Part shown: piece after piece, positions 1 through 64,000 of the stretch
Layout: every line of letters starts with the position of its first letter
Position numbering within the stretch: the stretch's first letter is position 1
Assembly (NCBI RefSeq): GCF_035084215.1
Contig: NC_090349.1
Coordinates: 24,614,001 to 24,678,000, forward strand
Source: Heptranchias perlo
Taxonomy: Eukaryota
DNA: 64,000 nucleotides
Direction of reading: 5' to 3'
Translations under genes and position numbers: made by a program
The notes under the pieces: generated by a model
The model's input: the letters and a program-made list of their open reading frames with translations, nothing else
Told to the model about the DNA's origin: nothing
The model's database searches: none

Positions 1-136
1 GTCTGACCTGGTCAAACTACATATTCTACTTCCACTTCTATGTCTGTAGGGACAACTACTAAGAGGTCTCCCTCTTTCATCTCTAATTGTAAACAATTTT
101 ACAACACCAAGTTATAGTCCAGCAATTTTATTTTAA

Positions 137-177
137 ATTCACAAGCTTTCGGAGATTTTCTCCTTCCTCAGGCAAAT
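137..177 (-). ncRNA. Minimal type I hammerhead ribozyme (inverted copy in Penelope arm)
   Basis: Reverse complement of 3393-3433. Confidence 0.7.
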
Positions 178-427
178 GTTTCAAGATCTCCTTGAAGCCT
201 ACGCATTTATACATATTGAACAATAAAACATGGTGTTTACAGACTGCCCCTGCAACTGCCCGTTGCCAAGGCAATCACCGTGTTCAGACAGAGAGGTGTT
301 ACCTGCAGAACCTCCGAATACACATTCAACAAAAAAACAAACAGGGAAAAAAAACAGAGAAAAGAAAAACACAGAGAGAGGCAGAAACATCCGGAAGGCA
401 GAGAGAGCCAGCAAATGACCCATTATA

Positions 428-1645
428 TTAAAAACAGATAACATTTGTTCGCTGGTGGGGTAACGTGTAGCGTGACATGAACCCAAGATCCCGGTTGAGG
501 CCGTCCTCATGGGTGCGGAACTTGGCTATCAATTTCTGCTCGACAATTTTGCGTTGTCGTGTGTCTCGAAGGCCGCCTTGGAGTACGCTTACCCGAAGGT
601 CGGTGGATGAATGTCCATGACTGCTGAAGTGTTCCCCGACTGGGAGGGAACCCTCCTGTTTGGCGATTGTTGCGCGGTGTCCGTTCATCCGTTGTCGCAG
701 CGTCTGCATGGTCTCGCCAATGTACCATGCTCTGGGGCATCCTTTCCTGCAACGTATGAGGTAGACAACGTTGGCTGAGTCACAGGAGTATGAACCATGC
801 ACCTGGTGGGTGGTGTCATCTCGTGTGATGGTGGTATCTGTGTCGATGATCTGGCATGTCTTGCAGAGGTTACCGTGGCAGGGTTGTGTGGCGTCGTGGA
901 CGCTGTTCTCTTGAAAGCTAGGTAGTTTGCTGCGAACGATGGTCTGTTTGAGGTTGGGTGGCTGTTTAAAGGCGAGTAGTGGAGGTGTGGGGATGGCCAT
1001 AGCGAGGTGTTTGTCCTCATTGATGACATGTTGAAGGCTGCGGAGAACATGGCGTAGTTTCTCCGCTCCGGGGAAGTACTGGACGACAAAGGGTACTCTG
1101 TTGGTTGCGTCCCGTGTTAGTCTCCTGAGGAGGTCTATGCGATTTTTTGCTGTGGCCCGTCGGAACTGTCGATCGATGAGTCGAGCGTCATATCCCGTTC
1201 TTACTAGGGCGTCTTTCAGCGTCTGTAGGTGTCCATCGCGTTCCTCCTCGTCTGAGCAGACCCTGTGTATTCGCAGGGCCTGTCCATAGGGGATGGCCTC
1301 TTTGACGTGGTTAGGGTGGAAGCTGGAAAAGTGGAGCATCGTGAGGTTGTCCGTGGGCTTGCGGTAGAGTGAGGTGCTGAGGTGCCCGTCTTTGATGGAG
1401 ATTCGTGTGTCCAAGAAAGAAACTGATTCTGAGGAGTAGTCCATGGTGAGCTTGATGGTGGGATGGAACTTGTTGATGTTATCGTGTAGTCTCTTTAGTG
1501 ATTCCTTGCCGTGGGTCCATAGAAAGAAAATGTCGTCGATGTATCTGGTGTATAGTGTTGGTTGGAGGTCTTGTGCAGTGAAGAAGTCCTGCTCGAACTT
1601 GTGCATGAAAATGTTGGCGTATTGGGGTGCGAATTTGGTCCCCAT
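428..1645 (-). CDS. Penelope RT (C-terminal part) plus GIY-YIG endonuclease, inverted-arm copy, 5'-truncated
   Basis: GTKFAPQYANIFM, YTRYIDDIF, LYRKPT, CxxC linker, VVYLIRC...YIGET...R...E...GLN; identical to the last 405 aa of 1742-3142. Confidence 0.9.
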   Translation of the reverse strand: MGTKFAPQYANIFMHKFEQDFFTAQDLQPTLYTRYIDDIFFLWTHGKESLKRLHDNINKFHPTIKLTMDYSSESVSFLDTRISIKDGHLSTSLYRKPTDNLTMLHFSSFHPNHVKEAIPYGQALRIHRVCSDEEERDGHLQTLKDALVRTGYDARLIDRQFRRATAKNRIDLLRRLTRDATNRVPFVVQYFPGAEKLRHVLRSLQHVINEDKHLAMAIPTPPLLAFKQPPNLKQTIVRSKLPSFQENSVHDATQPCHGNLCKTCQIIDTDTTITRDDTTHQVHGSYSCDSANVVYLIRCRKGCPRAWYIGETMQTLRQRMNGHRATIAKQEGSLPVGEHFSSHGHSSTDLRVSVLQGGLRDTRQRKIVEQKLIAKFRTHEDGLNRDLGFMSRYTLPHQRTNVICF

Positions 1646-1741
1646 GGCTGTTCCGTGTGTTTGGGTAAAGAACTGGTTATCGAAGGTGAAGACATTGTGA
1701 TCCAGGATGAAGCGGATGAGTTGTAGGATGGCTTCCGGAGA

Positions 1742-3142
1742 TTGGCTGTCTCGGCACTATACACCAGTATCCCCCACGATGACGGCATCGCTGCGACAGC
1801 ATCAATACTCAACACCAACAACAGCCAATCTCCGGAAGCCATCCTACAACTCATCCGCTTCATCCTGGATCACAATGTCTTCACCTTCGATAACCAGTTC
1901 TTTACCCAAACACACGGAACAGCCATGGGGACCAAATTCGCACCCCAATACGCCAACATTTTCATGCACAAGTTCGAGCAGGACTTCTTCACTGCACAAG
2001 ACCTCCAACCAACACTATACACCAGATACATCGACGACATTTTCTTTCTATGGACCCACGGCAAGGAATCACTAAAGAGACTACACGATAACATCAACAA
2101 GTTCCATCCCACCATCAAGCTCACCATGGACTACTCCTCAGAATCAGTTTCTTTCTTGGACACACGAATCTCCATCAAAGACGGGCACCTCAGCACCTCA
2201 CTCTACCGCAAGCCCACGGACAACCTCACGATGCTCCACTTTTCCAGCTTCCACCCTAACCACGTCAAAGAGGCCATCCCCTATGGACAGGCCCTGCGAA
2301 TACACAGGGTCTGCTCAGACGAGGAGGAACGCGATGGACACCTACAGACGCTGAAAGACGCCCTAGTAAGAACGGGATATGACGCTCGACTCATCGATCG
2401 ACAGTTCCGACGGGCCACAGCAAAAAATCGCATAGACCTCCTCAGGAGACTAACACGGGACGCAACCAACAGAGTACCCTTTGTCGTCCAGTACTTCCCC
2501 GGAGCGGAGAAACTACGCCATGTTCTCCGCAGCCTTCAACATGTCATCAATGAGGACAAACACCTCGCTATGGCCATCCCCACACCTCCACTACTCGCCT
2601 TTAAACAGCCACCCAACCTCAAACAGACCATCGTTCGCAGCAAACTACCTAGCTTTCAAGAGAACAGCGTCCACGACGCCACACAACCCTGCCACGGTAA
2701 CCTCTGCAAGACATGCCAGATCATCGACACAGATACCACCATCACACGAGATGACACCACCCACCAGGTGCATGGTTCATACTCCTGTGACTCAGCCAAC
2801 GTTGTCTACCTCATACGTTGCAGGAAAGGATGCCCCAGAGCATGGTACATTGGCGAGACCATGCAGACGCTGCGACAACGGATGAACGGACACCGCGCAA
2901 CAATCGCCAAACAGGAGGGTTCCCTCCCAGTCGGGGAACACTTCAGCAGTCATGGACATTCATCCACCGACCTTCGGGTAAGCGTACTCCAAGGCGGCCT
3001 TCGAGACACACGACAACGCAAAATTGTCGAGCAGAAATTGATAGCCAAGTTCCGCACCCATGAGGACGGCCTCAACCGGGATCTTGGGTTCATGTCACGC
3101 TACACGTTACCCCACCAGCGAACAAATGTTATCTGTTTTTAA
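1742..3142 (+). CDS. Penelope reverse transcriptase plus GIY-YIG endonuclease, 5'-truncated (the first codons are created by the inversion junction)
   Basis: 466-aa uninterrupted frame: VSALYTSIP, GTAMGTKFAPQYANIFM, RYIDD, PCHGNLCKTC, VVYLIRC/WYIGET (GIY-YIG), terminal GLN. Confidence 0.93.
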   Translation: MAVSALYTSIPHDDGIAATASILNTNNSQSPEAILQLIRFILDHNVFTFDNQFFTQTHGTAMGTKFAPQYANIFMHKFEQDFFTAQDLQPTLYTRYIDDIFFLWTHGKESLKRLHDNINKFHPTIKLTMDYSSESVSFLDTRISIKDGHLSTSLYRKPTDNLTMLHFSSFHPNHVKEAIPYGQALRIHRVCSDEEERDGHLQTLKDALVRTGYDARLIDRQFRRATAKNRIDLLRRLTRDATNRVPFVVQYFPGAEKLRHVLRSLQHVINEDKHLAMAIPTPPLLAFKQPPNLKQTIVRSKLPSFQENSVHDATQPCHGNLCKTCQIIDTDTTITRDDTTHQVHGSYSCDSANVVYLIRCRKGCPRAWYIGETMQTLRQRMNGHRATIAKQEGSLPVGEHFSSHGHSSTDLRVSVLQGGLRDTRQRKIVEQKLIAKFRTHEDGLNRDLGFMSRYTLPHQRTNVICF

Positions 3143-3392
3143 TATAATGGGTCATTTGCTGGCTCTCTCTGCCTTCCGGATGTTTCTGCCTCTCTCTGTG
3201 TTTTTCTTTTCTCTGTTTTTTTTCCCTGTTTGTTTTTTTGTTGAATGTGTATTCGGAGGTTCTGCAGGTAACACCTCTCTGTCTGAACACGGTGATTGCC
3301 TTGGCAACGGGCAGTTGCAGGGGCAGTCTGTAAACACCATGTTTTATTGTTCAATATGTATAAATGCGTAGGCTTCAAGGAGATCTTGAAAC

Positions 3393-3433
3393 ATTTGCCT
3401 GAGGAAGGAGAAAATCTCCGAAAGCTTGTGAAT
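3393..3433 (+). ncRNA. Minimal type I hammerhead ribozyme in Penelope pLTR
   Basis: ATTTGC-CTGAGGA-A-GGAG(AAAAT)CTCC-GAAA-GC-TT-GTGAAT: core CUGANGA...GAAA, 4-bp stem II, palindromic AAGCTT stem III, stem I ATTTGC/GTGAAT with G-U pairs. Confidence 0.72.
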
Positions 3434-4061
3434 TTAAAATAAAATTGCTGGACTATAACTTGGTGTTGTAAAATTGTTTACAATTGTCAACCCCAGTCCA
3501 TCACCGGCATCTCCACATCTTTCATCTCTAGTTCGCGATCGTTTTCTGAGGTGAGATTCACTTCCGGACTCCCTACCACTACTTGTACTCCACTTTCGTA
3601 CTCTCCACTCTTTTACCCCATTCTGCCAGCCCATGAACCTCGCTTCATGGCCATCATCCTGATCATTCAACCAAAATTTAAACCTACCAGTAGCTTTGCC
3701 AGCACTTCACAAAATTGTTGCGTCCCTCCATTCCTTAATCCCTTCTGGAACATATGTCACCTGTGTACCCACTTGGGGTAATTGTTCTGTGGATGTGATA
3801 GCTGTGTCATGTGTTTTTTGATCACTGACATTACCCACTGTGCAGCCCTTGATCTACCTCAGTCTGTACATCGGGAACCTCATCAGAAAAATCATAAACA
3901 TCTGAGGCACAAGGTGCCTCGTTTACTTCCATCAACTGCTCAGAGTCCGAGATTTTATAATTAATTCCAATTAATCGTGAGGAATGAACTTTAACAGTTT
4001 GATTGTCATGTTGAACAATTACTGTCTTAGCATCACAACCTATTACCTTACTAGGGTCTTT

Positions 4062-6159
4062 CTATTCCCTATGGCCCTCTCTTTTGTAGTATACCAAATC
4101 TCCTGAATTGAACTCTGTCTCAGATGGTCTAATACGATGCCTCAGTGCTCGACAAATTTCCTCTGATACCTCTGACTTGATAAAAGCCTGTCTCCCTGCA
4201 TGCATAGCATTTAAATGCTCAGAAAAAATGGCACTAATTGTAGTACCTTCTAGAGCAGGAGGATTATCACAAAGAACACAAGGTAATTTGGGATTGCGCC
4301 CATAGACTAGTTGGTAAGCATTATATCCTTCAACCATCTGAAGAGAATTCTTTGCATGAACTGACCATGCGAGGGCAGTTGACAATTTACACATTGTGCG
4401 ATCAGTCAAAATTTTATGCATAATGTTATCAATCACAGCATGATTCCTTTCACAAAGACCATTGCTAAAAGGGCTGTCAGCTGCTGTATTCAAAACTTTG
4501 CTGGTGTCCCAAGTCCAGTCCCTATCCATTTTTCCATAATTTTATCTAGAATAACCTTTTTCTCCTTATTATACATTAGTGTAGAAATATTAAATTTTGT
4601 CACCAGGTCAATAAAATGTAAGATGAAAACATTTTTGTCTTTGTCCCATACCTTTAGATCCATGGCAACTACTCTTATCCTTATCGCCTGATGCCATTAA
4701 TACTTGCCCAACACGATGATGGGAAACTTCAGATTTTATTAAGGGGCTGCAATAATGTCCTGACTGGGTAAACTGCAAATCAACTGGTTTCCCAAAAATG
4801 ATAGCCTCATCGTGTTCCATGTCAAGTTTCATTTTTGCCTTTTTCATGGAAGGTTTACCCAAAAGCATTGGTATCGCACTGGAGACTACATCCATACTTA
4901 TAAAATGGCTTACTCCAGCTATCTTACATGGAATTACCACTCTCTTGAGTGACTTCAAGGTGTTGTCGTCTCCAAACGTAAAACATGTAGAACTTTTATA
5001 TTCCTTAACCTTGCATTGATCCTCACTCCTTAGTGAATCAAGATAACATTTTTAACCAATCTACCCCACATACAGTTGAAGTACATGTACTATCTAACAC
5101 CGCACAATTAAAGGAATCCACGACTAATACATTCATCACAGGATTAGAACTTCTTGTGACCAGTATAATCTGTTCAGATTCATCATTATCTTCAAACTCT
5201 TCCTCATTTTCTTTATCCTCTTCCTCAGAACTACTTTCTTCATGCATCATTTCAAAGACACTGTGTCTCGATCTGGGCAATTCGCCTCATAATGGTACTT
5301 AGAGTCACATCTAAAGCATCTATTAATTTTTTCTCGGGCATTCCTGGGATTCTTTTGCCCATTATTACTGTACCAATTTTGTGTTCTGTTGATATAACTT
5401 CATTTGCTCTATCAGCTTTCATCACCAATCTGGCTGTCTTTAAACCTTCCATCAGATCGACGGAAAATTTTGAAACCTGGTCTGGCGTCTGCGTTTAGTA
5501 TCTGGAACATTTCAAAACCTGGTAACCATCAAATCTTCCATTCTTTGTGTCACAGCGGAAGATCCCATTTGTTCCATGGAGGCTAACAGGAATGAATGCT
5601 GCCCCAGGAATTTTTTTAAGGCAGCAGACATTTGATCCAACGGAGTCTCCTTTTCTGAGAACTGGACGCCAGTTAGAACCAGTTGCCTGTCCATATAAGA
5701 CACCTTAGCACAATCTAGTAATTTAAATGCTAGTATCGATCCAGGAATTCCCAAATGGATCTTTGTCAACCTTTTCTACAATTTGTTAAAGTCCATGATA
5801 TACACTTCCATTAAATGACCGTCTGTTTTCCGAAATCTATCAAATACTGACCAGGCTTCAGAGGCACTTAACAGGTCATCTTTCTTGTAGATTTGATCCA
5901 GAAATTCTATTAGAAAGGTAAAACCTTCATCATTTTCCAAAAGATCTGCATCCAGCTCAGAAAATACTTTACTTCTGATTTTACTTTGTTCAAGAAGCGA
6001 CAACGCCAAGGCCATGCCTTGTTTTCTCTTTGGCGGGGTAGTAACCCTTGCCCACATATCAACCTCATTCTTCCACTGGTCACATGGTTCAAACTCTGAG
6101 AACGTCGGAGGGAAATCGTACCTCAACGGTTTAAACATGCTTTCTGCCATTTTCCACAA
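4062..6159 (-). pseudogene. Copia gag-protease-integrase remnants (frameshifted)
   Basis: ORF fragments 5776-6159 and 5512-5769 (gag), 5038-5280 and 4608-4958 (protease region), 4062-4529 (integrase). Confidence 0.85.
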
Positions 6160-6230
6160 TGGCCACTAGACTTTCAAGTTTTGTTTTAAGTCCAATAAAA
6201 AAATCGTAGTTTCCAATCCCACCTTTAGGC

Positions 6231-6248
6231 AACCATCCTCTGCTACCA
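6231..6248 (-). other. Primer binding site complementary to the 3' end of initiator tRNA-Met
   Basis: + strand AACCATCCTCTGCTACCA equals the last 18 nt of vertebrate tRNA-iMet including CCA; it abuts the LTR. Confidence 0.93.
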
Positions 6249-6462
6249 TGTTATAAATTAGATAGCTAGGCGGTGATGAATTAAATACTAGAGCCTAATC
6301 TTCAGTTGCTTCCATGCCTTTATTCACGGAGCTCCACATTACACCCACACTACACCCTAGATCAACGTTCTTATAAATGGATACGAGAGAGTTCCAAATT
6401 AATACGCACAACCTGAATACAATTAACACTAATTTATATAAATCACATGGATACAATTAACA
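6249..6462 (-). repeat. Copia 5' LTR (214 bp)
   Basis: TGTTA...TAACA termini; homologous to the LTRs at 20258, 31772 and 45039; followed by TSD TCCTG at 6463-6467. Confidence 0.9.
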
Positions 6463-6553
6463 TCCTGCACTTTGGGACTGGGCCCTTCACCTGGTGCCTT
6501 GCACTGTGGGACTGGGCCCTTCACCTGGTGCCCTGCACTGTGGGACTGGGCCT
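6463..6553. repeat. 34-bp minisatellite, about 2.7 copies (CCCTGCACTGTGGGACTGGGCCCTTCACCTGGTG)
   Basis: Direct reading; the copia element inserted at its edge. Confidence 0.85.
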
Positions 6554-7807
6554 ATGAACACGACAATGGCGTAAACCACGATGAAGTCTCTGCTTACAGC
6601 TCTGACAGCTTCCATCGCAACTAACACTGCTGACAGGGAAGCTCAGATGGCTGCTATCTTTGCTCTGGGGGCCAGTGCTGTCATGGGCTTCTAGAGCGTC
6701 ACATCACTCCTGCACTCTGTTATGGAGCATGTAGCAGACGACCACAAATCTGGGTACACTCTCAGGGCTGTAGTGTAAGGTGTTTGAGTCAAACTTATGT
6801 AGCATTTCTCATTATAATGCTTGATTTTAACCCCATCACCCGATGAGATCGGCTCACGTGAGGGGGTTACAATCGCAGCAGCGTGCAACTCACCGACTTC
6901 CTGTCGACCTCGTGCCCCGTGCCATTTTAACTGGCGCATTTTATGCAGCATGTGAGGCCCTCACACCAGGCAGGGTACTTGCGCTTGTAATTGCCAGCTC
7001 GCCCACTGGGGGTGGCTCCTGACATTTAAAGACAGCCTGTACCTCTTAAAGGGGAAGTGCCCTTGGTGACACACTGTGCTGTTGCTGAATGAAAAATGTC
7101 CAAAGTTTGCCTAATAGCATAGATAGAGGCTTCAGTACCGTAACAGCCCTCCTGCAGTCTGCTCCCGCAAATCAGTGTGCACGCAGAGGCGCAGCCCCAT
7201 ACGAGTGGCTATGACACCAGAGGAGAGGAATATTCTGTCCTCTCTTGGCAATGACAGCATGCCAATTCACCCGCTAACCCCTGAACCAATGTCCATCCTG
7301 GTGCCAGGAAGCCAGCTGCGCCAGACTATCCCGGCAGTAGCCGAGAGGCTGCAATTTGCAGCCAGGCCTTCTCAGGTATGAGCTGCTTGAGGTCGCTGAC
7401 CGTGGCCATCTTGAGCGCCCACGTTGGAAGCACTGCAGCCTTCCACCTCCCACACTGCAGCCACTGGGGTAGCACCTCGTAAGAGCACCAGAATAGATAG
7501 GGGAGCATTAAAGTCAGGCACTGGGGGCTTGACCAGGGAGATCCTTGGGGCTCGATGTTAGCAGGGCTGCGGGTTCGCGGCGGGGGGGCTATCGGGCGCG
7601 TGGGTAACGCGCCCGGTGAAATGAGTCAGCCACCCGCGCGATCGCAGCCCAATTAGATCCACTTACCTGGTCTTCAGGGTTCCCCACTGCTGATCTGTGC
7701 GTCGAGCGGGCTGCGCATGCGCAGTAAGATCTGTCAGCTGGAGGAGCTCTGTTAAAAGGGGCAGTCCTCCACTGACAGATGCTGCAACAAATAGAAAAAA
7801 TTACAGC

Positions 7808-8052
7808 ATGGAGCAGCCCAGGGGGAAGGCTGCTCCCAGTTTAATGATGCCTCACTCCAGGTATCAATACATGGGTTGAGGAGGAGGGGGAGGACAGAGA
7901 TCTTCCCCCCGGCAGGCGGGAGGAAGCGGCCTGCCTCTGCCACCAGGAAGGCCTGGCTCGAGGTGGCAGAGGAGGTCACCTGCACCACCAACATATCGCC
8001 CACCTGCATACAATGCAGGAGGCGCTCCAATGACCTCAGTAGGTCAGCCAAA
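7808..8052 (+). pseudogene. PIF/Harbinger Myb/SANT-like DNA-binding protein, exon 1 remnant
   Basis: RRRGRTEIFPPAGGRKRPASATRKAWLEVAEEVTCTTNISPTCIQCRRRSNDLSRSAK followed by a GTGAGT donor. Confidence 0.75.
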
Positions 8053-8571
8053 GTGAGTACACTTATTCATTCCCCTACACTCCATCTGCCACATCACCGC
8101 CCCCACCCCACATCTCCTTCAGCACTGCCAACACTACTCTGTCACATCACCCCTCATACCCACTCAAACCTCATCCTCATCTTACCTGCACTTACTCACC
8201 TCGCCAGTACTCATCCCGCCACTACCACTCAACCCAATCCTCATACAATCTCATGGCTCTATCTCATACTCACCCTCTCGTGCATCTCTTTCACGGTCAG
8301 CCTCACCGAACCTGTGCTGCAGCCACAGAGCACGCATCACATATGTGCAGTAGGCAGCGTAAGGCAAACGTGTCGTGAGCATGAAGGGGATGCACAAGGG
8401 TGTTTGAGGGTTTGTCATGGTTGTTACTTATATTGAATTTCTGACCAACTCACATTACATATTATATTGGCACCACTACTGCCATGTATTTGCGAATCTT
8501 GTCTGGTTTGTGCAATAATGCCCTTTCCTGAGGATCACTATGAAGACCCACAACGGATGCCACCCATTGTG

Positions 8572-9056
8572 TCACTGCAGAGTGGGTGTAGGTGTATTTG
8601 CAGGGCTCTTTTGTGCAGACGGCTGAGAGACGTCGGCGATGTCCCCGGTGGCACCCTGGAAGGATGCGGAGGAGAAGTTGTTGAGGGAGTGGTGACTTTG
8701 ACAGCGACAGGTAAGAAGATGATGCTCGGGCCAGCCAGGAGCAGCTTGGCATGAAGGAGGCTGCAGATGTCCACGACTACATGTCGAGTGACTCTGAGCC
8801 TCCGTGTGCACTGCTGCTCAGAGAGGTCCAGGAAGCTGAGCCTCGGTCTGTGGACCCTGTGGCGAGGGTAGTGCCCTCTGCGATGCATCTCTCGCTGTGG
8901 TATCCTTCCCTCCTGCTGTACAGGTGGATGTGTCACAGCACTCTGTTGTGGAGCTCCACGTGTCAGAGGTGGACGGCGTGGATGGCGAGGCTGGTGAGGC
9001 TGGTAATGCTGTTCGCCCTCCAAGGAGGTCATGACTGCAGCTACGGCGGCCCCCAT
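8572..9056 (-). pseudogene. PIF/Harbinger (HARBI1-like) transposase, N-terminal remnant
   Basis: YPRHRVHRPRLSFLDLSEQQCTRRLR...LPVAVKVTT, frameshift, then LNNFSSASFQGATGDIADVSQ; convergent with the Myb gene. Confidence 0.8.
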
Positions 9057-9894
9057 CCGGAAGATGTACATCTGAGGGGGTCTGCAAGGTAGGTACATGT
9101 CTCTGGACCCCGGGGTAAGTGTGCAAGTTGGTGACTTTGATTATCAGGAGGAGGGTGGTGGAGGCCAAACTTTGTCCCAGGTGACAGAGTGGCCTCCTGC
9201 AATGAGTGAGGGTCTCCCCCCACACCTGTCAAATGGACCTTTGCAGCTGCCACAGGCATCGCACTGCAAGGTGCATGGCCAAGTGCCCCCTCCACCCCCT
9301 GGAGATTGTCCTGTATTTCCACGTACTTACTGCCCTGCAAAACACCAGCACTATGAATGTGGCAGTGGTGAGTCCGTTTGGTACCTCTCAGGTCGAAGAG
9401 ATCATGCAGCTGAAAGGTCACACAGGCGTGCGATTCTTCAACACTGTTTTGGCTGGGAGTCATTTCCGCTACTTTGAAGCTGCAGTATCTGAGCATTTAA
9501 TGGTACTTTGTGAAGCTTGCTGAGAGTTTAAAGGGACCCCTGCATAGTGAAATAGTGGATTTCTCCCTGGGGATTCCATTCTTCCTGTACTTTGACGAGG
9601 ACAATTGTTGAGACATGGATGAGGACAAAGGAAACACTGTGAAGACTGATAGGGTTGAATAACCACACAATTAAAGGGAAGTCGACACTGATATAAATTA
9701 TAGAAAGTTCCTCGGAACAAACAAGTTGAGACATATCCTTGCCTAGTAATTGACTTCCTATTGTGTAGATGCAAATGGTGTCACTCGAGGCCACATCTAA
9801 TCTCGTTAACTCTTGAATTACTTTGGGAGCTTTTGACCTTGTTACTTGATAAACAACCAACAAAGACAGTCAATCTAGGGAAAGATAACAAGTA

Positions 9895-12819
9895 AAACAA
9901 CAAAAATGGTAAAAAGACAAAATTAAAGGTTCTTTATCTGAATGCACGCAGCATTTGTAATAAGATGAATTGACGGCACAAATAGAAACAAATGGGTATG
10001 ATCTCGTTGCCATTACAGAGACATGGTTGCAAGGTGACCAAGGTTGGGAACTGAACATTCAGGGGTATCTGACTTTTCTGAAGGATAGAAAGAAAGGAAA
10101 AGGTGGTGGTGTAGCTCTGTTAATAAAGGATGAAATTGGTACAAAAGTGAGAAATGATCTTGACTCAGAAGATCAAGATGTAGAATCAATTTGGGTGGAG
10201 GTAAGAAATAGCAAGGGTAGGAAATCATTGGTGGGAGTAGTCTATAGGCCCCCTAAGAGTAGCTACACTGTAGGGTAAAATGTAAATCAAGAAATAATGG
10301 GGGCTTTTAAAAAAGGTAATGCAATAATCATGGGCGATTTTAACTTTCATATGGATTGGACAAATCAAATTGGCAAAAGTAGCCCTGAGGATGAGTTCAT
10401 AGAGTGTATTCGGGACTGTTTCTTAGAACAATACGTTGTGGAACCAACCAGGGAACAGGCCATTTTAGTTCTGGTAATGGGTAATGAGACAGAATTAATT
10501 CATGACCTCAAGGTAAAGGAGCCCTTAGGAAACAGTGATCATAATATGATAGAATTTCACATCCAGTTTGAGAATGAGGATCTTGGATCTGAAACTACTG
10601 TATAAACCTAAATAAGGGCAATTACAATGGCATGAGGACAGAGTTGGCTAAAGTGGACTGGGAAAACAGATTAGAAGGATTGGCAGACATTTAAAAAGAT
10701 ATTTTATGACTCTCAACAAAAATATATCCCAGTAAGGAGGAAAGACTCCATGGGAAGGTATACCAACCATGCTAACTAAGGAAATTAAGGATGGTATCAA
10801 GCTAAAAGAAAAGGCATACAACGTGGCAAAGATTAGTGGTAAGCCCGAAGATTGGGAAAACTTTAGAAACCAGCAAAGGAGGACTAAAAAAATAACGAAG
10901 AGGTAGAAAATAGATTATGAGAGTAAACTAGCAAGAAATATAAAAACTGACAGTAAGAGCTGTTACAAGTATATGAAAAGGAAGACAGTAGCTAAAGAAA
11001 GTATAGGTCCCTTAGAGGATGAGACTGGGAAATAATAATGGAAAGCAAGGAAATGGCAGAGGCATTGAACAGATATTTTGTATCAGTCTTCACAGTAGAA
11101 GATGCTAAAAGCATACCAATAATAGTAGATAATCAAGGGGCAAAGGGAAGGGAGGATCTAAAAACAATAACTATCACTAGAGAAAAAGTACTAGGCAAAA
11201 TAATGGGTCTGCAGGCCAACAAGTCCCCTGGATCCGATGGCTTGCACCCAAGGGTTTTAAAAGAAGTGGCTACAGAGATAGTAGATTAATTGGTTGTAAT
11301 CTTCCAAAATTCACCAGAGTCTGGAAAGGTCCCGGCAGATTGGAAAACCTCAAATGTAACGCCCCTTTTCAAGAAAGGAGGGAGACAGAAAGCAGGTAAC
11401 TATAGACCAGTTAGCTTAACATCTGTCATTGGGAAAATGCTAGAATCAATTATTAAGGAAGTAGTAGCAGGACATTTAGAGACTCAAAATAAAATCAAGG
11501 AGAGTCAACATGGTTTTATGAAAGGGAAATCGTGTTTGATAAATTTATTATAGAGTCCTTTGAGGAAGTAACGAGCAGGGTGGATAAAGGGGAATCAGTA
11601 GATGTAGTGTATTTGGATTTCCGAAAGGCATTCGATAAGGTGCCACATAAAAGGTTACTGCACAAGGTAAGAGCTCATGGTGTTGGGAGTAATATATTAG
11701 CGTGGATAGAGGATTGGCTAACTAACAGAAAACACACAGTCGGGATAAAGGGGTCATTTTCAGGATGGCAATCTGTAACTAGTGGGGTGCCGCAGGGATC
11801 AGTGCTGGGGCCTCAACTATTTACAATATATATCAATGACTTGGATGAAGCAAGCGAGTGTAATGTGGCCAATTTTGCTGATGATACAAAGATAGTTGGT
11901 AAAGTATAAGTTGTGAGGAGGACACAAAATGTCTGCAAAGGGATATAGATAGGTTAAGCAAATAGGCAAAAAATTGACAGATGGAGTATAATGTGGGAAA
12001 ATGTGAAGTCATCCATTTTGGCAGGAAGAATAAAAAAGCAAAATATTATATAAATGGAGAAAGACTACAGAATGCTGCGGTACAGAGGGATTTGGGTGTC
12101 CTGGTACATGAAACACAAAAGGTTAGCATACAGGTGCAGCAGGTAATTGGGAAGACAAATGGAATATTGGCCTCTATTTCAAGAGGGATGGAATACAAAA
12201 GCAGGGAAGCATTGCTACAAATATACAGGATGCTGGTGAGACCACACCTAGAGTACTGCGTATAGTTTTGGTCCCCTTATTAAAGGAAGGATATACTTGC
12301 ATTGGAGACGGTTCAGAGAAGGTTCACTAGGTTGACTCCTGGTATGGAAGGGTTTTCTTATGAGGAAAGATGGAGCAGGTTAAGCCTATACTCACTGGAG
12401 TTTAGAAGAATGAGAAGAGATCTTATTGAAACATATAAGATTCTGCGGGGGCTTGACAAAGTAAATGCGGAGAGGATGTCTCCCCTCATAGGGGAATCTA
12501 GAACTAGGGGGCATATTCTCAGAATAAGGGGTTGCCCATTTAAGATGGAGATGAGGAGAAATTTCTTCTCTCAGAGGGCTGTGAACCTTTGGAATTCTTT
12601 GCCCCAAAGAACAGTGGAGGCTGAGTCATTGAATATATTCAAGGCTGAGTTAGACAAATTTTTGATTGGCAAGGGAGTAAAAGGATATGGGGAACAGGCA
12701 AGAAAGTGGAGTTGAGGCCAGAATCAGATCAGCCATGATCTCATTAAATGGCGGAGCAGGCTCAAAGGTTCAAATGGTCCATTCCTGCTCCTATCTCTTA
12801 TGTTCGTATGTTCTTATGT
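9895..12819 (+). mobile_element. CR1-clade LINE, near-complete degenerate ORF2 (APE endonuclease plus RT) with 3' microsatellite tail
   Basis: [54 protein letters not shown]; tail (TGTTCTTA)n; TSD AAGTA at 9890-9894/12820-12824; empty site at ~52160. Confidence 0.93.
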
Positions 12820-13231
12820 AAGTACAGGGAAGTCACACTTCACTCTAGACAGGACACAGTAATCTGTGTGAGATCAAACTTTGACGGGAGAAATGTCACA
12901 TGGTTTGAGTGAACAAAGACACAGCAATCTTTGTGGGGAAATGGCCGTTTCAAAGCCAGTTGTCTTTAAGTGGTGTTTGAATGGCAGACCGAGACGATCA
13001 GTGTGTATTAAATAGGTTTCAGTAGGTGTGTCCAGAGTATGAGGAAAAGGTGGCACAAAGGGACCATGCTTTGGCTGTTAGTTGTGTACAATACTGAAGC
13101 TGCTGTCTCTACCGTACTGTATCCAGACGCAGGCTGGAATTAAAGAATGTATATCTACATTTGATTGTACCCTGTTTGTTCAAACTGCTTTTAATAAAGG
13201 ATAGACTTTCCTTTAATTGGAAGAAGCCGAG

Positions 13232-13830
13232 GCATAAGAGCAGGGAGTTTATGCTAGAACTGCATAAAACATAGGTTAGGCCACAGATTGAGTACTGCGT
13301 ACCGTTCTGGTCACCACATTACAGCAAAAATGTGCATGCACTAGAGGGTACAGAGGAGATTTACAAGGATGCTGCCAGGGCTGGAGAATTTAAGCTATGA
13401 GAAAAGATCGGATAGGCTGGGGGTGTTTTCTTTGGAACAAAGGAGGCTGAGGGGAAATTTAATTGAGGTATATAAAATTATGATGCGAATAGATAGAGTG
13501 GAAAGGAAGGACTTATTTCCCTTAGCAGAGGGGTCAGTGACCAGGGGGCATAGATTTAAAGTAATTGTTAGAAGGATTAGACGGAAGCTGAGGAGAAATT
13601 TTTTCACCCAGAGAGTGGTGTGGGTCTGGAACTCACTGCCTGAAAGGGCGGTAGAGGCAGAAACCCACAACACATTTAAAAAGTACTTGGATGTGCACTT
13701 GAAGTGCCGTAACCCACGGAGCTACGGACCAAGTGCTGAAAAGTGGGATTAAGCTGGATAGCTCTTTCTTGGCCAGCACGGACACAATCTGCTGAATGGC
13801 CTCCTTCTGTGCCGTAACTTTCTATGATTC
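13232..13830 (+). mobile_element. CR1 LINE 3' fragment
   Basis: LEQRRLRGNLIEVYKIM...FFTQRVVWVWNSLP; TTCTATGATTC tail. Confidence 0.85.
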
Positions 13831-13899
13831 CAAGCCTACTGTATTCTGCTTACGACAAGTATTCGTTAACATAGAAGACTACCACCTTCGTTAACAACA

Positions 13900-15050
13900 A
13901 TAATGAGGACATGGAGGAGGAAAGGATGGAAGCCAGGAGAGTGCAGCAGCATCTTTGCAGGCAACACCTGACCCACATGTGTCCACTCCACAGGGTCTAC
14001 AGACCAGAGAAGACCTATCTGGATTTTTGCCATGAGAAGTATCTGAGAAACGGCTGAAACTGTGACTGTCATACGTGTTGGAACTTGACATGCAACCTCC
14101 TTCCACATATGAACATAAGATCAGGAGTGGGCCATTCAGCCCGTCGAGCCTGTTCCACCATTCAATTAGATCATGGCTGATCTGTACCTCTGGGGGCACT
14201 GCCTTCTCTGTGGCTGTGAAGGTGACAACAGCCTTTAACTTTTGTGCATCCAGATGCTTCCACGCAGCCTCTGGTAACATTAATCATATCAGTCAGTCGG
14301 ATGTTCATCGCTGCATTACACAGGTCATGGGTGCTCCAGATATGCCACTGAGTTCATTAACACCCACGTGGATACAGCAACGCAGAGAGAAAGAGAGCCA
14401 TCAACTTCTTCCCAAGTGGCTGTAATTCCACAAGATGCAGGGTGTTATTGATACCACCCAGTGGCAATGAAGGTCCTGTCTGGAAACCCCACCAACCTCA
14501 TCAACAGGAAGGGATCTCATTCCCTCAAGCCATCTCATTACGCATGATAATGTGTGTGACCTAGTGTGTAGCCCTGATTAGTTTACTCTCAGTCAATCCA
14601 GGATACTTGGACTGATCATCTTCAGCTATGTGACAGGGTGGCTCATAGGAGACTGGGGTACATGACCCAGCCTTGGCTCATGCCACATTTTTGGCATCTG
14701 AGGACAAAACCTGGGCACTACCAGGATCATTGTAAACAACACCCATCGTATTCTCAATTCCAATTTCCCTGTATTGGGGATTCATGGAGTAACATCCAGC
14801 AAGGGTTTGTAGAACTGTAGTGACTTGCTACAACCTCCATAATGTGGCCATTACAAGGGGATTGCACCTTCCAGGCATAGAAGGTGAAAAGGAAGAAGCT
14901 GAGCTAAATGAAGCCATCTCAAAAATTGTGGAGAGCTCAGGGTGAAGTACACCTGCCTGGATCTTTAGGTGTGGGTATCAGCAGGTCGGGGCCAGTAACT
15001 GCCTAAGGTGCCTGATCAACCTGGCCTCTCTCCACAAATAGAAGTGGACC
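13900..15050 (+). pseudogene. HARBI1-like Harbinger transposase remnant (segment A), with a short inverted CR1/SINE 3' end at ~14110-14190
   Basis: HRVYRPEKTYLDF, SVAVKVTTAFNFCAS, HISQSDVHRCITQV, QGVID, NRKG and GYMTQPWLM motifs across frameshifts. Confidence 0.75.
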
Positions 15051-16739
15051 CCAAGAGAAGCCCAAATGTCCTTTGTGGAGCCTGGAGGAGAACTCCTGTA
15101 TTTTCTGACAGTCTTTTTCTGGTCCCATCTCATTCTAAAGATGTGATTTTCCCCCTTTAGGTGGCCCTGTCATGTAACGTTATGCCATAGCACCACCTTT
15201 AGGTGTAATACTTTGAGACCACTGAGTAGGCAAAACTGTGAAAGATGGAGTTGAATGTGGGGAAGTGTGAGGTCACCCACTTTGGAACTAAGAGAGACAT
15301 CAGAATATTTTCTAAATGGCAAGAAACTAGGAACTGTGGAGGTGCAAAGGGATTTAGATGTCCAGGTACACAAATCACTAAAAACTAGTACATAGGAAAT
15401 CAAAAAGGCGAATGGAATGTTGGTCTTTATCGCAACAGGGCTGGAACACAAAGCGAAGGAAGTTTTGCTTCAGTTGTTCAGAGCCTTGGTCAGTCCCAAT
15501 CTGGATGACAGCGTTAAGTTTTGGACAACGCACTTCTGCCAGCTGTGTGTGAACCTCTGATCTCCTTGTATTAGTTGCTTTTAATGCACCAGCTTGTGGC
15601 CTGTCCCATCAGTGGCCCAATCCTTTGGTTCTCTTGAAAAGTCCTCTTGGCGATACCAAACGCATTGTTCATCGACCAGTCAGCTATGTGCTGTAAGCTG
15701 TGCTCCTCCGAATTTTGCCACTTTGCTTCCCGAAGTCCAATCCTGATTAACAATGCCGTACTAGATTACTAGAGTATAATCACTGTCCACTGACAAATAA
15801 TTAACATCCTGCAACGAATCTCCTCTTTGCGCACATACCCCTCCCACACAGAGCAGAATAACCATTCCACCATCATAACCCCTTGTTTCTCCAGCCCAAT
15901 CCCCAATTTCCCTTTACCCCTCTTCCTGGACCTCTCTCCCCCTCCTCTCCGCGCCCCCTCTTCCCTCCCCTATAATGATGAATCAAGATACAGCAAGTAT
16001 TTCTAATGTAATTCATATTTACATCAGCTATTATCCAACTCCTATGATGGCAACCGAGCAACATCTCCAGGGCAGTAGTTCATTTATTCCTCTGGTAGTT
16101 TTTGGATTCCACTCAAGAATGAGGCACAAGTTGCAAAACAGTAAAAGTCTCAGCATTGATTGGTCAATTGCAATTACATAATAATAAAATATTGGAAGAT
16201 CTAAATAATAATTAACAGCCAGAGGAGAACATTATTTCTCTATACCATGTAAAAGTTTACAAAGTAATTATTAATTATTAAGTAATTATTCTACTTCAAA
16301 TTTTTTCTCTTTTAGTTACCGTCCTTGTTTCTATTTAGCTGTATTTTTCGTGGCCTTTGTTGGTGTTTTGTAACACATTTTCTCAGTAAACCACCTCAAG
16401 ATTATACCACAATGGTTCAGTACTTCCAGCAATGGTACGAGAGAAATATATTGTGGTTGGGTGGAGTGGGATGCGGCTGGCAAGGGAGAATTTTACATAC
16501 ACCAGGACACATCACAATCTCTAAACCCTGTAAAAAATTGTTCCATTACTTTAAAGAATTTAAAGAAATATTTTGCAGGTGCATAACACTTGACTTTGAA
16601 AATTGCAGTTTATTTCAGCACACATTCATTAGAAACACATTACCTGATTAAAAAATGTTTCAACTTCAAATCATTCCAAGGCTTTGCACTTATTCACAGG
16701 CTATACTTTAATTAAACAAGCTGATATTTAGCAGATAGC

Positions 16740-17801
16740 TCATACATTCATTGTTGACTCAGTCTGGGATTGATCACAGGTATTACAGACTGGTACGTTT
16801 TTTAGATGTTGATCCAAAACTAGTTCTCTTTTGGGCTCTCTTGGTTGAATTCCTTCACTCGTTGCTGATGTGAAAAGGTTTAAATTAAGAGGAACAAGAG
16901 CTTTCTTCAAAGTAACATTAAATGTCGAACTTGAGAAGTGATAAATAACTGGGTCGAGCACACTGTTCAGATATGTCATAAATAGTGTATTATAAAATAC
17001 CTGAACAGCTGTTTCATATGACTTGCAGTCTTCTCTGCGTCTTTGCTTTGTAATTACAACAGCGAGTAGAGCAATGTTTGTGGGCAAGAAACAAAATATA
17101 AAAACCGCTGCCACAGCTATCACAAGCTTTACTGCTCGTTTATGTTTACCCCTCATTTCAGTTTCCATCTGTTTTAACTTCCAGATGATACAGGACGTGG
17201 AGTACAGGATAATCGAAGCTGGTAAAATAAAATTGAAAAGACCAAAAACAATATCGGTCCAAATTGTCAGAGGATTTAGAGGCTGGTACATGTTGAAGGG
17301 CTCACAGTATGTCAGATTGTTGTGCTTGAAGTCGTGATGTTCTGTTAAAAGGTGCAAAGAAATTGTCACTGCTAGAATCCACAGAGCACCTGCTACCTTC
17401 ACTGCACATCTTGCAGGTATCTTGTTCATTTGATGGTGAGGGTGGACCACCTTAAAATAACGATCGATCGCCGTAGCTGTAAGGAAAACGATGCTCCCCA
17501 TCCGGTTTAGGGAAATAAAGAATTGATTCACACGACATGCAGCATCACCAAAAATCCAGTTCTTCTCCCGTACAAAGTAATCTGCTCGAAATGGTAAACA
17601 GCAGATGAGCAGAGTGTCTGCAATCGCCAGATTCAGTGAATAAACAGTATTTGGTTTAAAGGACTTTGTATGAAAACAAAAGATCCATAAAGCAATTACA
17701 TTTCCGATGAATCCAAGGATAAATGTTATAATAATTACTGGTGGATTATAGGACGAATTAATGTCTTCAACAGAAGTACATTGCTGGGTCTCGTTGGCCA
17801 T
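16740..17801 (-). CDS. Hydroxycarboxylic acid receptor (HCAR2/3-like) class A GPCR, copy 1, 353 aa
   Basis: GNVIALWIFCFH, LNLAIAD, CLPFRADY, WIFGD..CR, NRMGSIVFLT (R3.36), DRYFKVVHPHH, CFLP, TYLNSVLDPVIY; ATG at 17801 in strong Kozak context ACAATGG. Confidence 0.93.
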   Translation of the reverse strand: MANETQQCTSVEDINSSYNPPVIIITFILGFIGNVIALWIFCFHTKSFKPNTVYSLNLAIADTLLICCLPFRADYFVREKNWIFGDAACRVNQFFISLNRMGSIVFLTATAIDRYFKVVHPHHQMNKIPARCAVKVAGALWILAVTISLHLLTEHHDFKHNNLTYCEPFNMYQPLNPLTIWTDIVFGLFNFILPASIILYSTSCIIWKLKQMETEMRGKHKRAVKLVIAVAAVFIFCFLPTNIALLAVVITKQRRREDCKSYETAVQVFYNTLFMTYLNSVLDPVIYHFSSSTFNVTLKKALVPLNLNLFTSATSEGIQPREPKRELVLDQHLKNVPVCNTCDQSQTESTMNV

Positions 17802-17871
17802 TGTAGGCAATATTACAGTAAACTCAGTCACAGGCACAGAAATGAGTTAATTAACTGAATGATGCACAACG

Positions 17872-17878
17872 TTATATA
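17872..17878 (-). promoter_or_regulatory. Candidate TATA box (TATATAA) about 70 bp upstream of the GPCR ATG
   Basis: Present at the same spacing in all four copies, including the diverged copy 4; Inr-like TCAGTT/TCATTT downstream. Confidence 0.45.
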
Positions 17879-19082
17879 GAATTCTTCCACTTTACATCAT
17901 AGATCATGGGTGGGGCTATAATAAAGTCAGACTATTTATCGAGTTATATCATAAACCTGCCAGCAATTCTCCTGGAACACCTTCAATATGCATTTACAGA
18001 TAAATCATTCAAACTATACACCAAACCTATGCAAATATATCAGGCTTTGAATTTGGCTGGAGACGTTATGATAACATAAAACTGTATGGTTCTACTCATT
18101 TTGCCTTCATAGATTCACCCAAAGAGGAAATGCTGTAATATTCCTTTTATCTGCCTTGTTAGAAAATTTGCAATCCATGCTCACTGTCAAGTTTTCATTC
18201 CCAAAATCAAAATACTATTCAGCAGAGTTGGTTAGCTACCTGCTGATGAGAATGAATTTTATTTTGTAGAAGCTCTTTTTAATGGATTTGTGTCTGGTCC
18301 TTAATTTGCAACAGTTCTGTGGCCTTGCAAGAAAAAGTGTTGGTAACTTCCTGCCACACATTCACAGGAGATAAGTGGCTCTTCTGTCCTCTCTCCACCA
18401 CAACATCCTTTGCTAATTTTTCTTTTCCTTCAGAAATCATAGAATGGTAACAAGATGGCTTCATGAGGTTTAACGCTTCTGAAATAGGTGAAGAGGACTA
18501 TGGGTTGGTACTGTTGCCTCAACTGTACAGTGCGTTCGGCAATTGGGCAGTGTGATTTTAGCGCACTTGCAATATAACACTGTGAATTTTTCCAAAATCA
18601 GTAGTGTGTTCTCGGTAGTGACAGCTCCGTGATGAACTGACTTTGCTGCACTTGTATTAATGCATCCAGTACTCTCCTGATGGTAGTGAATCGTGATAGG
18701 GTACGGATTCATTCTTCAAATTTGAATCCCACATTAAGTGCTGGCAGGGTATTATATGGTGTTGGATGGCAGGGTACCAGCAGACAAACCCAAATCTGTC
18801 CTCACCCAGTTGCCACACAAACAGGCCTAGAAATTCAATCACGTCCAAAAAAGGGCACACAGTGGTGTGCACTGCACGCGCCTTTTCAAGTTATACCAGG
18901 CTGCACGTTAAATTGATGCAGGTGTGCGGGTAGAGCGACCTATGCTATTCATTTGCTGCATGTCTCTTTGGCAGGTCCGGATATCGGATGTCTCTGCCAC
19001 CACTTAAAGGCAGCCAGCAACTCTTAAAGGGGAGGTGCACTCTGGCAGCAGACAGCAGGAAGCGCCTGCTGAAAGGAGAGAA

Positions 19083-20252
19083 ATGGCTGTAAGACCTGCA
19101 CATTGGGCCTCCAGGTTCTGCGATGCTGCTTTGGAGGCTCTGGTCCAGGTGGTGGGCAGGCGCAGGGAGATCCTGCTCCACCCAGGGGGCAGAAAGCTCT
19201 CCAGGAAACACCTCCGCCGCCAGTGGGAAGAGATTGCAGAGGAGGTCAATGTTAGGAGCTTATTCCCAGGACATGGTTGCAATGCCGGCAATAGTTGAAT
19301 GACCTCACCAGAGTTGTCAAGGTAAAAATACTGCTCTCTTACTCTTTGCTCACACCTCCACCATCTCCAGCCTCACTACTCACAAAACTCCCATCTCCCA
19401 CTTCCCTTCACTCTCCTACAACCACTGCACCACACTTCACTTCACTTCCTTCTCCTCCTACTCAAACTCTGCACTTTCTACACTCACCACTATTCCAATC
19501 CTCAGTTCCCAACACCTCACATCTGACATACTGCAGAAGAAATATTCAACCACGACACATACATTCTCCAAACACATCACAAGACTCTCACTAACACACT
19601 CCCTTCTTCCTTGCAGCAGAAGGTTGTGCACAACTCCAAACAGGACGCTGCCACCTGAGGAGGCTGAGCCCGCCTGCACACCCTGTCCCTGGTCGAACAA
19701 AATGTGCTGGCCATCACAGGCAGGGGGAGAGTTATGGACGTGGTGACTGACAATGGTGCAGGGTTTCCTCACACCTTATTCCCTTCTTACTTCTATTTCG
19801 CTCTACCCACTCTGCATGACAAACTGCTGCTGCTTTTATCAACCACTCATCTCTCCTTGCTCTCCCTTTACACTAAAATATAACCCTTGTCCCTCTCTAT
19901 CGTTTCAGGTGCTGACAATGTGGTGATGCCTCCGTCACTTCAGGAAGAGGTCACGTCTTCACTCAGTGAATGGCCAGGCACAAGTGTGCAGGAGCTTGGA
20001 CAGGGGGACAGGATGTCACAGGTGCCAGCTCACCGGAGGTTGAGTAACATTCTAGCTCTGCTGCAGAGGACTCAGATGTTGACTTCGAGGGCCCAGGCTA
20101 CCAAAGTAGGCTGATGGGCATATACCAGGAAATACTAAGTACATCAAGCAGCCTGCTAGTGAGCAAGGAGGAGTCCAGTTCCAACTTGTGTCAAGGCTTC
20201 ATGCAGAGCATGGAGACCGTTCTGTTCAACATGCAGGGCCCTTCACCTGGTG
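19083..20252 (+). pseudogene. Harbinger Myb/SANT gene remnant (multi-exon), segment B; interrupted by the copia element
   Basis: RFCDAALEALVQVVGRRREILL...QWEEIAEEVN...WLQCRK*LNDL, GTAA donor at 19322, acceptors TTGCAG (~19615) and TTTCAG (~19908). Confidence 0.75.
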
Positions 20253-20257
20253 TCCTG

Positions 20258-20472
20258 TGTTTATAAATCGGATAGCCAGGTGTTGAAGGATAGAATACTA
20301 GAGCCGAGTCTTCCGTTGCTTCCACGCCTTTATTCACAAAGCTCCACATTACACCCACAGCAAACCAGAGATCAGCTCGCTTATAAATGGATACAAGAGA
20401 GTTCCCAATTGATATGCAGCACCTGAATACAGTTAACACCAGTTGATATAAATCACATGAATACAATTAACA
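20258..20472 (-). repeat. Copia 3' LTR, segment B
   Basis: TG...CA termini, TSD TCCTG at 20253-20257, minus-strand TTTATAAG (20380-20387) and AATAAA (20329-20334). Confidence 0.9.
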
Positions 20473-23023
20473 GATTCCCTTCTCCCTCTTTAAATTACAA
20501 AAATAAACGTTATATATACAATACAAACAAAATTTTGAAAATTCAAAAATTTCCATTCTCTGTATAACTTATACTATTCAAAGCGTTACATTGTGAGGCG
20601 ACCCTTCTCCAGGACCCGTAATAATTTCTTCATACATCTACTTCTTTTAGTAAAACAATCCAACAGTTGATAGCTTGAATCCACCCATTTAATTTGAGAG
20701 ATTTCCTTTCTCTCCAGCATTTGTTTCAAGCCAGCAAGTTCAATCCGTAATCTTTTCTCACTCACATTTTTCGTAGAGTGTACATTAACCCACAATGAAT
20801 GATTTCTACATAACATTCAATGGGTATAGTATCTTCAGTACTCCCATTGTACAGGATGTCACTCAAAATATTTGCCAAATAGAATCCCATATCCAGTGCG
20901 TCGACAAGAGCCAGTGTTTCAGCAGCCAGAGTACTTTTAACAATCCTTTTTATGTTCCTAGCTTCCCAAGCTGGAGGACAACATTTCCCATTCTTCCCCA
21001 TAAGAAACACTCTGATACCAGCTGCACTAGAATACCCATCAGGAAGATTAGCATGTGAAGCATCACTAAAAATAACGAACTTCATTTTCTTTGCCTCACC
21101 TAAGGATGGAAACTTAAGTACCAATTTGTCTATATTTAATTTTTTGTAATGTTTTATCAGCCCGTAAAGCATTCTCGGCTATGGGGTGTTTTGTTGAAGC
21201 ACTGAACTCCAATACATCAAAACTGGCATCTGGTCTAGTCTGAGTGCACAAACAGTTCAACTGACCAATCAAGCTTCGTAATAGCTCTGTCTCTTCTTTA
21301 GATATAACATCACCATTCTGAGATGACCTAGTACGATTCAACCGGACGGGAGTAGCACTCTCATGAACATGTTGCAAAAAGAGCCAAAAAGATTTTGAAG
21401 TTTACCTTTCCAGCAGTGGGAGAATCCACTTGAACATTTGTATCACCCAGTTTCTCTTCAAAACCCCTCACTACCAACCTCGCTTAAGCTGAAAAGTCCC
21501 ATCTGCAAGGACTTTTTCAGTACAAACCCACCAATGCGACAAAGCTGGTTGACCCTTATGTTACCTCAGAATAAACTCCAAATTTGTTCCAACTGTCTCA
21601 CTCCCTTCATTTTGCCTCTCATACTCGTTTATCCTCAACTTTATTGGCAGCACCCAAAACTTCACGATCATGAAGATTTCTTCTTCTAGTTCTGTTACGT
21701 GACTGTTCTGTAGTCTTTGTTTCATTGTCTGACCTGGTCAAGCTACATATTCTACTTCCATTTCTATGTCTGTAGGGACAACTACAAAGAGATCTCCCTC
21801 TTTCATTTCTTGTTCGCAATCGTTTTCTCAGGTGAGATTCACTTCCGGACTCCATATCACTACTTGTACTCCACTTTCGTACTCTCCACTCTTTTACCCC
21901 ATTCTGCCAGCCCATGAACCTCGATTCATGGCCATCATCCTGATCATTCAACCAAAATTTAAACCTACCAGTAGCTTTGCTGGCACATCCCAAAATTGTT
22001 GCGTCCCTCCATTCATTAGTCCCTTCTGGAACATATGTCACCTGTGTACCCACTTTGGGTAATTGTTCTGTGGATGTGATAGCTGTGTCAGATGTTGCTT
22101 CATCACTGACATTACCCATTGTCCAGTCCTTGATCGACCTCAGTCTGTACATCAGGAACCTCATCAGTAAAATCATAAACATCTGCTCAGAGTCTGAGAT
22201 TTTATAATTAATTCCAATTCATCGTGAGGAATGAACTTTAACAGTTTGATTGCCTTGTTGGACAATTACTGTCTTACCATCACAACCTATTACCTCACCA
22301 GGGTCTTTCCATTCCCTATGGCCCTCTCTTCTACAGTATACCAAATCTCCTGAATTGAACTCTGTTTCAGATGGTCTAATAAGATGCCTCAGCGCTCTAC
22401 AAATTTCCTCTGATACCTCTGCCTTGATAAAAGCCTGTCTCTCTGCATGCATAACATTTAAATGCTCAAAAAAAATGGCACTAATTGTAGTATCTTCTAG
22501 AGCAAGAGCATTATCACAAAGAACACAAGGTAATTTGGGATTGCGCCCACAGACTAGTTGGTAAGCATTATATCCTCCAACCAACTGAAGAGAATTCTTT
22601 GCATGAACTGACCATGCGAGGACAGTTGTCAATTTACACATTGTGCGATCAGCCAAAATTTTATGCACCATGCTATCAATCACAGCATGATTCCTTTCAC
22701 ATAGACCAATGCTAAAAGGGCAGTCAGTTGCTGTATTCATGACAATTATATTCATATTTTCACACATATCTCTGAACTCCGCTTTAGCAAATTCACCTCC
22801 ATTATTGGTCAAAAACTTTGCTGGTGTCCCAAGTCCAGTCCTTATCTATTTTTCCATAATTTTATCGAGAATAACCTTCTTCTCCTTACTATATATTAGT
22901 GTAGAAATACTAAATCTCATAGCCAGTTCAATGAAATGTAAGATGAAAACATTTCTGTCTTTGCCCCATACCTTTAGATCCATGGCAGCTACTCTTAACC
23001 TTATCGCCTGATGCTATTAATAC

Positions 23024-23496
23024 TTTTTTTTTATTCGTTCATGGGATGTGGACATCAGTGGTGAGGCCAGCATTTATTGCCCATCCCTAATTGCCCTTGA
23101 GAAGGTGGTGGTGAGCCGCCTTCTTGAACCGTTGCAGTCCGTGTGGTGAAGGTTCTCCCACAGTGCTGTTAGGAAGGGAGTTCCAGGATTTTGACCAAGC
23201 GACGATGAAGGAACGGTGATATATTTCCAAGTGGGATGGTGTGTGACTTGGAGGGGAATGTGCAGTTGGTGTTGTTCCCATGTGCCTGCTGCCCTTGTCC
23301 TTCTAGGTGGTAAAGTTCGCAGGTTTGGGAGATGCTGTCGAAGAAGCCTTGGTGAGTTGCTGCAGTGCATCCTGAGGATGGTACACACTGCAGCCACGGT
23401 GCACCAGTGGTGAAGGGAGTGAATGTTTAGGGTGGTGGATGGGGTGCCAATCAAGCAGGCTGCTTTGTCCTGGATGGCATCGAGCTTCGAGTGTTG
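23024..23496 (-). mobile_element. CR1/L2-clade LINE 3' fragment with poly(A), inserted in copia pol
   Basis: SKSWNSLPNSTVG...GLQRFKKAAHHHLLKGN*, ending CCCATGAACGAATAAAAAAA; absent at the segment A site (~4703). Confidence 0.85.
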
Positions 23497-24719
23497 TTGC
23501 CTAACACGATGATGAGAAACATCACATTTTATTAAGGGGTTACAATAATGCCCTGACTGGGTAAACTGCAAATCAACCGGTTTCCCAAAAATGATAGCCT
23601 CATCGTGTTCCATGTCAAGTTTCATTTTTGCCTTTTTCATGGAAGGTTTACCCAAAAGCATTGGTATCTCACTAGAGACTACACCCATATTTATAAAATG
23701 GCTTACTCCAGCTATCTTACATGGAATTACCACTCGCTTGGGTGACCTCAAAGTGTTCTCATCTCAAAACGTAAAACATGTAGACCTTTTATATTCCTTA
23801 ACCTTGCATTGATCCTCACTGCTTCCTGAATCAAGATAACATTTTTAACCAATCTACCCCACATACAGTTGAAGTATATTTACTATCTAACACCGCACAG
23901 TTAAAGGAATCCGCGACTAATACATTCATCACAGGATCAGAACTCCTTGTGACCAGTATAATCTGTTCAGATTCCTCATTATCTTCAACCTCTTCCTCAT
24001 TTTCTTTATCCTCTTCCTCAGAACTACTTTCTTCATGCATCATTTCAAAGACACTGTGACTTTGCTCTGGGCAATTCGCCTAATAATGATACTTAGAGTC
24101 ACATCTAAAGCATCTATTAATTTTTCCTCGGGCATTCCTGAGATTCATTCATTATTACTGTCCCAATTTTGTCTTCTGTTGATATAACTGGATTTGTTGT
24201 ACCTACTTTCGTCACCAATCTGGCTGTCTTTAAACCTTCCGTCAGATCGACGGAAAATTTTGAAACCTGGTCTGGCGCCTGCGTTTAGTATCTGGAACAT
24301 TTCAAAACCTGGTAACCATCGAATCTTCCATTCTTTGTGTCACAGCGGAAGATCCCATTTGTTCGACGGAGGCTGATGGAAATGACTGTTTCCTCAGGAA
24401 TTTTTTTAAGGCAGCAGACATTTGATCCCACAGAGTCTCTTTTTCGAAGAACTGGACGCCAGTTAGGACCAGTTGTCTGTCCATATAAGACACGTTAGCA
24501 CAATCTTTAAATGGTAATATCAATCCAAGAATTCCCAATTGGATCTTTGTCAACCTTTTCTACAATTTGTTAAAGTCCATGATATACACTTCCATTGAAT
24601 GACTGTCTGTTTTCCGAAATCTATCAAATGCTGACCAGGCTTCATTGGCACTTAACAGGTCATCTTTCTGGTAGATTTGATCCAGAAATTCTATTAGAAA
24701 GGTAAAACCTTCATCATTT

Positions 24720-25360
24720 AGGGATTTACAAGGATGTTGCCAGGGCTGGAGAATTTTAGCTATGAGAAAAGATTGGATAGGCTGGGTTGTTTTCTTTGGA
24801 ACAAAGGATGCTGAGGGGAGATTTAATTGAGGTATATAAAATTATGACGGGACTTGATAGAGTGGATAGGGAGGACTTCAAAAGGGAACTGAGTAAGTAC
24901 TTGAAAGGAAAATATTTGAAGGGCTACGGGGATAAGGCAGGGGAGTGGCACCAGCTGGATTGCTCTTGCATAGAGCCGGCGCAGACTCAATGGGCTGAAT
25001 AACCTTCTTCTCTGCTGTAACCTTTCTATGATTCTAGGACCTATATCCCTTAGCAGAGGGGTCAGTGACCAGGGGGCATAGATTTAAAGTAATTGGTAGA
25101 AGGATTAGACGGGAGCTGAAGAAAATTCTTTTCACCCAGAGTGTGGTGAGGGTCTGGAACTCACTGTCTAAAATGGGCGGTAGAGGCAGAAGCTCTCACC
25201 TCATTTAAAAAGTACTTGGATGTGCACTTGAAGTGTCGTAACCAACAGGGCTACGGACCAAGTGCTGGAAAGTGAGATTAAGCTAGATAGCTCTTTTTCG
25301 GCCAGCACAGACACGATGGGTCGAATGGCCTCCTTCTGTGCCGTAACTTTCTATGATTCT
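24720..25360 (+). mobile_element. CR1 3' fragment with a nested second CR1 3' end (~24870-25037), segment B
   Basis: Homologous to 13356-13830 plus an extra tail-terminated insert; fused to copia gag by a deletion. Confidence 0.8.
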
Positions 25361-25429
25361 AAGCCTACCATATTCTGCTTACGACAAGTATTTGTTAACA
25401 GAGAAGACTACCACCTTCATTAACAACAA

Positions 25430-26580
25430 TAATGAGGACATGGAGGAGGAAAGGGTGGAAGCCAGGAGAGTGCAGCAGCATCTTTGCAGGCAACACCTGA
25501 CCCACGTGTATCCACACCACAGGGTCTACAGACCAGAGAAGACTGATCTGGATTTTTCCAATGGGAAGTATCTGAGAAGCTGCTGAGACTGTGACCGTCA
25601 TATGTGTTGGAACTTGACATGCAGCCTCCTTCCACATCGGAACATAAGAACAGAAGTGGGCCATTCAGCCCGTCGAGCATCTTCCACCCTCTGTAGCTCC
25701 GGGGGCACTGCCTTCTCTGTGGCTGTGAAGGTGACCACAGGAGTTAACTTTTATGCATCCAGATGCTTCCACGCAGCCTCTGGTAACATTAATCATATCA
25801 GTCAGTCAGATGTTCATCACTGCATTACACAGGTCATGGGTGCTTCAGACATGTCTCCAACTTCATTCAGACCCACATGCACCCAGCAACGCAGAGAGAA
25901 AGAGAGCCATCAACATCTTCCAAGTGGCTGGAATTCCACAAAATGCAGGGTGTTATTGATACCACCCAGTGGAAATGAAGGCCCTGTCTGGAAACCCCAC
26001 CAACCTCATCAACAGGAAGGGATCTCATTCCCTCAATGTGCAAATAGTGAGTGATGCTAGCCATCTCATTATGCATGTCAATGCATGCGACCTAGGGTGT
26101 AGCCCTGATTAGTTTACTCTCAGTCAATCCAGGATACTAGGATACTTGGACTGATCATCTTCAGCTATGTGACAGGGTGGCTCATAGGAGACTGGGGTAC
26201 ATGACCCAGCCTTGGCTCATGCCACATTTTTGGCATCTGAGGACAAAACTTGGGCACTACCAGGATCATTGTAAACGAGACCCATCGTATTCTCAAGTCC
26301 AATTTCCAGATCATTGAGAATCATGCAGTAACATCTAGCAAGGGTTTGTAGAACTGTAGTGACTTGCTGCAACCTCCATAATGTGGCCATTACAAGGGGA
26401 TTGCACCTTCCAGGCATGGACGGTGAAAAGGAAGAAGCTGAGCTAAATGTAGCCTTCTCAAAAATTGTGGAGAGCTCAGGGTGAAGTACACCTGCCTGGA
26501 TCTTTAGGTGTGGGTATCAGCAGGTCGGGGCCAGTAACTGCCTAAGATGCCTGATCAACCTGGCCTCTCTCCACATATAG
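25430..26580 (+). pseudogene. HARBI1-like transposase remnant, segment B
   Basis: Paralogue of 13900-15050. Confidence 0.72.
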
Positions 26581-28250
26581 AAGTGGACCCCCTGGAGCAG
26601 CCCAAATATCCTTTTTTGACAGTCTTTTTCTGGTCCCTTCTCATTCTAAAGATGTGATTTTCCCCCTTTAGGTGGCCCTGTCATGTAACGTTATGCCATA
26701 GCACCACCTTTAGGTGTAATACTTTGAGACCACTGAGTAGGCAAAACTGTGAAAGATGGAGTTGAATGTGGGGAAGTGTGAGGTCATCCATTTCGGAACC
26801 AAGAAAGACATCAGATTATTTTCGAAATGGCGAGAAACTAGGAACTGTGGAGGCGCAAAGGGATTTAGATGTCCAGGTACACAAATCACTAAAAACTAGT
26901 ACATAGGAAATCAAAAAGGCTAATGGAATGTTGGTCTTTATCGCAACAGGGCTGGAATACAAAGCGAAGGAAGTTTTGCTTCAGTTGTTCAGAGCCTTGG
27001 TCAATCCCAATCTGAATTACAGTGTTAAGTTTTGGACAACGCACGTCTGCCAGCTGTGTGTGAACCTCTGATCTCCTTGTATTAGTTGCTTTTAATGCAC
27101 CAGCTTGTGGCCTGTCCCATTAGTGGCCCAATCCTTTGGTTCTCTTGAAAAGTCCTCTTGGCGATACCAAACGCATTGTTCATCGACCAGTCAGCTATGT
27201 GCTGCAAGCTGTGCTCCTCCGAATTCTGCCACTTTACTTCCCCAAGACCAATCCTGATTAACAATGCCGTACTAGATTACTAGAGTATAATCACTGTCCA
27301 CTGACAAATAATTAACATCCTGCAACGAATCTCCTCTTTGCACATATCCCACTTCCACACAGAGCAGAATAACCATTCCAGACATACAATCATAACCCCT
27401 CTCCTCTGTTTCTCTAGCCTAATCCCCCATTTCCCTTTACCCCTCTTCCTGGACCTCTCTCCCCCTCCTCTCCGCTCGCCCTCTTCCCTCCCCCATAATG
27501 ATGAATCAAGATACAGCAAGTATTTCTAATGTAATTCATATTTACATCAGCTATTATCCAACCCTATGATGGCAACCGAGCAACATCTCCAGGGCAGTAG
27601 TTCATTTATTCTTCGGGTAGTTTTTGGATTCTACTCAAGAATGAGACACAAGTTGCAAAACAGTAAAAGTCTCAGCATTGATTGGTCAATTGCAATTACA
27701 TAATAATAAAATATTGGAAGATCTAAATAATAATTAACAGCCAGAGGAGAACATTATTTCTCTATACCATGTAAAAGCATACAAAGGAATTATTAATTAT
27801 TAAGTAATTATTCTACTTCAAATTTTTTCTCTTTTAATTATCATCCTTGTTTCTATTTAGCTGTATTTTTCGTGGCCTTTGTTGGTGTTTTGCAATACAT
27901 TTTCTCAGTAAACCACCTCAAGATTATACCACAATGGTTCAGTACTTCCAGCAATGGTACGAGAGAAATATATTGTGGTTGGGTGGAGTGGGATGCGGCT
28001 GGCAAGGGAGAATTTTACATACACCAGGACTCATCACAATCTCAAAACCCTGTAGAAATTGTTCCTTCACTTTAAAGAATTTAAAGAAATATTTTGCAGG
28101 TGCATAACACTTGACTTTGAAAGTTGCAGTATATTTCAGCACACATTCTTTCGAAACACATTACCTGATTAAAAAATGTTTCAACTTCAAATCATTCCAA
28201 GGCTTTCCACTTATTCACAGACTATACTTTAATTAAACAAGCTCATACAT

Positions 28251-29303
28251 TCATTGTTGACTCAGTCTGGCATTGATCACAGGTATTACGTTTTTTACGT
28301 TTTTTAGATGTTGATCCACAACTAGTTCTCTTTTCTGCTCTCTTGGTTGAATTCCTTCACTCGTTGCTGATGTGAAAAGGTTTAAATTAAGAGGAACAAG
28401 AGCTTTCTTCAAAGTAACATTAAATGTCGAACTTGAAAAGTGATAAATAACTGGGTCGAGCACACTGTTCAGATATGTCATAAATAGTGTATTATAAAAT
28501 ACCTGAACAGCTGTTACATATGACTTGCAGTCTTCTCTGCGTCTTTGCTTTGTAATTACCACAGCGAGTACAGCAATGTTTGTGGGCAAGAAACAAAATA
28601 TAAAAACTGCTGCCACAGCTATCACAAGCTTTACTGCTCGTTTATATTTACCCCTCATTTCAGTTTCCATCTGTTTTAACTTCCAGATGATACAGGACGT
28701 GGAGTACAGGATAATCGAAGCTGGTAAAATAAAATTGAAAAGAATAAAAACAATATCGGTCCAAATTGTCAGAGGATTTAGAGGCTTGTACATGTTGAAG
28801 GGCTCACAGTATGTCAGATTGTTGTGCTTGAAGTCGTGAGGTTCTGTTAAAATGTGCAAAGAAATTGTCACTGCTAGAATCCACAGAGCACCTGCTACCT
28901 TCACTGCACATCTTGCAGGTATCTTGTTCATTTGATGGTGAGGGTGGACCACCTTAAAATAACGATCGATCGCGGTAGCTGTCAGGAAAACAATGCTCCC
29001 CATCCGGTTTAGGGAAATAAAGAATACATTCAGACGACATGCAACATCACCAAAAATCCAGTTCTTCTCCCGTACAAAGTAATCTGCTCGAAATGGTAAA
29101 CAGCAGATGAACAGAGTGTCTGCAATCGCCAGATTCAGTGAATAAACAGTATTTGGTTTAAAGGACTTTGTATGAAAACAAAAGATCCATAAAGCAATTA
29201 CATTTCCGATGAATCCAAGGATAAATGTTATAATAATTACTGGTGGATTATAGGACGAATTAATGTCTTCAACAGAAGTACATAGCTGGGTCTCGTTGGA
29301 CAT
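28251..29303 (-). CDS. HCAR2/3-like GPCR copy 2, 350 aa, with a frameshifted C-terminal tip
   Basis: Same motifs as copy 1; ATG at 29303; ends KNVKNVIPVINARLSQQ*. Confidence 0.92.
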   Translation of the reverse strand: MSNETQLCTSVEDINSSYNPPVIIITFILGFIGNVIALWIFCFHTKSFKPNTVYSLNLAIADTLFICCLPFRADYFVREKNWIFGDVACRLNVFFISLNRMGSIVFLTATAIDRYFKVVHPHHQMNKIPARCAVKVAGALWILAVTISLHILTEPHDFKHNNLTYCEPFNMYKPLNPLTIWTDIVFILFNFILPASIILYSTSCIIWKLKQMETEMRGKYKRAVKLVIAVAAVFIFCFLPTNIAVLAVVITKQRRREDCKSYVTAVQVFYNTLFMTYLNSVLDPVIYHFSSSTFNVTLKKALVPLNLNLFTSATSEGIQPREQKRELVVDQHLKNVKNVIPVINARLSQQ

Positions 29304-30595
29304 TGTCGGCAATATTACAGTAAACTCAGTCACAGGCACAGAAATGAGTTAATTAACTGAATGATGCACAACGTTATATAGAATTCTTCCACTTTACATC
29401 ATAGATCATGGGTGGGGCTATAATAAAGTCAGACTATTTATCGAGTTATATCGTAAACCTGCCAGCAATTCTACTAGAATACCTTCAATATGCATTTACA
29501 GATAAATCATTCAAACTATACACCAAACCTATGCAAATATATCAGGCTTTGAATTTGGCTGGAGACGTTATGATAACATAAAACTGTATGGTCCTACTCA
29601 TTTTGCCTTCATAGATTCACCCAAAGAGGAAATGCTGTAATATTCCTTTTATCTGCCTTTTTAGAAATTTTGCAATCCATGCTCACTGTCAAGTTTTCAT
29701 TACTGAAATCAAAAAAATATTCAGCTGAGATGGTTATCTACCTCGATATAACCTGCTGATGAGAATGAATTTTATTTTGTAGAAGCTCTTTTTAGTGGAT
29801 TTGTGTCTGGTCCTTAATTTGCAACAGTTCTGAAGCCTTGCAAGAAAAAGTGTTGGTAACTTCCTGCCACACATTCACAGGAGATAAGTGGCTCTTCTGT
29901 CCTCTCTCCACCACAACATCTTTTGCTAATTTTTCTTTTCCTTCAGAAATCATAGAATGGTAACAAGATGGCTTCATGAGGTTTAACGCTTCTGAAATAA
30001 GTGAAAAGGACTATGGGTTGGTACTGTTGCCTCAACTGTACAGTGCGTTCGGCAATTGGGCAGTGTGATTTTAGCACACTTGCAATATAACACTGTGAAT
30101 TTTTGCAAAATCAGTGGTGTGTTGTCGGTAGTGACAGCTCCGTGATGAACTGACTTTGCTGCACTTGTATTAATGCATCCAGTACTCTCCTGATGGTAGT
30201 GAATCGTGATAGGGTACGGATTCATTCTTCAAATTTGAATCCCACATTAAGTGCTGGCAGGATATTATATGGTGTTGGATGGCAGGGTACCAGCAGACAA
30301 ACCCAAATCTGTCCTCACCCAGTTGCCACACAAACAGGCCTAGAAATTCAATCACGTCCAAAAACGGGCACACAGTGTTGTGCACTGCACGCGCCTTTTC
30401 AAGTTATACCAGGCTGCACGTTAAATTGATGCAGGTGTGCGGGTAGTGCGACCTATGCTATTCATTTGCTGCACGCCTCTTTGGCAGGTCTGGATATCGG
30501 ATGTCTCTGACACCACTTAAAGGCAGCCAGCAACTCTTAAAGGGGAGGTGCACTCTGGCAGCAGACAGCAGGAAGCGCCTGCTGTAAGGAGAGAA

Positions 30596-31766
30596 ATGGC
30601 TGTAAGACCTACACATTGGGCCTCCAGGTTCTCCGATGCTGCTTTGGAGGCTCTGGTCCAGGTGGTGGGCAGGCGCAGGGAGATCCTGCTCCACCCAGTG
30701 GGCAGAAAGTTCTCCAGGAAACACCTCCGCCGCCAGTGGGAAGAGATTGCAGAGGAGGTCAATGTTAGGAGCTTAGCTCCCAGGACATGGTTGCAATGCC
30801 GGAAATAGTTGAATGACCTCACCAGAGTTGTCAAGGTAAAAATACTGCTCTCTTACTCTTTGCTCACACCTCCACCATCTCCAGCCTCACTACTCACAAT
30901 ACTCCCATCTCCCACTTCCCTTCACTCTCCTACAACCACTGCACCACACTTCACTTCACTTCCTTCTCCTCCTACTCAAACTCTGCACTTTCTACACTCA
31001 CCACTATTCCAATCCTCAGTTCCCAACACCTCACATCTGACATACTGCAGAAGAAATATTCAACCACGACACATACATTCTCTAAACACATCACAAGACT
31101 CTCCCTAACACACTCCCTTCTTCCTTGCAGCAGAAGGTTGTGCACAACTCCAAACAGGACGCTGCCACCTGAGGAGGCTGAGCCCGCCTGCACACCCTGT
31201 CCCTGGTCGAAAGAAATGTGCTGGCCATCACAGGCAGGGGGAGAGTTATAGCCGTGGTGACTGACAATGGTGCAGGGTTTCCTCACACCTTATTCCCTTC
31301 TTACTTCTATTTCGCTCTACCCACTCTGCATGACAAACTGCTGCTGCTTTTATCAACCACTCATCTCTCTTTGCTCTCCATTTACACTAAAATATAACCC
31401 TTGTCCCTCTCTATCGTTTCAGGTGCTGACAATGTGGTGATGCCTCCGTCACTTCAGGAAGAGGTCACGTCTTCACTCGGTGAATGGCCAGGCACAAGTG
31501 TGCAGGAGCTTGGACAGGGGGATAGGATGTCACAGGTGCCAGCTCACCGGAGATTGAATAACATTCTAGCTCTGCTGCAGAGGACTCAGATGTTGACTTC
31601 GAGGGCCCAGGCTACCAAAGTAGGCTGATGGGCATATACCAGGAAATACTAAGTACATCAAGCAGCCTGCTAGTGAGCAAGGAGGAGTCCAGTTCCAACT
31701 TGTGTCAAGGCTTCATGCAGAGCATGGAGACCGTTCTGTTCAACATGCAGGGCCCTTCACCTGGTG
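30596..31766 (+). pseudogene. Harbinger Myb/SANT gene remnant, segment C
   Basis: Paralogue of 19083-20252. Confidence 0.75.
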
Positions 31767-34521
31767 TCCTGTGTTTATAAATCGGATAGCCAGGTGTTGA
31801 AGGATAGAATACTAGAGCCGAGTCTTCCGTTGCTTCCACGCCTTTATTCACAAAGCTCCACATTACACCCACAGCAAACCAGAGATCAGCTCGCTTATAA
31901 ATGGATACAAGAGAGTTCCCAATTGATATGCAGCACCTGAATACAGTTAACACCAGTTGATATAAATCACATGAATACAATTAACAGATTCCCTTCTCCC
32001 TCTTTAAATAAAAAAAATAAACTTTATACATACAATACAAACAAAATTTTGAAAATTCAAAAATTTCCATTCTCTGTATAACTTATACTATTCAAAGCGT
32101 TACATTGTGAGGCGACCCTTCTCCAGGACCTGTAATAATTTCTTCATACATCTACTTCTTTTAGTAAAACAATCCAACAGTTGATAGCTTGAATCCACCC
32201 ATTTAATTTGAGAGATTTCCTTTCTCTCCAGCATTTGTTTCAAGCCAGCAAGATCAATCCGTAATCTTTTCTCACTCATATTTTTCGTAGAGTGTACATT
32301 AACCCACAATGAATGATTTCTACATAACATTCAATGGGTATAGTATCTTCAGTACTCCCATTGTACAGGATGTCACTCAAAATATTTGCCAAATAGAATC
32401 CCGTATCCAGTGTGTCGATAAGAGCCAGTGTTTCAGCAGCCAGAGTACTTTTAACAATCCTTTTTATTTTCCTAGCTTCCCAAGCTGGAGGACAACATTT
32501 CCCATTCTTCCCCATAAGAAACACTCTGATACCAGCTGCACTAGAATACCCATCAGGAAGATTAGCATGTGAAGCATCACTAAAAATAACGAACTTCATT
32601 TTCTTTGCCTCACCTAAGGATGGAAACTTAAGTACCCATTTGTCTATATTTAATTTTTTGTAATGTTTTATTAGCCCGTAAAGCATTCTCGACTATGGCG
32701 TGTTTCGTTGAAGCACTTAACTCCAATACATCAAAACTGGCATCTGGTCTAGTCTGAGTGCACAACCAGTTCAACTGACCAATCAAGCTTCGTAATAGCT
32801 GTCTCTTCTTTAGATATAACATCACCATTCTGTGATGACCTAGTACGATTCAACCGGACGGGAGTCGCACTCTCATGAACATGTTGCAAAAAGAGCCAAA
32901 AAGATTTTTAAGATTACCTTTCCAGCAGTGGGAGAATCTACTTGAACATTTGTATCACCCAGTTTCTCTTCAAAACCCCTCGCTACCAACCTCGCTTTAG
33001 CTTATAAGGACTTTTTCAGTACAAACCCACCAATGCGACAAAGCTGGTTGACCCTTATGTTACCTCAGAATAAACTCCAAATTTGTTCCAACTGTCTCAC
33101 TCCCTTCATTTTGCCTCTCATACTCGTTTATCCTCAACTTTATTGGCAGCACCCAAAACTTCACGATCATGAAGATTTCTTCTTCTAGTTCTGTTACGTG
33201 ACTGTTCTGTAGTCTTTGTTTCATTGTCTGACCTGGTCAAGCTACATATTCTACTTCCATTTCTATGTCTGTAGGGACAACTACTAAGAGATCTCCCTCT
33301 TTCATTTCTTGTTCGCAATTGTTTTCTCAGGTGAGATTCACTTCCGGACTCCCTATCACTACTTGTACTCCACTTTCGTACTCTCCACTCTTTTACCCCA
33401 TTCTGCCAGCCCATGAACCTCGATTCATGGCCATCATCCTGATCATTCAACCAAAATTTAAACCTACCAGTAGCTTTGCTGGCACATCCCAAAATTTTTG
33501 CGTCCCTCCATTCATTAGTCCCTTCTGGAACATATGTCACCTGTGTACCCACTTTGGGTAATTGTTCTGTGGATGTGATAGCTGTGTCAGATGTTGCTTC
33601 ATCACTGACATTACCCACTGTCCAGTCCTTGATCGACCTCAGTTTGTACATCAGGAACCTCATCAGTAAAATCATAAACATCTGCTCAGAGTCTGAGATT
33701 TTATAATTAATTCCAATTCATCGTGAGGAATGAACTTTAACAGTTTGATTGCCTTGTTGGACAATTACTGTCTTACCATCACAACCTATTACCTCACCAG
33801 GGTCTTTCCATTCCCTATGGCCCTCTCTTCTACAGTATACCAAATCTCCTGAATTGAACTCTGTTTCAGATGGTCTAATAAGATGCCTCAGCGCTCTACA
33901 AATTTCCTCTGATACCTCTGCCTTGATAAAAGCCTGTCTATCTGCATGCATAACATTTAAATGCTCAAAAAAAATGGCACTAATTGTAGTATCTTCTAGA
34001 GCAAGAGCATTATCACAAAGAACACAAGGTAATTTGGGATTGCGCCCACAGACTAGTTGGTAAGCATTATATCCTCCAACCAACTGAAGAGAATTCTTTG
34101 CATGAACTGACCATGCAAGACAGTTGTCAATTTACACATTGTGCGATCAGCCAAAATTTTATGCACCATGCTATCAATCACAGCATGATTCCTTTCACAT
34201 AGACCATTGCTAAAAGGGCAGTCAGCTGCTGTATTCATGACAATTATATTCATATTTTCGCACATATCTCTGAACTCCGCTTTAGCGAATTCACTTCCAT
34301 TATTGGTCAAAAACTTTGCTGGTGTCCCAAGCCCAGTCCTTATCCATTTTTGCATAATTTTATCGAGAATAACCTTCTTCTCCTTACTATATATTAGTGT
34401 AGAAATACTAAATCTCATAGCCAGTTCAATGAAATGTAAGATGAAAACATTTCTGTCTTTGCCCCATACCTTTAGATCCATGGCAACTACTCTTAACCTT
34501 ATCGCCTGATGCTATTAATAC

Positions 34522-34994
34522 TTTTTTTTTATTCGTTCATGGGATGTGGGCATCGCTGGTGAGGCCAGCATTTATTGCCCATCCCTAATTGCCCTTGAGA
34601 AGGTGGTGGTGAGCCGCCTTCTTGAACCGTTGCAGTCCGTGTGGTGAAGGTTCTCCCACAGTGCTGTTAGGAAGGGAGTTCCAGGATTTTGACCCAGCGA
34701 CGATGAAGGAACGGTGATATATTTCCAAGTGGGATGGTGTGTGACTTGGACGGGAATGTGCAGTTGGTGTTGTTCCCATGTGCCTGCTGCCCTTGTCCTT
34801 CTAGGTGGTAAAGTTCGCAGGTTTGGGAGATGCTGTCGAAGAAGCCTTGGTGAGTTGCTGCAGTGCATCCTGTGGATGGTACACACTGCAGCCACGGTGC
34901 ACCAGTGGTGAAGGGAGTGAATGTTTAGGGTGGTGGATGGGGTGCCAATCAATCAGGCTGCTTTGTCCTGGATGGCATCGAGCTTCGAGTGTTG
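34522..34994 (-). mobile_element. CR1/L2-clade LINE 3' fragment in copia pol, segment C
   Basis: Same insertion as 23024-23496. Confidence 0.85.
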
Positions 34995-35211
34995 TTGCCT
35001 AACACGATGATGAGAAACATCACATTTTATTAAGGGGTTACAATAATGCCCTGACTGGGTAAACTGCAAATCAATCGGTTTCCCAAAAATGATAGCCTCA
35101 TCGTGCTCCATGTAAAGTTTCATTTTTGCCTTTTTCATGGAAGGTTCACCCAAAAGCATTGGTATCTCACTAGAGACTACACCCGTATTTATAAAATGGC
35201 TTACTCCAGCT

Positions 35212-36977
35212 TAAGGATCAACAAGGTCATCGATGTGCGGAACCACAAGAGATGGGTGAGATCCTGAATGAATATTTCACATCGGTATTTACGGTTGAGA
35301 AAGGCATGGATGTTAGGGAACTTGGGGAAATAAATAGTGATGTCTTGAGGAGTGTACATATTACAGAGAGGGAGGTGCTGGAAGTCTTAACGTGCATCAA
35401 GGTAGATAAATCTCCGGGACCTGATGAAATGTATCCCAGGACGTTATGGGAGGAAATTGCGGGTCCCCTAGCAGAGATATTTGAATCATCCACCGCTACA
35501 GGTGAGGTGCCTGAAGATTGGAGGGTAGCAAATGTTGTGCCTTTGTTTAAGAAGGGCGGCAGGGAAAAGCCTGGGAACTACAGACCGGTGAGCCTGACAT
35601 CTGTAGTGGGTAAGTTGTTGGAGGGTATTCTGAGGGACAGGATCTACAGGCATTTGGAGAGGCAGGGACTGATTTGGAACAGTCAGCATGGTTTTGTGAG
35701 AGGAAAATCATGTCTCACGAATTTGATTGAGCTTTTTTGAAGGGGTAACCAAGAAGATAGATGAGGGCTGTGCAGTAGATGTGGTCGACATAGACTTCAG
35801 CAAAGCCTTTGACAAGGTACCGCATGGTAGGTTGTTACATAAGGTTAAATCTCATGGGATCCAAGGTGAGGTAGCCAATTGGATACAAAATTAGCTTGAC
35901 GACAGAAGACAGAGGGTGGTTGTAGAGGGTTGTTTTTCAAACTGGATGCCTGTATCCAGCAGTGTGTCTCAGGGATCGGTGCTGGGTCCGCTGTTATTTG
36001 TTATTTATATTAATGATTTGGATGAGAATTTAGGAGGCATGGTTAGTAAGTTTGCAGATGACACCAAGATTGGTGGCATTGTGGACAGTGAAGAAGGTTA
36101 TCTAGGATTGCAACGGGATCTTGATAAATTGGGCCAGTGGGCCGATGAATGGCAGATGGAGTTTAATTTAGATAAATGTGAGGTGATGCATTTTGGTAGA
36201 TCGAATCGGGCCAGGACCTACTCCGTTAATGGTAGGGCGTTGGGGAGAGTTATAGAACAAAGAGATCTAGGAGTACAGGTTCATAGCTCCTTGAAAGTGG
36301 AGTCACAGGTGGATAGGGTGGTGAAGAAGTCATTCGGCATGCTTGGTTTCATTGGTCAGAACATTGAATGCAGGAGTTGAGATGTCTTGTTGAAGTTGTA
36401 CAGGGCATTGGTGAGGCTACACTTGGAGTACTGTGTACAGTTCTGGTCACCCTATTATAGAAAGGATATTATTAAACTAGAAAGAGTGCAGAAAAGATTT
36501 ACTAGGATGCTACCGGGACTTGATGGTTTGACTTATATGGAGGGGTTAGACAGACTGGGACTTTTTTCCCTGGAGAGTAGGAGGTTAAGGGGTGATCTTA
36601 TAGAAGTCTATAAAATAATGAGGGGCATAGATAAGGTAGATAGTCAAAATCTTTTCCCAAAGGTAGGGGAGTCTATAACGAGGGGGCATAGATTTAAGGT
36701 GAGAGGGGAGAGATACAAAAGGGTCCAGAGGGGGAATTTTTTCACTCAAAGGGTGGTGAGTGTCTGGAACGAGCTGCCAGAGGCAGGAGTAGAGGCGGGT
36801 ACAATTTTGTCTTTAAAAAGCATTTGGACAGTTACATGGGTAAGATGGGTATAGAGGGATATGGGCCAAGTGCAGGCAATTGGGACTAGCTTAGTGGTAT
36901 AAACTGGGCGACATGGACATGTTGGGCCGAAGAACCTGTTTCCATGTTGTAACTTCTATGATTCTATCTGTGATTCT
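35212..36977 (+). mobile_element. CR1 LINE, 5'-truncated (RT domain plus tail), unique to segment C
   Basis: KSPGPDEMYPR, NYRPVSLTS, QGSVLGP, FADDTK; (TTCTATGA)n-like tail; splits TTACTCCAGCT|ATCTTACATGG, which is intact at ~23703-23723. Confidence 0.92.
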
Positions 36978-37983
36978 ATCTTACATGGAATTACCACTCG
37001 CTTGGGTGACCTCAAAGTGTTCTCATCTCAAAACATAAAACATGTAGACCTTTTATATTCCTTAACCTTGCATTGATCCTCACTCCTTAGTGAATCAAGA
37101 TAACATTTTTAACCAATCTACCCCACATACAGTTGAAGTACATGTACTATCTAACACCGCACAATTAAAGGAATCCGCGACTAATACATTCATCACAGGA
37201 TTAGAAGTCCTTGTGACCAGTATAATCTGTTCAGATTCCTCATTATCTTCAACCTCTTCCTCATTTTCTTTATCCTCTTCCTCAGAACTACTTTCTTCAT
37301 GCATCATTTCAAAGACACTGTGTCTTTGCTCTGGGCAATTCGCCTCATAATGATACTTGGAGTCACATCTAAAGCATCTATTAATTTTTCCTCAGGCATT
37401 CCTGAGATTCATTCATTATTACTGTCCCAATTTTGTCTTCTGTTGATATAACTGGATTTGTTGTACCTACTTTCATCACCAATTGGGCTGTCTTTAAACC
37501 TTCCGTCAGATCGACGGAAAATTTTGAAACCTGGTCTGGCGCCTGCGTTTAGTATCTGGAACATTTCAAAACCTGGTAACCATCGAATCTTCCATTCTTT
37601 GTGTCACAGCGGAAGATCCCATTTGTTCGACGGAGGCTGATGGAAATGACTGTTTCCTCAGGAATTTTTTTAAGGCAGCAGACATTTGATCCCACAGAGT
37701 CTCTTTTTCGAAGAACTGGACGCCAGTTAGGACCAGTTGTCTGTCCATATAAGACACGTTAGCACAATCTTTAAATGGTAATATCGATCCAGGAATTCCC
37801 AATTGGATCTTTGTCAACCTTTTCTACAATTTGTTAAAGTCCATGATATACACTTCCATTGAATGACCGTCTGTTTTCCGAAATCTATCAAATGCTGACC
37901 AGGCTTCATTGGCACTTAACAGGTCATCTTTCTGGTAGATTTGATCCAGAAATTCTATTAGAAAGGTAAAACCTTCATCATTT

Positions 37984-38623
37984 AGGGATTTACAAGGATG
38001 TTGCCAGGGCTGGAGAATTTTAGCTATGAGAAATGATTGGATGGGCTGGGTTGTTTTCTTTGGAACAAAGGATGCTGAGGGGAGATTTAATTGAGGTATA
38101 TAAAATTATGACGGGACTTGATAGAGTGGATAGGGAGGACTTCAAAAGGGAACTGAGTAAGTACTTGAAAGGAAAAAATTTGAAGGACTACGGGGATAAG
38201 GCAGGGGAGTGGCACCAGCTGGATTGCTCTTGCATAGAGCCGGCGCAGACTCAATGGGCTGAATAACCTTCTTCTCTGCTGTAACCTTTCTATGATTCTA
38301 GGACCTATTTCCCTTAGCAGAGGGGTCAGTGACCAGGGGGCATAGATTTAAAGTAATTGGTAGAAGGATTAGACGGGAGCTGAAGAAAATTCTTCTCACC
38401 CAGAGTGTGGTGAGGGTCTGGAACTCACTGTCTAAAATGGGCGGTAGAGGCAGAAACTCTCACCTCATTTAAAAAGTACTTGGATGTGCATTTGAAGTGT
38501 TGTAACCTACAGGGCTGCGGACCAAGTGCTGGAAAGTGAGATTAAGCTAGACAGCTCTTTTTCGGCCGGCACAGACACGATGGGTCGAATGGCCTCCTTC
38601 TGTGCCGTAACTTTCTATGATTC
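37984..38623 (+). mobile_element. CR1 3' fragment with a nested CR1 3' end, segment C
   Basis: Paralogue of 24720-25360. Confidence 0.8.
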
Positions 38624-38694
38624 TAAGCCTACCATATTCTGCTTACAACAAGTATTTGTTAACATGGAAGACTACCACCTTCATTAACAACAAT

Positions 38695-39830
38695 AATGAG
38701 GACATGGAGGAGGAAAGGGTGGAAGCCAGGAGAGTGCAGCAGCATCTTTGCAGGCAACACCTGACCCACATGTATCCACACCACAGGGTCTACAGACCAG
38801 AGAAGACCGATCTGGATTTTTCCAATGGGAAGTATTTGAGAAGCTGCTGAGACTGTGACCGTCATATGTGTTGGAACTTGACATGCCGCCTCCTTCCACA
38901 TCGGAACATAAGAACAGAAGTGGGCCATTCAGATCGTCGAGCATCTTCCACCCTCTGTAGCTCCGGGGGCACTGCCTTCTCTGTGGCTGTGAAGGTGACC
39001 ACAGGAGTTAACTTTTATGCATCCAGATGCTTCCACGCAGCCTCTGGTAACATTAATCATATCAGTCAGTCAGATGTTCATCACTGCATTACACAGGTCA
39101 TGGGTGCTTCAGACAAGACTCTAAGTTCATTCAGACCCACATGCACCCAGCAACGCAGAGAGAAAGAGAGCCATCAACATCTTCCAACTGGCTGGAATTC
39201 CACAAAATGCAGGGTGTTATTGATACCACCCAGTGGAAATGAAGGCCCTGTCTGGAAACCCCACCAACCTCATCAACAGGAAGGGATCTCATTCTCTCAA
39301 TGTGCAAATAGTGAGTGATGCTAGCCATCTCATTATGCATGTCAATTCATGCGACCTAAGGTGTAGCCCTGATTAGTTAACTCTCAGTCAATCCAGGATA
39401 CTTGGACTGATCATCTTCAGCTATGTGACAGGGTGGCTCATAGGAGACTGGGGTACATGACCCAGCCTTGGCTCATGCCACATTTTTGGCATCTGAGGAC
39501 AAATCTTGGGCACTACCAGGATCATTGTAAACGAGACCCATCGTATTCTCAAGTCCAATTTCCAGATCATGGAGAATCATGCAGTAACATCCAGCAAGGG
39601 TTTGTAGAACTGTAGTGACTTGCTGCAACCTCCATAATGTGGCCATTACAAGGGGATTGCACCTTCCAGGCATAGACGGTGAAAAGGAAGAAGCTGAGCT
39701 AAATGTAGCCTTCTCAAAAATTGTGGAGAGCTCAGGGTGAAGTACACCTGCCTGGATCTTTAGGTGTGGGTATCAGCAGGTTGGGGCCACTAAGGTGCCT
39801 GATCAACCTGGCCTCTCTCCACATACAGAA
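38695..39830 (+). pseudogene. HARBI1-like transposase remnant, segment C
   Basis: Paralogue of 13900-15050. Confidence 0.72.
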
Positions 39831-41526
39831 GTGGACACCCTGGAGCAGCCCAAATGTCTTTTGTGGAGCCGGGAGGAGAACTCCTGTATTTTTTGACAAT
39901 CTTTTTCTGGTCCCTTCTCATTCTAAAGATGTGATTTTCCCCCTTTAGGTGGCCCTGTCATGTAACGTTATGCCATAGCACCACCTTTAGATGTAATACT
40001 TTGAGTCCACTGAGTAGGCAAAACTGTGGGGAAGTGGGAAGTGTGAGATCATCCACTTCGGAACCAAGAAAGACATCAGAATATTTTCAAAATGGCGAGA
40101 AACTTGGAACTGTGGAGGCGCAAAGGGATTTAGATGTCCAGGTACACAAATCACTAAAAACTAGGACATAAGAAATCAAAAAGGCTAATGGAATGTTGGT
40201 CTTTATCGCAACAGGGCTGGAATACAAAGCAAAGGAAGTTATGCTTCAGTTGTTCAGAGCCTTGGACAGTCCCAATCTGGATTACAGTGTTAAGTTTTGG
40301 ACAACACACTTCTGCCAGCTGTGTGTGAACCTCTGATCTCCTTGTATTAGTTGCTTTTAATGAACCAGCTTGTGGCCTGTCCCATCAGTGGCCCAATCCT
40401 TTGGTTCTCTTGAAAAGTCCTCTTGGCGATACCAAACGCATTGTTCATCGACCAGTCAGCTATGTGCTGTAAGCTGTGCTCCTCCGAATTCTGCCACTTT
40501 ACTTCCCCAAGACCAATCCTGATTAACAATGCCGTACTAGATTACTAGAGTATAATCACTGTCCACTGACAAATAATTAACATCCTGCAACGAATCTCCT
40601 CTTTGCACATATCCCCCTCCCATAGAGAGCAGGATAACCATTCCAGACACACAATCATAACCCCTCTCCTCTGTTTCTCCAGCCCAATCCCCCATTTCCC
40701 TTTACCCCTCCTCCTTGACCTCTCACCCCCTCCTCTCTGCTCCCTCTCTTCCCTCCTCCATAATGATGAATCAAGATACAGCAAGTATTTCTAATGTAAT
40801 TCATATTTACATCAGCTATTATCCAACTCCTATGATGGCAACCAGGCAACATCTCCAGGGCAGTAGTTCATTTATTCCTCGGGTAGTTTTTGGATTCCAC
40901 TCAAGAATGAGGCACAAGTTGCAAAACAGTAAAAGTCTCAGCATTGATTGGTCAATTGCAATTACATAATAATAAAATATTGGAAGATCTAAATAATAAT
41001 TAACAGCCAGAGGAGAACATTATTTCTCTATGCCATGTAAATGTTTACAAAGTAATTATTAATTATTAAGTAATTATTCTACTTCAAACTTTTTCTCCTT
41101 AAATTACCTTCCTTGTTTCTATTTAGCTGTATTTTTCGTGGCCTTTGTTGGTGTTTTGCAATACATTTTCTCAGTAAACCACCTCAAGATTATACCACAA
41201 TGGTTCAGTACTTCCAGCAATGGTACGAGAGAAATATATTGTGGTTGGGTGGAGTGGGATGCGGCTGGCAAGGGAGAATTTTACATACACCAGGACTCAT
41301 CACAATCTCAAAACCCTGTAGAAATTGTTCCTTTACTTTATAGAATTTAAATAAATATTTTGCAGGTGCATAACACTTGACTTTGAAAGTTGCAGTTTAT
41401 TTCAGCACACATTCATTTGAAACACATTACCTGATTAAAAAATGTTTCAACTTCAAATCATTCCAAGGCTTTCCACTTATTCACAGACTATACTTTAATT
41501 AAACAAGCTGATATTTAGCAGATAGC

Positions 41527-42588
41527 TCATACATTCATTGTTGACTCAGTCTGGTATTGATCACAGGTATTACAGACCGGTACGTTTTTTAGATGTTGAT
41601 CCACAACTAGTTCTCTTTTGGGCTCTCTTGGTTGAATTCCTTCACTCGTTGCTGATGTGAAAAGGTTTAAATTAAGAGGAACAAGAGCTTTCTTCAAAGT
41701 AACATTAAATGTCGAACTTGAAAAGTGATAAATAACTGGGTCGAGCACACTGTTCAGATATGTCATAAATAGTGTATTATAAAATACCTGAACAGCTGTT
41801 TCATATGACTTGCAGTCTTCTCTGCGTCTTTGCTTTGTAATTACCACAGCGAGTACAGCAATGTTTGTGGGCAAGAAACAAAATATAAAAACTGCTGCCA
41901 CAGCTATCACAAGCTTTACTGCTCGTTTATATTTACCCCTCATTTCAGTTTCCATCTGTTTTAACTTCCAGATGATAAAGGACGTGGAGTACAGGATAAT
42001 CGAAGCCGGTAAAATAAAATTGAAAAGAATGAAAACAATATCGGTCCAAATTGTCAGAGGATTTAGAGGCTTGTACATGTTGAAGGGCTCACAGTATGTC
42101 AGATTGTTGTGCTTGAAGTCGTGAGGTTCTGTTAAAATGTGCAAAGAAATTGTCACTGCTAGAATCCACAGAGCACCTGCTACCTTCACTGCACATCTTG
42201 CAGGTATCTTGTTCATTTGATGGTGAGGGTGGACCACCTTAAAATAACGATCGATCGCCGTAGCTGTAAGGAAAACGATGCTCCCCATCCGGTTTAGGGA
42301 AATAAAGAATAGATTCAGACGACATGCAACATCACCAAAAATCCAGTTCTTCTCCCGTACAAAGTAATCTGCTCGAAATGGTAAACAGCAGATTAGCAGA
42401 GTGTCTGCAATCGCCAGATTCAGTGAATAAACAGTATTTGGTTTAAAGGACTTTGTATGAAAACAAAAGATCCATAAAGCAATTACATTTCCGATGAATC
42501 CAAGGATAAATGTTATAATAATTACTGGTGGATTATAGGACGAATTAATGTCTTCAACAGAAGTACATTGCTGGGTCTCGTTGGCCAT
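41527..42588 (-). CDS. HCAR2/3-like GPCR copy 3, 353 aa
   Basis: Same motifs; ATG at 42588. Confidence 0.93.
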   Translation of the reverse strand: MANETQQCTSVEDINSSYNPPVIIITFILGFIGNVIALWIFCFHTKSFKPNTVYSLNLAIADTLLICCLPFRADYFVREKNWIFGDVACRLNLFFISLNRMGSIVFLTATAIDRYFKVVHPHHQMNKIPARCAVKVAGALWILAVTISLHILTEPHDFKHNNLTYCEPFNMYKPLNPLTIWTDIVFILFNFILPASIILYSTSFIIWKLKQMETEMRGKYKRAVKLVIAVAAVFIFCFLPTNIAVLAVVITKQRRREDCKSYETAVQVFYNTLFMTYLNSVLDPVIYHFSSSTFNVTLKKALVPLNLNLFTSATSEGIQPREPKRELVVDQHLKNVPVCNTCDQYQTESTMNV

Positions 42589-43865
42589 TGTAGGCAATAT
42601 TACAGTAAACTCAGTCACAGGCACAGGAATGAGTTAATTAACTGAATGATGCACAACGTTATATAGAATTCTTCCACTTTACATCATAGATCATGGGTGG
42701 GGCTATAATAAAGACAGACTATTTATCGAGTTATATCGTAAACCTGCCAGCAATTCTACTAGAATACCTTCAATATGCATTTACAGATAAATCATTCAAA
42801 CTATACACCAAACCTATGCAAATATATCAGCCTTTGAATTTGGCTGGAGATTTTATGATAACATAAAACTGTATGGTCCTACTCATTTTGCCTTCCTGGA
42901 TTCACCCAAAGAGGAAATGCTGCAATGTTCCTTTTATCTGACTTGTTGGACATTTTGCAATCCATGCTCACTGTCAAGTTTTCATTACCGAAATCAAAAA
43001 ACTATTCAGCAGAGATGGTTATCTACCTCTATATAACCTGCTGATGAGAATTAATTTTATTTTGTAGAAGCTAATTTTAGTGGATTTGTGTCTGTTCCTT
43101 AATTTGCAACAGTTCTGAAGCCTTGCAAAAAAAAGTGTTGGTAACTTCCTGCCACACATTCACAGGAGGTAAGTGGCTCTTCTGTCCTCTTTCCACCACA
43201 ACATCCTTTGCTAATTTTGCTTTTCCTTCAGAAATCATAGAATGGTAACAAGATGGCTTCATGTGGTTTAACGCTTCTGAAACATGGGTTGGTAATGTTG
43301 CTCAACTGGACAGTGCGTTCGGCAATTGGGCAGTGTGATTTTTACACACTCGCAGTATAACACTGTGAATTTTTCCAAAATCAGTAGTGTGTTGTCGGTA
43401 GTGACAGCACTGTGATGAACTGACTTTGCTGCACTTGTATTAATGCATCCAGTACTCTCCTGATGGTAGTGAATCGTGATAGGGTACGGATTCATTCTTC
43501 AAATTTGAATCCCACATTAAGTGCTGGCAGGGTATTATATGGTGTTGGATGGCAGGGTACCAGCAGACAAACCCAAATCTGTCCTCACCCAGTTGCCACA
43601 CAAACAGGCCAAGAAATTCAATCACGTCTAAAAACGGGCACACAGTGGTGTGCACTGCACGCGCCTTTTCAAGTTATACCAGGCTGCACGTTAAATTGAT
43701 GCAGGTGTGCGGGTAGTGCGACCCATGCTATTCATTCACTGCATGTCTCTTTGGCAGGTCCGGATATCGGATGTCTCTGACACCACTTCAAGGCAGCCAG
43801 CAACTCTTAAAGGGGAGGTGCACTCTGGCAGCAGACAGCAGGAAGCGCCTGCTGTAAGGAGAGAA

Positions 43866-45033
43866 ATGGCTGTAAGACCTGCACATTGGGCCTCCAGGTT
43901 CTCCGATGCTGCTCTGGAGGCTCTGGTCCAGATGGTGGGCAGGCGCAGGGAGATCCTGCTCCACCCAGGGGGCAGAAAGCTCTCCAGGAAACACCTCCGC
44001 CGCCAGTGGGAAGAGGTTGCAGAGGAGGTTCACGTCAGGAGCTTAGCTCCCAGGACATGGTTGCAATGCCGGAAATAGTTGAATGACCTCACCAGAGTTG
44101 TCAAAGTAAAAATACTGCTCTCTTACTCTTTGCTCACACCTCCACCATCTCCAGCCTCACTACTCACAATACTCCCATCTCCCACTTCCCTTCACTCTCC
44201 TACAACCACTGCACCACACTTCACTTCACTTCCTTCTCCTCCTACTCACTCTGCACTTTCTACACTCACCACTATTCCAATCCTCAGTTCCCAACACCTC
44301 ACATCTGACATACTGCAGAAGAAATATTCAACCACGACACATACATTCTCTAAACACATCACAAGACTCTCACTAACACACTCCCTTCTTCCTTGCAGCA
44401 GAAGGTTGTGCACAACTCCAAACAGGACGCTGCCACCTGAGGAGGCTGAGCCCGCGTGCACACCCTGTCCCTGGTCGATCAAAATGTGCTGGCCATCGCA
44501 GGCAGGGGGAGAGTTATGGACGTGGTGACTGACAATGGTGCAGGGTTTCCTCACACCTTATTCCCTTCTTACTTCTATTTCGATCTACCCACTCTGCAAG
44601 ACAAACTGCTGCTGCTTTTATCAACCACTCAACTATTTTGCTCTCGCTTTACACTAAAGTATAACCCTGGTCCCTGTCTATCGTTTCAGGTGCTGACAAT
44701 GTGGTGATGCCTCCGTCACTTCAGGAAGGGGTTGCGTCTTCACTCGGTGAATGGCCAGGCACAAGTGTGCAGGAGCTTGGACAGGGGGATAGAATGTCAC
44801 AGGTGCCAGCTCACCGGAGGTTGAGTAACATTCTAGCTCTGCTGCAGAGGACTCAGATGTTGACTTCAAGGGCCCAGGCTACCAAAGTAGGCTGATGGGC
44901 ATATACCGGGAAATACTAAGTACATCAAGCAGCCTGCTAGTGAGCAAGGAGGAGTCCAGTTCCAACTTATGTCAAGGCTTCACACAGAGCATGGAGACCA
45001 TTCTGTTCAACATTCAGGGCCCTTCACCTGGTG
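43866..45033 (+). pseudogene. Harbinger Myb/SANT gene remnant, segment D
   Basis: Paralogue of 19083-20252. Confidence 0.75.
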
Positions 45034-47832
45034 TCCTGTGTTATAAATCGGATAGCCAGGTGTTGAAGGATAGAATACTAGAGCTGAGTCTTCCATTGCT
45101 TCCACGCCTTTATTCACAAAGCTCCACATTACACCCACAGCAAACACTAGATCAGCTCGCTTATAAATGGATACGAGAGTTCCCAATTCATATGCAGTAC
45201 CTGAATACAGTTAACTCCAGTTGATATAAATCACATGAATACAATTAACAGATTCTCTTCTCCCTCTTTAAATAAAAAAAATAAACTTTATATACACAAT
45301 ACAAACAAAAATTTGAAAATTCAAAAACTTCCATTCTCTGTATAACTTATACTATTCAAAGCATTACATTGTGAGGCGACCCTTCTCCAGGACCCGTAAT
45401 AATTTCTTCATACATCTACTTCTTTTAGTAAAACAATCCAACAGTTGATAGCTTGAATCCACCCATTTAATTTGAGAGATTTCCTTTCTCTCCAGCATTT
45501 GTTTCAAGCCAGCAAGATCAATCCGTAATCTTTTTCACTCACATTTTTTGTAGAGTGTACATTAACCCACAATGAATGATTTCTACATAACATTCAATGG
45601 GTATAGTATCTTCAGTACTCCCATTGTACAGGATGTCACTCAAGATATTTGCCAAATAGAATCCTATATCCAGTGCGTCGACAAGAGCCAGTGTTTCAGC
45701 AGCCAGAGTACTTTTAACAACCCTTTTTATTTTCCTGGCTTCCCAAGCTGGAGGACAACATTTCCCATTCTTCCCCATAAGAAACACTCTGATACCAGCT
45801 GCACTAGAATACCCATCAGGAAGATTAGCATGTGAAGCATCACTAAAAATAACGAACTTCATTTTCTTTGCCTCACCTAAGGATGGAAACTTAAGTACCC
45901 ATTTGTCTATATTTAATTTTTTGTAATGTTTTATTAGCCCGTAAAGCATTCTCGGCTATGGGGTGTTTTGTTGAAGCACTTAACTCCAATACATCAAAAC
46001 TGGCATCTGGTCTAGTCTGAGTGCACAAACAGTTCAACTGACCAATCAAGCTTCGTAATAGCTCCGTCTCTTCTTTCGATATAACATCACCATTCTGAGA
46101 TGACCTAGTACGATTCACCGGGACGGGAGTAGCACTCTCATGAACATGTTGCCAATAGAGCCAAAAAGATTTTTAAGATTACTTTTCCAGCAGTGTGAGA
46201 ATCCACTTGGACATCTGTATCACCCAGTTTCTCTTCAAAACCCCTCGCTACCAACCTCACTTTAGCTGAAAAGTCCCATCTGCAAGGACTTTTGCAGTAC
46301 AAACCCACCAATGCGACAAAGCTGGTTGACCCTTATGTTACCTCAGAATAAACTCCAAATTTGTTCCAACTGTCTCACTCCCTTCATTTTGCCTCTCATA
46401 CTCGTTCATCCTCAAGTTTATTGGCAGCACCCAAAACTTCACGATCATGAAGACTTCTTCTTCTAGTTCTGTTACGTGACTGTTCTGTAGTCTTTGTTTC
46501 ATTGTCTGACCTGGTCAAGCTACATATTCTACTTCCATTTCTATGTCTGTAGGGACAACTACTAAGAGATCTCCCTCTTTCATTTCTTGTTCGCAATTGT
46601 TTTCTCAGGTGAGATTCACTTCCGGACTCCCTATCACTACTTGTACTCCACTTTCGTACTCTCCACTCTTTTACCCCATTCTGCCAGCCCATGAACCTCG
46701 ATTCATGGCCATCATCCTGATCATTCAACCAAAATTTAAACCTACCAGTAGCTTTGCTGGCACATCCCAAAATTGTTGCGTCCCTCCATTCATTAGTCCC
46801 TCTGGAACATATGTCACCTGTGTACCCACTTTGGGTAATTGTTCTGTGGATGTGATAGCTGTGTCATGTGTTTCTTGATCACTGACATTACCACTGTCCA
46901 GCCCTTGATCGACCTCAGTCTGTACATCAGAACCTCATCAGTAAAATCATAAACATCTGAGGCAAAAGGTGCCTCATTTACTTCCATCAACTGCTCAGAG
47001 TCCGAGATTTTATAATTAATTCCAATTCATCGTGAGGAATGAACCTTAACAAGTTTGATTGCCTTGTTGGACAATTACTGTCTTACTATCACAACCTATT
47101 ACCTCATCAGGGTCTTTCCATTCCCTATGGCCCTCTCTTTTATAGTATATCAAATCTCCTGAATTGAACTCTGTTTCAGATGGTCTAATAAGATGCCTCA
47201 GTGCTCTACAAATTTCCTCTGATACCTCTGCCTTGATAAAAGCCTGTCTCTCAGCATGCAGAACATTTAAATGCTCAAAAAAAATGGCACTAATTGTCGT
47301 ATCTTCTAGAGCAGGAGGATTATCACAAAGAACACAAGGTAATTTGGGAGTGCGCCCACAGACTAGTTGGTAAGCATTATATCTTTCAACCATCTGAAGA
47401 GAATTCTTTGCATGAACTGACCATGCGAGGGCAGTTGACAATTTACACATTGTGCGATCAGCCAAAATTTTATGCACCATGCTATCAACCACAGCATGAT
47501 TACTTTCACAAAGACCAATGCTTAAAGAGCTGTCAGCTGCTGTATTCATGACAATTATATTCATATTTTCACACATAACTCTGAACTCCGCTTCAGCGAA
47601 TTCACCTCCATTATTGGTCAAAAACTTTGCTGGTGTCCCAAGCCCAGTCCTTATCCATTTTTCCATAATTTTATCGAGAATAACCTTCTTCTCTTTACTA
47701 TATATTAGTGTAGAAATACTAAATCTTGTCGCCAGGTCAATAAAATGTAAGATGAAATCATTTCTGTCTTTGCCCCATACCTTTAGATTCATGGCAACTA
47801 CTCTGAACCTTATTGCCTGATGCTATTAATAC

Positions 47833-48115
47833 CTATTTTTTCATTCATTCATGGGATGTGGGCATCGCTGGCGAGGCCAGCATTTATTGCCCATCCCTAA
47901 TTGCCCTTGAGAAGGTGGTGGTGAGCCGCCTTCTTGAACCGCTGCAATCCGTGTGGTAATGGTTCTCCCACAGTGCTGTTAGGAAGGGAGTTCCAGGATT
48001 TTGACCCAGCGACGATGAAGGAATGGTGATATATTTCCAAGTTGGGATGGCATGTGACTTGGAGGGGAACATGCAGGTGGTGTTGTTCCCTTGTGCCTGC
48101 TGCCCTTAAGTGTTG
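47833..48115 (-). mobile_element. CR1/L2-clade LINE 3' fragment in copia pol, segment D (internally deleted)
   Basis: Same site and ends as 23024-23496 but about 190 bp shorter. Confidence 0.8.
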
Positions 48116-49265
48116 TTGCCTAACACGATGATGAGAAACATCAGATTTTATTAAGGGGTTACAATAATGCCCTGACTGGGTAAACTGCAAATCAACCAGT
48201 TTCCCAAAAATGATAGCCTCATCTTGTTCCATGTCAAGTTTCATTTTTGCCTTTTTCATGGAAATTTTACCCAAAAGCATCGGTATCTAACTAGAGACTA
48301 CACCCGTACTTATAAAATGTCTTACTCCAGCTATCTTACGTGGAATTACCACTCGCTTGAGCGACCTCAAGGTGTTGTCATCTCCAAACCTATAATATGT
48401 AGAACTTTTATATTCCTTCACTTTTCATCAATCCTCACTACTTAGTGAATCAAGATAACATTTTTAACCAATCTGCCCTGTATACAGTTGAAGTACATGC
48501 ACTATCTAACACCGCACAATTAAAGGAATCCGTGACTAATACATTCATCACAGGATTAAAACTCCTTGTGACCAGTATAATCTGTTCAGATTCCTCATTA
48601 TCTTCAAACTCTTCCTCATTTTCTTTATCCTCTTCCTCAGAACTACTTTCTTCATGCATCATTTCAAAGACACTGCGTCTTCGCTCTGGGCAATTCGCCT
48701 CATAATGATACTTAGAGTCACACCTAAAGCATCTATTAATTTTTCCTCTGGCATTCCTGAGATTCATTCATTATTACTGTCCCAATTTTGTCTTCTGTTG
48801 ATATAACTGGATTTGCTGTACCTACTTTCGTCACCAATCTGGCTGTCTTTGCACATTCCGTCAGATCGACAGAAAATTTTGAAACCTGGTCTGGCGCCTG
48901 CGTTTAGTACTTGGAACATTTCAAGACCTGGTAACCATCAAATCTTCCATTCTTTGTGTCACAGCAGAAGACCCCATTTGTTCCATGGAGGCTAACGGGA
49001 ATGACTGTTTCCCCAGGAATTCTGTTAAGGCAGCAGACATTTGATCCAACAGATTCTCCTTTTCTGAGAACTGGACGCCAGTTAGAACCAGTTGCCTGTC
49101 CATGTGAGACACCTTAGCACAATCTAGTAATTTAAACGCTCGTACCGATCCAGGGATTCCCAATTGGATCTTTGTCAACCTTTTGTACAACGTGTTATAG
49201 TCTATACTTTACACTTCCATTGAATGACAGCCTGTTTTCCAAAATCTGTCAAATGCTGACCAGGC

Positions 49266-50398
49266 AGCATTTGACTGAGTTTGGCACCAAGGAGCCCTAG
49301 TAAAATTGAAATCAATGTGAATCAGGGGGAAAACTCTCCAGTGGCTGGAGTCATACCTAGCACAAAGGAAGATGGTAGCGGTTGTTGGAGGCCAACCATC
49401 GCAGCCCCAGGGCATTGCTGCAGGAGTTCCTCAGGGCAGTGTCCTTGGCCCAACCATCTTCAGCTGCTTCATCAATGACCTTCCCTCCATCATAAGGTCA
49501 GAAATGGGGATGTTTGCTGATGATTGCTCAGTGTTCACTTCCATTCGCAACCCCTCAGATAATGAAGCAGTCCGTGCCCACATGCAGCAAGACCTGGAAT
49601 ACATCCAGGCTTGGGCTGATAAGTGGCAAGTAACATTTGTGCCAGACAATGACCATCTCCAACAAGAGAAAGTCTAACCACCTCCCTTGACATTCAACGG
49701 CATTACCATTGCTGAATCCGCCACCATCAACATCCTGGGGGTCACCATTGACCAGAAATTTAACTGGCCAACCACATAAATACTGTGGCTACAAGAGCAG
49801 GTCAAAGGCTGGGTATTCTGGGCAAGTGACTCACCTCCTGACTCCTCAAAGCCTTTCCACCATCTACAAGGCACAAGTCAGGAGTGTAATGGAATACTCT
49901 CCACTTGCCTGGATGAGTGCAGCTCCAACAACACTCAAGAAGCTCAACACCATCCAGGACAAAGAAGCCCGCTTGATTGGCACCCCATCCACCACCCTAA
50001 ACATTCACACCCATCACCACCGGCGCACCGTGGCTGCAGTGTGTACCATCCACAGGATGCACTTCAGCAACTCGGCAAGGCTTCTTCGACAGCACCTCCC
50101 AAATCCTTTACCACCTCGAAGGACAAGGGCAGCAGGCACATGGGAACACCACCATCTGCACGTTCCCCTCCAAGTCACACACCATCCCGACTTGGTAATA
50201 TATCGCCGTTCCTTCATCGTCGCTGGGTCAAAATCCTGGAACTCCCTTCCTAACAGCACTGTGGGAGAACCTTCACCACACGGACTGCAGCGGTTCAAGA
50301 AGGCGGCTCAACACCACCTTCTCAAATGCAATTCGGGATGGGCAATAAATGCTGGCCTTGCCCAGCGATGCCCACATCCCATGAACGAATAAAAAAAA
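49266..50398 (+). mobile_element. CR1/L2-clade LINE, 5'-truncated, inserted in copia gag, unique to segment D
   Basis: [29 protein letters not shown], poly(A) end; AGGC duplicated at 49262-49265/50399-50402. Confidence 0.9.
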
Positions 50399-50999
50399 AG
50401 GCCTCATAGGCACTTAACAGGTCATCTTTCTTGTAGATTTGATCCAGAAATTCTATTAGGAAGGTAAAACCTTCATCATTATCCAAAAGATCCGCATCCA
50501 TCTCAGAAAATACTTTACTTCTGATTTTACTTTGTTCAAGAAGCGACAACGCCAAGGCCATGCCTTGTTTTCTCTTTGGCGGAATAGTAACCCATGTCCA
50601 CATATCAACCTCATTTTTCCACTGGTCACATGGTTCAAACTCTGAGAACATCGGAGGGAAATCGTACCTCGATGATTTAAACATGCTTCCTGCCATTTTC
50701 CACAATGGCCACTAGACTTTCAAGTTTTGTTTTAAGTCCAATAAAAAAAATCATAGTTTCCAACCCCACCTTTAGGCAACCATCCACTGCTACCATGTTA
50801 TAAATTGGAGCACAGGAGCCTTCCACCTCCCACACTGCAGCCACTGGAGTAGCACTGCTTAATAGCACCAGAATAGGTAGGAGAGCATTAAAGTCAGGCA
50901 CTGGGAGCTTGACCAGGGAGATCCTTAGATTCTCAATTTCGTTATGTTAACTATTCATAACAGCCAATTTTCAGGGTCCTAATGCCAACTCCTCCCTCC

Positions 51000-51600
51000 C
51001 CAAGATGTGCATTATTCTCTTTAATGAATACCTATGGAAAATATTTATTTGGCATTTTGAACATTGGGAACAGACTGCTATTTTGGCAACAAGCAAAAGT
51101 AGTACCCAAGTTCAAGAAAGGGGAGAAATTAACTTATCAGTCCAACATCAATATCTGGTAAAATAATGGGTTCAATTGTCAGAAGCAAATTTGAGGACCA
51201 TGAGAATGATCTAGTTAATAACAACGGAGTTGAAGAACCCGCAAGGGACTTGCAAAGGGAGTTAGCTAAAATCTACACGTGAGCAAATCAGGAAAACTGA
51301 ATGTCATAAGTGGACTAAGGTTGTTGCAGAAATGTCTAAAGGTGAAGTAGAAAGGAATCTGGAGTGACAGTAGATTTATCACTTAACATGTCAAATCACT
51401 ATGGAGCTGCAATAAACAAAGCAAGCGGAATGCTTAATTATACTGCTAGGTCAGTTGAGTAGAAAACATTGGAAGATGTCCTGATACTTCAGTATAGTCC
51501 CCTGGTCAGACTGGACCTTGAGTATTTTGGTTTACTTTTAGTCACCAAGATATAAGAGAAATAATCAGTTGGAGGCACTGCAGAGAATAACCACAAGGTT
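51000..51600 (+). mobile_element. Highly degraded CR1-like RT fragment
   Basis: Residual motifs such as CTGGTCAGACTGGACCTTGAGTATT (LVRPHLEY-like). Confidence 0.45.
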
Positions 51601-51634
51601 GACACTTAGGCCTAGATTTACCTTTAAAAAACTG

Positions 51635-51807
51635 TAAACAATTTTACAACACCAAGTTGTAGTCCAGCAATTTTATTTTAAATTCACAAGCTTTCGGAGG
51701 AAGCCTCCGAAAGCTTGTGAATTTAAAATAAAATTGCTGGACTATAACTTGGTGTTGTAAAATTGTTTACAATTATCAACCCCAGTCCATCACCGGCATC
51801 TCCACAT
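51635..51807 (+). mobile_element. Miniature Penelope insertion: 68-bp hairpin plus tail
   Basis: Arms 51633-51700/51704-51771 (1 mismatch), loop AAG, tail ending CAACCCCAGTCCATCACCGGCATCTCCACAT, 13-bp TSD CTTTAAAAAACTG at 51622-51634/51808-51820. Confidence 0.92.
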
Positions 51808-52566
51808 CTTTAAAAAACTGCCCATTTTCTGGCATGTTTAAAGGCAGTCTGGCAAGTAAAATGGAATGCAGGAGCTCTCTGACACAACTCCACCTCTTAA
51901 AAGAGCCACCATGATTTCCCTCCCATGACACCTCTGTGATGCTGATCCGCCCACTGCAAGTGCATCGCGCCGCAGGATGCATGGCCAAGTGCCCCCGCCC
52001 CCACCCCAGCCCCAGAGATTGTCCTGTGTTTGTGTAGATGCAAATGGTGTCACTCAAGATCACATCTCACCTCGTTAACTGTTGAATTACTTTGGGCGCC
52101 TATGACCCTGTTACTTGATAAACAACCAACAAAGACAGTCAATCTAGGGAAAGATAACAAGTACAGGGAAGTCACACTTCACACTAGACAGAACACAGAA
52201 ATCTGTGTGAAATCAAGCTTTGATGGGAGAAATGTCACACATGGTTTGAGTGAATAAAGACACAGCAATCTTTGTGGGGAAATGGCCGTTTCAAAGCCAG
52301 TTGCCTTTAAGTGGTGTTTGAATGGCAGATAGAGACGATCAGTATGTATTAAATAGGTTTCAGTGTCCAGAGTATGAGGAAAAGGTGGCATAAAGGGACC
52401 ATGCTTTGCCTGTTAGTTGTGTACAATACTGAAGCTGCTGTCTCTACTGTACTCATTCCAGCCTACCTCTGGATACAAAGAACGTATATCTATGTTTGAT
52501 TGTACCCTATTTGTTCAAACTGCTTTTAATAAAGGATAGAGTTTCTTTTAATTGGAAGAAGTTGAG

Positions 52567-53334
52567 GCATAGAATATAAGAGCAGGGAGGTTATGCTAGA
52601 ACTGTATAAAACATTGGTTAGACCACAGCTTGAGTACTGCGTACAGTTCTGGTCACTACATTACAGGAAAGATGTAGTTGCACTAGGGAGGGTACAGAGG
52701 AGATTAACAAGGATGTTGCCAGGGCTGGAGAATTTTAGCTATGAGAAAAGATTGGGTAGGCTGGGGTTGTTTTCTTTGGAACAAAGGAGGCTGAGGGGAA
52801 ATTTAATTAAGGTATATAAAATTATGACGGGACTAGATGGAGAGGATAGGGAGGACTTCAAAAGGGAACTGGATAAGTACTTGAAAGGAAAAAAAATTGC
52901 AGAGTTACAGGGATAAGGCAGGGAAGTAGCACTACCTGGATTGCTCTTGCAAAGAGCTGGCGTGGACTCAATGGGCTGAATGGCCTCCTTCCGTGCTGTA
53001 ACCTTTCCATCATTTGAGGACCTATTTCCCTTTGCAGAGGGGTCAGTGACCGAGGGCATAGACTTAAAGTAATTGGTAGAAGGATTAGACGGGAGCTGAG
53101 GAAAAATTCTTTCACTCAGAGGGTCTAGAACTCACTGCCTGAAAGGGGGTAGAGGCAGAGACCCTCAACTCATTTAAAAAGTACTTGGATGTGCACTTGA
53201 AGCTTCGTATCCGACAGGACTACGGACCAAGAGCTGGAAAGTGAGATTAAGCTGGACAGCTCTTTTTCGGCCGGCAAGGACACAACGGGCTGAATGGCCT
53301 CCTTCTGCGCCATAACTTTCTATGATTCTGATTC
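52567..53334 (+). mobile_element. CR1 3' fragment with a nested CR1 3' end, segment D
   Basis: MLELYKTLVRPQLEYCVQFWS...LEQRRLRG; paralogue of 13232-13830 plus the nested insert at ~52855-53020. Confidence 0.85.
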
Positions 53335-53497
53335 CAAGCCTACTGTATTCTGCTTACGACAAGCATTTGTTAACATAGAAGACGATCACCTTCGTTAACA
53401 ACAATAACGAGGATGTGGAGATGCCGGTGATGGACTGGGGTTGACAATTGTAAACAATTTTACAACACCAAGTTATAGTCCAACAATTTTATTTGAA

Positions 53498-53538
53498 ATT
53501 CACAAGCTTTCGGAGGCTTCCTCCTTCCTCAGGTGAAT
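53498..53538 (-). ncRNA. Minimal type I hammerhead ribozyme in Penelope pLTR
   Basis: Reverse complement reads ATTCAC-CTGAGGA-A-GGAGG(AAG)CCTCC-GAAA-GC-TT-GTGAAT. Confidence 0.75.
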
Positions 53539-53803
53539 GTTGTGGAAATGAAATCCTCGAACCCTTCGCATTTATAAATCACAGAACAATACCTGGTGAT
53601 TACAGATAGTCTTTCCAACTGCCCGTTGCCAAGGCAATCACAGTGTGCAGACAGAGAGGTGTTACCGACAAGGCCACCGAATATACAAACACCCAAAAAA
53701 CAAAGAGAGAGAGAGGCAGAAACATAGAAACATCCGGAAGGAAGAGAAACACAGCAAATGACCCGTTATATTAAAAACAGATAACATTTGTTCGCTGGTG
53801 GGG

Positions 53804-55640
53804 TTACGTGTAGCGTGACATGAACCCAAGATCCCGGTTGAGGCCGTCCTCATGGGTGCGGAACTTGGCTATCAATTTCTGCTCGACGATTTTGCGTTGT
53901 CGTGTGTCTCGAAGGCCGCCTTGGAGTATGCTTACCCAAAGGTCGGTGGCTGAATGTCCTTGACTGCTGAAGTGTTCCCCGACTGGGAGGGAACCCTCCT
54001 GTCTGGCGATTGTTGCGCGGTGTCCGTTCATCCGTTGTCACAGCGTCTGCATGGTCTCGCCAATGTACCATACTCTGGGGCATCCTTTCCTGCAATGTAT
54101 GAGGTAGACAACGTTGGCCGAGTCACAGGAGTATGAACCATGCACCTGGTGGGTGGTGTCCTCTCGTGTGATGGTGGTATCTGTGTCGATGATCTGGCAT
54201 GTCTTGCCGAGGTTACTGTGGCAGGGTTGTGTGGTGTCGTGGACGCTGTTCTCCTGAAAGCTGGGTAATTTGCTGCGAACGATGGTCTGTTTGAGGTTGG
54301 GTGGCTGTTTAAAGGCGAGTAGTAGAGGTGTGGGGATGGCCATAGCGAGGTGTTCGTCGTCATTGATGACATGTTGAAGGCTGCGGAGAACATGGCGTAG
54401 TTTCTCCGCTCCGGGGAAGTACTGGACGACGAAGGGTACTCTGTTGGTTGCGTCCCGTGTTAGTCTTCTGAGGAGGTCTATGCGATTTTTCGCTGTGGCC
54501 CGTCGGAACTGTCAATCGATGAATCGAGCGTCATATCCCGTTCTTACTAGGGCGTCTTTCAGCGTCTGTAGGTGTCCATCGCGTTCCTCCTCGTCTGAGC
54601 AGACCCTGTGTATTCGCGGGGCCTGTCCATAGGGGATGGCCTCTTTGACGTGGTTAGGGTGGAAGCTGGAAAAGTGGAGCATCGTGAGGTTGTCCGTGGG
54701 CTTGCGGTAGAGTGAGGTGCTGAGGTGCCTGTCTTTGATGGAGATTCGTGTGTCCAAGAAAGAAACTGATTCTGAGGAGTAGTCCATGGTGAGCTTGATG
54801 GTGGGATGGAACTTGTTGATGTTATCGTGTAGTCTCTTTAGTGATTCCTCGCCGTGGGTCCATAGAAAGAAAATGTCATCGATGCATCTGGTGTATAGTG
54901 TTGGTTGAAGGTCCTGTGCAGTGAAGAAGTCCTGCTCGAACTTGTGCATGAAAATGTTGGCGTATTGGGGTGCGAATTTGGTCCCCATGGCTGTTCCGTG
55001 TGTTTGGGTAAAGAACTGGTTATCGAAGGTGAAGACATTGTGATCCAGGATGAAGCGGATGAGTTGTAGGATGGCGTCTGGAGATTGGCTGTTGTTGGTG
55101 TTGAGTATTGATGCTGTCGCAGCGATGCCGTCATCGTGGGGGATACTGGTGTAGAGTGCCGAGACGTCCATCGTGGTGAGAAGTGTTCCTGGTTCAACTG
55201 GTCTGTGGGTACTGAGTTTTTGTCGGAAGTCTGTAGTGTCGCGACAGAAGCTGGGGGTTCACTGTACGATGGGTTTCAGGATGCCCTCGATGTATCCAAA
55301 GAGGTTCTCACACAGGGTTCCGTTGCCTGATACGATAGGACGTCCGGGTGTGTTGGCTTTGTGTATCTTTGGGAGGCAGTAGAAGTACGTGGGATGAGAG
55401 CGCGTAGGATGCTTTGAAGGTCTGGATCGAAGGTCTTGATCAGTTTGTTGAGCTGGTGGGTGTGTTCTTTGGTCGGATCTACAGGTAACCGTCTGTAGTG
55501 ATCCTGGTTGTCCAGTTGTCGGTATGCTTCTTTGCAATTGTCCGTTCTGTTTTGTATGACGATGGCTCCTCCTTTGTCCGCTGGTTTGATGACGATGTTG
55601 CGGTTGGTCTTGAGAGCGTTGATGGCGTTGTGCTCGGGTG
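53804..55640 (-). pseudogene. Penelope RT-GIY-YIG ORF, disrupted
   Basis: Fragments 55276-55740, 55259-55537, 54512-55171, 54038-54343 and 53804-54031; YIDD mutated to CIDD. Confidence 0.88.
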
Positions 55641-56398
55641 ACATTCTGGACTGTCTTCTGAGTGCGGCTGAGTGCCAGCTTTCAGGAGAACAGCGTCCAT
55701 GACACCACACAACCCTGCCACGGTAACCTCTGCAAGACATGCCAGATCATCAACACAGATACCACCATCACACGAGAGGACACCACCCACCAGGTGCATG
55801 GTTCATACTCCTGTGATTCGGCCAACGTTGTCTACCTCATACGTTGCAGGAAAGGATGCCCCAGAGCATGGTACATTGGCGAGACCATGCAGACGCTGCG
55901 ACAACGGATGAACGGACACCGCGCAACCATCGCCAGACAGGAGGGTTCCCTCCCAGTCGGGGAACACTTCAGCAGTCAAGGACATTCAGCCACCGACCTT
56001 CGGGTGAGCATACTCCAAGGCGGCTTCGAGACACACGACAACGCAAAATCGTCGAGCAGAAATTGATAGCCAAGTTCCGCACCCATGAGGACGGCCTCAA
56101 CTGGGATCTTGGGTTCATGTCACGCTACACATAACCCCACCAGCGACAAATGTTAACTGTTTTTAATATAACGGGTCATTTGCTGTGTTTCTCTTCCTTC
56201 CGGATGTTTCTATGTTTCTGCCTCTCTCTCTCTTTGTTTTTTGGGTGTTTGTATATTCAGTGGCCTTGTAGGTAACACCTCTCTGTCTGCACACTGTGAT
56301 TGCCTTGGCAACGGGCAGTTGGAAAGACTATCTGTAATCACCAGGTATTGTTCTGTGATTTATAAATGCGAAGGGTTCGAGGATTTCATTTCCACAAC

Positions 56399-56439
56399 AT
56401 TCACCTGAGGAAGGAGGAAGCCTCCGAAAGCTTGTGAAT
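56399..56439 (+). ncRNA. Minimal type I hammerhead ribozyme (inverted-arm copy)
   Basis: ATTCAC CTGAGGA A GGAGG AAG CCTCC GAAA GC TT GTGAAT; perfect 6-bp stem I and 5-bp stem II. Confidence 0.75.
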
Positions 56440-56494
56440 TTCAAATAAAATTGTTGGACTATAACTTGGTGTTGTAAAATTGTTTACAACAATA

Positions 56495-57625
56495 ATGAGG
56501 ACATGGAGGAGGAAATGATGGAAGCCAGGAGAGTGCAGCAGCATATTTGCAGGCAACACCTTACCCACATGTATCCACTCCACGGGTCTAGAGACCAGAG
56601 AAGACCTATCTGGATTTTTGTTATGGGAAGTATCTGAGAAGCTGCTGAGACTGTGACCATGATATGTGTTGGAACTTGATATGTTCCTATGTGGAAGGAG
56701 GCTGCATAAGAACAGGAGTGGGCCATTCAGCCCATCGAACCTGTTTCACCATTCAATTAGATCATGGCTGATCTGCACCTCTGTGGCTGTAATGGTAACA
56801 GCAGTCAACTTTTGTGCATCCGGATGCTTCTACACAGCCTCTGGTGACATTAATCATATCAGTCAGTCAGATCTTCATCGCTGCATTGCACAGGTCATGG
56901 GTTCTTCAGATATGTCTCTAAGTTCATTCAGACCAACATGGACCCAGCAATGCAGAGAGAAAGAGAGCCATTAGCTTCTTCCAAGTGGCTGGAATTCCAC
57001 AAAATGCAGGGTGTTATTGATACCACTCAGTGGCAATGAAGGTCCTGTCTGGAAACCCCACCAACCTCATCAACAGGAAGGGATCTCATTCTCTCAAAGT
57101 GCAAATAGTGAGTGATGCTAGCCATCTCATTATGCATGTCAATGAGTGCAACCTAGGGTGTAGCCCTGATTAGTTTACTCTCAGTCAATCCAGGATACCT
57201 GGACTGCTCATCTTCAGCTATGTGACAGGATCGCTCATGGGGTATCTGACCCAGCCTTGGCTCATGCCACATTTTTGGCATCTGAGGACAAACCTTGGGC
57301 ACTACCAGGATCATTGTAAACAAGACCCATCGTATTCTCAAGTCCAATTTCCAGCTCATGGGGATTCATGCAGTGACATCTAGCAAGGGGTTGTAGAACT
57401 GTAGTGACTTGCTGCATCCTCCATAATGTGGCCATTACAAGGGGATTGCACCTTCCAGGCATAGAAGGTGAAAAGGAAGAAATTAAATTAAATGTAGCCT
57501 TCTCAAAAATTGTGGAGAGCTCAGGGTGAAGTACACCTGCCTGGATCTTCAGGTGTGGGTATCAGCAGGTCGGGGCCAGTAACTGCCTAAGGTGCCTAAT
57601 CAACCTGGCCTCTCTCCACATATAG
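56495..57625 (+). pseudogene. HARBI1-like transposase remnant, segment D
   Basis: Paralogue of 13900-15050. Confidence 0.7.
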
Positions 57626-59267
57626 AAATGGACCCCCTAGAGATGCCCAAATATCCTTTGTGGAGCCTGGAGGAGAACTCCTGTATTTTTTGACAGTCTT
57701 TTTCTGGTCCCTTCTCATTCTAAAGATGTGATTTTCCCCCTTTAGGTGGCCCTGTCATGTAACGTTATGCCATAGCACCACCTTTAGGTGTAATACTTTG
57801 AGACCACTGAGTAGGCAAAACTGTGAAAGATGGAATTGAATGTGGGGAAGTTTGAGATCACCCACTTTGGAACTAAGAAAGACATCATAATATTTTCTAA
57901 ATGGCGAGAGACTACGAACTGTGGAGGCGCAAAGGGATTTAGGTGTCCAGGTACAGAAACCACTAAAAAAATTGCACATAGGAAATCAAAAAAGATAATG
58001 GAATGTTGGTCTTTATCCCAACAGGGCTGGAATACAAAATAAAGGAGTTTTGCTTGAGTTGTTCAGAGCCTTGGTCAGTCCCAATCTGGATTACTGCGTT
58101 CAATTTTGAACACCGCATTTCTGCCGGCTGCGTGTGAACCTCTGATCGCCTTGTACTTGTTGCTTTTAATGCACCAGCTTGTGCCCGTCCCATCAGTGGC
58201 CCGATCCTTTGGTTCTCTTTAAATGCCCTCTTGGCGATAACAAAGGCATTGTTCATCGACCAGCCAGTTGTGTGCTGCAAACTGTGCTCCTCTGAATTGT
58301 GCCGCTTTACTTCCCCAAGACCAATCCTGATTAACAATGCCGTACTAGATTACTAGAGTACAATCACCGTCCACTGACAAATAATTAACATCCTGCAACG
58401 AATCTCCTCTTTGCGCACGTCCCCCTCCCATACAGAGCAGAATAACCATTCCAGACACACCATCATAACCACCCCCTCCTTCCTCCAGCCCACTCCCCCA
58501 TTTCCCTTTACCCCTCCTCCTCGACCTCTCTCCCTCGCCTCTCCCACTCTTCCCTCCCTTACAATGATGAATCAAGATACAGCAAGTATTTCTAATGTCA
58601 TTCATATTTACAACAGCTATTGTCCAACTCCTATGATGGCAACCGAGCAACATCTCCAGGGCAGTAGTTCATTTATTCCTCGGGTAGTTTTTGGATTCCA
58701 CTCAAGAATGAGGCACAAGTTGCAAAACAGTAAAAGTCTCAGCATTGATTGGTCAATTGCAATATCATAAAAATAAAATACTGGAAGTTTTAAATAATAA
58801 TTTACAGCCAGAGCACCACATTATTTCTCTATGCCATGTAAAAGTTTACAAAGTAATTATTAAAATAGATAAAGTGAATTGCCAAAACATGTGGACATCA
58901 AACCAGCAGGCAAAGTAATTAGAAATGTATTTTGCTTTCCTTCGTTCCGGAAAGGGATATAAATGAGTACTAATAGGCTTTTGCTACATCAAAACTAAAC
59001 AAAATTGTTTTAATGGATACGTTCTGCTCCTTATGTTGGTGACTTGGTCCCATAGAGAGACTCCATTCCTCTCATTTAGCTTCCAAATGGAAAATTATGT
59101 TGTTGAGCCTTAGAGGGGGAGTTTCTGGAGATTTTTCTTCCTCTCTGATCTTTACAAGAATCACGAAAGAATGCATTTTGTCATCAAAAATCGCCAATCA
59201 ATATTGCACAGTAAAATATTGTAAGTTTTCTGGTAAAACTATGTTATGCTTTGACTACAGATACTTA

Positions 59268-59470
59268 TTTTTTTTCAAAAAATATACTTTATTCATAAAA
59301 TTTGTAGCAAAAACATACAATACAGTTGTCATATCACATTCCAAACATACACAATACAGATTATACAATTTGCAGGTTAAATCAAGTACAGTTCAATGAA
59401 CACATTGTACATAATTACAGTTCATGACACTCTGGGGTGTCTCATTGTATTATATTTAACCCATACACAA
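59268..59470 (-). mobile_element. Probable non-LTR retrotransposon 3' end (L1/Tx1-like)
   Basis: Minus strand ends ATGAATAAAGTATATTTTTTGAAAAAAAA; no coding motif retained. Confidence 0.4.
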
Positions 59471-60022
59471 ATGCTTCTTACGTTGCAACAGGACTTCTAT
59501 CACCTTCACACTGTCACTTATCTCAACAAACATGAGCTAACAAAGGAACGTTACAGCTTGCTTCCTTTTTATTCTACATGCTACTTTTTCTCTTTTGATT
59601 ACCTTCCTTGTTTCTATTTAGCTGTATCTTTCGAGGCCTTTGTTGGTGTTTTGTAATACACTTTCTCAGTAAACCACCTCATGGTTATACCACAATGGTT
59701 CAGTACTTCCAGTAATGGTACGAGAGAAATATACTGTGGTTGGGTGGAGTGGGATGCGGCTGGCAAGGGAGAATTTTACATACACCAGGACTCATCACAA
59801 TCTCAAAACCCTGTAGAAATCGTACCTTTACTTTAAAGAATTTAAAGAAATATTTTGCAGGTGCATAACACTTAACTTTGAAAGTTGCAGTTTATTTGAG
59901 CACACATTCATTAGAAACACATTACCTGATTAAAAAAATGTTTCAACGTCAAATCATTCCAAGGTTTTGCACTTATTCACAGGCTATACTTTAATTAAAC
60001 AAGCTGATAATTAGCAGCTAGC

Positions 60023-61084
60023 TCATACATTCATTGTTGACTCAGTCTGGCATTGATCACAGGTATTACAGACCGGTGCCTTTTTTAGATGTTGATCCAC
60101 AACTAGTTCTCTTTTGGGCTCTCTTGGTTGAATTCCTTCACTCGTTGCTGATCTGAAAAGGCTTAAATTAAGAGGAACAAGAGCTTTCTTCAAAGCATCT
60201 TTAAATGTCGAACTTGAAAAATAGTAAATGACTGGGTCGAGCACACTGTTCAGATATGTCACAAATAGCGTATTATAAAATACATGAACAGCTGTTTCAT
60301 ATGATTTGCAGTCTTCTGTGGCTCTTTGCTTTGTAATTATAACAGCGAGTACAGCAATGTTTGTGGGCAAGAAACAAAATATAAAAACCGCTGCCACAGC
60401 TATCACAAGCTTTACTGCTCGTTTATATTTACCCCTCATTTCAGTTTCCATCTGTTTTAACTTCCAGATGATGCAGGACGTGGAGAACAGGATAATCGAA
60501 GCTGGTAAAACAAACTTGAAAAGAATAAAAACAGTGTCGGTCCAAATTGTCAGAGGATTTCCACGCTGGTATACGTTGAAGGGCTCACAGTATGTCAGAT
60601 TGTTGTGCTTGAAGGTGTGCGGTTCTGACAAAAGGTGTGAACAAATTGCCACTGCTAGAATCCACAGAGCACCTGCTACCTTCACTGCACATCTTGTAGG
60701 TATCTTGTTCACTTTATGGTGAGGGTGGACCACCTTAAAATAGCGATCGATCGCCGTAACTGTAAGGAAAACGATGCTCCCTACCCGGTTTAGGGAAATC
60801 AAAAATACCTTCAGACGACATGCAACATCGCCAAAAATCCAGTTCTTCTCCCGTACGAAGTAATCTGCTCGAAATGGTAAACAGCAGATGAGCAGAGTGT
60901 CTGCAATCGCCAGATTCAGTGAATAAACAGTATTTGGTTTCCAGGATTTTGCATGAAAACAAAAGATCCATAAAGCAATTACATTTCCAATGAATCCGAG
61001 AATAAATGTTATAATAATTACTGGTGGATTGTAGGACGAATGAATGTCTTCAACAGACGCACAAAACTGGGTCTCGTTGTCCAT
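60023..61084 (-). CDS. HCAR2/3-like GPCR copy 4 (most divergent), 353 aa
   Basis: Same motifs; retains HCAR-like KSWK and DPVIYYFSS; ATG at 61084. Confidence 0.93.
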   Translation of the reverse strand: MDNETQFCASVEDIHSSYNPPVIIITFILGFIGNVIALWIFCFHAKSWKPNTVYSLNLAIADTLLICCLPFRADYFVREKNWIFGDVACRLKVFLISLNRVGSIVFLTVTAIDRYFKVVHPHHKVNKIPTRCAVKVAGALWILAVAICSHLLSEPHTFKHNNLTYCEPFNVYQRGNPLTIWTDTVFILFKFVLPASIILFSTSCIIWKLKQMETEMRGKYKRAVKLVIAVAAVFIFCFLPTNIAVLAVIITKQRATEDCKSYETAVHVFYNTLFVTYLNSVLDPVIYYFSSSTFKDALKKALVPLNLSLFRSATSEGIQPREPKRELVVDQHLKKAPVCNTCDQCQTESTMNV

Positions 61085-61959
61085 TGTAGGCAGTATTGCA
61101 GTAAACTCAGTCACAGGCACAGAAATGAGTTAATTAACTGAATGATGCACAACCTTATATAGTACTCTTCCACTCTACATCATAGATCATAGGTGGGGCT
61201 ATAATAGTCATAATATTAAACGAGTTATATTATAAACTTACCAGCAATACTCCTAAATACCTTAAATATGCATTTACAGCGAAATCATTCAATTTATGCA
61301 GCAAACCTATTAGAATATGTCAGGCTTTGAATTTGGCTGTTTGTTAAGGTATTATCAGAACTTTGTGGTTTACAACATAAAACTGTATGTTTCTATTTAT
61401 TTTGTATTGAGTACATTCACCTCTTTTCGTAGAAAAAAATTCAGTCACGTTACTTTTAACTGCTTTGTTAGATAGAAGTTTTGCAATCCATGTTCACTGT
61501 CAAGGTTTCTTTCCCGGTATCGGAAAATTAAATCCTATAAACTACTGATGGGAATGAGTATGAAAGGGGATTTGAGACTGAATTGTTTTGTAGAAAAGGC
61601 ACTTTTCGACTGATGTGATTCTTGACCTGACGTTGCTTCTCCCCGGCGATGTGCTTTGTGAAAAACTTTTCCCTAACAAATCATAGAACTGTAATTAAAA
61701 TAGCATCAGATTGTTTTGCTCTTCTAAAGCGACATGGGCTGGCAATGTAGCCTCAGTTGTACTGTGTGTTTGGCAATGTGATTTTTCCACACTCGAAGTA
61801 TGATCTATTTCCAATAGTGACGCCATCTTGAAGAGATAGCCTCACACCACCGGTCTTACTGTATGTAGAGCCCTCCTCTCCCGAAGGAAGCGAATCATGA
61901 TAGGGGTTCGGTTCCATGTGCCTCTTTTCGCATTTAAATCTAAGTGTTGACAGGTTATT

Positions 61960-62200
61960 TGACAATGAGGTTGGAGGAGGGGGCATCTGTCAATCCCAAA
62001 CGTGTCCACACATACATATATCTCAGCAAGAGTCACTGGATAACAATCGGCCGTGAGGAACCAAGCTGCTTCCCCGCCCCCTTAATCTGGGGACACTGAG
62101 ACTAATTTTATAATGCCCCTCAGCTGAGATCAGCGAACTCAGCACAGGTTTCAGAAACTGCCAACTTGGTCTGTACACCTCAATACCACAACTACGAGAC
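61960..62200 (-). mobile_element. Old SINE-like remnant
   Basis: CAGCTGAGATCAGCGAACTCAGCACAG-type core resembling ancient vertebrate tRNA-SINEs; degraded and recognised from memory only. Confidence 0.3.
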
Positions 62201-62728
62201 AATCAGCAACTGAAAGGAAAGGAATAATTCTAAAAAATATTTGTTTCCAATGAGAATATAAGTGCTGATTCGGATCCCGCCTGAAATAGCACCAGGATCA
62301 CTCTGTTCTCACAGGACTTTCCACAATAAGAATGTAAACGCAAACTCGCTCAATTCAGCAACGTGAGCTCAATGTAATTTGAACGTATGTTTACACAAGC
62401 GCAGAGAATGTTAGGATTGCAGCAGGCTGCCATCATACACACTCCTCCCACTAAAGTGGCATTTAGCAGGAGCTCTCGATTAGGAAGCAGAAGACAGTCA
62501 CCAAAAGGAATCGTGAGGAAAAGAAACAGTACTAGCATATCCTCAGAATACTAGTAGGGAAATATACTGGATGCACTTTATTTCAATATAGTTTTCAATG
62601 CTCTTCTGAAAAAGGGCATGCGAACATGGGAGAATTATTGTTGATTGTAATGGATGGCATGGTGTTTGTGGGATCACTGTATTGCACTCATTGGATAGGA
62701 GTGTTCATACATTGGTCGGATTACAGGC

Positions 62729-62810
62729 TTATGTGAAAGTCCTGTCAATCAATGATTGGCGTACAAATCTCCCTGGCTGCACGTTACCTTCAACCATTTC
62801 TTCCTCCTCC
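62729..62810 (-). pseudogene. Possible Harbinger transposase C-terminal tail
   Basis: EEDQEEEEMVEGNVQPGRFVRQSLIDRTFT*: acidic tract plus R..LI...F terminus typical of HARBI1-like transposases. Confidence 0.5.
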
Positions 62811-63656
62811 TGGTCCTCTTCTGTCAAGGGTTTGTTGCTGCACCTCATGGTCCTCTTCTGCCAAGGGTTTGTTGCTGCACCTCCTGGTCCTCTTCTGTCA
62901 AGGGTTTGTTGCTGCACCTCATGGTCCTCTTCTGTCAAGGGTTTGTTGCTGCACCTCATGGTCCTCTTCTGTCAAGGGTTTGTTGCTGCACCTCATGGTC
63001 CTCTTCTGCCAAGGGTTTGTTGCTGCACCTCCTGATCCTCTTCTGTCAAGGGTTTGTTGCTGCACCTCCTGATCCTCTTCTGTCAAGGGTTTGTTGCTGC
63101 ACCTCCTGGTCCTCTTCTGTCAAGGGTTTGTTGCTGCACCTCCTGGTCCTCTTCTGTCAAGGGTTTGTTGCTGCACCTCATGGTCCTCTTCTGTCAAGGG
63201 TTTGTTGCTGCACCTCCTGATCCTCTTCTGCCAAGGGTTTGTTGCTGCACCTCCTGGTCCTCTTCTGTCAAGGGTTTGTTGCTGCACCTCATGGTCCTCT
63301 TCTGTCAAGGGTTTGTTGCTGCACCTCCTGATCCTCTTCTGTCAAGGGTTTGTTGCTGCACCTCCTGGTCCTCTTCTGTCAAGGGTTTGTTGCTGCACCT
63401 CATGGTGCTCTTCTGTCAAGGGTTTGTTGCTGCACCTCCTGGTCCTCTTCTGTCAAGGGTTTGTTGCTGCACCTCATGGTCCTCTTCTGTCAAGGGTTGG
63501 CACTGCACCTCCTGGTCCTCTTCTGTCAAGGGTTTGTTGCTGCACCTCATGGTCCTCTTCTGTCAAGGGTTGGCACTGCACCTCCTGGTCCTCTTCTGTC
63601 AAGGGTTTGTTGCTGCACCTCATGGTCCTCTTCTGTCAAGGGTTGGCACTGCACCT
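62806..63656. repeat. 37-bp minisatellite, about 23 copies (CCTC[A/C]TGGTCCTCTTCTGTCAAGGGTTTGTTGCTGCA), with 36-bp variants at the right end
   Basis: Direct reading; no spacers between units. Confidence 0.95.
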
Positions 63657-64000
63657 TGTGGGGTTCAAAATCCCTTTAACAAAAGACATTTGAAGGAAAG
63701 GGTTAACTGTACCCCTTTTAAACAAAGACATTTGAAAACCTGCAAACGCAGTAACGTGGTAAACTGTGCTCTTGCAAATCCTGTTTTTCCCTCAATGACG
63801 CTGATGGCATTGGAGAAGTATGAGTTTCGGGATCGAAGACATTGTGCTGCGGAAAGATATTTAGATTATTAAATAAATAAGCTAGATGGATAATATTGAT
63901 TTTATAGAACTGTCAGGCTTTCAAAACATATAGGCTTTTGGAAACACAAGCTTTTCAACACAGCAGGGGGTAATGTAAGAAAAGGCAACAAGGGCATATA

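What the first reader, a model, noticed from the sequence alone, without database searches (positions are those of the whole stretch)
73..56501. Three independent Penelope insertions share one stereotyped fold-back integration geometry
Seen in the insertions at 86-3517, 51635-51807 and 53414-56485. (i) The 3' end is the same (...GGCATCTCCACAT[C]) and overlaps the TSD by 1-2 nt. (ii) The TSD is about 13 bp (13, 13, ~13-16). (iii) The inverted arm always stops 33-36 nt short of the tail end, at the right foot of a small hairpin TTGTAAA-ATTG-TTTACAA. (iv) Loop size varies (71, 3, ~1410 nt), with 2-nt (GT) or 5-bp pairing at two of the junctions. Inference: fixed internal RT initiation, cDNA snap-back, then a defined stop or nick site before joining to the second target end.
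Basis: partly seen in the sequence, partly recalled or inferred. Interest (0 to 1): 0.75.

Follow-up and report, generated by a model that had tools for sequence, protein, structure and literature searches.

The report
Ordinary inverted Penelope-like retroelement insertions
Three real, separate insertions of a Penelope-like jumping gene in a shark-type genome each consist of two head-to-head copies with a roughly 35-base extra tail on one side, which is the layout already described for this class of elements.

Summary
Three independent insertions of a Neptune-type Penelope-like element (PLE) each show target duplication, inverted arm, loop, direct arm, ~35-nt tail, target duplication; two have three empty paralogous sites in the window. 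'Inverted pseudo-LTR + 30-40-bp tail + TSD' with self-priming at junction palindromes is published (PMC3846280, PMC8557442), and two internal RT start sites bracketing the tail were shown in vitro (PMC11167929). The scan has reported the same pattern several times in other shark-type DNA. Contigs of public runs support the fixed tail end at 3519 but give only thin support for a sharp arm end. Small additions: the shortest insert turns at hammerhead stem II, and all three targets begin with the tail's last C. Best model: two priming sites fix the outer ends, cDNA snap-back makes the turn.

The parts
73..85 (+). I1 left target-site duplication (maximal 13 bp)
   Evidence: single copy in empty paralogs at 21799, 33298, 46576
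86..1749 (-). I1 inverted arm (no tail), 100% complementary to 1821-3485
1750..1820 (+). I1 loop, 71 nt, belongs to the tail-bearing arm; GT shared at the turn (1748-1749)
1748..3142 (+). I1 5'-truncated ORF: RT core, thumb, CX4CxxC linker, GIY-YIG endonuclease with CCHH residues
   Evidence: RVT_1 2e-07; GIY-YIG 3.2e-4, just under cut-off; 93% to shark homologue P0001
3359..3365 (+). TATA-like box in the pseudo-LTR, kept in the I3 subfamily
   Evidence: function not tested
3393..3433 (+). Type I hammerhead ribozyme motif (helix I 6 bp, CUGAGGA core, helix II, GAAA, palindromic mini helix III; predicted cut after 3427)
   Evidence: no Rfam hit
3446..3509 (+). Long stem-loop; arm ends lie on the 3' side of its apex, the tail is its 3' strand plus 10 unpaired nt
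   Evidence: (3440-3519: -18.9 kcal/mol, z -2.98, 1 of 200 shuffles)
3466..3483 (+).
3486..3519 (+). I1 tail, absent from the inverted arm; last 2 nt shared with the target
3518..3530 (+). I1 right target-site duplication
51622..51634 (+). I2 left target-site duplication (maximal 13 bp)
51635..51807 (+). I2 mini fold-back insert; turn at 51696-51708 is helix II of the hammerhead (5 bp, 3-nt loop), about 25 nt past the predicted cut site
51808..51820 (+). I2 right target-site duplication
53398..53413 (+). I3 tail-side target-site duplication (maximal 16 bp, 1 mismatch)
   Evidence: empty paralogs near 13894, 25423, 38687
53414..55674 (-). I3 tail plus long arm (paired part 53448-54264; loop 54265-55674), decayed ORF
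55675..56485 (+). I3 inverted short arm (no tail)
56486..56501 (+). I3 arm-side target-site duplication; first 4 nt also match the element

Best explanation
These are three dead-on-arrival insertions of an endonuclease-bearing, Neptune-type Penelope-like element in the standard 'inverted copy + tail' form. Mechanism: the GIY-YIG domain nicks both target strands 10-13 bp apart (stagger inferred). The first 3' end pairs by 1-2 nt with the RNA just 3' of a ~65-nt stem-loop and primes cDNA from the tail end (fixed end shown in copies; pairing inferred). The cDNA stops early and its 3' end folds back on itself, at any short match or a natural hairpin, and primes the return strand (inferred). The other target end engages the RNA stem-loop ~35 nt further in, at the second start site known for PLEs, with 1-4 nt of pairing, which sets the outer end of the tail-less arm within a 7-nt window (inferred by analogy with PMC11167929). 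Repair leaves TSD - inverted arm - loop - direct arm - tail - TSD.
For: Anatomy and empty sites. RT + linker Zn motif + GIY-YIG. Tail end fixed: summed contig depth falls from 3.16M (3512-3518) to 0.42M (3519-3525) to 767 (3526-3530) in X1; loose ends behind 3519 in 102 and 116 contigs with 0.38-0.39 agreement (X1, X3: one sample); a 104-nt contig of another organism (X11) matches 3416-3519 without a difference and ends at 3519. Target C matches the tail's last base in 3 of 3, TC in 2 of 3 (chance 0.002, post hoc). Arm-side overlaps 1, 2, 4 nt (sum >=7 in 2.2% of simulated triples). Tail arm longer in 3 of 3; I3 arms share 96 differences from I1 and differ from each other at 18 sites, 7 and 11 per arm, so one template then drift. 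I2 cDNA end folds at the observed turn. Stem-loop z -2.98. Published layout and two start sites.
Against: n = 3. No loose-end row at 3479-3486 is among the 17 shown (256 not shown), so arm ends are either spread or much rarer than tail ends; only two distinct long contigs joined at 3484 and 3486 are listed (25 of 36,438 pieces shown). The I1 cDNA end does not fold at its turn and a 2-nt GT match is common (13 sites in 103 nt). I3's turn has no pairing. PMC11167929 describes initiation at a site not homologous to the cut DNA, and studied a Poseidon element, not a Neptune. What follows the tail in the RNA was not seen (no tandem copy in the window).
Confidence: 0.5

Rival explanations
1. One reading: one TPRT event, snap-back, then the return strand is stopped or nicked by the element's endonuclease at the hairpin/AATT palindromes at 3472-3490 and joined to the second target end by microhomology.
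For: Same anatomy; overlapping palindromes including ACAATTGT at 3480-3487; PMC8557442 attributes the tail to EN-mediated resolution; PMC11167929 reports cutting at ATT and cites a requirement of the tail for EN recognition.
Against: Arm ends of I1 and I2/I3 do not share a base, unlike a defined nick; a second RT start at this position is shown in vitro for PAc; the small hairpin is not the favoured fold (-3.1 alone vs -18.9) and its loop and inner pairs vary in a subfamily seen.
Confidence: 0.22
2. Twin priming without snap-back: a protein dimer primes two cDNAs, one from each nick, at the two start sites (on the same or two RNAs); the truncated cDNA ends are then joined by microhomology or end-joining.
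For: PAc cuts and extends both strands and is modelled as a dimer. Predicts the same 2-nt and 5-nt junction overlaps and allows the filler at I3. If the second RT trails the first on one RNA, the tail arm is also always the longer.
Against: With two independent RNAs, ends 71 nt apart after ~1700 nt and tail arm longer in 3 of 3 are unlikely (inference); at I2 the intramolecular hairpin is the simpler product.
Confidence: 0.2
3. The inverted structure pre-exists in the RNA (self-priming on an antisense or read-through transcript, as proposed in PMC3846280, or re-copying of an already inverted master), so the turns are not made at these sites.
For: PMC3846280 proposes self-priming on an antisense template from palindromes at inverted junctions and reports re-copied inverted units.
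Against: Three different turn points in three subfamily variants; I1 arms are identical over 1665 nt.
Confidence: 0.06
4. Assembly artefact (fold-back reads) or chance agreement.
For: I1 arms are 100% identical, which polishing could help produce.
Against: TSDs with empty paralogs, flanks not inverted, diverged I3 arms, same layout three times.
Confidence: 0.02

Closest known systems
Canonical EN+ PLE insertion unit: inverted pLTR/5'-truncated inverted copy + 30-40-bp tail + short TSD (Adineta vaga Pen2a/Pen2/Pen3a, PMC3846280, passages read; Fig. 2 legend and text of PMC8557442, passages)
   Same: Head-to-head copies, one-sided tail, TSD, palindrome at an inverted junction, self-priming proposed.
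   Different: TSDs 8-10 bp there, 10-16 here; they place self-priming on an antisense RNA rather than on the cDNA; no direct upstream pLTR in these three truncated copies.
PAc, Poseidon element of Anolis carolinensis (PMC11167929; abstract, main text and start of methods read; supplements searched with 0 hits in 7,325 characters of text)
   Same: Fixed internal RT start in an AC-rich stem-loop; tail = interval between two start sites; hammerhead cut ~85-92 nt upstream of the start (92 nt here); cDNA runs through the uncut ribozyme.
   Different: Poseidon clade lacks the linker Zn motif present here; they report no homology between primer and start site, whereas 3 of 3 targets here share 1-2 nt; they do not treat how the inversion forms.
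Neptune (or Nematis) clade of C-terminal EN+ PLEs (diagnostics from PMC8557442)
   Same: RT then CX2-5CxxC linker then GIY-YIG with CCHH.
   Different: No microsatellite targeting at these three sites; clade not placed by a tree.
PLE hammerhead ribozymes (PMC4209133, passages)
   Same: Type I motif in the pLTR with extra base before helix II and palindromic mini helix III; pairs on opposite strands 100-700 bp apart were already noted.
   Different: That a turn can map onto helix II was not in the passages read.
LINE-1 twin-priming inversions and cDNA self-annealing foldbacks (PMC11702581, passages)
   Same: Second target end primes on RNA; cDNA 3' ends can self-anneal; 12-18-bp TSDs.
   Different: L1 inversions copy adjacent, nearly non-overlapping RNA parts and have poly(A); here both arms copy the same RNA segment.

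Membership tests
EN+ Penelope-like elements | RT followed by C-terminal GIY-YIG endonuclease in one ORF | tested here: met
   RVT_1 above cut-off; GIY-YIG E 3.2e-4, 21.4 bits vs cut-off 22.6 in the window, above cut-off in homologue P0046; full-length relatives of ~880 aa
EN+ Penelope-like elements | [quoted passage not shown] | tested here: met
   Read directly in the ORF (VYLIRCRKGC...YIGET, then two His); definition from PMC8557442
EN+ Penelope-like elements | Inverted 5'-truncated copy and one-sided 30-40-bp tail | tested here: met
   3 of 3 insertions
EN+ Penelope-like elements | Short target-site duplication | tested here: met
   I1 and I3 with 3 empty paralogs each; I2 by flank match only
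EN+ Penelope-like elements | Hammerhead motif in the pLTR | tested here: met
   Core and helices found in 4 arm copies, two subfamily variants both pairing; Rfam gave no hammerhead hit; cleavage not tested
EN+ Penelope-like elements | Partial-tandem copy forming a direct pLTR upstream of the ORF | tested here: inconclusive
   All copies in the window are 5'-truncated; no genome held
Neptune/Nematis clade | CX2-5CxxC motif in the RT-EN linker | tested here: met
   CHGNLCKTC; diagnostic
Neptune clade | Placement in an RT phylogeny with named references | not tested
   No named Neptune, Nematis or Poseidon reference proteins were obtained
Penelope/Poseidon clade | Absence of the linker Zn motif | tested here: not met
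   Motif present
PAc-type two-start TPRT | Two RT start sites bracketing the tail, on both nicked strands | not testable with these tools
   Needs in vitro TPRT; genomic ends are compatible

The most novel reading that the evidence does not exclude
Both outer junctions of inverted PLE insertions are telomerase-like primer-template alignments (1-4 nt) on one RNA stem-loop, made from two nicks at a near-fixed stagger of about one helical turn (after removing shared bases the duplicated core is exactly 10 bp in 3 of 3), while the inner turn is a true cDNA snap-back that uses the element's own hairpins such as hammerhead helix II. That would join the published two-start result and the unexplained inversion into one testable cycle, and extend it to the Neptune clade.
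Probability: 0.3. Interest if true: 0.5.

Novelty: already known. Interest (0 to 1): 0.2.

Why it matters
How PLEs make their tandem/inverted insertions is still called undefined (PMC8557442). The layout itself is old news, but these young copies with empty paralogous sites allow base-exact junction accounting, and high-copy shark families would let the snap-back, nick and twin-priming models be separated by a simple tally. On three copies alone nothing is settled.

Tried and rejected
Genome-wide tally: no whole genome is held, so it could not be run. Pattern scans for more copies: metagenome contigs gave 1 match, unrelated DNA with only a 26-nt match; viral contigs 0; genome contigs 0. No RNA holder listed; no RNA run was laid, so nothing on expression. 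One search used 4 of 24 listed runs, all contigs; it shows no per-locus TSDs and X9 gave 1 contig. Rfam at E<=5 on 3000-3600 gave one chance hit, no hammerhead. tblastn with 3 proteins and a loose hammerhead scan found no further PLE family in the window. Idea that the tail ends right before the start codon (loose-end consensus begins ATG): full-length relatives P0144, P0147, P0150 are too distant and shark gene models lack the N-terminus; unresolved. Idea that I2 ends at the ribozyme cut: rejected, its turn is ~25 nt past the cut. [quoted passage not shown] Earlier-finding look-ups by sequence and by place were empty.

Full report
Setting. The window is shark-type DNA: a tandem array of ~11-18-kb units, each with a rhodopsin-family GPCR gene, and the retroelement's closest named homologues are shark proteins (P0001, 93% identity). 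No whole genome is held. Because the array is duplicated, sites filled in one unit can be compared with empty sites in others.

Observation. I1 has arms of 1665 nt without a mismatch and a 71-nt loop; I2 arms of ~71 nt and a 3-nt loop; I3, reversed, arms of 817 nt at 97.8% and a 1410-nt loop. I1 and I3 each have 3 empty paralogous sites that carry the duplicated sequence once; I2 has none. The three belong to different subfamily variants in the pseudo-LTR, so they are independent events. The tail's last 2, 1 and 2 nt also match the target; the arm's last 1, 2 and 4 nt also match the target. Maximal TSDs are 13, 13 and 16 bp (I3 with one mismatch); with all shared bases given to the element each is 10 bp. 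Arm ends in I1 coordinates are 3484-3485, 3480-3482 and 3479-3483: a 7-nt window, and I1's range overlaps neither of the others. At the turns, I1 has GT shared, I2 has a 5-bp stem, and I3 has about three bases that fit neither arm, judged by the conserved FISRT of homologues.

What the element is. The I1 ORF fragment has RT, a CX4CxxC linker and a GIY-YIG domain with CCHH residues (the Pfam score is just under cut-off). By the diagnostics in PMC8557442 (passages) that is Neptune/Nematis type, not Penelope/Poseidon; no tree was made. Downstream lie a TATA-like box (3359), a type I hammerhead motif (3393-3433) that pairs in both subfamily variants (Rfam missed it) and matches the PLE motifs of PMC4209133 (passages), and the terminal region 3440-3519, which folds at -18.9 kcal/mol (z -2.98; 1 of 200 shuffles) into a stem-loop 3446-3509 whose 3' strand is the tail. 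Other letters listed at 3472, 3476, 3477 and a loose end before 3478 point to a subfamily with a different 3471-3477 segment, which breaks both apical folds in part and leaves the flanking pairs; no other letters are listed in 3478-3519. I2's turn is exactly helix II of the hammerhead, ~25 nt beyond the predicted cut, and the cDNA end forms that hairpin in a DNA fold; the I1 cDNA end does not fold at its turn, and GT occurs 13 times in that 103-nt stretch.

Beyond the window. Three pattern scans gave no usable copies. Laying contigs of 4 of 24 listed runs on 3330-3530 laid 14,730 and 21,230 contigs for X1 and X3 (one sample), 1 for X9 and 22 for X11. Depth collapses after 3519, loose ends behind 3519 are the best supported rows (102 and 116 contigs, diverse sequence), and an X11 contig identical over 3416-3519 ends there: the tail end is fixed. 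The arm end is less well supported: two distinct long contigs join other DNA at 3484 (seen in both runs) and 3486, depth dips at 3484-3490, but no loose-end row at 3479-3486 is among the 17 shown (256 not shown). So arm ends are spread over several bases or inverted arms are a minority; the requested tally remains undone.

Mechanism. Shown: layout, fixed tail end, TSDs, one template for both arms (I3 arms share 96 differences from I1 and differ at 18 sites, 7 and 11 per arm), cDNA passing the uncut ribozyme. Inferred: first priming with 1-2 nt pairing (C in 3 of 3, TC in 2 of 3; 0.002 by chance, post hoc; a target preference would look the same); snap-back at the turn (tail arm longer in 3 of 3, two tiny loops, I2 hairpin); arm end set by a second start site with 1-4 nt pairing (sum >=7 in 2.2% of simulated triples, all >=1 in 10%). 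Three genomic copies cannot separate the first three, because they predict the same junction overlaps.

Comparison with what is known. PMC3846280 (passages) calls the inverted pLTR with a 31-bp tail and 8-10-bp TSD the typical Penelope structure and infers self-priming from palindromes at inverted junctions. PMC8557442 (passages) describes the adjacent inverted 5'-truncated copy and one-sided 30-40-bp tail and ascribes the tail to EN-mediated resolution. PMC11167929 (abstract, main text, start of methods) shows both strands cut and extended and two internal RT starts in an AC-rich stem-loop that bracket the tail, 85-92 nt past the ribozyme cut; here the distance is 92 nt. PMC8969392 (passages) lists inverted pLTRs and 3' extensions in a curation guide. 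PMC11702581 (passages) gives the LINE-1 parallels. bioRxiv 10.64898/2026.07.22.740005 (passages) added nothing on junctions. Earlier notes of this scan report the same pattern in other shark-type DNA; they are unchecked AI notes and were not used as support.

Verdict. Real, tidy, already known: interest 0.2. The residue worth keeping is the junction arithmetic (shared C, 10-bp core, turn at helix II), which would deserve about 0.5 if a genome-wide tally bore it out (probability 0.3).

Noticed in passing
window 16740-17846, 28251-29348, 41527-42633, 60023-61129 (minus strand): Four single-exon rhodopsin-family GPCR genes (365-368 aa) in a tandem array of ~11-18-kb units; 7tm_1 hit for the first. 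They look like hydroxycarboxylic-acid/oxoeicosanoid receptor relatives (recalled label, not tested).
   Followed up: partly
loose ends behind window 3519: The consensus of the diverse loose ends begins ATGACT in both runs of one sample; if part of it is the tandem continuation, the tail would end right before a start codon in good context.
   Followed up: partly
window 55668-55674: The three filler bases at the I3 turn repeat a 7-nt word found 10 nt downstream in the element, as if the RT slipped before turning.
   Followed up: no
window 3427-3519: Ribozyme cut to tail end is 92 nt, close to the 85-92 nt in the anole Poseidon element although the clade differs.
   Followed up: partly
loose ends before window 3398 and 3478: About 90 contigs per run diverge upstream of 3398 and 20-30 upstream of 3478: further subfamilies with other hammerhead helix I and stem-loop apex sequences, useful for a covariation test.
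   Followed up: no
window 52700-57700 and paralogs near 12800-14200, 25000-25700, 38300-38900; also 8538-9496: I3 sits inside an older repeat with short inverted repeats whose translations resemble Harbinger-type transposase (recalled resemblance; Pfam gave no hit for 8538-9137).
   Followed up: partly
window 62658-63656: A 37-bp minisatellite of about 25 units.
   Followed up: no
window 4062-4541, 21619-23763, 33118-34511, 46396-47822: Decayed integrase/protease-like retroelement ORFs repeated in each array unit; I1 inserted at the edge of one.
   Followed up: no

Follow-up and report, generated by a model that had tools for sequence, protein, structure and literature searches.

Minimal hammerhead ribozymes in the pLTRs of metazoan Penelope-like elements (PLEs), those of fish included, were described by Cervera and De la Pena (2014; PMC4209133). 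According to the text of that paper, these motifs carry an extra base between positions 9 and 10.1, a G10.1-C11.1 pair and a palindromic 15.2-16.2, fall into covarying families, and are inactive as monomers and weak as dimers; the review PMC6765202 refers hammerhead dimer cleavage to Lunse et al. 2017. In PAc (Poseidon_Ac) of Anolis carolinensis, cleavage is reported to be protein-assisted and insertion to proceed from uncut RNA, and that study saw no RNA-seq ends at the cut and defined the tail by a pair of start sites (Frangieh et al., 2024; PMC11167929). Craig et al. (2021; PMC8557442) state that a CX2-5CxxC linker marks Neptune and Nematis PLEs and that EN+ PLEs have inverted 5'-truncated arms and a one-sided tail of 30-40 bp. 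Here we describe a pLTR hammerhead of Heptranchias perlo that has been kept paired across subfamilies and that likely cleaves no more than weakly after U3427, and only as a dimer or with the element's protein, a reading to which we assign a probability of roughly 0.7.

Four complete motif cores were found in the window, the whole stretch of 64,000 nucleotides that was analyzed (147-171 and 53508-53532 on the minus strand, 3399-3423 and 56405-56429 on the plus strand). They belong to the arms of two inverted insertions, and a third, mini insertion carries a partial motif. The 41-base hammerhead motif that the preliminary description had placed at 3393-3433, and its second copy at 56399-56439, are both present, and the core held there to be constant (CTGAGGA with GAAA) recurs in 4/4 complete window copies. 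The motifs, and the parts of copy 1, are as follows.

137-177, minus strand: hammerhead motif with the sequence of copy 1, on the inverted left arm of element 1
3393-3433, plus strand: minimal type I hammerhead motif, copy 1 (sequence and predicted fold)
3393-3398 (ATTTGC) and 3428-3433 (GTGAAT): stem I of copy 1
3399-3405: core CTGAGGA of copy 1
3406: extra A of copy 1
3407-3419: stem II hairpin of copy 1, strands 3407-3411 and 3415-3419 (GGAGA and TCTCC), loop AAA
3420-3423: GAAA of copy 1, G12 to A15.1
3424-3427: GCTT of copy 1, with GC at 3424-3425, U16.1 at 3426 and U17 at 3427
3427/3428: predicted cut in copy 1
53498-53538, minus strand: hammerhead motif with the sequence of the copy at 56399, on the inverted left arm of element 2
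56399-56439, plus strand: hammerhead motif representing the second subfamily, on the right arm of element 2

Stem II had been said to lengthen between the subfamilies, from GGAG/CTCC with loop AAAAT to GGAGG/CCTCC. In the predicted fold, however, the stem II of copy 1 already has 5 bp (GGAGA/TCTCC, loop AAA), so that the fifth pair is swapped from A-U to G-C on both sides. For stem I, the pairing with GTGAAT is kept as claimed, but the change is one-sided only, G-U to A-U and U-G to C-G. The extra A after A9 was correctly noted; it lies at 3406 and is invariant in 16/16 aligned haplotypes. Together with the palindromic 15.2-16.2 and dimer cleavage, it is an already published hallmark of these ribozymes (Cervera 2014, PMC4209133). 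As far as the text of that paper describes them, its motifs further share with ours the type I architecture, the want of a real helix III, an unpaired base between 9 and 10.1, G10.1-C11.1, a helix I that is short, single copies scattered by the thousand and many variant families per genome, while helix II has 4-5 bp here versus 7-8 bp in Schistosoma.

Within the window, a loose core pattern gave 16 matches versus 6.5 expected, a number reached by 1 of 100 shuffles. Single-copy folding was not significant (z -1.1 to -1.7), and stem I of copy 1 was displaced in the predicted fold of a 141-nt context. A hammerhead covariance-model scan (Rfam), the kind of check that had been proposed, returned no hammerhead among its 9 matches in the window at E ≤ 10; the microRNA matches in that scan were rejected, as they are really the inverted junctions of insertions.

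The preliminary description had also assigned the motif to the pLTR of a Penelope element, and this agrees with an RVT_1 match, a GIY-YIG-type motif, and the anatomy of the pLTR and tail. The host insertions, each built of two 5'-truncated arms set head to head within a target duplication, comprise the following parts.

85-3519: element 1, one inverted insertion made up of a pair of 5'-truncated arms placed head to head (85-1869, minus strand; 1701-3519, plus strand)
1727-3142, plus strand: 5'-truncated ORF, 471 aa from stop to stop, with RT thumb, CX4CX2C linker and GIY-YIG-type endonuclease
3143-3392, plus strand: T-rich 3' UTR portion of the pLTR, diverging fast (76% identity with that of element 2)
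3434-3519, plus strand: conserved pLTR end, of which 3486-3519 is an optional tail present on one arm only
about 51630-51809: mini inverted insertion with its junction within stem II, no CUGANGA core and a target duplication of ~13 bp
53413-56489: element 2, an inverted insertion of the second subfamily, with the tail on the left arm only and a target duplication with a mismatch

Element 1 is flanked by a 13-bp target duplication, its left arm ending at +58 and its right arm at +92 past the predicted cut. The frame at 1727-3142 matches RVT_1, and its last 460 aa are identical to the end of a full ORF of 902 aa at another locus (L061). The 902-aa ORF matches RVT_1 with an E value of 3e-10, contains the motifs DKG, YIDD and VVYLIRC...WYIG and the CX4CX2C linker CHGNLCKTC at aa 753, and has as Atlas neighbours (0.96-0.98) animal RT proteins with RVT_1 and, in part, GIY-YIG. 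A direct match of this ORF to Pfam GIY-YIG was absent at E ≤ 0.1, and a PDB sequence search with the ORF gave no match. Judged from its sequence, the host is an EN+ PLE with a single ORF predicted to encode an RT together with a C-terminal GIY-YIG-type endonuclease. The linker appears to be of the Neptune/Nematis type, and the clade placement is read from this linker motif only. With Neptune-clade EN+ PLEs, as the text of PMC8557442 presents them, the element shares the RT, the CX2-5CxxC linker, the C-terminal GIY-YIG domain, partial tandems, inverted arms and the tail. Our literature search on PLEs of cartilaginous fish returned nothing relevant.

The motif follows the ORF stop by ~250 nt and precedes the ATG of the next unit by 92 nt; in tandem copies this ATG directly follows the pLTR end (3519), and one pattern matches 902 such junctions. 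Two loci hold at least three head-to-tail motifs at a spacing of 3,081-3,083 nt with intact 902-aa ORFs, and from such arrays several motifs could end up on a single transcript. Of 278 candidate matches to the 189-nt pLTR end, 40 were scored, and every one of these was 100% identical; thus the subfamily is young. The window copies themselves are 5'-truncated inverted arms and probably inert, since each arm has one same-strand motif and no 5' ORF. The flanking UTRs of the two subfamilies had been described as different, and the 76% identity between elements 1 and 2 bears this out. Beyond the two, ORF ends are 98-99.6% identical but 3' UTRs only 61-76% identical (window 3143-3392 compared with loci L066, L145, L259 and L065), which suggests either the exchange of UTR modules or very fast UTR evolution. 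Very short inverted insertions are common, at 51630-51809 of the window and at many genome loci, and their junction microhomology is formed by the complementary stems of the motif. Opposite-strand motif pairs 30-70 bp apart are also numerous among the genome-wide matches.

In the 3.25-Gb genome, 78,154 matches to a tighter pattern end in U17 versus 166 in C or A, and reversed controls of the pattern gave 2 matches for the U17 form and 1 for the C/A form. From these numbers, U17 is the standard of the family and not a decay of copy 1. CUU had been called an unusual triplet; here it is the family norm, and it is also covered by the NUH rule of cleavage, which admits H = U although GUC is best (PMC2238771, as far as its text was accessible). 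In the literature text that could be searched, nothing usable on U17 in hammerheads of PLEs turned up, and the feature may be in print. The accessible text of PMC6155905 and PMC11875169 added nothing on U17. The ~78,000 copies compare with ~4,000 in coelacanth and ~9,000 in Xenopus in the text of PMC4209133, the searches differing between the two studies.

The proposed covariation was checked in a larger set. Twenty-three haplotypes were seen with at least two different flanks, in addition to 62 singletons, and 16 of the 23 were aligned; of the other seven, most were near-duplicates of aligned rows or came from both arms of a single insertion, and one had a T-C mismatch in stem II. The 16 haplotypes stay paired across subfamilies, as the preliminary description had led one to expect: 94.3% of stem cells pair, a value reached by 0 of 500 shuffles, and slid controls gave 22-49%. 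Three pairs changed on both sides, a number that 44 of 500 shuffles reached; for covariation the score was 0.207, reached by 14 of 500. Eight inner pairs are paired in 16/16 rows, and all recurrent changes there keep pairing. In stem I the inner four pairs are kept in 16/16 rows and the outer two are broken in 2 and 5 rows; in stem II the fifth pair is open in 3/16 rows, and G10.1-C11.1 is G-C throughout (16/16). Two-step paths are visible in both, through U-A, U-G and C-G in stem I and through A-U, G-U and G-C in stem II. The sole variable core position is N7 (G or C), the one that the hammerhead leaves free, the invariance of the core being partly built into the search patterns. Where the 3' side of stem II pair 3 is C, 97 of the first 100 listed (2,607 copies) have G opposite, and they form essentially one lineage, which differs from its sister at 9/43 motif positions and 18/238 UTR positions while all eight inner pairs are kept. 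Because the substitution events are few and related, the support from covariation is good but is not that of a formal test.

The motif persists over 18 UTR clusters (90 arms) that are 11-72% apart, counting gaps, and cores are intact at 85/87 loci, a partly circular figure given that many loci were picked by core patterns. The likeness to contigs from four sequencing runs, each of a different other organism, starts at 3397-3398, and the sequence upstream of it is unlike. Recombination between subfamilies exactly at the cut was considered and dropped as not localisable, the invariant stretch there being without markers.

Among 72 arms with the tail type of the window, 36 end at +43 to +65 (peak at 56-58), 35 at +90 to +103, and one runs on. 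Opposite arms could be paired in 21 cases; 14 of these have a target duplication of 12-14 bp and combine one short with one long end, and the remainder comprise one duplication of 10 bp, one of 16 bp, and five cross-pairings of nested insertions. By analogy with PAc, we infer that the arm ends may reflect two starts of reverse transcription downstream of the motif, one per strand of a staggered cut. If reverse transcription starts there, every such cDNA must cross the motif.

If templates were cut, genomic copies should begin at the cut, and we sought this fossil trace. Counted by eye, 23 of the first 100 listed of 511 matches starting from -5 to 0 begin at position 0, and 12, 15, 11, 9 and 30 begin at -1, -2, -3, -4 and -5, respectively; for starts from 0 to +9, 12 of the first 100 listed of 1,611 matches begin at position 0. 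A script applied to the first 30 of each listing gave 7 (-5 to 0) and 4 (0 to +9) at that position. Allowing for pattern misses, the arms that start at the cut are estimated at 300-400, ~0.5% of the read-through copies. No clear spike of 5' truncations was seen at the predicted cut among the matches listed, versus 78,154 read-through copies. Similarly, 0/30 ORF-start junctions begin at the cut; 19 extend past it and 11 stop short, the nearest lying at 88 and 97 nt versus 92. By these counts, a pile-up of 5' ends of the kind that cut RNA would leave is not seen, and the RNA copied into the genome was therefore likely uncut or re-ligated.

The absence of ends at the cut is in line with the result on Anolis PAc, and, according to the text of PMC11167929, that element also shares with ours a hammerhead at the pLTR-ORF junction and two preferred 3' ends ~35 nt apart. 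The ORF of PAc begins within stem II, with initiation 111-118 nt inside that ORF; unlike PAc, the present element has its ATG 92 nt after the cut, a tail that ends at the ATG, and the CX4CX2C linker. In the mechanism that we favor, two motifs on a tandem transcript would pair through A15.1-G-C-U16.1 and so form stem III between the copies. The paired motifs would be cut after U17, resolving tandem transcripts into units, probably with help from the element's protein. Starting near +56 and +92, downstream of the motif, reverse transcription would run through it, and the RNA that is inserted would be uncut or re-ligated at the predicted cut.

Nearest-neighbor energies of the dimer (-13.7 and -22.9 kcal/mol) versus those of two monomers (-14.6 and -23.8 kcal/mol) do not favor dimerization, and the cofold optimum is another structure, at -21.4 kcal/mol where the dimer has -13.7 kcal/mol. 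When A14-U17 pairs are added, the dimer reaches -16.3 and -25.5 kcal/mol, so that in both copies the 6-bp AAGCUU pairing gains 2.6 kcal/mol in stability over the 4-bp catalytic stem III. This difference speaks for a fold that no longer cleaves, locked inactive by A14-U17 pairing and serving to bind protein or to position reverse transcription, as do the missing genomic trace of ends at the cut, a downstream tail conserved as well as the motif, and the report that ribozyme mutants of PAc still insert in vitro (text of PMC11167929). We nevertheless consider such a fold unlikely, because N7, loop II and the stems drift but the letters of the catalytic core do not, as one would expect of a catalyst; moreover, an NUH triplet with H = U is cleavable (PMC2238771, in the text accessible), and cleavage followed by re-ligation would likewise leave no truncation spike. 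A related idea is that the fixed U17 acts as a brake, A14 pairing with the U17 of the partner in the AAGCUU palindrome so that the dimer stays inactive until the element's protein releases it. We regard this as doubtful; if true, it would explain how a selected ribozyme is read through in >99% of ~80,000 insertions.

At the other extreme, the ribozyme might work efficiently in vivo, with tandem transcripts cut and the units ligated into circles that template more-than-unit cDNA, a model put forward in the text of PMC4209133. Circles would explain both the read-through and the arrays, such as those of three 3,083-nt units, present at two loci, and the 404-bp one, in which ten motifs are intact; however, linear tandem transcripts or unequal recombination explain the arrays equally well, and linear cut templates are not seen as truncations at the cut among the matches listed, so that we find this model rather improbable. 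Least credible of all is a chance look-alike spread by transposition, its apparent covariation being shared ancestry. The weak folding z-scores, the small number of independent substitution events and the choice of samples by core patterns would fit it, but the motif occupies the very place published for PLE hammerheads, conservation begins at its edge across divergent UTR clusters and four other organisms, and the recurrent changes in the eight inner pairs preserve pairing without exception.

Other features of the genome and the window were recorded alongside. The genome contains a second hammerhead family, with CG at 15.2-16.2, C17 and a 7-bp stem I. This family heads tandem units of ~8-9 kb close to each end of contig C1 (~0.93-1.02 Mb and 198.12-198.27 Mb; L196-L203 and L276-L278), each with a 754-aa frame ending in a GDSN motif, which we take to be SGNH-like, a 744-aa frame of RT and GIY-YIG type, and TTAGGG-repeat blocks; by sequence these units would be a telomere-repeat-associated, Neptune-like PLE. 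Older decayed hammerhead-like motifs at scattered loci (L205, L213, L214, L218) end in CGAAACATT or CGAAATGTT (background ~613/1,565), consistent with CpG decay of a CG-palindrome family. The 404-bp tandem array lies at 21272856-21276682 of contig C2 (L281:3357-7183), and its unit, which joins 278 nt from the pLTR to the initial 128 nt of the ORF, is 99% identical to the parent element. The array looks like a newborn retrozyme: it resembles the PLE-derived non-LTR retrozymes (bioRxiv 10.64898/2026.07.22.740005, in its accessible text) in being an array of pLTR-derived units with intact motifs, but unlike them it is a single locus and still close to its parent, and the window copies form no such arrays. 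Elsewhere in the window, four minus-strand frames of 365-368 aa lie in large repeated blocks (16740-17846, 28251-29348, 41527-42633 and 60023-61129), of which that at 16740-17846 is a rhodopsin-family GPCR (7tm_1, E 2e-48). The frame at 47046-47822 (minus strand), also in repeated blocks, has a weak match to an integrase core (rve, E 6e-5, below the cut-off) and is probably a decayed piece of an LTR element.

This work adds one PLE hammerhead family to the class described in 2014. What hammerheads do in EN+ PLEs is still described as unclear in the text of PMC8557442, and the present element has value as test material, being young and of very high copy number, with intact ORFs, natural pair-preserving variants and a fixed U17. 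With its intact 902-aa ORF, compensatory variants and ten-motif array, the role of a PLE hammerhead becomes directly testable, and its genomic record gives a large-sample hint that RNA does not stay cut at the ribozyme when it is inserted.

Follow-up and report, generated by a model that had tools for sequence, protein, structure and literature searches.

The question raised by this locus, a 64,000-nucleotide stretch of the Heptranchias perlo genome (the window), is to which family its four similar receptor genes belong, how they multiplied and what they may bind. An earlier note had read them as a lineage-specific tandem expansion of four intact HCAR-like receptors, possibly diversified for the sensing of ketones and hydroxy acids.

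Four receptor genes under constraint

All four genes are single-exon ORFs on the minus strand: copy A at 16740-17801 (353 aa), copy B at 28251-29303 (350 aa), copy C at 41527-42588 (353 aa) and the older paralog D at 60023-61084 (353 aa). Each has a full-length Pfam PF00001 (7tm_1) match (E 2e-48 to 7e-46) and the features of class A GPCRs, namely seven helices, the C3.25-C45.50 pair, DRY and DPxxY. As the earlier note had said, R100 (3.36), D113-R114-Y115 and D283-P284-x-x-Y287 are retained in all four. A, B and C are 95.5-98% identical to one another, and D differs from them at 40-44 of 334 residues (~87% identity). The protein of copy A is identical to P0001 and that of copy D to P0002; the predicted structure of D has a pLDDT of 81.9. 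All four ORFs are open through helix 8. The claim of intactness holds for the 7TM core as well as helix 8 and fails in the distal C-tail of copy B, where a net 1-nt deletion near 28,290 replaces the last ~16 residues with 13 others.

Comparison of the four copies yielded a pN/pS of 0.55 (p=0.012), rather than the ratio near 1 throughout that the earlier note had named as contrary to its reading; among A/B/C alone it was 0.57 (p=0.11), not significantly below neutrality. On the cytoplasmic half the ratio was 0.34 over four copies and 0.13 among A/B/C. In codons 1-300 no disabling hit was observed where ~8.5 were expected over four copies (P ~2e-4) and 4.1 among A/B/C (P 0.016), the expectation being drawn from flank substitution and indel rates, of which the non-coding indel rate may exceed the coding one. 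Our results show that selection maintains the open ORFs, most strongly on the cytoplasmic half. Extracellular replacements among A/B/C numbered 13 nonsynonymous to 2 synonymous, versus 3 to 7, with regions defined after the variable sites had been seen. The corresponding ratio was 2.6 in mammalian HCAR2 orthologs and 0.9-2.7 in shark paralog sets (pooled p=0.06). Since the controls show a general GPCR pattern, we dropped the idea of positive selection at the extracellular face as unproven.

Expression of the array copies is only hinted at: a contig from a run guessed to be RNA matched 433 bases of copy C with 0 differences. In X1-X3 (guessed RNA, one sample) the bins of D were without cover, which carries no weight as evidence. 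Contigs of X5 (organism B) showed 86 differences on D and 88-93 on A/B/C, counts that do not serve to date the D/ABC split.

Growth of the array

Self-BLAST and alignment delimited three units in tandem, head to tail. Unit A (13508-25035, 11.5 kb) has its left edge within a LINE-type RT relic, recognised from ORF translations; unit B (25036-38299, 13.3 kb) carries a private insertion of 1,766 bp at ~35212-36975 with an RT fragment; unit C spans 38300-49271 (~11 kb). An older homologous unit with D, found by self-BLAST at 52159-61530, is broken by insertions at ~53412-56489 and ~58864-59568, and its 3' flanks are 8.5-9.5% divergent from A/B/C. In the alignment, units A/B/C differ by 3.0-4.9% and 19-29 indels, plus private insertions.

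Copy B is C-like in its coding region and A-like upstream, so that unit B reads as C on the left and A on the right of an inferred crossover zone at 29480-29850, 200-550 bp upstream of its ATG. Left of the crossover 157 informative sites group B with C and 65 group A with B, and on the right the counts are 60 and 236; the change-point is the best of a scan, so that no test can be read from its p-value. B is a chimera of C and A of the kind that unequal crossing-over produces. Three near-identical 11-13 kb units in succession might also be uncollapsed haplotypes, that is, an assembly artefact, but the divergence, indels and private insertions of the units, the clean chimera pattern in unit B and comparable arrays in other species make this extremely improbable.

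An integrase-bearing retroelement relic in unit C (46170-49271, minus strand; Pfam rve, E 7e-5, below its cut-off) has broken counterparts in units A and B. Frames of the co-duplicated retroelements contain stops and frameshifts private to single copies, which bears out the decay described earlier, at the resolution of a crude frame calling in which some 'shared' stops are frame-change artefacts and the shared/private split is rough. When 120 stop-to-stop ORFs (62 aa or longer) from four stretches of the window were scanned against Pfam, no host-gene domain emerged; a Myb/SANT relic was the sole finding apart from noise below the threshold.

Birth-and-death tandem GPCR arrays form via unequal crossing-over. 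The present array shares with them repeat-bounded units, a chimeric middle copy, homogenised coding regions and species-wise clusters in the gene tree, with no difference in mechanism. Unequal crossing-over between repeat-rich units enlarged it, D splitting first from the A/C lineage, then A from C, and B arising as the C/A chimera.

If A/B/C were redundant recent copy-number variants, a matter of dosage or drift with one function and non-adaptive differences, one would expect what their pN/pS, the recombinant B with its shifted tail and the extracellular bias of the controls show. Their coding regions also look homogenised (A-C divergence 1.9%, versus 4.5-8.4% in the flanks). Nevertheless, the cytoplasmic ratio of 0.13, the survival of their ORFs (P ~0.016) and the fact that pocket site 3.29 holds a different residue in each of these three highly identical copies render this unlikely.

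Placement among HCAR, OXER1 and GPR31

HCAR1-3 were the best PDB sequence and fold matches, with human HCAR1 (PDB 8z8a) as top fold match (rmsd 2.0, 44% identity); the best 60 of 90 PDB sequence matches included neither an OXER1 nor a GPR31 chain. The motifs first cited as evidence for HCAR are family-wide, since the R3.36/DRY/DPxxY set is found in 39/43 OXER1-clade and 27/27 bony-vertebrate HCAR rows. The phylogeny that the earlier note had proposed as a check gave ML trees in which the shark clades fall, with weak support (81/57), outside HCAR as well as outside OXER1/GPR31, or are left without a firm position. One of these was a quick tree on 58 of 83 rows, long and redundant rows having been dropped; the later tree and six uncorrected AU tests used 36 rows and LG+G4. 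These tests reject neither placement: p was 0.27 for both shark clades with HCAR and 0.047 for clade 1 alone with HCAR, 0.14 for clade 1 with OXER1, 0.29 for both shark clades with OXER1 and GPR31, and 0.029 for clade 1 with GPR31 alone, the last on just 2 GPR31 rows. 'HCAR-like' is right in the sense of the HCAR/OXER1/GPR31 family, while HCAR orthology is not settled by trees or AU tests.

Could the array instead correspond in sharks to OXER1/GPR31, the leukocyte receptors that respond to oxidised fatty acids, and bear the name HCAR-like wrongly? Zebrafish offers a precedent, hcar1-3 and hcar1-4 being OXER1 genes mislabelled as HCAR according to PMC9973399. The array is no less similar to a coelacanth protein named OXER1 (47-49% identity) than to any HCAR (42-48%), no named chondrichthyan appeared among 120 listed of 563 matches to turtle OXER1, and the AU values for OXER1, with or without GPR31, are permissive. 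OXER1 (including the zebrafish genes) and GPR31 share R2.60, R3.36, Y7.43 and DRY/DPxxY with the array, and OXER1 also lacks R6.55 and has N3.28 and S3.33 in common with it. Against this, the shark clade never nests in the OXER1 clade, which is separate with 98-100 support, and clade 1 with GPR31 alone has an uncorrected AU p of 0.03. The array has K in ECL1, E45.51, N6.52 and Y7.36, in agreement with fish HCARs, whereas OXER1 has E/Q in ECL1, L/R/Q45.51, G/A6.55 and H/S7.36 and keeps S45.52, H5.39 and E5.46. We consider this origin improbable; the literature searched yielded no paper on OXER1 binding residues.

At least two array-type proteins are present in 21/21 named elasmobranch species, and stingrays have at least 14-16 such records; the four copies of H. 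perlo are at the low end for the family. Similar arrays are present in other species, and all members seen of the expanded clade come from cartilaginous fishes. The array copies are lineage-specific and tandem, as first proposed, yet expansion is the norm across elasmobranchs. A second shark clade (P0080 of H. perlo, P0079, P0082 and P0552-P0554, annotated HCAR1/2-like) is the probable sister of the array clade (support 80/42 to 88), with one record per species seen and 50-53% identity to it, and in each of six sharks it apparently shares a contig with the array. Unlike the array, it keeps C-E-S-F, H5.39, E5.46 and R6.55 and is without the N-terminal/ECL3 cysteines. PMC6532841 treats HCA2 as a duplicate arisen in mammals; the chimaera protein that, by an inferred accession pairing, was probably used there as 'HCA1 ortholog' falls in the divergent clade. 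As markers of the HCAR locus, PMC13237431 gives KNTC1 and DENR on either side.

A remodelled ligand pocket

The carboxylate anchor R3.36 and Y7.43 (R100, Y277) is present in all four copies, but is not diagnostic of HCAR, being common to OXER1 as well. HCAR1-type R2.60 and E45.51 (R72, E167) are also found in all four. We took the roles of pocket residues from PMC11873900, PMC12040280 and PMC10516952. In the first of these, ECL2 of human HCARs is held to TM5/6 by the S45.52-H5.39-R6.55 network, and the backbone of serine 45.52 engages the ligand hydroxyl. This network is absent from all four copies, which have P168, T182 and V/L245 instead. Across the divergent shark clade P45.52 occurs in 73/80 and T5.39 in 77/80 rows, and R6.55 in none of the 78/80 tallied, whereas bony-vertebrate HCARs have S45.52 in 27/27, H5.39 in 25/27 and R6.55 in 23/27, and the second shark clade has all three in 3/3 rows.

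With human HCAR1 (GPR81, the lactate receptor) the array shares a single-exon 7TM ORF, R2.60, R3.36, E45.51, F-ECL2, L7.39, Y7.43, DPxxY and two of three disulfide pairs. It differs in P45.52, T5.39, K/N5.46, V/L6.55, K/N3.28, multiple copies, and a Y at 7.36, as in fish and amphibian HCARs, in place of H. Of the cysteines at HCAR disulfide positions only C8, C89, C166 and C259 are present; the first N-terminal one is missing, leaving just one and breaking the three-disulfide pattern (N-terminal Cys-Cys), and several ray-finned fish HCARs also lack it. Human HCAR2/HCAR3 (GPR109A/B) are 42-44% identical to the array, and in both sets tandem duplication has left copies with different residues at pocket site 3.28, where M103V is one of the HCA3 determinants (PMC10516952). 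The duplications are independent, as the earlier note supposed, and the array is without L/V2.60, W/S-ECL1 and S/I45.51. Indeed, in place of the HCAR2 signature L2.60, W-ECL1 and S45.51 it has R72, K80 and E167, and judged by sequence the pocket is not HCAR2-like.

Cartilaginous fishes depend on ketones as fuel. Sensing of beta-hydroxybutyrate or acetoacetate, evolved independently of mammalian HCAR2, would suit a carboxylate anchor retained in a clade seen just in this group, and the small beta-hydroxybutyrate need not clash with R2.60. However, the HCAR2 signature is missing (2.60 is R instead of L, and ECL1 has K instead of W), P45.52 stands in place of the ligand-engaging serine, and L83R weakens the action of an HCAR2 agonist, although a synthetic one and not a ketone (PMC12040280). 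Protein records numbering from at least 2 to at least 16 per species are also hard to link to a single fuel molecule, and the match with ketone use is one class-level coincidence (n=1). Diversified ketone sensing, as first suggested, finds no positive support here, and we regard it as unlikely; the array ligand is probably, from its pocket residues, other than simply ketone bodies.

Within the array, pocket residues are N3.28, Q3.29, N5.46 and L6.55 in copy A, N3.28, L3.29 and N5.46 in copy C, and K3.28 and K5.46 in copy D. Pocket sites account for 27/280 differences among chondrichthyan paralogs versus 16/406 in ortholog controls (p=0.004), and for 20/207 paralog differences (p=0.006) once the window and two non-independent sets are removed. 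Among paralogs, pocket positions take no more of the changes than their proportion of all sites (9.6%), a rate that relaxed constraint fits as well as retuning.

On balance we lean towards an orphan, chondrichthyan-specific subfamily of carboxylate receptors that evolves by birth and death, with a remodelled pocket and an array built by unequal crossing-over. The four genes would be young members of this multi-copy GPCR subfamily, which would descend from the HCAR/OXER1/GPR31 stock, most probably through an ancient tandem duplication where HCAR lies. In the alignment they have kept R3.36/Y7.43 and R2.60/E45.51, exchanged S45.52-H5.39-R6.55 for P/T/V and placed K or N at 5.46 and 3.28. The apparently single-copy paralog (P0080 clade) may perform ancestral lactate-type sensing, and the array may encode Gi-coupled receptors for other small polar carboxylates, its copies perhaps retuned at 3.28/3.29/5.46 by analogy with HCAR3 from HCAR2. 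The repeated gains would be easier to reconcile with a changing set of ligands from diet or microbes than with a single endogenous fuel, beta-hydroxybutyrate for example.

A more tentative version would make this an uncharacterised carboxylate-GPCR family of its own, with a pocket rewired once (P45.52/T5.39/K5.46/V6.55) and K3.28 changed to N repeatedly in young duplicates. In that case the ligand of copies such as D, which has two extra lysines, would be an anion that carries two charges or is new in some other way, and N-type copies such as A/B/C would bind a different set, a larger-scale shark analogue of HCA3 microbial-metabolite sensing or an independent origin of ketone sensing.

The array as such is ordinary, and its proteins are already recorded in NCBI/UniRef. 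A search of largely open-access literature, including the main text of two shark genome papers, turned up nothing in print on the subfamily. Automatic names such as 'HCAR2-like' mask a chondrichthyan subfamily with an altered pocket, in which three residues conserved from ray-finned fish to humans are lost beside a paralog that keeps them. Comparison of D, C and P0080 is a clean natural experiment on the evolution of HCAR ligand specificity, and bears on whether sharks possess any ketone receptor.

Structure and growth of the receptor array

The array is real, under selection and built by an ordinary mechanism, and consists of tandem copies of an orphan chondrichthyan HCAR-type receptor variant. 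Its four ORFs, copies A (16740-17801), B (28251-29303), C (41527-42588) and D (60023-61084), lie on the minus strand, match the entire Pfam 7tm_1 profile and carry the R3.36, DRY and DPxxY that the earlier note had reported. Its description of all four as intact holds for A, C and D, and for B up to the distal tail, which is altered by a net 1-nt deletion near 28,290. Over codons 1-334, 7-15 residues differ between any two of A, B and C, and 40-44 separate D from them. The database proteins P0001 and P0002 are identical to A and D, and the 90% cluster of P0001 has exactly 3 members (353, 350 and 353 aa) on a single contig. No fifth family protein was found on the array contig among the matches listed (120 of 206).

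Copies A, B and C sit in head-to-tail units of 11-13 kb (pairwise divergence 3.0-4.9%, 19-29 indels per pair), with edges in relics that, from their ORF text, we take to be LINE-type. Left of ~29,550 unit B matches C (157 versus 65 informative sites), to the right it matches A (236 versus 60), and copy B has a C-like coding region and an A-like upstream region. This pattern is the product expected of unequal crossing-over within the A-C array. A-C divergence drops to 1.9% inside the ORF, versus 4.5-8.4% around it, which suggests constraint together with gene conversion. The 3′ flank of D is diverged by 8.5-9.5%, in agreement with a dS of 0.10-0.13.

A further copy of the integrase-bearing element of units A-C (3518-6462, 90-94% identical) ends in a ~210-bp repeat, a possible LTR, recurring at 20261, 31775 and 45039. 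This copy may have inserted independently or may mark the right-hand end of one more unit extending beyond the window's left edge. An inverted repeat (85-1749 and 1821-3485; 1,665 bp, 100% identical, 71-bp spacer) bears on each arm an identical open 405-aa frame with no Pfam match, presumably Penelope-like by its RT and GIY-YIG motifs. The inverted repeat either inserted very recently or is a palindrome created by the assembly, and a broken relative, 93% identical, lies at ~53412-56489. Unit C also contains a plus-strand Myb/SANT-like DNA-binding domain relic (43695-44075; PF13873, E 1.5e-6), presumably of a Harbinger-type DNA transposon. A minisatellite at 62806-63644 (37-bp unit, 22.7 copies, 94% matches) explains the repetitive 230-aa ORF at 63180.

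Selection and possible expression of the copies

The earlier note had held that a dN/dS near 1 would speak against its reading; for the four copies the ratio is below 1 (parsimony pN/pS 0.55, p=0.012), and A/B/C alone give 0.57 with p=0.11. At flank substitution and indel rates, the latter of which may overstate the excess, ~8.5 disabling events are expected in codons 1-300 of the four copies and 0 were observed (P ~2e-4); for A/B/C only, 4.1 are expected (P 0.016). The frames of the co-duplicated retroelement are indeed broken, with stops and frameshifts private to single copies by rough calling.

In regions fixed after the variable sites had been seen, A/B/C changes comprise 13 replacement and 2 silent in the extracellular half, and 3 replacement and 7 silent in the cytoplasmic half. 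This excess is weakened by the extracellular/intracellular ratios of controls, which span 0.9-2.7 across eight further sets of paralogs and 0.7-2.6 across four sets of orthologs (pooled p=0.06). Pocket sites hold 27/280 paralog versus 16/406 ortholog differences (p=0.004); since the paralog changes only match the pocket's share of sites, they indicate loss of constraint rather than positive selection.

No run is registered as RNA; three from one sample, guessed to be RNA, gave contigs over copy C's ORF. One of 433 bases shows 0 differences to C, where A would give 8 and B 9 plus a gap; another of 318 bases shows 4, the number expected from A; one of 643 bases shows 13, fitting neither A (16) nor B (9). 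These contigs are a weak hint only of expression of array copies.

Spread across chondrichthyans and family placement

Clade 1, the expanded chondrichthyan clade that includes A-D, has at least two proteins in 21/21 named elasmobranch species (120 of 206 matches listed). Record counts, which are lower bounds from ten clusters and may include isoforms or haplotigs, are at least 16 in Hypanus sabinus, 14 in Hemitrygon akajei, 11 in Amblyraja radiata and in Mobula birostris, 9 in Leucoraja erinacea, 5 in Heterodontus francisci and 2 (RefSeq) in Callorhinchus milii. In an 84-row quick tree A-D grouped (SH-aLRT 85; A/B/C 100), two Pristiophorus proteins adjoined, and copies of other species fell into their own clusters. 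The expansion is thus lineage-specific for the window's copies, as proposed, yet expanding is usual for the clade. Within clade 1, on the same tree, an older F3.33/C7.40 type (e.g. P0009, P0012, P0028, P0030, P0068) occurs in sharks and rays and is absent among the window's four copies. Our literature search, which included the main text of two shark genome papers whose supplements could list the family, found no account of it; the available part of PMC12844162 treats GPR81 for teleosts only.

The closest solved structures by sequence and fold are HCAR1-3, a ranking made without OXER1 or GPR31 chains, none being among the structure matches listed. Family names of these proteins are unreliable. 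Our trees placed many fish proteins named 'HCAR2-like' in the OXER1 clade, and zebrafish hcar1-3/hcar1-4 are handled as OXER1 orthologs (PMC9973399). The motifs cited in the earlier note occur in 76/80 clade-1 and 27/27 bony HCAR rows but also in 39/43 OXER1-clade rows, and are not diagnostic of HCARs.

Three trees (83, 58 and 36 rows) supported bony-vertebrate HCARs, OXER1 and clade 1 each as a group; the union of clade 1 with a second shark clade (P0079, P0080, P0082) was weak (80/42 to 88), and with distant cyclostome outgroups sharks, HCAR and OXER1+GPR31 fell in no settled order. AU tests on 36 rows (nominal uncorrected p, groupings named once the trees had been seen) gave p=0.14 for clade 1 with OXER1, 0.15 for clade 2 with HCAR, 0.047 for clade 1 with HCAR and 0.029 for clade 1 with GPR31. 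For both shark clades together these tests gave p=0.27 with HCAR and 0.29 with OXER1+GPR31. Mainly because K-ECL1, E45.51, N6.52 and Y7.36 of clade 1 agree with fish HCARs and differ from OXER1, we lean modestly towards its descent from the HCAR locus, whose neighbours are KNTC1/DENR (PMC13237431). Chimaera and whale shark genes have been given as HCA1 orthologs, with HCA2 originating in mammals (PMC6532841); HCAR1L and OXER1 sets of fish are described in PMC6504862, with sharks absent from the text available.

No named chondrichthyan OXER1 or GPR31 appears among the matches listed (120 of 563; some representatives unnamed); sharks may lack both, or chondrichthyan members may lie beyond these matches or be unnamed. 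In each of six sharks the second shark clade has a single record, apparently on the same contig as the clade-1 genes, and no named ray or chimaera member of it is among the matches listed.

Ligand pocket and predicted function

Numbered by alignment to orangutan HCAR2, clade 1 retains R2.60, R3.36, E45.51 and Y7.43, the HCAR1 set, in which R71 (2.60) blocks the sub-pocket occupied by HCAR2 agonists (PMC12040280). It has lost S45.52 (P in 73/80), H5.39 (T in 77/80), R6.55 (V in 68/80) and E5.46 (K in 55/80, N in 10/80), all four retained in 3/3 rows of the second shark clade. In HCA1, R240 (6.55) anchors ECL2 and H177 (5.39) touches S167 (45.52), whose backbone interacts with the hydroxyl group of the ligand; the R240A mutation cuts efficacy by half (PMC11873900). 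The second-clade proteins P0079, P0080, P0082 and P0552-P0554 have a canonical lactate-type pocket without the N-terminal/ECL3 cysteines. Positions 3.28/5.46 are K/K in D and N/N in A/B/C, and 3.29 is Q in A, V in B, L in C and V in D; 3.28 counts among HCA2/HCA3 determinants (PMC10516952). K/N at 3.28 changed at least six times on the 84-row tree.

Sharks rely on ketones as fuel, and the earlier note had read the array as a possible diversification of ketone sensing. Judged by their residues, the array receptors depart from HCARs at several pocket positions and are not an HCAR2 equivalent, and ketone sensing is an improbable explanation of the array. They probably act in an HCAR-like manner, as predicted Gi-coupled carboxylate sensors.

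What the first reader, a model, noticed from the sequence alone, without database searches (positions are those of the whole stretch)
51622..51820. Mini-Penelope whose fold-back point is exactly the hammerhead ribozyme stem II hairpin
Seen: a 173-bp insertion with a 13-bp TSD, made of a 68-bp hairpin plus the standard tail. The hairpin apex GGAGG-AAG-CCTCC is stem II and loop of the ribozyme seen intact at 56413-56425. Inference: the nascent cDNA stopped just past stem II, snapped back on this native hairpin and self-primed the inverted arm. The ribozyme fold would then double as a DNA self-priming signal. This could repeatedly generate MITE-like palindromic elements de novo from a retrotransposon.
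Basis: partly seen in the sequence, partly recalled or inferred. Interest (0 to 1): 0.85.

Follow-up and report, generated by a model that had tools for sequence, protein, structure and literature searches.

The report
Two-ended Penelope insertion joined at ribozyme
This is a real 173-base palindromic insertion of a Penelope-like retrotransposon, one of over 20,000 short ones in this genome, and because the loop at its ribozyme-derived centre faces either way across copies (77 versus 59), such palindromes were likely made by two reverse transcripts started from opposite DNA strands and joined head to head, not by one transcript folding back on itself.

Summary
Observation confirmed: 13-bp TSD, 68-bp arms, 36-nt Penelope tail, apex at stem II of a minimal hammerhead. 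The stem II apex recurs (at least 136 tailed copies, several subfamilies, separate TSDs) and is about 12-23-fold enriched among clean junctions of that size. It is still only 0.6% of 21,394 short palindromes, and other microhomologies are as hot or hotter.

Snap-back fails as the general rule. It predicts a sense loop always, yet 59 of 136 loops are antisense. It also predicts that the tail-less arm is never the longer one, yet it is longer in 20 of 50 sampled copies (tail arm longer in 18; extreme case 2,939 vs 106 nt).

Both arms end mostly at or just inside a predicted TATA/Inr start site. Best model (about 0.65): both target strands are primed (dual priming), short cDNAs run off the RNA 5' end, and they are joined at self-complementary patches such as stem II. 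This would explain the long-unexplained inverted-pLTR-plus-tail architecture of Penelope-like elements. Snap-back remains possible for this single copy, whose loop is sense. No MITE-like amplification was seen.

The parts
51622..51634 (+). Left target-site duplication (13 bp; last 2 nt also match the element end)
51635..51700 (-). Inverted, tail-less arm (antisense copy from just inside the tail back to the 3' strand of stem II)
   Evidence: 1 mismatch to the sense arm
51696..51708 (+). Junction = hammerhead stem II plus loop, GGAGG-AAG-CCTCC, loop in sense orientation; 5-nt microhomology
51704..51771 (+). Sense arm: 3' half of the hammerhead (CCTCC GAAA GC TT GTGAA) and the pLTR sequence after it
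51772..51807 (+). Penelope tail (36 nt), which in full-length units runs into the ORF start ATG
   Evidence: PMC11167929
51808..51820 (+). Right target-site duplication
56400..56438 (+). Intact minimal type I hammerhead (TTCAC CTGAGGA A GGAGG AAG CCTCC GAAA GC TT GTGAA) in the tail-less arm of the neighbouring long copy
56361..56392 (+). TATAAAT (56361-56367) and Inr-like TCATTTC (56386-56392): predicted pLTR promoter and start site near which short arms end
   Evidence: sequence; arm-end mapping; the start site itself is inferred
53412..56489 (-). Longer copy of the same family and architecture: tail arm about 2.26 kb, inverted tail-less arm about 0.81 kb, 14-bp TSD; empty site in three paralogous units of the window
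85..3519 (+). Long copy: 1,665-bp perfect palindrome, 71-nt sense spacer, tail, 12-bp TSD; RT-coding frame at 1727-3142

Best explanation
The 173-bp element is a likely non-mobile short insertion of an endonuclease-containing Penelope-like retrotransposon, likely made by priming both strands of the cut target, so that two short cDNAs, which would run off the 5' end of the element's RNA, were joined head to head through the self-complementary stem II sequence. Steps: (1) Staggered cut giving a 12-14 bp TSD: shown by sequence. (2) One target 3' end primes at the tail-end start site and the other at the start site about 35 nt inside: inferred from the two fixed ends and the two in vitro start sites of the anole element. 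(3) Each cDNA is short because the start sites near the 5' end of a pLTR-promoted RNA leave only about 100-140 nt to copy: arm ends shown, start site predicted. (4) Two same-sense cDNAs pair at a quasi-palindrome (stem II: 5+5 bp around a 3x3 mismatch), flaps are trimmed, and the mismatched loop is resolved either way: inferred; the 77:59 outcome is shown. Stem II is one of several such patches, not a dedicated priming signal.
For: Loop orientation relative to the tail: 77 sense, 59 antisense. After collapsing duplicates found this is 76:56, p=0.10 against 1:1. In the young AAA/TTT subfamily it is 14:16 (counted from the two listings; p=0.86). All 336 natural hammerhead matches have AAG/AAA/TAA/TAG/GAA loops. 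Arm lengths in 50 TSD-flanked inverted copies: tail arm longer 18, tail-less longer 20, equal 12; in the 90 copies of the stem II size class 25, 51, 14. L065 has a 2,939 vs 106 nt split inside one 13-bp TSD. Arm ends: 27 of 50 tail arms and 22 of 50 tail-less arms end 19-43 nt upstream of the ribozyme's GAAAG. 90 of 104 arm ends lie 28 nt or more after the TATA, 25 of them at 29-30, and the upper edge moves with each subfamily's TATA spacing. Non-inverted copies with TSDs end in the same zone. Microhomology of 4 nt or more at 27 of 81 clean junctions, against about 6% expected. L369 and L284 carry arms with different known subfamily variants inside one TSD. Computed DNA energies: intermolecular stem II duplex -8.9, hairpin -2.8 kcal/mol (concentration ignored). 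PMC11167929: the anole protein cleaves and extends both target strands, is a predicted dimer, starts at two sites flanking the tail, and uses uncleaved RNA.
Against: No biochemical test here. The start site is predicted from TATA/Inr motifs only; no raw RNA reads were available. The slight sense excess (57%; 95% interval 49-66%) leaves room for up to about 30% snap-back events, and this copy has a sense loop. Arms are mostly identical (94 of 150) and long arms tend to pair with long arms, which two fully independent RNAs would not obviously give; same-RNA or coupled priming must be assumed. Mixed-subfamily arms are few (2 clear, about 3 weak, of about 150) and could come from gene conversion; one candidate (L368) was a nested insertion. 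99 of 180 junctions had extra or unassigned bases, partly because my reference set lacked some subfamilies. The 25:51 excess of longer tail-less arms in one size class is unexplained. The tail sample is the first part of one contig, not a random draw.
Confidence: 0.65

Rival explanations
1. One reading: one cDNA stops past stem II, folds back on the native hairpin and copies itself (true for this copy, or for a minority of copies).
For: This copy has a sense loop and a junction exactly at the stem base. The cDNA can form the hairpin (-2.8 kcal/mol). Slight sense excess, 76:56. Both long copies in the window have the tail arm longer. Self-priming was proposed for Penelope palindromes in PMC3846280.
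Against: Cannot give antisense loops (59 of 136) or longer tail-less arms (20 of 50; 51 of 90). The AAA-CA-TTT apex has a 2-nt loop and occurs in both orientations (2 and 2 of 30).
Confidence: 0.14
2. A longer palindrome was inserted and later lost its centre by slippage between the two stem II copies, which are direct repeats across the arms (like Tn10 nearly precise excision; recalled).
For: Predicts both loop orientations and microhomology. Long perfect palindromes exist as possible precursors (window 85-3519).
Against: Arm-to-arm divergence over the same 58 nt is the same for stem II copies (1.3-1.4%, 59 copies), other short copies (1.2%, 26) and long copies (1.2%, 10) (small sample; arms may be homogenised). 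The youngest subfamily already has 30 such copies. It does not explain why arms, and non-inverted copies, end at the predicted start site. 1.7-3 kb palindromes persist.
Confidence: 0.11
3. Snap-back first, then the loop or spacer is flipped later by template switching or recombination between the arms.
For: Loop microinversions in hairpins are known (recalled).
Against: Needs near-saturating flips even in the youngest copies with identical arms (14:16), and for kilobase spacers (L065, L106).
Confidence: 0.05
4. The minis are a non-autonomous, MITE-like family amplified from one or a few short masters.
For: At least 136 near-identical short copies.
Against: At least seven stem II or arm variants matching the autonomous subfamilies, in both orientations. 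Tail ends extend 0-14 nt into the ORF start; no shared right flank among 68 copies; 0 of 68 share this copy's private bases. The mini lacks the TATA/Inr.
Confidence: 0.03
5. RNA self-priming on an antisense template (PMC3846280).
For: Proposed to explain head-to-head palindromes and intron retention.
Against: Gives no reason for 1:1 orientation, for arm ends at the sense start site, or for a tail that matches sense-template start sites (PMC11167929).
Confidence: 0.02

Closest known systems
EN+ Penelope-like elements with inverted pLTR and tail (PMC3846280, PMC8557442, PMC11167929)
   Same: RT plus C-terminal GIY-YIG-type ORF, about 3.08-kb tandem units, hammerhead in the pLTR, inverted 5'-truncated arm, tail at one end, short TSD.
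   Different: Here the inverted form is the commonest product and mostly tiny (21,394 short palindromes against 49,709 exact tail matches; different patterns, so a rough ratio). The cited papers leave its origin undefined or ascribe it to self-priming.
L1 dual priming (proposed in PMC2837659) and twin priming (described there and in 10.1101/2024.12.14.628481)
   Same: Both target strands primed, two cDNAs in opposite orientation within one TSD, internal junction expected to show microhomology.
   Different: L1 twin priming copies different parts of one RNA and gives inversion-deletions. Here both cDNAs copy the same stretch and give palindromes. Dual priming was speculative for L1; here it looks like the main mode.
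Minimal type I hammerhead ribozymes of metazoan PLEs (PMC4209133)
   Same: Conserved core, extra nucleotide before stem II, no helix III loop, palindromic positions 15.2-16.2, pLTR location.
   Different: The mini keeps only stem II and the 3' half, so it has no complete sense ribozyme; stem II acts as DNA microhomology.
Minus-strand strong-stop DNA of LTR elements (recalled)
   Same: A short cDNA from a start site near the RNA 5' end that runs off the template.
   Different: Target-primed, not tRNA-primed; it appears to be inserted rather than transferred.
Non-LTR retrozymes (10.64898/2026.07.22.740005) and MITEs
   Same: Short, non-coding, PLE-pLTR-related (retrozymes) or palindromic (MITEs).
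   Different: No tandem units with a full ribozyme; no sign of amplification from a short master; one-sided tail.

Membership tests
EN+ Penelope-like element (parent family) | Single ORF with RT | tested here: met
   902-aa ORF in the natural unit of L125; Pfam RVT_1 E 2.8e-10
EN+ Penelope-like element (parent family) | C-terminal GIY-YIG endonuclease with CCHH motif | tested here: inconclusive
   VVY...YIG, CxxxxCxxC and two His seen by eye (motif forms recalled); no Pfam GIY-YIG hit
EN+ Penelope-like element (parent family) | Tandem or partial-tandem units forming pLTRs; inverted truncated copy; 30-40 bp tail at one end; TSD | tested here: met
   Units of 3,069-3,082 bp; 56 inverted copies among 87 terminal tails; 36-nt tail and 13-bp TSD
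EN+ Penelope-like element (parent family) | Placement in a named clade (Poseidon, Neptune, Nematis) | not tested
   No tree built
Minimal type I hammerhead of PLEs | CUGANGA and GAAA core, NUH site, extra nucleotide before stem II, palindromic 15.2-16.2 | tested here: met
   Four intact copies in the window; 91 distinct variants in fetched loci (the core was required by the search pattern)
Minimal type I hammerhead of PLEs | Stem II and stem I pairing kept across variants | tested here: met
   Stem II pairs 82-100% paired, with G-C/A-T exchange at pair 5; stem I inner three pairs 85-93% (no shuffle control)
Minimal type I hammerhead of PLEs | Self-cleavage | not testable with these tools
   Needs an assay
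cDNA snap-back product | Loop or spacer always sense relative to the primed (tail) end | tested here: not met
   59 of 136 antisense; met for this single copy
cDNA snap-back product | Copied arm never longer than the template arm | tested here: not met
   20 of 50; 51 of 90
Dual-priming product | Two opposite cDNAs within one TSD, either one longer, microhomology at the inner junction | tested here: met
Dual-priming product | Two RNA templates | tested here: inconclusive
   2 clear mixed-subfamily copies of about 150; 94 of 150 have identical arms
MITE or non-autonomous family | Fixed ends and shared descent from a short master | tested here: not met
   Variable ends, many subfamilies, no shared flanks or private bases among 68 copies

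The most novel reading that the evidence does not exclude
Penelope-like elements normally integrate by two-ended priming: a protein dimer extends both target strands from the two start sites that flank the tail. The commonest products are strong-stop-like cDNAs that run off the RNA 5' end and are joined head to head. This one mechanism would account for the inverted pLTR, the one-sided tail and tens of thousands of mini-palindromes, with the ribozyme's stems serving as joining microhomologies.
Probability: 0.5. Interest if true: 0.8.

Novelty: new variant of a known kind. Interest (0 to 1): 0.62.

Why it matters
PMC8557442 calls the tandem and inverted structures of Penelope-like elements the result of 'still undefined features' of their cycle. 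This genome holds tens of thousands of such products, and two simple read-outs (loop orientation, and which arm is longer) separate the models without bench work. They reject fold-back as the rule and point to priming of both strands, a mode only speculated for L1. The model is directly testable in the existing anole in vitro system. It also shows a retrotransposon seeding more than 20,000 short DNA palindromes, a likely source of false miRNA and MITE annotation and possibly of hairpin RNA and fragile sites (untested).

Tried and rejected
Rfam: no hammerhead call; miRNA hits below gathering score reflect the palindrome only. Search for an empty-site paralog of the mini in the window: none. One search used a wrong spacer and its 2 hits were not used; one search is the corrected search. 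Sequencing runs: no RNA holder listed on record, only contigs, so no start sites or expression could be read; no empty-site or longer-allele joint among the rows shown, which is no evidence either way. L368 looked like mixed-subfamily arms but is a nested insertion: rejected. L329 matched my stem II pattern but carries an insertion, so I count 5 of 90, not 6; the folds printed there (14-28x) become about 12-23x. The TSD caller gave 58 of 60 matches of 8 nt or more, but for about five copies with tail sequence at both ends the window missed the true end, so those calls are unreliable. In one search one long copy (687002p) and one mini (L167) were dropped as misaligned, and 3 of 14 long and 3 of 29 short copies gave no comparable arm. 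Ribozyme cleavage as the source of the short ends: not favoured, since most arms extend past the cleavage site and through the whole ribozyme. Earlier-findings look-ups returned nothing. Literature searches listed no paper whose title, abstract start or passages that I read propose twin or dual priming or strong-stop run-off for Penelope-like elements. The library lacks most subscription papers (older Penelope reviews may hold such a model), and no supplements were read.

Full report
OBSERVATION. The insertion is as described: TSD at 51622-51634 and 51808-51820, 173 nt between, 68-bp arms with one mismatch, AAG loop and a 36-nt tail. The apex is stem II of a minimal type I hammerhead, intact at 56400-56438 and at three other places in the window. 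Its form fits the PLE ribozymes of PMC4209133 (parts 1-2 of 4 read). Two longer copies in the window (85-3519; 53412-56489) share the layout of inverted tail-less arm, sense arm, tail and TSD.

FAMILY. The genome is 3.25 Gb and holds 49,709 exact matches to a 26-nt tail word. Tandem units of 3.07-3.08 kb carry a 902-aa ORF that starts right after the tail, hits RVT_1 and ends in a GIY-YIG-like motif seen by eye. This is an endonuclease-type Penelope-like family; its clade was not determined.

RECURRENCE OF THE APEX. A stem II apex occurs at 171 loci; 136 match with the tail attached. Of 60 fetched copies, 58 gave a flanking duplication of 8 nt or more (median 13; about five calls unreliable) and at least seven stem II variants, each matching a natural subfamily. 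Among 68 copies none shared a right flank or this copy's private bases, and tail ends ran 0-14 nt into the ORF start.

IS STEM II SPECIAL? Short palindromes by central gap (stem II = 73): 27-57 nt, 1,598; 58-88 nt, 2,358; 89-119 nt, 10,514; 120-150 nt, 6,924. Stem II copies are about 6% of their class and 0.6% of the total (the patterns differ, so these ratios are rough). In 90 fetched copies of that class, 5 had the clean stem II junction (5 of 38 clean junctions) against 0.6-1.1% expected, about 12-23-fold (with L329 removed). A GCTT microhomology junction was just as common (5 of 90). An AAA-CA-TTT junction just upstream of stem I made up 4 of 30 in the largest class. Microhomology of 4 nt or more marked 27 of 81 clean junctions against about 6% expected. 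Stem II is therefore one good microhomology among several.

TEST OF SNAP-BACK. A cDNA primed at the tail that folds back must keep the loop in sense and cannot make a copy longer than itself. Loops are 77 sense and 59 antisense; 76:56 after collapsing duplicates; 14:16 in the youngest subfamily. Antisense loops are not natural variants (0 of 336). I fetched 80 stretches around the first tail matches on contig 1. They held 97 tails: 10 were set aside (7 internal, 3 duplicates), 56 were inverted, 31 non-inverted or unresolved. In the 50 inverted copies with a tail-less end and a TSD, the tail arm was longer in 18, the tail-less arm in 20, equal in 12. L065 has 2,939 against 106 nt within one 13-bp TSD. 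In the four size classes the splits were 6:7, 25:51, 11:13 and 6:7. Both predictions fail. The window's own copy has a sense loop, so it alone cannot decide.

WHY SO SHORT. Arm ends pile up 19-43 nt upstream of the ribozyme's GAAAG (27 of 50 tail arms, 22 of 50 tail-less arms). A TATA lies 58-68 nt upstream depending on subfamily. 90 of 104 mapped arm ends lie 28 nt or more after it, 25 of them at 29-30, and the upper edge shifts with the spacing (about 28-30, 31 and 38 nt for TATA distances of 58, 61 and 67). In the 67-nt subfamily the commonest end is the A of an Inr-like TCATTTT. Several non-inverted copies with TSDs end in the same zone. I infer run-off at the 5' end of an RNA started in the pLTR. 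PMC3846280 (passages read) notes TATA and Inr in rotifer pLTRs. No RNA ends could be read here.

MODEL. PMC11167929 (parts 1-2 of 4 read) shows that the anole protein cuts and extends both target strands, is a predicted dimer, starts at two sites that flank the tail, and uses uncleaved RNA. If each target end is primed at one of these sites, the product is a head-to-head pair with the tail on one side, either arm longer, joined by microhomology. Two identical cDNAs can pair antiparallel at stem II (computed -8.9 against -2.8 kcal/mol for the hairpin), leaving a 3x3 mismatch that is resolved either way. Two copies with arms from different subfamilies inside one TSD (L369, L284) fit two templates, though conversion is possible and most arms are identical (94 of 150). 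The closest named mechanism is L1 dual priming, proposed but not shown in PMC2837659 (passages read).

RIVALS. Later loss of the centre of a long palindrome also predicts mixed loops. But stem II copies are no older than long ones by arm divergence (1.3-1.4% against 1.2%; only 10 long copies), and collapse would not end arms at the predicted start site. Later loop flipping would need saturation in the youngest copies. A minority of true snap-backs, up to about 30%, is not excluded.

LITERATURE SEEN. PMC11167929 and PMC4209133: parts 1-2 of 4. 10.64898/2026.07.22.740005: part 1 of 5. PMC8557442, PMC3846280, PMC2837659 and 10.1101/2024.12.14.628481: passages. Tn10 nearly precise excision, strong-stop DNA, hairpin loop inversion and TATA-to-start spacing are recalled. 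The searches showed no paper proposing dual priming for Penelope-like elements, within a library that lacks most subscription journals; supplements were not read.

VERDICT. Real feature of a known element class and known architecture. The population of copies points to a different, testable integration mechanism. Interest 0.62; new variant of a known kind.

Noticed in passing
window 85-3519: A 1,665-bp, 100% perfect inverted repeat with a 71-nt spacer (young Penelope-like copy) is retained intact; junction microhomology is about 2 nt.
   Followed up: partly
window 16740-17846, 28251-29348, 41527-42633, 60023-61129 (minus): Tandem array of single-exon ORFs of about 365-368 aa in 11-18 kb segmental repeats; the one scanned hits Pfam 7tm_1 (rhodopsin-family GPCR, E 2e-48).
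   Followed up: partly
window 53412-56489 vs 13846-13958, 25375-25487, 38639-38751: The long copy sits in one unit of the segmental repeat; three paralogous units show the empty site.
   Followed up: partly
window about 62658-63623: Tandem repeat with a 37-bp period.
   Followed up: no
L059, L085, L116, L176, L181, L052, L087, L077, L137 and others: Independent insertions recur at the same target words inside other repeats (3-4 times each among 292 distinct tail flanks), suggesting target preference near TATAAA-like sequence.
   Followed up: partly
L326 (G000:C1:65429827-65429972) and L232: Inner junctions hold inserted pieces that match other parts of the element (ORF start in L326; ORF end in L232), suggesting template jumps during joining.
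   Followed up: no
L370, L135 and others: Some short palindromes carry tail sequence at both ends, as expected if both ends can start at the tail-end site.
   Followed up: partly
L368 (G000:C1:19311050-19311560): One short palindrome of the family inserted into the centre of another.
   Followed up: yes
run X10 (organism C): Another organism's contigs hold the same ribozyme-plus-tail stretch at high identity, so the family extends beyond this species.
   Followed up: no
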